In this document: positions 1 through 32,000 of the stretch, piece after piece
Layout of the letters: each line of letters opens with the position of its first letter
Position numbering within the stretch: position 1 is the stretch's first letter
Assembly: GCF_009617975.1 (NCBI RefSeq)
Contig: NZ_CP040089.1
Location: 300,001 to 332,000 of the forward strand
Length of the DNA stretch: 32,000 bases
Reading direction: 5' to 3'
DNA from: Candidatus Nanohalobium constans
GTDB taxonomy: Archaea; Nanohalarchaeota; Nanosalinia; Nanosalinales; Nanosalinaceae
Notes under the pieces: generated by a model
The model's database searches: none
Told to the model about the DNA's origin: nothing
The model's input: only the letters and a program-made list of their open reading frames with translations
Made by a program: the position numbers and the translations under genes

Positions 1-1
1 G

Positions 2-397
2 TACCTTCAAAGAAATGGAGACAGCATAGACGGAAACCTCGACATGAAAGGAAACTCCATCAACAACATCGGAGAAATAACCGGAAACAACAACATAAAC
101 AACAGCATACAATTCAAATCAAACAGCATAAACTTCAATCAGGATGGAGCAGGAACAATACTTAAACTCCAAGAAACAGGGCAAATCAACGCCACAAACT
201 CCAGGATTACAAATCTGAAAGACCCAAGCAATCCACAGGACGCAGCAACACAAAGCTATGTACAAAGCTACTCCAAAACCAACGACCAATACATAGGAAA
301 CAATAAGACACACCAAGTAGGCGGCAACATCAACATGACAGACCAAAACATCACCACAAACACCCAAAACCGGATATGCACAGGCAACCAATGCTAA
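2..397 (+). CDS. 5'-truncated fibre-like secreted/surface protein (last ~131 codons lie in the window)
   Basis: Frame 2 is open from the first base (YLQRNGDSIDGNLD precedes the first Met at 44) to TAA 395-397. The protein is N/T/Q/G-rich. It contains ITNLKDPSNPQDAATQSYV, which resembles the P-x4-DA-x-T/N-K/Q-x-YV motif I associate with phage/virus tail-fibre and spike proteins. Its G-N-x-I-x-N-x-G motifs recur in the next gene. Confidence 0.5.
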   Translation, partial: YLQRNGDSIDGNLDMKGNSINNIGEITGNNNINNSIQFKSNSINFNQDGAGTILKLQETGQINATNSRITNLKDPSNPQDAATQSYVQSYSKTNDQYIGNNKTHQVGGNINMTDQNITTNTQNRICTGNQC

Positions 398-409
398 AAA
401 ACTGATACT

Positions 410-2047
410 ATGACAGACGAAATCCAAGAAATAGTAGACGACCAAGAAAAAGCAGACAAACTACAGCAAATAATAGAGAAAAAAGTCCAAAAAGAAGTAC
501 AAAAAACAGTAAAAAACCTGAAACAATCAGAAGAGTCCAAAGAAAAAACAGAAAACAGTTCAGAAGAAGTTTCAAGACGCTCATTCTTAAAGAAACTGGG
601 AGCAGGAGCAATCGGCCTAGGAGCGGCCTCACTACTACCCTCCGCATCAGCATACAAAGTCAAAAGCGGTCACGGCTTCGATGTAACATCAGACGGAACA
701 GAATACTTCGATGTCGACCCTAGCGGAAAAGTCAAAGTCAAAAACGCAGCCCTACAAATTGACACAGGACAGTCAATTGAAGACAACAACGGAACCAAAG
801 CCATAAACCTCCTAGGAAACGGCAGCGTTGAGATTCCGATCGGAAACCTCCGCCTCAACAAAGGACAGTTCATTGAAGACGGAAACGGCACAGAAAGAAT
901 AGCAATTGACCCAAGCGCAGGATTTGGCACTCATATATACAACGACGATGGTAAATTTGCATTTAGAGCAGTAGGAAACTTTGGACAAGCAATCTACGCA
1001 AGAAGCAACGAACCAGTAAGAATCCAAGACAACGAAGGAGACTTTACAGCCGTCAAATATGACACCGACACAAGTGCTGGCGTGCTGAAAACACCGAACG
1101 CCGGAATAGTAGCACAAGACAACGGAACACCATCATCAGGAGCAGGTCTAGAATTAACATACACACAAAATAACGATGGACGTGTAACAGCATACGATAG
1201 AAATAACAACAACTACATTCCACTCTACCTACGAGGCTCAAGAATTGACTTCTCTGATACCCCTGCCAACCTCCGCCTCGCCACGGGACAGAGTATCGAG
1301 GATGGTTCTGGTACTGCACGGTTGGATCTCCACAATTATGGCACTGATATTAACAGCGAAGAGGGTTCAACAGGGATTCGCTTCGCTGAGGGAGAAGATA
1401 CATTCTTTAGAGTGTTCGGATCTAAACTTGAGGTTGATGATAATAACGGTGGCTTCATTGCCCTCCAATACACCACGTCATCCAGTGCACCTGGAACGTT
1501 GGAATTGAAGAATGCCAATCTCGACGCTGGGGGGAACGATATTACGAATGCTGGTTCGGTCAGTGCAGAGGAAATAGGTGCTGAACGGCATTTAGCTGAA
1601 GGGTTTGATGGGGCTGATCCTGATTCGCGTCTCGATGCTGCTCTATCAAATGCATCTGATGGTGATGTAATCTACCTTGAAAATGCTGAATACAGTGAGG
1701 TTAGGTCAATATCAGTGAGGGTCTCTCTCATTGGAACGGGGGGAATGGGGGGGGCTGGTACTACCATTAGTGCCGATTGGACGCTTTCTGGTATAGGGTC
1801 AATATTAGAGGCAGTCTCTCTATCAGGAGGGACTATAACGATCAATGGAGTTGCATCAAGAGTCGAAAACATTTATGGGTCAACATCTCAATCAGTAACT
1901 GTGGATGCCGACTATGTTGGTATTTACAATTGTTATAATGTTGATGTAACATTCCAAAGTAATACAAATGGCGGGATGGCAGATGGTCTCCGTAATTCAA
2001 CAACACCAACTGATAATGGGTCCAACACAATTGGAGATGTATCATAG
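410..2047 (+). CDS. Tat-signal secreted repeat protein with beta-helix-like C-terminal region
   Basis: ATG 410 to TAG 2045-2047, 545 aa. A canonical twin-arginine motif, SRRSFLKKLGAGAIGLGAASLLPSASA (nt 572-652), is preceded by a 55-aa K/E/Q-rich segment. There are three copies of an (N)LRLxxGQxIEDGxGTxR-type motif. The C-terminal part (DGDVIYLENAEYSE ... LIGTGGMGGAGTTIS) looks like the start of a right-handed beta-helix / pectin-lyase-fold domain. NLDAGGNDITNAG echoes GNLDMKGNSINNIG of the upstream ORF. Confidence 0.6.
   Translation: MTDEIQEIVDDQEKADKLQQIIEKKVQKEVQKTVKNLKQSEESKEKTENSSEEVSRRSFLKKLGAGAIGLGAASLLPSASAYKVKSGHGFDVTSDGTEYFDVDPSGKVKVKNAALQIDTGQSIEDNNGTKAINLLGNGSVEIPIGNLRLNKGQFIEDGNGTERIAIDPSAGFGTHIYNDDGKFAFRAVGNFGQAIYARSNEPVRIQDNEGDFTAVKYDTDTSAGVLKTPNAGIVAQDNGTPSSGAGLELTYTQNNDGRVTAYDRNNNNYIPLYLRGSRIDFSDTPANLRLATGQSIEDGSGTARLDLHNYGTDINSEEGSTGIRFAEGEDTFFRVFGSKLEVDDNNGGFIALQYTTSSSAPGTLELKNANLDAGGNDITNAGSVSAEEIGAERHLAEGFDGADPDSRLDAALSNASDGDVIYLENAEYSEVRSISVRVSLIGTGGMGGAGTTISADWTLSGIGSILEAVSLSGGTITINGVASRVENIYGSTSQSVTVDADYVGIYNCYNVDVTFQSNTNGGMADGLRNSTTPTDNGSNTIGDVS
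752..1333 (+). repeat. Intragenic peptide repeat, three copies (nt 752-811, 845-910, 1268-1333)
   Basis: The copies read LQIDTGQSIEDNNGTKAINL, NLRLNKGQFIEDGNGTERIAID and NLRLATGQSIEDGSGTARLDLH. Copies 2 and 3 share the identical 12-mer aacctccgcctc (845-856 and 1268-1279) and then use different synonymous codons. Confidence 0.7.
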
Positions 2048-2090
2048 TGACAAACGCCGAGTAGATATTTCATATGGTTAGAGAAGATTA

Positions 2091-2150
2091 GTTATTTTTT
2101 GCCCTGGTTTTGTTCTTTCTGTTTGTTTTGGTGGTTGCTTTTGTGTGAGG
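2091..2150 (+). terminator. Oligo-T / GT-rich putative archaeal termination zone downstream of 410..2047
   Basis: A T6 run at 2095-2100 is followed by repeated T3-T4 runs. The 60 nt from 2101 to 2160 contain only 2 A by hand count. The tract lies in the 154-nt spacer between convergent genes. Confidence 0.35.
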
Positions 2151-2175
2151 GTGTTGGTAGAGAAATGGTAGAGAG

Positions 2176-2182
2176 AAAAAAA
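2176..2182 (-). terminator. T7 run on the minus strand about 20 nt downstream of trxA
   Basis: A7 on the + strand at 2176-2182 equals T7 on the - strand, just past the trxA stop at 2202-2204. Oligo-T tracts are the usual archaeal termination signal. Confidence 0.35.
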
Positions 2183-2201
2183 TGACTGGGTAAATATTTG
2201 C

Positions 2202-2516
2202 TTATCTAGTATTCTCTTGGATCCAACTTTCCAGTTTTTGTTTTGGCATTGCTCCGCTTTTCCTTGCTATTTCTTCCCCATTTTTCATTATGAGTAGTGT
2301 GGGTAGTGCTCTGACACCTAACTGTGTGCCGAGGTCGTCGTGTTCTTCCATGTCAACTTTTCCGAAGTTTACTTCTTCTATTTCTTCGGAGACTTCCTCG
2401 TATACTGGTGCTAGTTTTTTGCATGGTCCGCACCATTCTGCCCAGAAGTCGATGACCCAGTATTCTTCAGAGTTTTGAACTTCTTCCATCTTCTCGGAAT
2501 CTATTTCTGTTGGCAT
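2202..2516 (-). CDS. trxA: Thioredoxin
   Basis: 104 aa with the WCGPC active site (FWAEWCGPCKKLAP) and typical thioredoxin length. A TATA-like tttttcttaa (reverse complement of 2540-2549) lies 24-33 nt upstream of the ATG. Confidence 0.9.
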   Translation of the reverse strand: MPTEIDSEKMEEVQNSEEYWVIDFWAEWCGPCKKLAPVYEEVSEEIEEVNFGKVDMEEHDDLGTQLGVRALPTLLIMKNGEEIARKSGAMPKQKLESWIQENTR

Positions 2517-2572
2517 ATGCTTTGATCAGTTGGACAGGCTTAAGAAAAACTTGGTGAAGAAAAGGTAAGCCC

Positions 2573-2704
2573 TTATTCTGCATCAATTTTGTAGTCTCTC
2601 ATCTTGAATTCTTCTCTTTCCTTCATTAACTGTTCTTTTACTTCTCCTATTTCTGGGTAGGAGCTGGAGAAGTCGGATAAATCTTGATTTTCTGATTCTG
2701 TCAT
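2573..2704 (-). CDS. Candidate 43-aa acidic micro-ORF translationally coupled to vapC
   Basis: It falls below the ORF-track length cutoff. Hand translation gives MTESENQDLSDFSSSYPEIGEVKEQLMKEREEFKMRDYKIDAE, ending at TAA (reverse complement of 2573-2575). Its ATG (2702-2704) overlaps the vapC TGA (2701-2703) as ATGA. I recognise no homology. Confidence 0.25.
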   Translation of the reverse strand: MTESENQDLSDFSSSYPEIGEVKEQLMKEREEFKMRDYKIDAE

Positions 2705-3078
2705 AGTTTGTAGTTAATGGTGTCTATTTCGAGTTTTTGGAAGTCTGTGTCTCGTGTAACCAGTTTTCTACCCGCGTTTTTAGCTTGCGCTGCAATCAGG
2801 TAGTCTATTTCTCCGATTTTCTCTCCTTTTCTGGAGAGTTTTCTGTACATTTCTGCAGCCACTTCCCCGTCTTCTGAGGTTAAATCAAAGATCTTATTCT
2901 GCTCAAGTTCTTTTCTGTTGAAATCAGAAATTTTAGATAACTCATAGAGTACTGTGCTTCCAGTAGTTATGGAGCTGGCTTTTTCCATTATTTCTACTGC
3001 TTTTTCTTCGCCTTTGAAGAGGTCTATCAGGAAGCTAGTGTCCGCGAAGTAATGTTTCTCTGTCATCGTCTTCTTCAC
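2701..3078 (-). CDS. vapC: PIN-domain ribonuclease toxin VapC
   Basis: 125 aa with an N-terminal FADTSFLIDL acidic motif and a C-terminal LVTRDTDF motif, both typical of PIN domains. It lies directly downstream of, and overlapping, a small antitoxin gene. An alternative start is the Met at 3066. Confidence 0.85.
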   Translation of the reverse strand: MKKTMTEKHYFADTSFLIDLFKGEEKAVEIMEKASSITTGSTVLYELSKISDFNRKELEQNKIFDLTSEDGEVAAEMYRKLSRKGEKIGEIDYLIAAQAKNAGRKLVTRDTDFQKLEIDTINYKL

Positions 3079-3265
3079 TTCTTTCTCTTTCTTCTTTCAG
3101 TTCTTCAAAACTTGTTTCTATTCCTTTTCCTACAATGTTCTCGAACTTCTGGTTCTTGTCTTCTGTAAGCTCCAGTATCACATCTGAGAAGCTCTTATTG
3201 TCATCTTTCAGAGCCTTCAGTCTGGAATATGCTTCATCTTTTACGGATATAGTCCTGGAACCCAT
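3035..3265 (-). CDS. vapB: VapB-type antitoxin (COG1753 / PF02697-like)
   Basis: 76 aa. The N-terminus RTISVKDEAYSRLKALKDDNKSFSDVILEL matches the archaeal putative-antitoxin family usually paired with PIN toxins. It overlaps vapC by 32-44 nt. The palindrome caatattg (3283-3290) and a TATA-like attgataaatc lie 20-33 nt upstream. Confidence 0.8.
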   Translation of the reverse strand: MGSRTISVKDEAYSRLKALKDDNKSFSDVILELTEDKNQKFENIVGKGIETSFEELKEERERSEEDDDRETLLRGH

Positions 3266-3337
3266 GTTCTGTGTATGTGTACCAATATTGATAAATCTTT
3301 TCTATGGAAAAAGAAGAAGTTGAAAGAAAGACATGTA

Positions 3338-4165
3338 TCACTCGTCTTCGTTGTTCATGTAGACGGTTCTGATTGGGTATGGGATGTCGATCTCGTTTTC
3401 GTCGTACTTCTCTTTGACGCCTTGTGTTACTTCGGAGGCTGCTTTAACCATGTTGGCTTTGGATGGCTTGGTCCATCCACGAAGTTTCAAGTTGACTGAG
3501 GATCCTCCTAGTTCGTTGACCAGTACTTGTGGTTCTGGTGTTTCTTCCACCATTTCGGCTTCTTCTAGGCTTTCCATTGCTAGCTCTGTTGCTGAGTCGA
3601 TATCGTCGTCGTATCCTACTCCGACTATTACTTCAAACCGTCTCTGGTCGTATGCTGTGTTGTTGATGACTGTTCCATTGTAGAGCTGGGAGTTGGGTAC
3701 GATTACTTTTCTGCCGTCGTATGTTTTGATGTCTGTAGCTCTTATTTTGATGTCTTGGACTGTCCCTTCTTCTCCCGAGACCTTGATTTGGTCTCCTACC
3801 TTGAATGGTTGTCCGATAAGTATCAGGATGCCGGAGATAAAGTTGGCGATCATATCTTTCAATGCGAATGAAAGACCTAATCCTATTAGGCCAACTGCTC
3901 CGCCAATAGAGGCTGCTGGAAGCCCGAAGACACCGAGGAATACTACAAATGTTAGTGGGTAGATTATGTAGGCTGTGACTTTTTGGGCAGCTATTATTGC
4001 GTGTTTGTCGCCTCCTCTACGGTTTATTCCCTGCTCAACTAGTTTGTTGGATATCTTGTTTGCGAACCATCCGCCTATCAGAACTAGTGCACCGGTTAGA
4101 AGGGTTGTCATCTGGATTTCGATTCCGAGGTTTGCAAGCTGGCTCTCCAGAATAGAGATTGTCAT
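3338..4165 (-). CDS. mscS: Small-conductance mechanosensitive channel (MscS family)
   Basis: 275 aa with N-terminal TM helices. The MscS beta-domain signature is present: GQPFKVGDQIKVSGEEGTVQDIKIRATDIKTYDGRKVIVPNSQL. Confidence 0.9.
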   Translation of the reverse strand: MTISILESQLANLGIEIQMTTLLTGALVLIGGWFANKISNKLVEQGINRRGGDKHAIIAAQKVTAYIIYPLTFVVFLGVFGLPAASIGGAVGLIGLGLSFALKDMIANFISGILILIGQPFKVGDQIKVSGEEGTVQDIKIRATDIKTYDGRKVIVPNSQLYNGTVINNTAYDQRRFEVIVGVGYDDDIDSATELAMESLEEAEMVEETPEPQVLVNELGGSSVNLKLRGWTKPSKANMVKAASEVTQGVKEKYDENEIDIPYPIRTVYMNNEDE

Positions 4166-4186
4166 GTCTCAAGTTTTTCCACTGCT

Positions 4187-4196
4187 TCTTAAATCA
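4187..4196. promoter_or_regulatory. Single TATA-like element centred in the 54-nt divergent mscS / E1 spacer
   Basis: ttcttaaatc lies about 24-30 nt from the mscS ATG (4165) and about 25-33 nt from the ATG at 4220. This spacing fits leaderless archaeal promoters in both directions. Confidence 0.4.
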
Positions 4197-4219
4197 ACTT
4201 CCCACTAAAACCCAACCAG

Positions 4220-5152
4220 ATGTACTCCCGATTCACCACGCTTCAAAACCACTCAGAAGAAGACCAGGAAAGACTGGAAAACTCCACAGCAGCAATAATA
4301 GGACTTGGAGCGACTGGGTCAGCTATAGCAGAAAACCTGGCTCGACACGGCGTCAATCTTATAATAATCGATAGAGACTATTTGGAGGAAAAAGATGCCT
4401 ACTCATCGAGCCTTTACACTCCGGAGCAGTGTGAAAAAGCTTTGCCTAAGGCCAAAGCAGCCGAAGATTATCTGAAACAGTTTACTGGGGTGGAGGCATA
4501 TTCTGAAAGCTTTAAGCCAGATAACACTGATCTGATTGAGGAAGCAGACATCATACTGGATGGAACGGATAATCTTGAGACTCGGCAGGTGATAAATGAT
4601 TACAGCAAAAAACAAGGAATACCTTGGATTTATACTGCGGCTATAGCTGAGAAAGCTTACTCGATGCCTATAATCGACAAATGCTTCAACTGTATGGTGC
4701 AGAAACCTCAGAAAGTAGCTACATGTGAGACAGATGGGGTCATGAGGGAGGTAGCTCGGGTAGCTGCTGCTAAATCAGTTTATAAGGCGGTTAAAATGCT
4801 TACCGGTTCTTCTGTTGATGAAAGGCTTGAACTTGTGGATAAAAACCGTTTCTTGAAAGTTGAAGATTCTGGGTGTGAAGTATGTGAGTCAGAAGTTTTT
4901 CCTCATCTAGATCAAACTGCCCGGGTATCTAAGCTGTGTGGACGAGGCAAGTATCAATTTGAAAAGAATATTTCGGATGAAAACATTGCTCAAGCAGTAA
5001 AAGCTGGGGAAAAACTAGCTGAGAACGATTATCTTGTCCGTATAGGCTATGAGGGGCGTGAAATCACTTTTTTTCGGTCTGGCAGGGTGATTGTCGAGGC
5101 TAGGGATGAGGGGCATGCCGAGTCTTTAATCTCTGAGGTAGCTGGAATTTAA
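4220..5152 (+). CDS. ThiF/MoeB/UbaA-family E1-like adenylyltransferase with an extra C-terminal domain
   Basis: The Rossmann motif IIGLGATGSAIAENLARHG is present. Two CxxC pairs (CFNC, CEVC) match the MoeB/ThiF zinc site, and ATCETDGV matches the catalytic-Cys region. About 88 extra residues follow the second CxxC. Confidence 0.8.
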   Translation: MYSRFTTLQNHSEEDQERLENSTAAIIGLGATGSAIAENLARHGVNLIIIDRDYLEEKDAYSSSLYTPEQCEKALPKAKAAEDYLKQFTGVEAYSESFKPDNTDLIEEADIILDGTDNLETRQVINDYSKKQGIPWIYTAAIAEKAYSMPIIDKCFNCMVQKPQKVATCETDGVMREVARVAAAKSVYKAVKMLTGSSVDERLELVDKNRFLKVEDSGCEVCESEVFPHLDQTARVSKLCGRGKYQFEKNISDENIAQAVKAGEKLAENDYLVRIGYEGREITFFRSGRVIVEARDEGHAESLISEVAGI

Positions 5153-5154
5153 AT
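5147..5154 (+). promoter_or_regulatory. TATA-like box upstream of the GTG start at 5180
   Basis: atttaaat lies 26-33 nt upstream of GTG 5180, the same spacing seen at other first-in-unit genes in this window. Confidence 0.35.
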
Positions 5155-5179
5155 CAATCCGGTCTACATTTTTGTATCT

Positions 5180-6004
5180 GTGGGATTAGAGACTGACTAT
5201 ATCGAGTACGGGGTACAGCTATCTCTGGCTGTTCTAGGCATATCAGCAAGTTACCTAATAGATTTCTCAACTCCTTCAACACTTCTAACACTGTTGTTCC
5301 TGCCTGTGCTCTACGGATACACAGCCTACATTTCCAGAGAAAGCTTCAACAAAGCCACGCTAACCACATTAATAACACCTATATTTGGGGTAGTTGGCGG
5401 TATAACAGCCTTACTGATCATACCTTACAGTATAGGGAACATTCTTGTCTCAATGCTCTCCGGAGGCGACCAGTTCAAAGACTTCTACGGTTCAACATCA
5501 ATACCGCTGCTTATAACAGGGCTTATAATAGGGACATCAATTTTTGCGTATGGAGCAGCAAACCCAGAGTTTAAACAGGATAAAGTTGACTCAGCAGCCA
5601 CGGAAATATCAAAAATCACGGAAGAAACCATAGAACGAACAGGCATGCTAGAAAACCAGAAAAACACACAGCTACAATCAATAAACCGTACGGCAAAAGC
5701 AGCCACAGAACTAACAATCCAAAAAGTCTACAACAAAACCAATCCCCAAAGAGAGACAGCAGAATCCCTAGAAGAAGCAAGGACCGAAGTACCAGAAATA
5801 ATCTACCAACAAACCCAGAAACAGTTCAACCAGAAACAAGTAGATCTCTCAAACCGGATCAAACCAATATTCAAAGACATGTTCGGAGGTCAAAAGTTCT
5901 TCATAATAATACCGCTAATAACAGGGCTTACATACAGCCTACAACCCTTAATAGGGATTCTAACAGGTATTTTCAGCAAAATATTCCTGAAATTCGGAGA
6001 GTAG
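5180..6004 (+). CDS. Hypothetical multi-pass membrane protein with a central Q/N/K/E-rich loop
   Basis: 274 aa with a GTG start. Several hydrophobic helices flank a hydrophilic segment of about 90 aa (QKNTQLQSINRTAKAATELTIQK...). I recognise no family. Confidence 0.5.
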   Translation: MGLETDYIEYGVQLSLAVLGISASYLIDFSTPSTLLTLLFLPVLYGYTAYISRESFNKATLTTLITPIFGVVGGITALLIIPYSIGNILVSMLSGGDQFKDFYGSTSIPLLITGLIIGTSIFAYGAANPEFKQDKVDSAATEISKITEETIERTGMLENQKNTQLQSINRTAKAATELTIQKVYNKTNPQRETAESLEEARTEVPEIIYQQTQKQFNQKQVDLSNRIKPIFKDMFGGQKFFIIIPLITGLTYSLQPLIGILTGIFSKIFLKFGE

Positions 6005-6041
6005 GTCACTAACTTAAAGTTCACAGATTACCTAAGGTAAC

Positions 6042-8735
6042 ATGCCAGAGATAAAATTCGCAGAAGAAGATCAAGCCTCAAAAACGCTGCCGGACGACTT
6101 CGAACCCTATGTCAAAGACTGGTTCAACGAACAGTTCCCCTCACTCAGCCCGCCACAAAAATACTCATTCGATCTCATACACAATCAAGAGAACTCTCTG
6201 ATATGTGCTCCAACAGGGTCAGGAAAAACCCTCTCCGCATTTCTCTCAACAATTAACGAACTATACAGAAAAGGACGGGAAGACGAACTGGAAGACCAAG
6301 TATATGTCCTCTATGTTTCGCCGCTCAGAGCTCTAAACAACGATATTCAGAGAAACCTGAAGGAACCGCTGGAAGGAATAAAGCAGAAGGCAGAAGAAGG
6401 AGACTACGATGTGCCGGAGGTAAGAAGTGCGGTCAGGACAGGAGATACAACAGATGCAGAAAAAGCCAATATGCGGGAAAACCCGCCACACATATTGATC
6501 ACCACTCCAGAAAGCCTAGGAATAATACTAAACTCTCCAAAGTTTGGAGAAGCACTGAAAAATGTAGAATATGTCATAACTGATGAAATCCACAGTTTAG
6601 CAGAAAACAAAAGAGGTGTACACCTCAATCTAGGAATAGAAAGACTGGAGGAGATGGCAAACACTAACCCAACTCGTATAGGTCTCTCAGCCACTCAAGC
6701 CCCGATCAAAGAAATAGCTAAATCACTTGTAGGCTATGATGTCGATGAAGAAATAACGATGGAGGAGGGAGAGTATGAGGATATAGAAGCTGCTGAAGAG
6801 AAGGACAGCGAGGATTTCGAGACTAGAGGCTGCACAATTGTGGATGTGGCTGCTTCCAAGGAAATCGATTTGGAGACTGTTTCACCTGTTCGAGACTTGA
6901 TTCATACTCCTGCAGATGAAGTTCAGGAGGCGATGTACGATCAAATCCATAATTATGTGCAGGAACACGAGTCCACGATAATATTCACTAATACTAGAAG
7001 CGCGACAGAGAGAATAGTTAACAATCTGAAGAACAGGTTCCCGGATTTCTATGATGAGAATATCGGTGCTCACCACTCCTCAATGAGCCGTGGAGTAAGA
7101 TTGGAAGTTGAAGAGAAGCTGAAGAAGGGAGAGATGCGCGTAGGAGTAACCTCAACTTCCCTTGAACTCGGTGTTGACATTGGAGCAGTAGACTTAGTAC
7201 TACAACTGGGGTCTCCTAAAGGTGTGGCGAAAGGGATTCAGAGGATAGGAAGGTCTGGACACCAGATTGGGGAAAAGGCTAAAGGAAAGATGATTGTAAC
7301 GGATAGGGACGACGCGATGGAGTGCTCTGTCCTGACAAAGTGCGCCAAGGAAGATGAACTGGATAGAATTCAGATGCCTACAAACTGTCTGGATGTACTT
7401 GCCCAGCATATGGTTGGAATGGCGTGTAACAAGCGTTGGAACATCGAGCACGCGTTCAATACTATCAGAAAGAGCTATAATTACAGGAATCTTTCTCGTG
7501 AAGATTTCGACGCTGTGATGAAGTACCTCGGTGGAGAATACGAAGAGTTAGAGGATCAGAATGTGTACAGAAAGATTTGGATCGATCATGAGGATTCACG
7601 ATTCGGTCGTAGTGGAAAGATGACACGAGTCATCTACATGACAAACATCGGCACCATACCTGATGAAACAGGTTACGATGTGAAGACTCGGCAGGGAGGA
7701 AACTATGTCGGTCAGTTAGACGAAGAATTCCTTGACAGACTCACAAAGGGAGATATATTCACGCTTGGAGGTAAAACCTACCAGTTCAGCTACGCCAAGG
7801 GAATGAAAGTGTTTGTTGATCCTAAACCTAATGCTTCTCCGACTGTTCCTTCCTGGTACTCTGAGAGACTTCCTCTTTCCTATGATCTTGGTACCAGGAT
7901 CGGCGAGTTCCGTTCTCAGGTTAAGAAACAGTTGGAGATGGGTGCTGAAGACGATGATATTATCCAGTGGATTATGCATAATTATTACTTGGATGAGAAA
8001 ACAGCTGAAGCCATCTACGGCTATATTGCTGAGCAGTACCGTTTCTCCGGTGAGGTATCAACTCATGAAGATATCAAGGTTGAGAAGTATATCGATGATG
8101 ACAATAGACAGAATCTGATTTTCCAGACGATTTACGGCAGAAGAGTCCACGACGCATTGGCCCGTATCATGGCTCATCTACTGCAGCAGAAGTACGGGTC
8201 AAACATTGGGATGGTTATCGATGATAATGGTTTTATCTTGATTACTCCTCGTCGTCCTGTTGACCTAGATCGTTTGATGGAGCAGGTTATGAACTGTGAT
8301 CCTGAGAAGGAGTTGAAGGAGGCTGTAAAGAAGACTGAACTTATGAAGAGAAGGTTTAGACATGTAGCTGGTAGAAGCCTTATGATTCTGAGAAACTATC
8401 AGGGTAACTCCAAGACGGTTGGGCAACAGCAGATGAAGGGTCACTTCCTGTTATCTGCTATTAGGAATAAGTATGATGAGAGTTTTCCGATGGTTAAGGA
8501 GACTTATCGTGAGATTATGGAGGATGCTATGGATGTCAATCATGCCGAGGATGTGATAGAAGGGTTGAGGGATGGAAGTATTTCTTATGAAATGGGTGAG
8601 ACTGATATTCCTTCCCCCTTCAGCCATAATCTGCTACTTCAAGGTTCGACGGATGTAATCAAGATGGAGGATAAGAAGGAGAGGCTGCAGCAGATGCATC
8701 AACAAGTTTTGGATAGAATAGAGGAATCAAACTAA
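6042..8735 (+). CDS. lhr: Lhr-type ATP-dependent DNA helicase (superfamily 2)
   Basis: 897 aa. Motif I is APTGSGKT, motif II DEIH (ITDEIHSL), motif III LSATQ and motif VI QRIGRSGH. A long DEAD-associated C-terminal region typical of Lhr follows. An acidic insert of about 35 aa (DVDEEITMEEGEYEDIEAAEEKDSEDFE) lies between the RecA lobes. Confidence 0.9.
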   Translation: MPEIKFAEEDQASKTLPDDFEPYVKDWFNEQFPSLSPPQKYSFDLIHNQENSLICAPTGSGKTLSAFLSTINELYRKGREDELEDQVYVLYVSPLRALNNDIQRNLKEPLEGIKQKAEEGDYDVPEVRSAVRTGDTTDAEKANMRENPPHILITTPESLGIILNSPKFGEALKNVEYVITDEIHSLAENKRGVHLNLGIERLEEMANTNPTRIGLSATQAPIKEIAKSLVGYDVDEEITMEEGEYEDIEAAEEKDSEDFETRGCTIVDVAASKEIDLETVSPVRDLIHTPADEVQEAMYDQIHNYVQEHESTIIFTNTRSATERIVNNLKNRFPDFYDENIGAHHSSMSRGVRLEVEEKLKKGEMRVGVTSTSLELGVDIGAVDLVLQLGSPKGVAKGIQRIGRSGHQIGEKAKGKMIVTDRDDAMECSVLTKCAKEDELDRIQMPTNCLDVLAQHMVGMACNKRWNIEHAFNTIRKSYNYRNLSREDFDAVMKYLGGEYEELEDQNVYRKIWIDHEDSRFGRSGKMTRVIYMTNIGTIPDETGYDVKTRQGGNYVGQLDEEFLDRLTKGDIFTLGGKTYQFSYAKGMKVFVDPKPNASPTVPSWYSERLPLSYDLGTRIGEFRSQVKKQLEMGAEDDDIIQWIMHNYYLDEKTAEAIYGYIAEQYRFSGEVSTHEDIKVEKYIDDDNRQNLIFQTIYGRRVHDALARIMAHLLQQKYGSNIGMVIDDNGFILITPRRPVDLDRLMEQVMNCDPEKELKEAVKKTELMKRRFRHVAGRSLMILRNYQGNSKTVGQQQMKGHFLLSAIRNKYDESFPMVKETYREIMEDAMDVNHAEDVIEGLRDGSISYEMGETDIPSPFSHNLLLQGSTDVIKMEDKKERLQQMHQQVLDRIEESN

Positions 8736-8762
8736 AAACCTCTGAGTCCTCATTGTTGTTTA

Positions 8763-10436
8763 GTGATGATTCCGGAGATTCTTCAGCAAAACTTTCTGCA
8801 TCCTGTAGGCTTAGCTGCCTTGCTAGGTTTGATTCCTTTAATCATTTTCTACCTGGTTAGACCGAAACCAGAGAGGGAGGTAATGCCTTCAATGACATTC
8901 TTCTCCGAGGAAAAGCAGAAAGGTCGCATAAGAAACGCTCTGCAGAAGCTTAAGAGAAACAAACTTCTAATACTGCACATACTTTTCGTCGTTCTGGCTG
9001 CTGTAGCTATCGCCAATCCTTTAATTCAAGGTCTTGAAACAGATGGAGAATCAGTTATAATCCTTGATACTTCAGCAAGCATGAACGACAACACTCAAGA
9101 GGCTAAAGACTTCGCCTTCAAACACCTTGGCAGTCAAAATACTGTGATTGCAGCAGGATCAGAACCTAGAGTATTGGTTAGAGACGCTTCTCCTGAAGCA
9201 GCAAGAAAAGCTATCAGAAGCCAAGGGAATACGGCATCTTCAACAGATCTAATATCTGCAGTGCAGATAGCATCAAATTATAATGGAAAAATGGTTTTAG
9301 CTTCCGACATGGCGCATACAGAAACTGGGAGCCTGGAGAGCAGTTTAAGCGATATATCTGAATCTAAAGCGGTTAAAACCATGGATCTAGATCATGAAAA
9401 CTCTCACGGATTTACCGATCTCAGCTTTAAGAATGGAAAGGCACATATTACTGTTCAAAACTTTCTGAACAGGGATAGAACTGTTGAAATAAGAAGAGAA
9501 GACAGTCAACAGGTTAAGCAGGTTGATCTTCCGGCTCTTTCAACGCAGACAGTAGAGCTTGATTTAGAACCGGGGCGGCACGAGCTTATACTGCCTTCGG
9601 ATGAGCTTGCGATAGACAACAAACTGTATGTCTCAATCCCTGATAGAGAGGGCATCCGCGTAAAAAGATTGGGCGAAGAAAGCAGGTACTTCCGAGAGGC
9701 TATGAACCTAATTAACCAAACGGAGTACTCTGCTGGAGATTCGTTTGACGGCGCCCAAATCTACTTTGTAGAAGATGGGTTTGAACTGGGTCAGCAACGC
9801 CTGAAAAATCTGGAAAACCAGCTTGACCAAGGTTCAGCAGTTATCTTAGAGGAAAGATCTGAACTACCTGGTTTTGCCCCGGTAGTTAACAGTTCAAGAA
9901 GTTCTACTCGGCAGGTCCAACTCCAAACCTCATCAATAACCAGCGGATTCACCTCTGCTGTAACCGGCTACGACATTGAAGGGAGGTCGCTCTCACAACC
10001 TGAAGAAGCATTGGTAATGTCTAAAGATGGAAAGGTGTTGCTCTACAATGTCGAGGACGAAGTCTTTGGTCAACAGATCACCTACCCTATCTTCTGGAAG
10101 AACACTTTACTGAACATGTCAGATAGAAGCACCGCTCCAGAACTGAACATCAAGACAGAAAGCCAAGTAAACTTTGGAACACCTGTCTCGCACCAGGGGC
10201 AGGAAAAACCAAAGCGACACAAGGTACAGGAAACAGGATACTACAACGGTCAGAAAACATTCGCAGCCAACCTACTTAACCCAACAGAATCACAACCTCA
10301 AATAAACCAGATCGCAGAGAGACCAGGTATCGACTCAAACCCTGGCACAGACCCTGCAGGAAAATACCTTGGCTCACTTCTAGCAGTAATCGCAACACTT
10401 GAACTACTCTACCTATCAAAAGGAGGTGCAATATAA
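8763..10436 (+). CDS. BatA-like membrane protein with vWA domain
   Basis: 557 aa. The N-terminus LLGLIPLIIFYLVRPKPEREVMPSMTFF resembles the aerotolerance BatA_N / double-TM domain. A vWA MIDAS-like VIILDTSASMND is present, and there is a C-terminal TM helix. The start is GTG 8763 or ATG 8766. Confidence 0.7.
   Translation: MMIPEILQQNFLHPVGLAALLGLIPLIIFYLVRPKPEREVMPSMTFFSEEKQKGRIRNALQKLKRNKLLILHILFVVLAAVAIANPLIQGLETDGESVIILDTSASMNDNTQEAKDFAFKHLGSQNTVIAAGSEPRVLVRDASPEAARKAIRSQGNTASSTDLISAVQIASNYNGKMVLASDMAHTETGSLESSLSDISESKAVKTMDLDHENSHGFTDLSFKNGKAHITVQNFLNRDRTVEIRREDSQQVKQVDLPALSTQTVELDLEPGRHELILPSDELAIDNKLYVSIPDREGIRVKRLGEESRYFREAMNLINQTEYSAGDSFDGAQIYFVEDGFELGQQRLKNLENQLDQGSAVILEERSELPGFAPVVNSSRSSTRQVQLQTSSITSGFTSAVTGYDIEGRSLSQPEEALVMSKDGKVLLYNVEDEVFGQQITYPIFWKNTLLNMSDRSTAPELNIKTESQVNFGTPVSHQGQEKPKRHKVQETGYYNGQKTFAANLLNPTESQPQINQIAERPGIDSNPGTDPAGKYLGSLLAVIATLELLYLSKGGAI
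10421..10428 (+). promoter_or_regulatory. Shine-Dalgarno site for the second vWA gene
   Basis: aggaggtg lies 8 nt upstream of ATG 10437, inside the end of the upstream gene. That gene's TAA stop abuts the ATG, so the pair is translationally coupled. Confidence 0.6.
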
Positions 10437-12659
10437 ATGCTTCAAAACCCGGAATTCCTACTTCTCACACCGCTCATCCTCTACTCACTTCACATAATAC
10501 TTAAAAAACAAGGCTACTCCAGAAAAATAGGTTTAAGCCGAGCACTAATAGTATCCCTGCTTTTACTCGCTGTATCATCTCCAACAATAACACAGGAAGC
10601 CTCATCAAATACACAGGAAAAAATCAACATACTTGTCGACAACACCTCATCCATGAATGCGGTAGAAAATCCCGAACTAGATATAGGCGGCGAAAAAACA
10701 GTTTTCATACGAGCAAACAGCTCTAACATATTTTCACAGGCAGCACAGTCCATAGAACAAGACTCACAGAACCTCCTCGTAACCGACGGTCAAACAACAG
10801 AACCTTCCTCAGACCTAGTAAAAGCAGCGAACAGGAAAAACGCCTCAATCTCCATACACCGCTTAAATGGTAAGAAAGAATCAGCTATAACTATTCAAGG
10901 ACCTTCAACGACAGTGCCGGAAGCAGAAAACCGTTTCACAGTTAAAACAAGCTCCGCACGGGAAGAACCTGTAACCATCAACATCACACTAGACGGAGAA
11001 AAAATCTACAATGGACCAACAAATAAATCCTACACATTTACCAGAAAATTCAGCTCTGAAGGAGAACATATCATAAAAGCAGAGATAGAAGGAAAGGACT
11101 CCATACAGAGAAATAACCAGTACTACAAAACCGTTAAAGTAAGGGAAAAACCAGAAATACTTTCCATAGGCAGCCCAGGATCTCTCGAAGACAACCTAAA
11201 CCAGTTCTACGACATTGAAAACAGAGACCAACTTCCTGAAGAACTAGACAAGTACTACTCCATTATAGCCAAAAAACCGGTAGAAAACAACAACCTTCAA
11301 ACATATCTAGCACAAGGAAACGGTTTAATGTACACAGGAAGCCTTAAAGACAAAATACCTTCATACCTGCCTTTAAAACAATCTGAAAACGACGATGGCA
11401 ATTCAGGAGCCAAAGTAATAATCTTAATCGATATCTCGGAGGCAACAGGAGGAGAATGCGTCAGAGGTACCGAAGAATTCTGCATAGACAGATCCTCATC
11501 AGGAGGAATATCAAAAGAATCAATTCAAATAGCTTACTCTCTCGTAGACAGCCTAAAAAAGAACAACAAGGTCGGTGTTGTAGCCTACAGCGGCGACTCA
11601 TACCTAGTATCCGAACCTAAAACACTAGCATACAACAGAGAATCAATCAAAGAGAAAATAAGCAGGATAAAACCACAGGGACCTTCATTCCACGACCTAG
11701 GAATAAAAGGAGCCTCAGAACTTACAGAGAAAAACGATACAGTAGTAATGCTAAGCGATGGAAACATAGGAACATACAACCGCCAAGATATAGATGGAAA
11801 AACCAGGAGACAAGCAGAAAGCCTGGAAGGCAAACTAATAACGATAGGAATGGGAGAAGAGCCAAACAAGCCTCTTCTACAAGACATCGCAGAAACAACC
11901 GACGGATACTACCTTGAAAACAGAGAAGCCGGAAGACTTAACTTTAGATTCGGCAGTGGCGGAGGAGAAACACAGTATACGCCTATAGCTGTCGTAAACC
12001 CTAACCACTTCATAACTCGTGGATTAGAGCTCAACGGAGACGCAACAGACTTCGAAAAAGTAGACGCCAAACGAACAGGCAAAAAACTGGTGGCAAGCTC
12101 AGAAGGACAAGAAGTACTATCAGCCTGGCGCTACGGACTAGGCAGAGTAGCAGCATTCTCAGCTGGAAACCAAAACCTAGGCAGAATATCTGACACAGAT
12201 CCAACACTAGTATCAAAAACAGCTTCCTGGACTGTGGGCAAACCTCAAAGAAAGAGAGACCAATGGAAAAGTGTTGAGGACTCAGCAAAACCAGAAAAAC
12301 CAGAGGCAAAAGCATCGTACCAGATAAAAGGACTGACCAAAAGAAGTGAAGATCTCTACACATCAAAGATAAACGTCACAGAACCTGGAGTACACAAATG
12401 GGAGGGTGAGACATACGCCTACAACTACAACCCTGAGGTAGACGAAGTAGGTCAAGACATGGACAAGCTGGAGAATATAGCACAGGAAACGGGCGGAATG
12501 ATCTACAGTCAAAACAATATTGAAGAAATATCATCAGAGGTAGATCAGACCTCTAGAAAAGTCGTTAAAGAGATTTCGCTTATGCCTTACCTGCTTTTAC
12601 TTGCTTTAATTGTTTTCTTGGGTGAGGTAGGTTACCGTAAAAGAAAGGGTCGGCTCTAG
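10437..12659 (+). CDS. Large membrane-anchored vWA-domain protein (BatB-like)
   Basis: 740 aa with an N-terminal TM region. Two vWA-like segments are present (INILVDNTSSMN and VIILIDISEAT ... VVMLSDGNIG). There is a WRYGLGRVAAFSAG motif and a C-terminal TM anchor followed by the basic tail YRKRKGRL. Confidence 0.7.
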   Translation: MLQNPEFLLLTPLILYSLHIILKKQGYSRKIGLSRALIVSLLLLAVSSPTITQEASSNTQEKINILVDNTSSMNAVENPELDIGGEKTVFIRANSSNIFSQAAQSIEQDSQNLLVTDGQTTEPSSDLVKAANRKNASISIHRLNGKKESAITIQGPSTTVPEAENRFTVKTSSAREEPVTINITLDGEKIYNGPTNKSYTFTRKFSSEGEHIIKAEIEGKDSIQRNNQYYKTVKVREKPEILSIGSPGSLEDNLNQFYDIENRDQLPEELDKYYSIIAKKPVENNNLQTYLAQGNGLMYTGSLKDKIPSYLPLKQSENDDGNSGAKVIILIDISEATGGECVRGTEEFCIDRSSSGGISKESIQIAYSLVDSLKKNNKVGVVAYSGDSYLVSEPKTLAYNRESIKEKISRIKPQGPSFHDLGIKGASELTEKNDTVVMLSDGNIGTYNRQDIDGKTRRQAESLEGKLITIGMGEEPNKPLLQDIAETTDGYYLENREAGRLNFRFGSGGGETQYTPIAVVNPNHFITRGLELNGDATDFEKVDAKRTGKKLVASSEGQEVLSAWRYGLGRVAAFSAGNQNLGRISDTDPTLVSKTASWTVGKPQRKRDQWKSVEDSAKPEKPEAKASYQIKGLTKRSEDLYTSKINVTEPGVHKWEGETYAYNYNPEVDEVGQDMDKLENIAQETGGMIYSQNNIEEISSEVDQTSRKVVKEISLMPYLLLLALIVFLGEVGYRKRKGRL

Positions 12660-12704
12660 ATAACACTTAAACTTAAACACGGGCGTCGCCAACTTCGTAG
12701 TATA

Positions 12705-13313
12705 ATGGGAGTGATCGACGACATCAAGGAAAAAATGGGAGGAGGACACGAAAACTCAAGCAGCTTCGACAGCGGCTTAGACGACTCATTAGGAAGCTCA
12801 ATGGACTCAGAGTCCGGAATAGGCTCAGACAACGCTCTCAACAGTAATCCTCCAGGACCACAGAACTCACCGAACGATGATACTCCTCTAGGACAGAAAG
12901 ACCAGAGAATGTCAAACCCAGGTCAAAACAACTCTCAGAATCCTCCCCAAGACCTGAATCAGGGACAATCACCTAAAGGACATAGAAACCAACAACCTCC
13001 GCAAAGCGGCAGACAAACAAACAATCTACATAACCAAGGACAAAATACTTCTCAGAACAACAGAAGAGGGAATAATGGTGCACAGGGCTCAAATAGACAG
13101 ACACCTAACCCTCAAAGCGGAAGACCGGAGCCAGGAAGCAACTCACCGCAACTAAGCAACAATACTAAGAAGAAAATGCAGAACGCTGGTATGGATCCAG
13201 CAAATCCGCAAGCAGTTTCAGATCAGCAGTCAGAACTAGAAGAAATAAAGAGACAGAACGAACAGATAATAGATCTTCTCAAGAGACTGAATCAGACTCT
13301 GAACAGTATCTAA
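12705..13313 (+). CDS. Q/N/P/G/S-rich intrinsically disordered protein with a C-terminal coiled-coil segment
   Basis: 202 aa. An acidic N-terminus is followed by about 120 aa almost free of D/E and hydrophobic residues. That stretch contains degenerate repeats: GQNNSQNPPQ / GQNTSQNNRR and PPQSGRQ / NPQSGRP. The C-terminus is SELEEIKRQNEQIIDLLKRLNQTL. Confidence 0.6.
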   Translation: MGVIDDIKEKMGGGHENSSSFDSGLDDSLGSSMDSESGIGSDNALNSNPPGPQNSPNDDTPLGQKDQRMSNPGQNNSQNPPQDLNQGQSPKGHRNQQPPQSGRQTNNLHNQGQNTSQNNRRGNNGAQGSNRQTPNPQSGRPEPGSNSPQLSNNTKKKMQNAGMDPANPQAVSDQQSELEEIKRQNEQIIDLLKRLNQTLNSI

Positions 13314-13633
13314 GTTAGTTTCAACAGACCGAAAGATGACCAAACTCCTTTTAGAAGTAGAAAACCGGCGATATACTTGTTATACTGAACTAATAACGGG
13401 GGCTGCCCTGTGAAGAGAATTGCTGCTGATATCAGGTCTGCGAACCCGCCTAGGTAGAAAACCGGTGTTGGCAAGAAATTTCCTGGTAGCATCGTTGCAA
13501 CGCCCTTAAACAGTAGAAAACCAGCGTGAATCTCCGTTATGCCGTCTGGAATCGGTGTCTGAGTAAAAAGAACCAAAAGCCCTGATAAGATATCTATCAG
13601 GGCCATGGGATCGTAAAAGCTTATTCGAGCCAT
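13310..13633 (-). CDS. Small hydrophobic membrane protein with a two-fold internal repeat
   Basis: 107 aa with 3-4 predicted TM segments. HAGFLLFKGVATMLP and IAGFLLLKGVWSSFG suggest an internal duplication. The ATG lies 2 nt downstream of the NYN gene stop. Confidence 0.55.
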   Translation of the reverse strand: MARISFYDPMALIDILSGLLVLFTQTPIPDGITEIHAGFLLFKGVATMLPGNFLPTPVFYLGGFADLISAAILFTGQPPLLVQYNKYIAGFLLLKGVWSSFGLLKLT

Positions 13634-13635
13634 TT

Positions 13636-14112
13636 TCAGTCCAGTGTCACGACCTTATCTGCTGCGTTTTTAAGAGCTGTCGAAAAACCAGGCTCCATGC
13701 CGATAATCACTGTATCCTTTCCATGTTCCTTAGCCTTTTGAATCACCGGCAGGAAATCTGTGTCTCGTGTAACCAGTACTACTGTATCAATTTCATTTTT
13801 GAAGACTGATTCCATAGCGCTGACAGCCATGTAAACATCTACATCGCTTTCCTTAGCTTTCTCTCCTCCTAAACCAAGTTCAGCTTCAAAACCTTGTGAA
13901 ACAATAGCTTCAATCAAACCATCTGAAGCGTACTGGTTAAGGAAGACCTTACCGACTTTTATATTTCCTACGTCTTCTATAGTCTCTCTTAAAGCGTCTA
14001 AGTCTAGGTCAAACTCTTTTCTGACAACGTTAGGTCCGTCGACAAAAACTGCGACATTTGGCTCGCTGTTAACCTTGTCTTTGAATCTCTTTAAAACCAT
14101 GAAAAATTCCAA
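13636..14112 (-). CDS. NYN-domain (LabA/COG1432-like) PIN-fold nuclease
   Basis: 158 aa. VAVFVDGPNV is present at the N-terminus and VVLVTRDTDFLPVIQKAKEHGKDTVIIG near the C-terminus, the typical NYN/LabA arrangement. Confidence 0.8.
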   Translation of the reverse strand: MEFFMVLKRFKDKVNSEPNVAVFVDGPNVVRKEFDLDLDALRETIEDVGNIKVGKVFLNQYASDGLIEAIVSQGFEAELGLGGEKAKESDVDVYMAVSAMESVFKNEIDTVVLVTRDTDFLPVIQKAKEHGKDTVIIGMEPGFSTALKNAADKVVTLD

Positions 14113-14151
14113 ACCTCTACATCAAATAATTTATGAGGAACATTTATGGAC

Positions 14152-14898
14152 CTATTCACTTCCAAATAACTTGTCTGCATTAACGGATGTAGCATCGACA
14201 ACTTCCTCCTCTGAAACTTTTTTGATCTCAGCAATCTTCTCCGCACTCTCTAAAATATTAACAGGCTCATTTCGCTCTCCTCTATATAGGAAAGGAGAAT
14301 CTGTCTCCAGAACAATATCCTCAATCTCTACAGCATTCACTATGTTCTGAACTCTTGAAGAGTAAAGCACCTGGGTTGTCACACCAATTTTGAACCCTTT
14401 TTCAGCTGCCTCCAATGCCTGTTCTGGAGTTCCATTAAAACAATGAATCAAAACTCCGGGAAGATCGTACTCAGACAGTATATCTATAGTTTCCTGCTCA
14501 GCTTCCCGACTATGTACATTAACCGGCTTCTCCAATTCCTCGGCCAGTTCAAGCATCTCTCTGAACACTTCTCGCTGCTTTTCACGCATCTCCTCATCCG
14601 TAACATGGTGGTGATCGAGTCCAACTTCGCCTACTGCAGCAGGATTATTATCTCGTATCTGATCTTTAATTGTCTCTAGCTTGTCAAAGTCGTCTGTAAA
14701 GGTAGGATGAAGCCCGAGGTTAGGTACTATGAATTCTCCGTATTTCTCCGAGATTTCCAAGGTTTTCCTGTTTCTCTCAAGGTTGCAGCCGACGGAAACT
14801 ACGAACTCCAGGTCTTCCCTGGCTCTTTCGACTACTTCGTTCCGATCTTTGTCAAACTTATCGAACTCGAGGTGGCAGTGACAGTCAACTGGTTTCAT
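14152..14898 (-). CDS. tatD: TatD-family metal-dependent hydrolase (DNase)
   Basis: The N-terminal motif is MKPVDCHCHLEF, with conserved His/Asp positions downstream (HSRE, IHCFNG, LETDSPF). I prefer ATG 14898 because an AGGTG Shine-Dalgarno site (reverse complement of 14905-14909) lies 6 nt upstream. The ORF track uses the alternative GTG at 14907. Confidence 0.9.
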   Translation of the reverse strand: MKPVDCHCHLEFDKFDKDRNEVVERAREDLEFVVSVGCNLERNRKTLEISEKYGEFIVPNLGLHPTFTDDFDKLETIKDQIRDNNPAAVGEVGLDHHHVTDEEMREKQREVFREMLELAEELEKPVNVHSREAEQETIDILSEYDLPGVLIHCFNGTPEQALEAAEKGFKIGVTTQVLYSSRVQNIVNAVEIEDIVLETDSPFLYRGERNEPVNILESAEKIAEIKKVSEEEVVDATSVNADKLFGSE

Positions 14899-14907
14899 GG
14901 GAGACAC

Positions 14908-16035
14908 CTAGAAGGTTGTCAGGCTGCCCTCAACAGCCTTATCACGTATCTCTTCCATATTCTCCAGTTCTCCCTCAACTATGCTTCTTATTTTTTCCTT
15001 GTTTTCTGCTGTGGTCTCGATATGGGCTATCTGCGGTTTTTTAATGGAGCTACCTATCTGAGCCAGCAGTTTAACCTGTGTGAAGCTGTCTGTCGCGTCA
15101 CTTATCTTTTCAGAGATTGATTTAGCCTTCAAGTTGTATATTTTACCTACATGGGTAACAGGGTTTTTTCCTGAGGCTGCTTCCATGCTCATTGAACGGT
15201 TGGGTGTTATCAAGCCGTTAACGCGGTTTCCTCGTCCGACAGATCCGTCGTCTCCCATTTCCGCTGATGTACCGGTCTCTGTGATGTAGATTGAGTCTTC
15301 TTCGTAGTTGTCGGCAGTATTGACATTTACTTCGACCTCTTCAAACTCTGATTCCTCTTCAGCAAACTCTCCGATCCTGCTAATCACTTGTTTATACTCT
15401 TCTAGGCTGTTTATTCTATTGCTGATGACTGCTGCAGCTACTGTGATCTGTTTTTCATTTTTTCTTCTGGCTCCCATTACTTTGACATCTTCTCCAACTT
15501 CTTCTACTTCTTCAGGCAGTTTGTTGGCTATGTTTAATACGGTTTTCTCCATTTCTGAGAGCGGTGCGTGACCTACTCCGAAACTTGTATCGTTTGAGGA
15601 AAGCTCTTCGTAGACTTGTTCCAGATCAGTAGAAGTCTCTCCAATCTTGCTTTCTATCTTGAAGTTTTTGGGACTCAACTCTTTGAAGTTCTCTTCAATG
15701 TATTTCTTGGCTGTTTCTACTGCTATTTCGTCTACCGGTATTTTTTCTCCTTTGAATTCTTTGGTGGCGCGACCTGTCAGCAGCAGATAGATTTTTTCAT
15801 TGATTTCTCCGCCGCCTATCTCTGGGCTGGAGTCTCCTGCTACTAATTGTACTTCGTCAGTGTTGTGGTGCAGGATTTTTCCGAATCGGTTGATGTATTC
15901 CTGGCAGAGTGCCTGAGAGATTGACTCTGCTACTCCATCGCATATTGAGTCTGGGTGTCCTATTCCTTTTCTTTCGACGATTTCGACTGCGTTGTCCTTT
16001 ACCGGGTCTTTTTCTATTTTCTCTATTTCTATCAT
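14908..16035 (-). CDS. metK: Archaeal-type S-adenosylmethionine synthetase (MAT)
   Basis: 375 aa. [39 protein letters not shown] and [48 protein letters not shown] closely match the archaeal MAT family as I recall the M. jannaschii enzyme. Confidence 0.92.
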
Positions 16036-16619
16036 TGTCTTTTCTCCCTGTCTAGTCGTGATCCTGTTGCTCCTGTCTGTCCCATGTATTTTGTATCTTT
16101 TTTCTCGCCGTAAGGATTCTCTGCTTCGTCTGTCATTGTTTCAAACACTAATTGGCAGACTCTTTCCTCTGGATAAAGTTTTACCGGTGCGTTACCTAGG
16201 TTCTGGATTTCCAGCGTTATGTCTCCTTCGAACCCGGGGTCTATGTAGCCGGCCGTTGCGTGGACTATGATTCCGAGTCTGCCATAGCTGCTGCGCCCTT
16301 CTACCCGTGCGACCAGGTTTGAGGGACAGTTTACTGTTTCCAGTGTGCTTCCGAGGATGAATTCTCCGGGGTGGACGATTACTCCTTCTTCTGCGCTGTG
16401 TTTTTCTTTTTTCATGTAGTTTGAGTATTTTTTCATGTCTTTGGTGTCTACCATTTCGACTTTCCTTGTGTTGAGTACTCCGAATTCGTATCCCAGTCTC
16501 AGGTCCATGCTTGAGGGTCCGATCTGCAGTTCTTCGTCTATCTCCGGTCCTTCTTCAACATAGGCTGCGTTGTTTTCGTTGACAATTCTCTTGATTTCTT
16601 TGTCGGGTAGAATAGCCAT
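16032..16619 (-). CDS. dcd: dCTP deaminase (possibly the bifunctional dCTP deaminase/dUTPase type)
   Basis: 195 aa with MAILPDKEIK, GPSSMDLRLG, GRSSYGRLGI and GYIDPGFEGDITLEIQNLG. Its stop overlaps the metK start as ATGA (16032-16035). Confidence 0.9.
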   Translation of the reverse strand: MAILPDKEIKRIVNENNAAYVEEGPEIDEELQIGPSSMDLRLGYEFGVLNTRKVEMVDTKDMKKYSNYMKKEKHSAEEGVIVHPGEFILGSTLETVNCPSNLVARVEGRSSYGRLGIIVHATAGYIDPGFEGDITLEIQNLGNAPVKLYPEERVCQLVFETMTDEAENPYGEKKDTKYMGQTGATGSRLDREKRQ

Positions 16620-16640
16620 GGAAATCTTTCCGGCTCACAG

Positions 16641-16650
16641 ATTTTTATTC
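16641..16650. promoter_or_regulatory. Single TATA-like element centred in the 51-nt divergent dcd / secreted-protein spacer
   Basis: atttttattc lies about 22-31 nt from the dcd ATG (16619) and about 21-30 nt from the ATG at 16671. Confidence 0.45.
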
Positions 16651-16670
16651 ATTCCCGAACCAAAAAGAGT

Positions 16671-18161
16671 ATGAAAAAATTTCTGGTGGTTTTCGCCCTA
16701 TTGTTTTTAGCTGGAGTGGTTTCAGCACAGGTCAATTATCAGATTGAATCAGATGAATCATCTGTCTATAAAAATACTACAGCGCTTCTTAGCTGCGATG
16801 AAGGATCAACTGACTGTCCTGTTAACAGCTGGACACTCCAGTGGACAGTACCTGAAAACGCAGAGATCCTGCGGATAAATGATACGCAGGGTGAGATAGA
16901 GGATTACACTCGTACAGGAGACAGTATAAGAATTGAGACTAATACAGGTCCAAGGAGGACAACTGAGAAGATACAGATAAACACTGAGGTGGAGTTATCT
17001 GCGGAGGAGCTTGCGCCTGGGCTTTATACAAGAGAGATTTCGCTTTCTGGCTTTCCAGGTGAAGAAACTCAGGGCAGAGCAGAAGTAGACAACCTTCAGT
17101 CGACCAGGATTTCTGAAGGTTTCACAAGGTCTCATGGAAGTAATTCTGCGGTTTTTGAGGGTGAAGGCGCAGGCAGTATCAAGTTAAACTTTGGTGAGGG
17201 GGATGATTCCCGATTCTACTCGTTTTTCGGAGGCGGTGAGGACAATGGTTCGCTTGCCTACCGTGTGGCTGTCGGTACTACTGGATTGAGACAGAGCTAT
17301 GACAGGATCCCGGTAGCTGTTCTACCTGATGAGAGGTACGAAGATGAGGTCGCTCCATGGAGTCAGGGAGAGTACACGGGAGGCGTCATTACCTTGAGGA
17401 AGGCTCTTGGTGAGGATTTTCAGCCGGTCTTGGCTGAGGAAACTGTCCATGCATTCAACGATGAGGCATTGGATTTTGACAGGACCTCTAGTTCCTGGCT
17501 GGATGAAGGGATAGCAGGTTACGCTCAGTCAATGGTTAGGAAAAAACTGGTTGGACCTGAGAAGACTCGCTCAGTTTTCGGAGACGACACTGTCTACTTT
17601 ACTGAAAGGAATGGCTCTCGTTACAGGATAGAAAAACCTTCATCCGGTAATAGAAATGTTTTATGGAACTATTACCAGGAGAATCGTTCCTTTATGCAGA
17701 AATGGAATCCTTCGGAAGTAGAAGCCGATGTCAGAAGTTTTGGGTATGCATACTCCGAACTCATTGTCCGAAACTATGTCTCAAACAATAACTCTGTGAA
17801 TGATCTTTACAGAGAGATTGAAACAGAGGAGCCATTAACCTCGAACAACGAAAAGTGGACTCACTATGGTAATCATCTTGATTTAACTCCTTGCAGGTTT
17901 GATGATAGGGAGAGGTTTGATCAATGTCTTGACAGGGTTAATAACTATGATTATTCTGTGCTTTCCGCCTCTAAAGTTCCTGAGCAGCAGGGAGAGGAGA
18001 TAAGCATTGAGGAGTTGGAGACTCCGAATTACACGGAGAAAGGTTTGAATGCTCTGGATTCAGGGTTCCGGAATCAGGACTTGTTTGAGGAGAGCTGGGC
18101 TAACTCATTAAGAGAATTTGTCCAAGGCATTGTCGATGGTTTGAAGCAGTTCTCTTTTTAA
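16671..18161 (+). CDS. Secreted gluzincin-like (Peptidase_MA-like) protein with a variant EEXXH-X18-E motif
   Basis: The Sec-type signal peptide is MKKFLVVFALLFLAGVVSAQ. AEETVHAFNDEALDFDRTSSSWLDEGIAGYAQ has the exact HEXXH-X18-E spacing and the WL(N/D)EG(F/I)A third-ligand helix of MA-clan peptidases, but the first His is replaced by Glu. Confidence 0.6.
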   Translation: MKKFLVVFALLFLAGVVSAQVNYQIESDESSVYKNTTALLSCDEGSTDCPVNSWTLQWTVPENAEILRINDTQGEIEDYTRTGDSIRIETNTGPRRTTEKIQINTEVELSAEELAPGLYTREISLSGFPGEETQGRAEVDNLQSTRISEGFTRSHGSNSAVFEGEGAGSIKLNFGEGDDSRFYSFFGGGEDNGSLAYRVAVGTTGLRQSYDRIPVAVLPDERYEDEVAPWSQGEYTGGVITLRKALGEDFQPVLAEETVHAFNDEALDFDRTSSSWLDEGIAGYAQSMVRKKLVGPEKTRSVFGDDTVYFTERNGSRYRIEKPSSGNRNVLWNYYQENRSFMQKWNPSEVEADVRSFGYAYSELIVRNYVSNNNSVNDLYREIETEEPLTSNNEKWTHYGNHLDLTPCRFDDRERFDQCLDRVNNYDYSVLSASKVPEQQGEEISIEELETPNYTEKGLNALDSGFRNQDLFEESWANSLREFVQGIVDGLKQFSF

Positions 18162-18185
18162 CCTGTTCTTCCCAGAATAGATTAA

Positions 18186-19118
18186 ATGAGCTCCGAGAAC
18201 TGTTTGGAATGGCTCTACATATTTCTGAAAGGCATGGCGATGGGAGCGGCAGATGCAGTGCCTGGTGTCTCAGGAGGTACAATAGCACTTATTACCGGGA
18301 TATACGAGAGATTTATTCATGCGATAACTTCTGTAGGGTTCGAAGATATAATTGAGGTTCTGGATGGGTTTAGAACTTTGGATTTCTCTGTAATTGTTCA
18401 GAAGTTTGAGGAGGCTGATGGAAGGTTCTTGATGGTGCTTGGAGCAGGGATACTTACCGCGATTCTCACTGTTTTACAGTTAGTACATTATTTGCTGTCT
18501 AACTATGCGGTGTTGACTTATGGATTTTTCTTTGGGTTGATAGCTGCTTCGGTTATTGCGCTTTACCAGAAGATAGAGGTTTCAGAGCTTCAGTCTGTGC
18601 TTGCGGCTGTTACTGGTTTTATTCTTTCTTTCATGGCTTCAGGCTATGCAAGTACTTCTATGGGTCATGGGCTTCCGGTAATTTTTGTGGCTGGTGTGGT
18701 GGCGATTTGTGCAATGGTTTTGCCAGGTATTTCGGGCTCTCTACTTCTGATTATTCTAGGTCAGTATGAGTATATGGTAGGGGCTTTGTCAAAGTTTTTC
18801 GATTCGCTGCTGTCGGGCAATTCTTTAATTGAATCGTCGGTCCCGGTTATTACATTTTCCTCTGGGGCGGTTGTTGGAGTTCTGACGGTTTCACACGTGG
18901 TTAAATGGGCTTTGGAGAACTACAGGGAGATGGCTCTGGTTTTTCTCGTTAGCCTGGTTGCAGGTGCTCTCAGGGCGCCGATAGTTGAAATAGGGAAGGT
19001 TTTGGCTAATACTGATGCTACCTGGGTTTCAGTTATGCCTGAGTTTGCCTCTGCTGCGTTGGCAGGTTTTGCAGCTGTTTTGGTTCTTGACTATAAGGCA
19101 GGGGTTGTTGAGATCTAG
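18186..19118 (+). CDS. DUF368-family membrane protein (candidate polyprenyl-phosphate transporter)
   Basis: 310 aa, polytopic. The N-terminal signature GAADAVPGVSGGTIALITGIYERF is characteristic of DUF368, and a second PGISGS motif appears in the C-terminal half. Confidence 0.8.
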   Translation: MSSENCLEWLYIFLKGMAMGAADAVPGVSGGTIALITGIYERFIHAITSVGFEDIIEVLDGFRTLDFSVIVQKFEEADGRFLMVLGAGILTAILTVLQLVHYLLSNYAVLTYGFFFGLIAASVIALYQKIEVSELQSVLAAVTGFILSFMASGYASTSMGHGLPVIFVAGVVAICAMVLPGISGSLLLIILGQYEYMVGALSKFFDSLLSGNSLIESSVPVITFSSGAVVGVLTVSHVVKWALENYREMALVFLVSLVAGALRAPIVEIGKVLANTDATWVSVMPEFASAALAGFAAVLVLDYKAGVVEI

Positions 19119-19681
19119 TTTCCTTCCAGTGCATCGATTGTTATTGCTGCGGCGAGGATAGCCTCTTTGTTTTCTACTCCTTCGTTGAGATCTATCTCAT
19201 ATCTGTCCTTGATCAAGGTGAAGCTCTGTTTTATGGTTCCGATCTGGTTGTCCTGCGGGTCTTCTATAGTGTATTTGTGTGGTAGCATGTCGAACAGTTC
19301 GTTTAGTCCTCTTAGTATTCCTATAAGCTTTCCTCTGCTTTGAATGGTCGCTATCTCCATCCCGTTCCGGTCCTGTACCTCCCAGGAATGCACAAGAAAG
19401 CTGAAGTTCTTCTTAAGCACAGCCACTTCCTCCCTGGTCTCCGAATCTGTGAGGGCGTAGTCTCCGGCGATATCCATTATCTGCTCTGCTTTAACAGTGA
19501 AGACTTCATTTCCCTCAGGATCAGTAAATGGAAACTCCTCCTTCATTTTGAACATTTTCTGCTTTGTTCTAAGAACTTCTTTGCCTGCAGAATCATATAC
19601 TTTGTAAGCGTTTCTGACAGCTTTCTGCTTCACAGTATAACTGTTGTCTTCAAAATCTATTCTGTTGAGAACTCCAGTCAT
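19115..19681 (-). CDS. LOR / YxjI-like (tubby C-terminal-like fold) protein
   Basis: 188 aa. The repeated pattern Y-x-V-K-Q-K ... Y-K-V-Y-D-x-x-G-K-E-V ... K-Q-K-M-F-K-M ... D-P-E-G-N-E-V resembles LURP-one-related/DUF567 proteins. This assignment is from memory only. Confidence 0.5.
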   Translation of the reverse strand: MTGVLNRIDFEDNSYTVKQKAVRNAYKVYDSAGKEVLRTKQKMFKMKEEFPFTDPEGNEVFTVKAEQIMDIAGDYALTDSETREEVAVLKKNFSFLVHSWEVQDRNGMEIATIQSRGKLIGILRGLNELFDMLPHKYTIEDPQDNQIGTIKQSFTLIKDRYEIDLNEGVENKEAILAAAITIDALEGN

Positions 19682-19715
19682 ATCAACATTTTTTGTGATA
19701 GGGTCTTAAACAACT

Positions 19716-20957
19716 TTACCTTATCCTGTAGCGCATGATCGCTGCTATGCCACCAAGATTCATCAGGCGTTTCCCTTCCTCATGATCAGTGGAAATGATC
19801 TCCAGTTCAGAACTCATCTCCTCAGCTTTCTCACCGAAGACATCGATAATATCTCCGATGTCTTCCAGCTGCATCGCCTCACTGCACTCATCACATTCGA
19901 TAGAATCAGCTATTTCCGGCTTCTCCTCAAATACTTCTTTCTCGTGACCTTGTGGACAGTTATATTTGGCTCTGTAGATGTTCACATCTTCTGAGATCAG
20001 TACTGTTTCCACAGCACCCATTTTCAGCGCTTCTTCTACTTGTTCCAAGCCGTACTCGGATTTTCCGTTCTCCTTGTTCAGGTTGTCGAAGAACTCGTTG
20101 ACCAGGTTTCTCTCCTTGACCACTTGAGAATCTTCTATTGATTCCTCTGCCTTGTCTACAAGTCTGGAGAGCCCTGCTTCTCCTGATACATCCAGGCTTT
20201 TGGTTGCCACGATCTTATCCTGAAGCTCCTGGTGAAGATGATCATCATCGACAAGCTTATCTTTTACAAATCCTGGACCTCCTATGATTAAGCCCAACAA
20301 CTTGTCTTCACGAGCTTTCTTCATGAAGGCGTTCTTTGACTTCTCCGCTATCTCATCAAGGAAAGTCTTCAGCATTTCGTCTCTAAGACGGCTGAATCTC
20401 TGGGCAGACTGCCCTCCTGCTTTTGTTTTTCCCGGAACATTCGATTCCAGGGTGTAAACTGTTTTAATTGAGCTGCCCTGAAGGTAACCAATTGCAGCAT
20501 TGTTCTTATCGGCTACAATCAATCCGTAGACACGGTCGTCTACAATCATTTCCTGTAACGGCTCTAGTACGAATTCTTTGTCACATCTGTAGTGTCTGGA
20601 CTCGATTGGCTGTGGTGGGACTACTTCCCAGATCTTGATGTCTGGGCGTCCTTCTGTTTCCGAGACATTTCCTGCGAAGAAGGCGACGCCGTTTTCCGGT
20701 GGTTCGTGCTCCTCTGAAACCTTTCTACCTATCTTACCAAGAGCATCCTGAACATTGGTCCTTGTATGCTTCGACTTAATGTTCTCAGCTTCAGACTGCT
20801 CGGAAGTAATGAACTCTGAGATCTTCGACATGTCGTATCCAGCAGGAATATAAAGCGAAACAAGTTCAGTATTTCTACCCCTAATATCCTCAAGCTCTTT
20901 CAACAGCTTCTTCAACTGGTACTTATTCATTCCTACCTGATTTTCATCATCTGTCAT
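19716..20957 (-). CDS. prf1: Peptide chain release factor aRF1
   Basis: 413 aa with the NIKS codon-recognition motif (AENIKSK) and the GGQ motif (KAGGQSAQRF). The overall e/aRF1 three-domain length is as expected. Confidence 0.95.
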   Translation of the reverse strand: MTDDENQVGMNKYQLKKLLKELEDIRGRNTELVSLYIPAGYDMSKISEFITSEQSEAENIKSKHTRTNVQDALGKIGRKVSEEHEPPENGVAFFAGNVSETEGRPDIKIWEVVPPQPIESRHYRCDKEFVLEPLQEMIVDDRVYGLIVADKNNAAIGYLQGSSIKTVYTLESNVPGKTKAGGQSAQRFSRLRDEMLKTFLDEIAEKSKNAFMKKAREDKLLGLIIGGPGFVKDKLVDDDHLHQELQDKIVATKSLDVSGEAGLSRLVDKAEESIEDSQVVKERNLVNEFFDNLNKENGKSEYGLEQVEEALKMGAVETVLISEDVNIYRAKYNCPQGHEKEVFEEKPEIADSIECDECSEAMQLEDIGDIIDVFGEKAEEMSSELEIISTDHEEGKRLMNLGGIAAIMRYRIR

Positions 20958-20980
20958 AGAAAAACAGTTGTTAGTAAACT

Positions 20981-20990
20981 CTTTTTATTC
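20981..20990 (-). promoter_or_regulatory. TATA-like box upstream of prf1
   Basis: The reverse complement, gaataaaaag, lies 24-33 nt upstream of the prf1 ATG (20955-20957). Confidence 0.4.
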
Positions 20991-21024
20991 ATGCACGAAA
21001 TAAGATGGAGAAAGAAAGTAGAGT

Positions 21025-23616
21025 TTACTGGATGATGATTATACAGCCATCAGTCTCCAGCATCTCTCCTTCTCCCGTGTAGGTCACTTCTTCTCTGACC
21101 TCGAATTCTTCTGCTTTCAGGTGTTCTCCAGCTACTTCCAGCCTTGCTCCATCCAGCATCCATTCCTCGTTCTCCAGTGCTTCTTCTATTTCTCCCACTT
21201 TGTCGCCGTACTTTGGTCCAGCTTTGGAGTAGTCAAGGGAGATCTCAACTACTTTCTTCTCGGTCTCAGGCTCCTCCTCTAGATTCTCAAGCTCTTGGAC
21301 ATGCATTACTTCCTTGATTGCCTCGTCCATGCCTGAGATGTTTCCGAAGATCTGGACATGTTCTATTTCTTCGTTGAGACTCATCTGGTTGCTGGACTTG
21401 TACTTACGCAGTGCAGAAATAACCTGCATTGCGTTTTCTCCTGCTTCCAGATCTGCATCTTCGCCCGAAGTTTCTGGCCAGCTTGATGTGTGGATGCTGT
21501 TGCCTGAGTACATTTCGTTCCAGATTTCTTCTGTGATGTGGCTTAGGAGCGGTGCAAACAGCTTTATGAACTTCCTATGTGCTGTCCGTAGTGTGTACTG
21601 GGCTGATTGGCTTTCTTCTGCGTCGAGTCTCTGTTTGGTGATTTCTAGGTAGTCTCCGCAGAATGTGTCCCAGAAGAAGCTTCTGAGTTCGTCTCGTGCT
21701 TTGGAGAATTCGTAGTTCTCCATTTGCTCTGTCAGGTCTTCGATTAGTTCGTCCTGTTCTGCTAGCATCCAGGCGTCGATTTCCTCAAGGTTTTCTGGCT
21801 TCTTTGGGTTTTCTTCTGTCAGCTGATCGACTAGTTTCGATGCGTTCCAGATCTTCCGCATCAGCTTCTCTCCAGACTCCAGTTCTTTCTCTTTGAATGG
21901 GAAGTCGTTGCCGACCTTTGAGCCTGCTGCCCAGTACCGTGCTGCATCGACTGGGAACTCTTCGAGGACTTCTGCTGGTGCGACGACATTTCCTTTCGAC
22001 TTGGACATTTTCTCCCTGTGTTCGTCAAGGACATGTCCGTGGTTCATCGTTGACTGGAATGGAACCTCTCCTGTATGTTCGTAGCACTTGACGACTGTGT
22101 GGAACAGCCAGAAACTGATGATGTCGTGGCCTTCTGGACGCAGGTTGAATGGGTAAAGTTCTTCCCTTCCCATTTCGAACTCTTCATCCTGTTCGTCCCA
22201 GTCCCAGTGAGCGTTGATTAATGGAGTCAAGCTGGATGTTGCCCAGGTGTCAAAGACATCTTCCTCAGCTCTGAACTCTTCTCCACCACATTCCGGACAT
22301 TCATGTACTGGTGGTTCGTCTTCTATTGGATCAACTGGGAGATTCTCTTTTTCTGCAACTATCTCCTCTCCACAGTCTTTGCAGTACCAGACTGGGAAGG
22401 GGATTCCACTGTCTCTCTGTCTGCTGATGCACCAGTCCCACTCCAGTCCTTCGATCCAATGCTCATAACGAGTATGCATCTTCTCAGGGAACCAGTCCAT
22501 CTGTTCTCCGGCATCCAGGTACTTTTCTTTCCTGTCAAGCAGCTTGATGTACCACTGCTCGGTGACCCGGAACTCGATATCTTCATCACATCGCTCATGA
22601 ACCTGGACATCATGAGTAATTGCCTCACGATCCAAGAGAAGACCTTCATCATCTAGGTCCTCAACGATTGCTTCACGAGCTTCATGAGTGCTCATCCCCT
22701 CATACTTTCCAGCAAGCTCTGTCATCGTACCGGATTCATCGATGGCGACTTTCAGGTCGAGGTCGTGTGCCTGATACCATTCGATGTCGGTCTGATCTCC
22801 GAATGTACAACACATTACTACGCCTGAGCCTTTCTCCATGTCAACCCGTTCATCTTCAATAATCGGTACTTCGTGTCCAAACAATGGAACTTCTGCCTTC
22901 TCTCCGACTAAATTATCATTTGTCTCGTCCTCAGGGTGGACAAAAATCGCGACACAAGCAGGGATTAACTCTGGTCTTGTTGTTGAAATAATGATTGAAC
23001 CGTTTCCGGTTGCTAATTCAAACTCGATATCGTTGAAGTGAGAGTCTCGCTCTGCGTCCTCTGTCTCAACCTGAGAAATCGCAGTTTCACATTCTGGACA
23101 CCAGATTGCCGGTGCCTTCTTTCTGTATTCTCGGTCTTTTTCGTAGAGGTCTATGAATGAGAGCTGGGAGATTCTCTGGACTCTTGGTTCGATTGTCTTG
23201 TATGTATTTGTCCAGTCATGGCTGATTCCAAGGCTCTGCATGTTGTTCGTGAACTTCTCTTCGTATTCCTGGCAGACTTCCCGACATTTTTCTTGGAACT
23301 CTCGCCTTGTGAAATCCTGATGTCTTATTCCTAGTTCTGATTCTGTAAGTCTTTCTGAGGCGATTCCGTTGTCGTCGTAGCCGAATGGCTGGAAGACTTT
23401 CTTTCCACGCATTCTCTGGAACCTTGCCTGGAAGTCCTGCAGTGTCTGACCGTAAAGATGCCCCATGTGAAGGCTTCCGGATACAGTTGGTGGTGGCGTG
23501 TCTATTGAGAATACTTCTTCGTTGTCGCTGCTTCCGCTGTACTTGTATGTCTGGTTTTCAACCCATTTTTCCTGCCATTTCTCTTCAACTGCTTCCGGAC
23601 TGTATTCGCCTTCCAT
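21025..23616 (-). CDS. valS: Valine--tRNA ligase
   Basis: 863 aa. The class I signatures are PPPTVSGSLHMGH (HIGH) and KMSKSKGN (KMSKS). Zn-knuckle-type CPECETA and CKDC ... CPECGG are present. Length and N-terminus (EEKWQEKW) fit archaeal ValRS rather than IleRS or LeuRS. Confidence 0.88.
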   Translation of the reverse strand: MEGEYSPEAVEEKWQEKWVENQTYKYSGSSDNEEVFSIDTPPPTVSGSLHMGHLYGQTLQDFQARFQRMRGKKVFQPFGYDDNGIASERLTESELGIRHQDFTRREFQEKCREVCQEYEEKFTNNMQSLGISHDWTNTYKTIEPRVQRISQLSFIDLYEKDREYRKKAPAIWCPECETAISQVETEDAERDSHFNDIEFELATGNGSIIISTTRPELIPACVAIFVHPEDETNDNLVGEKAEVPLFGHEVPIIEDERVDMEKGSGVVMCCTFGDQTDIEWYQAHDLDLKVAIDESGTMTELAGKYEGMSTHEAREAIVEDLDDEGLLLDREAITHDVQVHERCDEDIEFRVTEQWYIKLLDRKEKYLDAGEQMDWFPEKMHTRYEHWIEGLEWDWCISRQRDSGIPFPVWYCKDCGEEIVAEKENLPVDPIEDEPPVHECPECGGEEFRAEEDVFDTWATSSLTPLINAHWDWDEQDEEFEMGREELYPFNLRPEGHDIISFWLFHTVVKCYEHTGEVPFQSTMNHGHVLDEHREKMSKSKGNVVAPAEVLEEFPVDAARYWAAGSKVGNDFPFKEKELESGEKLMRKIWNASKLVDQLTEENPKKPENLEEIDAWMLAEQDELIEDLTEQMENYEFSKARDELRSFFWDTFCGDYLEITKQRLDAEESQSAQYTLRTAHRKFIKLFAPLLSHITEEIWNEMYSGNSIHTSSWPETSGEDADLEAGENAMQVISALRKYKSSNQMSLNEEIEHVQIFGNISGMDEAIKEVMHVQELENLEEEPETEKKVVEISLDYSKAGPKYGDKVGEIEEALENEEWMLDGARLEVAGEHLKAEEFEVREEVTYTGEGEMLETDGCIIIIQ

Positions 23617-23862
23617 TATTGTTTAAACCTCATAGAAACAGCTTCTCGAGTAGCTTTAAATCCATTTTTCAGGCAGCGAAAACCAGCCGAACAGAGATTT
23701 AAGCTAGAGTTGGGACTGTTTAGAAGATTTTGATAATCCTGAATCTCATTGAGATTCAAGGTCGCAGAAGCCATCTGGCTTCGAGTTCGTCTTGTGCCGT
23801 ACAAAACGGTCACCTGTAGTTGATAGGGTCATAGTAATCAGTTCTGATTTCTCAGCCGATTC

Positions 23863-23870
23863 TTTTATTA
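23863..23870 (+). promoter_or_regulatory. TATA-like box upstream of the metallophosphoesterase gene
   Basis: ttttatta lies 25-32 nt upstream of ATG 23895. Confidence 0.4.
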
Positions 23871-23894
23871 GCTTCGTAAGTAGAGCGTAGAAGC

Positions 23895-24701
23895 ATGAAA
23901 GCATTAATTATCGGAGATTGTCATGGCGAGATGCCTGAACTCCCTGAAAAAGCTGATTTTGACCTGGTTCTGGCTGTAGGTGATATCTGCGGGGGAACGG
24001 ATGAGATGCGTTCTGCGATGTTTGAGGCTCGAGGAAGTGAGGAAGAATGGTATGAAGTATTTGGTGAAGAGAGGGCTGAAGAGGTCGTAAGAAGCTCTAT
24101 TAAGAAGGGGAAAGAAATTCTTTCCAAGTTAGATTCTCTAGGTGTTCCGATTTTTGTCGTTCCTGGTAATTGGGACTGGACAGGTGAGAACTCTGACTGG
24201 GAGTTTCTGGACGGAAAAGGTTATCCCGAGATGCTCAAGGAATTTGAAAACATCTATAACTTGAATTTTTGTAGGGAGGAAGTCAATGGCTGGAATTTTG
24301 TGGGTTATGGTCCTTGTTCGGGTCCTGAGGTTCCGCAGTATGAGGATGACAAGCCTGGATCTGATGAAGAAATGGAAGAGATCAGGGCAGAGTATGAAGA
24401 AAAGAAGAATTGTTTGAAAGAGGTCTTTACTGAGGATAATACCGTCTTCTTATCTCATAATGTGCCTCAGGGAACTTCGCTTGATGAGATTGATAATCCG
24501 GATTCTCCGGTTGATGGAAGGCATTATGGTTCTGTTATTGTCAAGGAGCTAGTTGAAGAGTTTGGTCCTGAGTACAGTATTGCGGGTCATATGCATGAAG
24601 CAGAGGGCAGAGAGAAAATTGGAGAAACGGAATGTTTGAATACTGGTTTGAATACTGTTTGGGTTTTGGATACTGAGGAAGGGATTTCGAAGTATTCTTA
24701 G
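23895..24701 (+). CDS. Calcineurin-like metallophosphoesterase
   Basis: The motifs are IIGDCHG, AVGDICGG, VPGNWD, SHNVP and GHMHE, in the canonical order for the family. Confidence 0.8.
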   Translation: MKALIIGDCHGEMPELPEKADFDLVLAVGDICGGTDEMRSAMFEARGSEEEWYEVFGEERAEEVVRSSIKKGKEILSKLDSLGVPIFVVPGNWDWTGENSDWEFLDGKGYPEMLKEFENIYNLNFCREEVNGWNFVGYGPCSGPEVPQYEDDKPGSDEEMEEIRAEYEEKKNCLKEVFTEDNTVFLSHNVPQGTSLDEIDNPDSPVDGRHYGSVIVKELVEEFGPEYSIAGHMHEAEGREKIGETECLNTGLNTVWVLDTEEGISKYS

Positions 24702-25477
24702 AAGTCGCCTAGGCTCCTGTTACCAGGATACTGCATACCGTCTTCAGCGAATGTTACCTTGGCATCTACTTGTTCTTTCAGCCATTCTTCCTGTTTTTCT
24801 AGGTCTGAGTTGAGGAATTTTTGTCCAAAGTGTGTTATTATGATGTTTTCTACTTCTGTCTGTTCTACTATTTTCGGTACTTCGTCTAGTGAGGTGTGTC
24901 CTTTGATTCCTTCGTTTCTTGGGCGTGAGCAGTAAATTACTAGTGTGTCGCATCCTTTGTAGAGTTCTGTGAGTTCGTCTGAGTACTGTGTGTCTGTCCA
25001 GAAACCTATCTTCTTTTCCTCTGTCTCCAGTGTGAATCCCTGTGTTTTTGGGTCGCCGTGGAACATTTCCTGGCTCTCGATCTTCAAATCTTTGAATTCG
25101 TGTTTTGAATCTTCCTCAAGGACTTTTACTTCCATGCAGAGGTCTTTATGGTAGTTGCTGACCGCTTTCTCCACTTCTCCGTAGCCATGGATAACTGATT
25201 CAGAACCGAAGACTGCGCCTGGCTTATCCGATGCCTGAGTCATCATCCCAATCAACGGCTCGACATCATTCGAATGATCGGGATGAGCATGAGAAACCAA
25301 GACAGCCTCAGTATCCAGAGGATTATCCAACTCCTCATGACAATGATACAGGGCACCGGGACCGGGATCTACATGAATCTGAGTATCACCTGTTTGAACC
25401 ACTATGCCACCAGTCTGCCTATTCTGATAACCAGTAACATATCTTCCTCCGCCAGTCCCCAAGAACTTGAGTTTCAT
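24698..25477 (-). CDS. Metallo-beta-lactamase-fold hydrolase
   Basis: The MBL metal-binding motif is SHAHPDHSND, the N-terminus is KFLGTGGG, and His/Asp positions follow downstream. Confidence 0.8.
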   Translation of the reverse strand: MKLKFLGTGGGRYVTGYQNRQTGGIVVQTGDTQIHVDPGPGALYHCHEELDNPLDTEAVLVSHAHPDHSNDVEPLIGMMTQASDKPGAVFGSESVIHGYGEVEKAVSNYHKDLCMEVKVLEEDSKHEFKDLKIESQEMFHGDPKTQGFTLETEEKKIGFWTDTQYSDELTELYKGCDTLVIYCSRPRNEGIKGHTSLDEVPKIVEQTEVENIIITHFGQKFLNSDLEKQEEWLKEQVDAKVTFAEDGMQYPGNRSLGDF

Positions 25478-25551
25478 ATGTTTACTATTTTTCTGATGAT
25501 TCTTTTGTAAGAATCAATTCAATAATATTGTTTGTCGTCAGTAGGTAAAAT

Positions 25552-25872
25552 ATGGGGGCGAATCTTGAGGCTGAAATTTTGACTGCCGACAGAGAAGAGG
25601 GAATACTGATAGGTGAAGCAATTTTAGAGGGTAAGAGGCTTGATTTGTATTTAGAATCCAACCTCTGGTCGGGAACAGTGGGAGTAGATGTAGAAAACTC
25701 CGAAGCATATGATGTACAGGAAATCGAATCAACGCCCTCGATAGCATATAATGAAGATGGTACTGTGTCATTAGCATATAGGTCAGATGCAGGACACCCT
25801 AGACTTCCAGAAACTGATGAAGAGCTTTCTGCTTATGTACTTAAAGCCTTATCAGATGGCAACTATATATGA
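25552..25872 (+). CDS. Hypothetical acidic protein (orphan)
   Basis: 106-aa ORF with an ATG start. The A/T-rich aataatatt lies about 23-31 nt upstream. I recognise no family. Confidence 0.4.
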   Translation: MGANLEAEILTADREEGILIGEAILEGKRLDLYLESNLWSGTVGVDVENSEAYDVQEIESTPSIAYNEDGTVSLAYRSDAGHPRLPETDEELSAYVLKALSDGNYI

Positions 25873-25920
25873 ATAGAAAAACCAACAAAACAAGTATTGT
25901 GTTACTCCATAACAACAACA

Positions 25921-25927
25921 TTTATAA
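25921..25927 (+). promoter_or_regulatory. Consensus-like archaeal TATA box (TTTATAA)
   Basis: tttataa lies 24-30 nt upstream of ATG 25951, which predicts a leaderless transcript starting at or near that ATG. Confidence 0.5.
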
Positions 25928-25950
25928 GTGTCGCAACCCAAGTATAACAT

Positions 25951-26070
25951 ATGATCTCAATGAGCCAAAACGAATACAGTTCAATCGCGGAAAAGTCCCT
26001 TGAGGAGCTAAGGGAAGAAACTCCTAACACTCAAACCCAGTTAAAAACCAGAGAAATCGAGACCAGGTGA
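25951..26070 (+). CDS. Candidate 39-aa leaderless micro-ORF
   Basis: Hand translation gives MISMSQNEYSSIAEKSLEELREETPNTQTQLKTREIETR, ending at TGA 26068-26070. It falls below the ORF-track cutoff. Supporting points are the TATA box at -27 and a stop codon embedded in the Shine-Dalgarno site of the next ORF. Confidence 0.3.
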   Translation: MISMSQNEYSSIAEKSLEELREETPNTQTQLKTREIETR

Positions 26071-26076
26071 TTGGCT

Positions 26077-26382
26077 GTGAAGGATATTAAGCCAAAGTCT
26101 TCGGTATCCTCAGAATATAGTATTGATGGGGATTCGTATTCTATAGAAAGAGTAACTTATGCAGTAGGTGGTGAAGAGATTGATAACACTAGAATTAGGA
26201 AGGATGGAGAAATTGTAGCAAGTAAAACAGTTGCGGAGTCTGGTCTTGAGGAAGTTACTAGCAATTATGAAGATATGGAGTCATACATTCATGAAAATGC
26301 AGAGAAAAAAACTTCCGAATCTTGGGGCTCTACTGATCGAAGACTTGAAGGTGAGTCACCTGTTGGAGGTGCTTTGCAATGA
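26077..26382 (+). CDS. Hypothetical acidic protein (orphan)
   Basis: The ORF track starts it at TTG 26071. I prefer GTG 26077 because AGGTGAT (26065-26071) is a 7-nt match to the archaeal Shine-Dalgarno consensus about 6 nt upstream. I recognise no family. Confidence 0.4.
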   Translation: MKDIKPKSSVSSEYSIDGDSYSIERVTYAVGGEEIDNTRIRKDGEIVASKTVAESGLEEVTSNYEDMESYIHENAEKKTSESWGSTDRRLEGESPVGGALQ

Positions 26383-26780
26383 AGTCAGATCTAGCTGATG
26401 ATTTGCGTGGGGTTGGCAATTATTCTGATGATGCAGTTGAGGCAGATGTAGCTAGGACTGATATAGGGAAAATTATCCAGACTATGAATGACTATGATAT
26501 AGTAGAGGACCCGGAAAGTGAGAGATATATTCTTAGTGATGGTACACACCAGTATTCAGTGGAAATTCAGTGGACAGATATGGGAGATGAAGAGGAAGTA
26601 GCAGTCTATATCCAAGAGTCACACACAGGATTTCATAATGAGGCACTAGAACAGGGAAGTACTATGAACACAGGAGAAATCTTACAGCCATCTGAGGATG
26701 GTGCTACATTCGGTGATCCATCTGAAGCACTTCGTCAAGGAGCAAATAGAGCACCAAGTAAGAGAGAAAGAGGGTTTTAA
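26379..26780 (+). CDS. Hypothetical acidic protein (orphan)
   Basis: 133 aa. The ATG overlaps the upstream stop as ATGA (26379-26382). A GGAGGTG Shine-Dalgarno site at 26365-26371 lies 7 nt upstream. I recognise no family. Confidence 0.45.
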   Translation: MKSDLADDLRGVGNYSDDAVEADVARTDIGKIIQTMNDYDIVEDPESERYILSDGTHQYSVEIQWTDMGDEEEVAVYIQESHTGFHNEALEQGSTMNTGEILQPSEDGATFGDPSEALRQGANRAPSKRERGF

Positions 26781-28885
26781 TTCACTTCACTCCCTATATC
26801 TATCTCTTCTTCTGTTGTCAGCATTGTGACTTTTCCTTCTTCGTTTTCTGCTGCCAGCATCATGCACTCACTTTTCTCTCCACGCAGCTCGGTGGGTTCC
26901 AGGTTGGCTAGGACGATCACATTTTTGCCTTTTAGTTCTTCTTTGGTGTAGTGGTTTTTGAGTCCGGCGCAGGTCTGTAGCGTTGCTTTGCCTACATTTA
27001 CCTGTACTTTGTAGAGTTTGTCTGCGTTTGGATGTTCTTCGACTTCTTCTACTTGTCCTGTTCTGATGTCCATGTCCATGAAGTCGTCGAAGCTGACTGT
27101 GTCCTCGTTAAAAACCTGTTCTTCCGAGTTCTCGTCTTCTTGTTCCATGTTTTCGTCCTCTAGTTGTTCTTGGTGTTGTGATGTGTCGATTTTCTCGAAT
27201 AGGATCTCTCTTTCTCCGAGTTCGTGTCCTGGTTCCAGCGCTCCTACTGTACCCTCTAATTCGTTCTTTTCTTCGTTTACATCGATTTCTGTGTTGAGTT
27301 GGTCTGCGATGCTTTTGCTGGATTCGGGTATGAAGGGGTAAATTGCTTTGCTTAGGGCGTTGATTATTTGTACTGCGACATAGATTGTTTCTTCTCTTCT
27401 CTCTTCGTGGTTCCATGGCTGTTCTTTGCTGAGGTATTTGTCTCCGTGCCTGGCGATTTCTAGGGCGGTGTCTAGTGCTTCCTTCAACTCTTTATCCTCA
27501 AATTCTTTATCGTATTCTTCTAGCAGGTTTTCTGTTTTCTCCAGTGCTTTTTCATCCTTTTCTTCGAGTTCTGGTTCTGGTACTTTGTTGTCGAACCAGT
27601 CTTCTGCTAGACTCAAAGTCCTGTTGACGAAGTTGCCGACCGTGTTGTTTAGCACTCCGTTGATTTCATGTTCGAAGTCTTCCCAGTCGAAGTTTGTGTC
27701 TTCCGAGGTTGGAAGTCTTCTGGCTAGGTAGAATCTCCAGTAGTCGGCTCTGTAGTACTCCGCAGCTTCGTTGATGAAAATTCCTCTATTCCGGGAGGTG
27801 GAGAATGCTCCGTCGTTCCACATCAGGTACTGCTGAATGAACTCGTAATCTGGTAAACCATAGCTCATTTCCTCGTTTGAGGCACCGAGCAGCATTGTAG
27901 GGAAGATCACTGCGTGGAAGATGGCGTTGTCCTTGCCGATTGAATGGATGATCTCTGACTTTTCATTCCAGTAGTCTCTCCATTCGCCTGAATCGTTGAA
28001 GAGCTCTCTTGTAAATCCTATGTAACCTATCGGTGCGTCAAACCAGACATAAAGAACCTTGTCTTCGTACTTGTCTTCATCCAGCTTTTCCACGTTCAGA
28101 TTTTCTTCTTCGATCCTCTGGTTTACTCTTTCTACTGGTATCTGGAATCCCCAGTCTTGGTCTCTTGTAATGGACCGGTCCTCGGCTTCTTCCAGGTCGT
28201 GTAGTATCTGTTTCTCCATGCTTTCCGGAACCGGTTTCTCCTGTTTGATCCATTCTTTCAAGTCTTCTTTGTATTCGGTGAGGTCTAGGAATAGGTGGTC
28301 AGTCTCTCTGAATTCTATATCATTGTTTCCACAGATCTGGCATTCCGGGTTCTCTATTTCTTTCGGTTCTATCAGTTTTCCACATTCATCGCATTGGTCT
28401 CCTCTTGCTAGTCCTCCGCAGTGTGGACAGTCTCCTTCGATGTATCTGTCTGGTAAGAATCTCTCATCGTTATGGCAGTAGGCCATGTTCTGTGTTTTTT
28501 CGTTGATCAATCCTTTGCAGTATATCTCTTCGAACATGTCGTGGGTCTGTTTCTTATTGTGTTCGCTGTGAGTATCTGAGAAGATTGAGAAATCTACATT
28601 CAGGCTTTCGTATGCTTCCTTGACTTTTCTGGTCTGTTCATCTTTAATATTTCTTGGATTGACTCCTCTTTCCAGTGCTTCTAGTTCGAGCGGTGTTCCG
28701 TGTACGTCTCCGCCGCAGATGAACTCGTTTCGTACTCCTTTAATATCTAGGAATCTGTGGTATAGTTCTGCTGGTAGTACGCTTCCTGCCATGTTTCCTA
28801 GGTGTGGCATTCCTTGTACATATGGGAGTGCTGAGGTAACCGTAACCTTTCTGTTGGAGTTAGCTGATGTAATTTTCGAGTTCAC
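26777..28885 (-). CDS. metG: Methionine--tRNA ligase with a C-terminal Trbp111/EMAPII-like tRNA-binding domain
   Basis: 702 aa with a GTG start. SALPYVQGMPHLGNMAGSVLPAELYHRF is the eukaryote/archaea-type HIGH region. The Zn knuckles are CPHCGG ... CDECG and CQICG. The C-terminal RTGQVEEVEEHPNADKLYKVQVNVG ... SECMMLAAE is the OB-fold tRNA-binding domain. Confidence 0.9.
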   Translation of the reverse strand: MNSKITSANSNRKVTVTSALPYVQGMPHLGNMAGSVLPAELYHRFLDIKGVRNEFICGGDVHGTPLELEALERGVNPRNIKDEQTRKVKEAYESLNVDFSIFSDTHSEHNKKQTHDMFEEIYCKGLINEKTQNMAYCHNDERFLPDRYIEGDCPHCGGLARGDQCDECGKLIEPKEIENPECQICGNNDIEFRETDHLFLDLTEYKEDLKEWIKQEKPVPESMEKQILHDLEEAEDRSITRDQDWGFQIPVERVNQRIEEENLNVEKLDEDKYEDKVLYVWFDAPIGYIGFTRELFNDSGEWRDYWNEKSEIIHSIGKDNAIFHAVIFPTMLLGASNEEMSYGLPDYEFIQQYLMWNDGAFSTSRNRGIFINEAAEYYRADYWRFYLARRLPTSEDTNFDWEDFEHEINGVLNNTVGNFVNRTLSLAEDWFDNKVPEPELEEKDEKALEKTENLLEEYDKEFEDKELKEALDTALEIARHGDKYLSKEQPWNHEERREETIYVAVQIINALSKAIYPFIPESSKSIADQLNTEIDVNEEKNELEGTVGALEPGHELGEREILFEKIDTSQHQEQLEDENMEQEDENSEEQVFNEDTVSFDDFMDMDIRTGQVEEVEEHPNADKLYKVQVNVGKATLQTCAGLKNHYTKEELKGKNVIVLANLEPTELRGEKSECMMLAAENEEGKVTMLTTEEEIDIGSEVN

Positions 28886-28910
28886 CTGTCCAATTTTCTG
28901 GTTGAGAATC

Positions 28911-28920
28911 TTTTAAATTT
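28911..28920 (-). promoter_or_regulatory. TATA-like box upstream of metG
   Basis: The reverse complement, aaatttaaaa, lies 26-35 nt upstream of the GTG start (28883-28885). Confidence 0.4.
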
Positions 28921-28960
28921 CAGATAGTGTTCGGATCGGCAGGATAAAAGAAGTTTTTCT

Positions 28961-29740
28961 CTAAATTAGTTTTCTTTTGAGTCTGTTCAGATTTGATAGG
29001 CCGAAGTCTGGCTGCTTTTTTTCTTCTGCTTTGGCTATTTTTTGCCTTGTGATGTCGCCGCTCATGACTGCTCCGGTTTTCATGCCTAGTTCGTTGCCTG
29101 TTTTGATGTCTGCTAGTCTGTCGCCGATGAATAGTGAACCGGTTGGAACATAGGTGAAGTAGTTTCTGAATTCGTCTCTGAACTCTTCGCTAGGCTTGCC
29201 GACCAGTCTTACATTGTCTGCGTAGGTTCGGAGTGCTTTGTTGAATGGTTCTTGGTGTGGTTGCTTGCTGTTAGTCTTTCTGAATACTTTTTCTGTGCTA
29301 CAGATGTAGAGTTCTCCGTCTTCTTGAAGTATTTTCATGGCTTTTCTGAGTTTTTCGTAGTTGAACTGTCTGTCAAGTCCTGCTACTACTATATCTGCGT
29401 TCTGTGAGATTTCTATGTCTTCCTCTTCTAGTTCGTCGATTAATCCTTTTTCGCCTATTGCGTAAACCTGTTTAACATTTTCATCTGCCAGTACCTGGGC
29501 TGCTACATATCCTGAGGTAATTATGTCGTCTTTTTCGACAGGGATATTCATCGAGGAGAGTTTCTGGGCGTAGCCTTTTCTTGAGAGTATGTTGTTATCG
29601 GTGTGGAATCTAATCTTTTTATCTTTTTCTCTGAGTGTGTCGATAAGGTCTTCTGCTCCGATTATTGTTTTGTCCCAGTTCCAGATGGTCTTGTCTAGGT
29701 CGAAGAAGTATGTATCTTTTTTCTTTATTTCGGGCTTCAT
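28961..29740 (-). CDS. HAD-superfamily hydrolase, subfamily IIA (NagD/PNPase-like)
   Basis: Motif I is FFDLDKT (DxDxT). Motif IV is FIGDRLADIKTGNELGMKTGAVMSG. A cap domain lies between them. Confidence 0.8.
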   Translation of the reverse strand: MKPEIKKKDTYFFDLDKTIWNWDKTIIGAEDLIDTLREKDKKIRFHTDNNILSRKGYAQKLSSMNIPVEKDDIITSGYVAAQVLADENVKQVYAIGEKGLIDELEEEDIEISQNADIVVAGLDRQFNYEKLRKAMKILQEDGELYICSTEKVFRKTNSKQPHQEPFNKALRTYADNVRLVGKPSEEFRDEFRNYFTYVPTGSLFIGDRLADIKTGNELGMKTGAVMSGDITRQKIAKAEEKKQPDFGLSNLNRLKRKLI

Positions 29741-29761
29741 GTTTTGTTATTGTTTGATTAA

Positions 29762-29772
29762 TTTATTATAAA
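29762..29772 (-). promoter_or_regulatory. TATA-like box for the HAD gene
   Basis: The reverse complement of tttattataaa lies 22-32 nt upstream of ATG 29738-29740. Confidence 0.35.
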
Positions 29773-29804
29773 TCGGAAGCTAGGTTTTCCTGGGTGTCTG
29801 TTCA

Positions 29805-29813
29805 TTTTTTATT
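29805..29813 (+). promoter_or_regulatory. TATA-like box for the vWA/CARDB gene
   Basis: ttttttatt lies 25-33 nt upstream of ATG 29838. Confidence 0.4.
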
Positions 29814-29837
29814 GTGTCGTTACTAATTGTGGTTTGG

Positions 29838-32000
29838 ATGAGTCGGAGATTGTGTTTTTTTGTGTTGGTTTTTCTGATGTTTTCGGGGTTTGGTCTGTCT
29901 CAGGCTTCTGCTGATAATTTGGATGCTAGTGTTGAGACGTCTGGTGATTTTGTTTTGGGTAGGTCGGTGACTTCAGTGTTCAGTTATGATATTGATGATC
30001 CCTATGAGCCGGTTGATACTTCTTTGGTTATTGATGAGTCCGGAAGTATGGATGGTGTGATGGATGATGCTAAAGATGCTGCAAAGACGTATGTGGAGAA
30101 TACGAATACTGGTCAGGGGGATGAGAATGCGGTGGTGGAGTTTGAGGATACTGCTAGTACTATTCAGTCGCTTACTTCTAGTAAGCAGGATGCTAAGGAT
30201 GAGATTGATTCAATTGACGCTGGTGGTGGAACAGAATTGCCTGCGGGTGTAAGTGAGGGACATGATTCTCTGGAATCTGGTACGAATGCTGAGCAGGTTA
30301 TGATTGTTTTGGCTGATGGGGATGGGAATGATCCTGGTTATGAGGCGGATCAGGCTAGGGCTGATGGAATCAAGATACATGGTATACTTTATGGATCGGA
30401 TGCTAGTACCAGTGAATTTGAAAGCTTGACGGGTTCTGATTGTACGACTGACTCTAGTGAGAATGGTGATGGTGATAATTGCTGGTATGCTGAGCCAGGT
30501 ACGATTAATTCTGTTTATACTTCTATAAGAGAGACTACTCAGACTGAAACAGATACTGATATTAGGATGAGGCTTAGGGATTTCGCATACGAGAGCCATG
30601 GGAATTATGAGTCGAGAAATGAGTTATCGGGGGAGAATCAGGAGTTTGTCCGTAGTTATGACAATGTAGATTCTGGTAGTTATAAGGAAGAGTTCAAGTG
30701 GCGACCAACTGTCAAAGGAACTGAAACTGAGATGGTTACAGGAGACTCATTAATCGAGGTTACATCTGAAGGAGAGACAAATGAGTTTATGTTTCCGGGT
30801 CCTAAGCTAGAGGATGTAGATTACGTGGATTTCAATATTTCAGGTTATTCTGTTCGGAGAACTAGTACAGGTGTTGGTGTGGAAGTTTCAGTTACAAATG
30901 AAGGTACGGAACCATCTTACAAGAATGAAGTACGATTAGAGGATTCTTCAGGGAATTATAAGGTTAAAGAGATTCCGGTTCTTGATCCTGGTGAATCTAC
31001 TGAAATCTCTTATTCCTTTTCAAATTCTCATAAGATATTTGACAATCCTGAAGAATTAAAGCTGCATGTCGATCCTCCAGGAGATTTAAGCGGTCAACCT
31101 GAAGGTTTCTGGGATGGAACTGGTCATGGTGAGGGCGATACTTTGGAGCCAAATGAAGATAATAATGATGAACCTATTGGTTTTCCCCCTATTTTAGACT
31201 CTGTTTCTCCTGACAATGTGGATTGGAATGATGTTTATGCTCCTAAGTTTACTGTTAGGCATCATGCCCCTGATAGGGTTTCTGGAGTGTACAATTTTAC
31301 CAATAAGACAGTCTTGGAAGATGAGGATGAAGAGCTGTCGACAGTCCCAAACCCAGATTCAAGTAATGAGGCGGTTTTGAAGACCGATCAGTATCGTGCA
31401 GATCCTGCTGAGAGGTATTATAATTTTACTGTTAATTTGACTGATGGCGATAATACCTATTCTGTTTTCGATGCAAAGAGTTATTATCCTGTAAATCCTC
31501 CTCCCAAGGCTTCAGCTGTTAATCCGGAAAACGGAGGATTTATCTCTGAATTCCCTGTAACCTTGGCTTCTGAGGTCAATGATGCGAACTCTGAGTACCA
31601 TGGTAGAACTCTTGACGTATCAATTTACGATCATAATGATCAAAAGCTTACTTCCGCTAAAGTGATGCCTAGCGATGTAATTAACTATGACTGGGATGTC
31701 CCAGATGCTGTTGAGAAAGAATATGAATGGACTGTAGAAGTAGAAGATAAGTGGGATGCAATAAACAGGACGTTCTCTTTCACCAAGATCATAGGCAGTT
31801 CATACAGAAGCAAGCTTTCAGCTGACTTAAACTATACTTCGATAATTATGGAGGCGGGTTCGAACGAGTATGCGACTTTGAGCATTGAAAATGAGGTAAA
31901 TAACAGGAAAAATATCACAATTAATCTGAACGGGGTTGAAGCCGAATTTGTTGATGGGGAGGATTCTAAAACTATACCTAACTTCCCTAAGCAGTCTGTG
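29838..32000 (+). CDS. Large secreted surface protein with vWA and CARDB-like domains (3' end outside the window)
   Basis: It is absent from the ORF track because no stop is reached. I translated frame 3 by hand from ATG 29838 to base 32000 and saw no stop. The signal peptide is MSRRLCFFVLVFLMFSGFGLSQASA. The vWA MIDAS is LVIDESGSMDG ... DAGGGTEL ... MIVLADGDGND. The CARDB-like segment is DFNISGYSVRRTSTGVGVEVSVTNEGTEPSYKNEVRLEDSSGNYKVKEIPVLDPGESTEISYSF. The protein is very acidic. Confidence 0.75.
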   Translation, partial: MSRRLCFFVLVFLMFSGFGLSQASADNLDASVETSGDFVLGRSVTSVFSYDIDDPYEPVDTSLVIDESGSMDGVMDDAKDAAKTYVENTNTGQGDENAVVEFEDTASTIQSLTSSKQDAKDEIDSIDAGGGTELPAGVSEGHDSLESGTNAEQVMIVLADGDGNDPGYEADQARADGIKIHGILYGSDASTSEFESLTGSDCTTDSSENGDGDNCWYAEPGTINSVYTSIRETTQTETDTDIRMRLRDFAYESHGNYESRNELSGENQEFVRSYDNVDSGSYKEEFKWRPTVKGTETEMVTGDSLIEVTSEGETNEFMFPGPKLEDVDYVDFNISGYSVRRTSTGVGVEVSVTNEGTEPSYKNEVRLEDSSGNYKVKEIPVLDPGESTEISYSFSNSHKIFDNPEELKLHVDPPGDLSGQPEGFWDGTGHGEGDTLEPNEDNNDEPIGFPPILDSVSPDNVDWNDVYAPKFTVRHHAPDRVSGVYNFTNKTVLEDEDEELSTVPNPDSSNEAVLKTDQYRADPAERYYNFTVNLTDGDNTYSVFDAKSYYPVNPPPKASAVNPENGGFISEFPVTLASEVNDANSEYHGRTLDVSIYDHNDQKLTSAKVMPSDVINYDWDVPDAVEKEYEWTVEVEDKWDAINRTFSFTKIIGSSYRSKLSADLNYTSIIMEAGSNEYATLSIENEVNNRKNITINLNGVEAEFVDGEDSKTIPNFPKQSV

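Follow-up and report, generated by a model that had tools for sequence, protein, structure and literature searches.

We analyzed a 32,000-nt stretch (the window) of the closed genome of "Ca. Nanohalobium constans," a tiny salt-loving archaeon. Strand asymmetry was measured as KM3, the third-position value of (G+T-A-C)/N, which refers to the + strand unless it is called sense. Optimal segmentation over the 10,080 third positions of the window gave 23 segments with 22 change-points, listed here with the genes that they cover.

46..1285: A/C state, KM3 -0.67; gene 44-397 (+), then codons 1 to 291 of the Tat-signal surface protein gene 410-2047 (+), which has an in-gene split at 1280
1288..2232: weak G/T, KM3 +0.14; 3' part of 410-2047 (+) and a convergent spacer
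2235..4130: G/T, KM3 +0.52; thioredoxin (-), PIN (-), and MscS (-) genes, all sense A/C
4133..4411: A/C, KM3 -0.36; divergent spacer, then codons 1 to ~65 of the ThiF-like gene 4220-5152 (+)
4414..5233: G/T, KM3 +0.25; remainder of the ThiF-like gene 4220-5152 (+)
5236..6755: A/C, KM3 -0.40; membrane protein gene 5180-6004 (+), then codons 1 to ~238 of the Lhr helicase gene 6042-8735 (+)
6758..8180: weak G/T, KM3 +0.15; central Lhr (+)
8183..8807: G/T, KM3 +0.52; 3' end of Lhr (+), a segment common to related locus L003 (+0.40)
8810..10202: near-neutral, KM3 -0.07; 5' and middle parts of the BatA-like gene 8763-10436 (+)
10205..12392: A/C, KM3 -0.56; 3' end of the BatA-like gene and most of the VWA protein gene 10437-12659 (+)
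12395..14977: near-neutral overall, KM3 -0.09; Q/N/P-rich protein (+), TM107 (-), NYN (-), and TatD (-) genes
14980..16608: G/T, KM3 +0.48; SAM synthetase (-) and dCTP deaminase (-) genes, both sense A/C
16611..18350: weak G/T, KM3 +0.18; secreted protein gene 16671-18161 (+) and the start of the DUF368 gene
18353..19319: G/T, KM3 +0.53; DUF368/VCA0040-like gene (+), sense G/T, the state extending 200 nt into the convergent LOR gene (-)
19322..21430: neutral, KM3 +0.01; LOR (-), aRF1 (-), and the 3' end of the ValRS gene
21433..22435: G/T, KM3 +0.38; part of ValRS (-), sense A/C
22438..23110: neutral patch, KM3 -0.08; within ValRS (-)
23113..25214: G/T, KM3 +0.42; 5' part of ValRS (-), metallophosphoesterase gene (+), and 3' part of the MBL-fold gene (-), spanning one divergent and one convergent junction
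25217..25439: A/C patch, KM3 -0.63; 5' ~75 codons of the MBL-fold gene 24698-25477 (-), sense G/T there (sense KM3 +0.63)
25442..26888: weak, KM3 +0.12; three small acidic protein genes (+) and the 3' end of the MetRS gene
26891..29852: G/T, KM3 +0.51; MetRS (-) and HAD hydrolase (-) genes, both sense A/C
29855..30362: strongest G/T, KM3 +0.82; 5' part of the VWA/CARDB protein gene (+), sense G/T
30365..31997: G/T, KM3 +0.34; remainder of the partial VWA gene (+), with a split at 30684

The VWA/CARDB protein gene starts near 29838 (+) and is partial, extending beyond the window end. Sense-G/T stretches are found at 6758-8807, 16671-19319, 23895-24701, 25217-25439, and 29838-32000.

We found that the mosaic is present at silent sites. 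KM3 spanned -0.78 to +0.72 in 80-codon windows and -0.67 to +0.82 per segment, and 60-codon windows were overdispersed 9.2-fold relative to the binomial expectation. At fourfold sites only, the standard deviation was 0.37, compared with 0.13 expected. A two-state hidden Markov model (HMM) of third positions beat the one-state model by ~540 log-likelihood units. The first-pass annotation had claimed that G-vs-C and T-vs-A skew shift jointly, and GC3 and AT3 skew did covary (r=-0.72, p=1e-28); its hand counts of 60-nt lines were exact in 8 of 8 cases. Five of the seven A/C islands that it had marked by eye were A/C at third positions, namely, 1-1280 (-0.67), 4170-4400 (-0.37), 5160-6710 (-0.38), 10100-14650 (-0.34), and 25210-25500 (-0.48). 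The other two, 19340-21300 (0.00) and 22100-22800 (+0.05), were neutral and look A/C because of the first and second positions of - strand genes.

We then permuted synonymous codons inside each gene, leaving the protein and the per-gene codon counts unchanged. As had been claimed, the mosaic crosses intact genes: in-gene switches reached p<=0.0003 in 410-2047 (split 1280), 6042-8735 (split 6753), 8763-10436 (split 9912), 24698-25477 (split 25225), and 29838-31997 (split 30684). Another five genes reached p<0.002, including the ThiF-like gene (split at 4415) and TatD (split at 14610), each at p=0.0007, and 17 of the 29 genes in the window reached p<0.05. TatD carries a weak + strand A/C patch at 14200-14677 (-0.28). 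Around 1280, GAC/GAA/AAC/GGA codons give way sharply to GAT/GAG/AAT/GGT. Polarity changed about every 1.4 kb, with 14 of the 22 change-points inside genes and, by our own reading of the segmentation against the gene map, ~8 of the 22 within 70 nt of a gene boundary. We concluded that the asymmetry is genuine and is not caused by amino acid or protein composition. The silent sites switch between near mirror-image compositions in steps of 0.2 to 3 kb, often within intact genes.

The two states were compared at fourfold sites. Sense A/C sites had A.52, C.23, G.11, and T.13, whether they came from A/C blocks in + genes (n=768) or from G/T blocks in - genes (n=1001). In the sense G/T state, the values were A.18, C.09, G.22, and T.51 (n=621), approximately the complement, and each of the Ser, Thr, Ala, Gly, Val, and Pro codon families showed this relation when taken alone. 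The T/A ratio at fourfold sites was ~3 to 4. The blocks were picked by amplitude, so that the similar size of both skews is partly a selection effect. The pressure also reached replaced amino acids. In A/C blocks, the window had A or C where the related locus L001 had G or T 310 times, compared with 163 times for the reverse (p=1e-11), a shift noted for 10205..12392. Of eight spacers counted, four clearly matched their flanking block in sign: 1-43 (-0.26), 2048-2201 (+0.34; G43 C13 T60 A38), 4166-4219 (-0.26), and 29741-30200 (+0.38). Three leaned weakly in that direction (2517-2700, +0.16; 3079-3337, +0.10; 23617-23894, +0.06), and the last, 25873-26070 (-0.29), which might contain a small ORF, lies inside a weakly skewed block. 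This is a nucleotide-level pressure that goes beyond codon choice, as amino-acid-changing positions and spacers are also affected. RNA from the A/C-rich strand was far less structured than that from the other strand (-17 versus -26 kcal/mol per 120 nt).

Over short range, the asymmetry is a property of the DNA strand rather than of the sense strand, as the first-pass annotation had proposed. Pooled over 18 related loci, with ORFs screened on the purine content of first codon positions, + strand KM3 was correlated across convergent junctions (r=0.48, n=51) as it was across co-directional ones (r=0.46 to 0.50). The mirror-image fourfold states, the continuity at convergent junctions, and the shifted amino-acid-changing positions in A/C blocks together support this conclusion. 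The further claim of an unchanged state at 8 of 10 convergent or divergent junctions was too strong for the window alone, although the pooled continuity was significant. With 60 codons per side, the sign was the same on both sides at 7 junctions, and |KM3| was >=0.27 on both sides at only 4 (19118, 23616, 24701, and 29740). One junction (4165) showed a clear flip, and at 13313 and 26780 the signs differed, but values were small on one or both sides. Stop codons overlap in 4 of the 5 convergent pairs of the window, so transcripts there must overlap. The + strand representation segmented more parsimoniously than the sense representation, by 15 to 30 penalized log-likelihood units; HMMs gave a split verdict, the two-state model preferring sense by 14 units and the three-state model preferring the + strand by 20.

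A second, sense-linked component, which pushes the sense strand toward A/C, lies on top of the strand component. Sense A/C outweighed sense G/T by 2.7:1, leaving ~28% of strongly skewed coding sequence with the mirror polarity. Windows of the same orientation were positively correlated at every distance. In contrast, windows of opposite orientation were negatively correlated on the + strand beyond 3 kb (3 to 6 kb). The claim that the mosaic mostly ignores gene orientation was therefore overstated. In loci L007 and L008, genes on both strands are sense A/C. Among housekeeping genes, MetRS, ValRS, SAM synthetase, and dCTP deaminase are sense A/C, ValRS being so in the window, L006, and L007, and aRF1 is neutral. 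Over the 15 kb that make up the right half of the window, the + strand is nearly all G/T regardless of gene orientation.

We compared the window with related loci labeled L001, L003, L005 to L008, L016, L018, L024, and L028 and, in the Lhr protein, with relatives labeled P0003 and P0005. The KM3 pattern correlated with that of L006 (0.61), L003 (0.49), L005 (0.33), and L001 (0.23); more distant relatives scattered without trend from -0.20 to +0.41. The pattern is therefore heritable, and its likeness weakens with divergence. The A/C patch at 4133..4411 is common to the window, L003, L024, and L028, and L006 shares both the MBL-fold 5' patch and a sense-G/T patch at ValRS codons ~280 to 400 (inside segment 22438..23110) that is absent from L007. 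Overdispersion was high in the window (9.2), L024 (10.0), and L003 (5.3) and low in L001 (1.3) and L018 (1.2). The MscS orthologue of L024 and L028 reaches +0.84 to +0.92 on the + strand (sense -0.9 in L024). Distant syntenic relatives are almost flat, and thus the high amplitude is specific to, or especially strong in, the Nanohalobium constans lineage.

In Lhr, relationships change along the protein. Over residues 61 to 240 (block 6042-6760), the window and L003 are 95 to 97% identical, their closest block, and yet the 5' skew is opposite: A/C in the window (-0.40) and G/T in L003 (up to +0.47). The state there changed in situ with almost no protein divergence. L003 is nearer to the window than L001 is only in Lhr and TM107; the two are equidistant elsewhere. 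P0003 matches the window at 0.92 identity in the middle of Lhr, compared with 0.84 at both ends. Relative protein divergence shifts at nt 6768-6801 and, when P0003 and P0005 are compared, at 8172-8286, close to the skew change-points at 6755 and 8180. From these alignments, recombination between lineages, with breakpoints inside the gene, is visible in Lhr. Any connection with the skew blocks is no more than suggestive, because divergence is close to saturated at synonymous sites whichever relative is compared, with synonymous identity of ~0.4 to 0.65 throughout and no jumps that would point to recent import, and the data examined held no related tract above 85% nucleotide identity with the window.

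Our best, tentative explanation, to which we give well below even confidence, is an in situ strand-asymmetric substitution pressure whose polarity tracks whichever direction of transcription dominates locally. Silent sites take either of two nearly mirrored compositions (T>>A with G>C on one strand) or a weak intermediate, with polarity fixed locally for each 0.2- to 3-kb segment. According to this model, that polarity would most likely be set by the direction of dominant transcription through the segment. The RNA-like strand would be pushed toward A/C in this clade, so that most well-expressed genes would be sense A/C. The mirror state would arise where hypothetical convergent read-through or an antisense or internal promoter dominates. 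Turnover of such promoters could flip a segment in one lineage and leave the protein unchanged, and homologous recombination between lineages probably supplies some of the sharp in-gene boundaries. Several points count against this model. In classical transcription-associated asymmetry, the non-template strand gains G and T, and the proposed polarity is the reverse. A T/A ratio of ~3 to 4 at fourfold sites is, to our knowledge, far above any transcription-associated asymmetry seen elsewhere. A simple promoter-centered model would not predict that 3 of the 5 divergent junctions of the window (23616, 29740, and, less clearly, 25477) lack a reversal of the + strand state. Proximity to a gene boundary, at ~8 of 22 change-points, was also too rare to favor the model. 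A sawtooth profile, with sharp onset at promoters and slow decay, was not significant and had the opposite sign in L003 and L016. The orientation-independent right half also resembles replication-type asymmetry. Haloferax volcanii offers a precedent for the proposed polarity: its third-position and non-coding GC skews are opposite to gene-strand bias, that is, the sense strand has C>G (PMC12999951).

A serious rival, which had been raised in the first-pass annotation and which we consider somewhat unlikely, is a recombination mosaic over a strong leading/lagging skew, in which the resident + strand state is G/T. The A/C and neutral blocks would then be tracts from oppositely replicated or weakly skewed relatives, an origin that we likewise rate on the unlikely side. 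The two states are near mirror images, like leading and lagging strands; the + strand is G/T over ~17 kb and A/C over ~5 kb, and the right 15 kb is G/T in either gene orientation. Blocks of 0.2 to 3 kb with in-gene boundaries match conversion tracts, the 1280 switch coincides with the beginning of the second ~90-aa repeat in a modular surface protein, and the Lhr and TM107 comparisons, with divergence change-points near those of the skew, fit exchange between lineages. However, none of the ~20-kb related loci examined showed the uniform, orientation-independent, full-amplitude state of a donor, and fork direction would not give the negative correlation at 3 to 6 kb. The lack of high-identity tracts and of synonymous jumps also speaks against import. 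Block 6042-6760 joins the closest protein to the opposite state, so the state there changed without import from a divergent lineage. Patches shared with L006 are still of high amplitude in the window despite near-saturated synonymous divergence, which import followed by decay does not predict. On general grounds, opposite-state donors only ~70 to 75% identical in DNA would be poor substrates for homologous recombination.

Damage or synthesis errors on single-stranded DNA, from recurrent resection or one-strand synthesis at fixed sites over ~1 kb during recombination or repair, seem to us quite improbable. Equally improbable is the corollary that strand-coordinated C>T and A>G changes pile up where repair of deaminated bases or mismatches was lost. 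The T>>A and G>C composition of the G/T-rich strand is what would be expected of a strand that is often single-stranded, such as the vertebrate mitochondrial H strand; the kilobase scale, the short-range independence of orientation, the lineage-specific amplitude, and the heritable pattern whose likeness falls with divergence also fit. Yet events of random polarity would yield only a random walk, and KM3 of 0.6 to 0.9 over 0.5 to 3 kb would need persistent polarity; that in turn calls for fixed hot spots, and nothing points to their existence. A sharp-drop, slow-rise profile around fixed break sites was not significant, and the sense-linked 2.7:1 bias is left unexplained. Ordinary codon-usage heterogeneity is more doubtful still. 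It holds that A/C-ending codons are optimal through Watson-Crick G34/U34 tRNAs of a reduced set. The companion proposal, that A/C is selected in highly expressed genes and G/T-ending segments reflect background mutation bias, we find just as hard to credit. The sense A/C majority, the sense A/C housekeeping genes (ValRS in three lineages), the extreme MscS value in L024, typical of selected codon usage, and the less structured A/C-rich mRNA are consistent with it. Against it stand the sharp switches within genes, the skew in amino-acid-changing positions and several spacers, and the neutrality of aRF1. Under a sense dialect, the correlation at convergent junctions should be zero or negative, but we found a positive one, and the G/T state approximates the complement of A/C rather than being neutral, whereas syntenic relatives are neutral. 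Boundaries within genes also raised the question of mis-joins or a chimeric consensus of two co-cultured populations, which we regard as effectively refuted. We found no point in support of it, every ORF is intact, and the Lhr protein is 100% identical to the NCBI "Ca. Nanohalobium constans" record. Independently assembled metagenomic loci L003, L006, L024, and L028 show mosaics with shared in-gene patches, and two cultures gave the identical assembly (PMC7443923).

Known asymmetries resemble the mosaic in part. The replication-associated asymmetry of Borrelia burgdorferi and reduced endosymbionts likewise joins G>C with T>A at fourfold sites in two mirror-image states strong enough to move amino acid usage. 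That polarity holds for hundreds of kilobases and flips at origin and terminus alone, whereas the window flips ~every 1.4 kb, mostly inside genes, and partly follows gene orientation. Transcription-associated mutational asymmetry shares the transcription-unit scale and the sense link, with possible spill-over at overlapping convergent 3' ends. In bacteria and mammals, however, non-template deamination moves the sense strand toward G/T and to a far smaller extent; the window has the opposite polarity, and ~28% of its strongly skewed coding sequence is mirrored. Vertebrate mitochondrial H/L asymmetry, which is put down to deamination of the strand left single-stranded, has a like A/C state (rich in A and C, poor in G at fourfold sites) and its complement, but with a single genome-wide polarity and a positional gradient in place of alternating blocks. 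Kataegis on resected or break-induced single-stranded DNA also gives kilobase strand-coordinated tracts with polarity switching between neighbors. Each of those clusters is a one-off somatic event that leaves a few C>T changes, whereas the blocks here are evolutionary equilibria over most silent sites and are shared across related species. Haloarchaeal interspecies recombination mosaics, like adjacent Lhr segments, have different nearest relatives, but they are recognized by divergence jumps; here the skews are mirrored and divergence is near saturation throughout. H. volcanii, also a halophilic archaeon, has C>G on the sense strand at silent and non-coding sites, opposite to bacteria and like the window (PMC12999951). 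In the part of that account available, the skew is chromosome scale and a correlate of gene-strand bias, with no mention of a kilobase mosaic, in-gene switches, or A>>T skew. We concluded that none of the described replication, transcription, or codon-usage biases gives a full account of the mosaic and that an unknown local mutational asymmetry, the last option of the first-pass annotation, is the one still standing on the evidence.

The window has a GC content of 0.44 and 29 genes. Every reading frame is intact, and the last gene runs off the right end. Besides the three genes listed here, the window encodes BatA/VWA proteins, an NYN protein, TatD, SAM synthetase, dCTP deaminase, a DUF368/VCA0040-like protein, aRF1, ValRS, a metallophosphoesterase, an MBL-fold protein, MetRS, and a HAD hydrolase.

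Genes of the window referred to by position
410-2047, + strand, Tat-signal surface protein with two ~90-aa internal repeats (residues 146-233 and 286-378)
6042-8735, + strand, Lhr-type helicase
start near 29838, + strand, partial VWA/CARDB gene extending past the right end of the window

Among the window's genes we found no Orc1/Cdc6 gene; tRNA genes were absent both there and from 20 loci, and an Rfam search of the window gave no matches. We dismissed structured RNA genes as the cause of the G-rich right end, as there were no Rfam matches and the region is the VWA gene running off the window.

We monitored silent-site composition as KM3, (G+T-A-C)/N at third codon positions on the + strand, which is negative in an A/C state and positive in a G/T state. 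The first-pass annotation had described kilobase-scale blocks of these two states, and its line counts were exact on recount (8 of 8). KM3 in 80-codon windows ranged from -0.78 (418-655) to +0.72 (29021-29258). For the 10,080 third positions, a one-state model was ~540 log-likelihood units worse than a two-state HMM, and optimal segmentation gave 23 segments in 32 kb with KM3 from -0.67 to +0.82; 14 of the 22 change-points lay inside genes. Overdispersion in 60-codon windows was 9.2 times binomial, and fourfold sites alone had a standard deviation of 0.37 (0.13 expected). GC3 skew and AT3 skew co-varied (r=-0.72), and the excesses of G over C and of T over A occurred jointly on one strand at silent sites, as in replication-associated skew. 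The KM3 distribution was flat, not bimodal. Five of the seven A/C islands originally drawn by eye were A/C at third positions, but 19340-21300 and 22100-22800 were neutral there.

We then shuffled synonymous codons within each gene, preserving the protein and the gene's codon counts. Five genes split at p<=0.0003: 410-2047 at 1280, 6042-8735 at 6753, 8763-10436 at 9912, 24698-25477 at 25225, and 29838-31997 at 30684. Five more genes gave p<0.002, and 17 of the 29 gave p<0.05. Therefore, the skew changes sign beyond what amino-acid composition explains, as had been proposed. In 410-2047, the switch at nt 1280 falls at the start of the second repeat. The C-terminal domain of this protein stands apart and matches a different homologue (P0140); homologues of the protein are at most 52% identical and cover parts of it only. 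For the neighboring gene 44-397, the best hint was a match to the phage T7 tail fibre N-terminal domain that stayed below threshold (E=1.3e-4).

To compare lineages, we fetched 29 loci (the L numbers below). Except for L009, a Bacteroidetes contig, the set represents relatives, and its longer members were mostly syntenic with the window. L001 and L005 (~85% Lhr identity) and several others were nearly flat, with overdispersion of 1.2-2.5. The closest lineages were mosaic (10.0 in L024, 5.3 in L003, 3.9 in L006), as were some distant ones (4.6 in L007, 4.4 in L014 and L016). We correlated sense-strand patterns with the window in orthologous 40-codon windows and found r=0.61 for L006, 0.49 for L003, 0.33 for L005, and 0.23 for L001; more distant relatives gave a trendless scatter from -0.20 to +0.41. 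The window and L006 have in-gene patches at the same codons (MBL-fold codons 25-75 and ValRS codons ~280-360). L007 is without these patches and is uniformly sense A/C there. The most extreme block anywhere in the data was the MscS orthologue of L024 (2131-2970) and L028 (1376-2215), from a lineage 93-94% identical in Lhr, with KM3 of +0.84 to +0.92 on the locus + strand and A or C at >92% of sense third positions.

An assembly chimera had been offered as one explanation. Two cultures of N. constans gave identical assemblies (PMC7443923), and patches are common to L006, L003, and L024. Thus, parts of the pattern recur in assemblies made independently from other samples, and we consider an artefact to be almost certainly the wrong explanation.

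The relatives also differed in gene content. In the window, an archaeal SAM synthetase gene (14908-16035, - strand) separates TatD from dCTP deaminase; L003 (10705-10720) and L002 (19263-19537) lack it, and L001 (19043-20068) has it in two fragments. This housekeeping gene varies among relatives by presence/absence or by decay to a pseudogene. The thioredoxin-MscS interval is variable as well: it is occupied by a PIN-domain gene in the window (2517-3337), a Lactamase_B gene in L001 (6380-7246), and a CutA1 gene in L005 (6084-6386), and it is empty in L002.

The annotation had taken the mosaic for a property of the strand rather than a codon dialect. We found continuity at the strand level, but a sense-linked component exists too. 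For 18 nanohaloarchaeal loci, with spurious antisense ORFs filtered out, we compared + strand KM3 in the 50 codons on each side of gene junctions. Convergent pairs correlated at r=0.48 (n=51, p=4e-4) and co-directional pairs at 0.46-0.50; the value for divergent pairs, 0.22 (n=42), was not significant. The in-gene switches and the positive + strand correlation across convergent junctions show that the mosaic is not a whole-gene sense property. Segmentation of the + strand beat that of the sense strand by 15-30 units (parsimony). HMMs were ambiguous on the representation, with two states favoring sense by 14 units and three states favoring the + strand by 20. Sense A/C outweighed sense G/T 2.7:1, and 9-10 kb of + genes was sense G/T. 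Windows of the same orientation correlated positively at every distance, and those of opposite orientation did so only below ~600 nt, with r of -0.1 to -0.3 at 3-6 kb. In two of the fetched loci, L007 and L008, genes on both strands were sense A/C. We rejected a constant window-wide strand offset with a gene-specific sense effect by reasoning that no single offset can accommodate the sense-G/T + genes together with the + genes that are strongly A/C.

At fourfold sites, the sense A/C state (+ genes of A/C blocks and - genes of G/T blocks) had A.52 C.23 G.11 T.13. The sense G/T state had A.18 C.09 G.22 T.51, nearly the reverse complement, a match that is independent only in how the skew divides between A/T and G/C because blocks were picked by amplitude. 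The near-mirror relation held in each codon family taken separately.

Four of the five convergent pairs in the window overlap by 4 nt through shared opposite-strand stop codons, and therefore their transcript 3' ends must overlap.

Convergent stop-codon overlaps
13310-13313, CTAA
19115-19118, CTAG
24698-24701, TTAG
26777-26780, TTAA

The extreme skew also strips stop codons from antisense frames and so gives rise to spurious ORFs, 100-140 aa long, that lie across from real genes. The two can be told apart by their purine content at codon position 1: it is at least 0.62 in all real genes but one and at most 0.62, mostly at most 0.56, in the spurious ORFs.

Spurious antisense ORFs
119-445, - strand
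812-1117, - strand
11585-11887, - strand
12031-12366, - strand
30210-30599, - strand
27018-27341, + strand
27426-27731, + strand
28059-28481, + strand

We also found the bias at amino-acid-changing positions. At codon positions 1 and 2 of replaced residues in A/C blocks, the window had A/C against G/T in L001 310 times and the reverse 163 times (p=1e-11), and the shift was similar against L005, L002, and L019. In G/T blocks, which have fewer and more conserved residues, the shift was not significant. Among eight non-coding stretches counted, four clearly share the sign of the neighboring block, three do so weakly, and one (25873-26070) lies in a weak block. The weakly constrained proteins of A/C blocks are rich in N, Q, T, P, and K. 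The mosaic thus extends past synonymous choice into amino-acid-changing positions and non-coding DNA, unlike a translational codon-usage dialect.

One + strand gene, 12705-13313, encodes a low-complexity 202-aa protein rich in Q, N, P, and S, which has no Pfam match and is 54% identical even to its L003 counterpart. Its composition fits A/C-rich codons, and it is possible that mutation pressure shaped this protein. A 39-codon ORF (25950-26070, + strand; MISMSQNEYSSIAEKSLEELREETPNTQTQLKTREIETR) lies in the A-rich 198-nt "spacer" and runs directly up to the TTG start of 26071-26382. It could encode a small protein missed in annotation or represent the real N-terminal part of that locus.

One explanation is a recombination mosaic laid over replication-type skew, which we regard as rather unlikely. 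Adjacent segments of Lhr do have different nearest relatives. L003 was clearly closer to the window than L001 in Lhr and TM107 only; elsewhere, all three were about equidistant. Block by block, Lhr identity to the window was 0.946/0.922/0.901 for P0002, the L003 protein, and 0.842/0.922/0.835 for P0003, another nanohaloarchaeal Lhr protein. P0003 was 0.92 identical mid-protein and 0.84 at either end, and P0002 was 0.95-0.97 identical in residues 61-240 and ~0.9 elsewhere. Rate-normalized divergence changed at nt 6768-6801 (P0002) and nt 8172-8286 (P0003 and a further Lhr homologue, P0005), with delta log-likelihoods of 3.8-13. This mosaic of identity and the divergence change-points indicate that diverged nanohaloarchaeal lineages have exchanged DNA by homologous recombination, with breakpoints within Lhr. 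The skew changes near these points, at 6755 and 8180, and recombination breakpoints may fall at skew boundaries; amino-acid change driven by the skew could produce a similar match. Import from oppositely replicated relatives fits poorly with block 6042-6760, where the window and L003 proteins are closest and the states are opposite (-0.40 in the window, up to +0.47 in L003). A blastn search against the 29 fetched loci found no recent recombinant tract of >85% identity, and the closest relative in the data is ~72-77% identical in DNA. Synonymous identity to relatives is 0.32-0.68 throughout, near saturation and with no divergence jumps, and the patches common to L006 keep their high amplitude in the window. 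An attempt to polarize changes on the window's branch by parsimony with L003, L001, and L005 was abandoned, as synonymous saturation left only 20, 7, and 45 inferred changes. Fork direction cannot alternate at the kilobase scale. Replication-type skew has a constant polarity in each replichore and switches at the origin or terminus only, unlike the 23 segments found here. Single-strand damage at fixed sites seems improbable. Codon selection acting with mutation bias seems quite improbable; it leaves the junction continuity, in-gene switches, non-synonymous bias, and near-mirror state unexplained. For its tRNA premise, the window and the 20 loci offered no tRNA genes.

The difficulties of import, the failures of codon selection, and the limit on fork direction therefore lead us to favor, tentatively, a substitution pressure that differs between the strands and takes its polarity from the direction in which transcription predominates. 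Under such a pressure, the RNA-like strand would be pushed to A/C, and read-through or antisense transcription would make the mirrored segments. A persistent local polarity would be required; we infer that KM3 of 0.6-0.9 is out of reach for strand-coordinated events if their polarity is random. Consistently with a role for transcription, the sense-linked component and the patches have the same composition, the stop codons of 4/5 convergent pairs overlap, and RNA from the A/C-rich strand is much less structured. A precedent for the polarity is Haloferax volcanii, for which sense C>G is reported at silent and non-coding sites (PMC12999951). Against it, the amplitude is unusually high, the + strand state is not reversed at three divergent junctions, a sawtooth test gave a negative result, and the majority sense state (A.52 C.23) is opposite to classical transcription-associated asymmetry, which enriches the sense strand in G and T.

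Two other models were rejected. A sawtooth profile, falling abruptly at promoters or break sites and climbing slowly in between, was not borne out: increment skewness was not significant in the window (p=0.12-0.24), and in L003 and L016 its sign was opposite. Nor did selection for less structured RNA, acting with arbitrary polarity, hold up, because a G/T-rich sense strand gives RNA no less stably folded than neutral RNA (-27 versus -26 kcal/mol), so only A/C polarity helps mRNA. We noted a TTTAAA/TTTTAT-like element ~28-33 nt upstream of most start codons (e.g., 4187, 5147, 6012, and 28918), which suggests TATA boxes at the distance expected of leaderless transcripts. TTTAAA is palindromic, so the orientation of the element cannot be read, and we dropped a scan for antisense promoters; bidirectional firing is conceivable from the motif.

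Strand compositional asymmetry is used for locating replication origins, inferring mutational mechanisms, and modeling codon usage, and it is assumed to vary at the scale of replichores or genes. The window departs from this with near-mirror flips about every kilobase, conserved genes included. Its composition signature is the same as that of classical strand asymmetry (replication and the H/L strands of mitochondria), and its amplitude is on par with that of mitochondrial genomes. We concluded that the mosaic is a variant outside replication-type, transcription-type, and codon-usage asymmetry, because each of these has at least one defining feature that was tested and failed. Our literature search found no description of a kilobase, in-gene, near-mirror mosaic with lineage-specific amplitude. 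The mosaic sits in the closed genome of a cultivated DPANN nanohaloarchaeon; the window's Lhr protein is 100% identical to the one recorded at NCBI for Candidatus Nanohalobium constans.

It is possible, although on balance doubtful, that the Nanohalobium lineage has an undescribed genome organization: kilobase polarity domains of extreme strand-asymmetric substitution, with the polarity set locally and flipping inside genes between sister lineages. Such a flip would leave the protein unchanged. Candidate local setters would be net transcription, including antisense transcription; fixed nick or break sites; and selection favoring unpaired RNA or single-stranded DNA where the cytoplasm is multimolar in salt. 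If such domains exist, silent-site skew would be a fossil record of the local process. The long stop-free antisense ORFs made by the skew are a hazard that misleads gene callers, and the mosaic breaks the stationarity assumption of phylogenetics and dN/dS analysis and pushes the amino-acid composition of weakly constrained proteins. If polarity reflects net transcription or a repair or recombination process, the skew map would allow that process to be read from sequence alone in experimentally difficult organisms and would expose a mutational regime peculiar to halophilic archaea.
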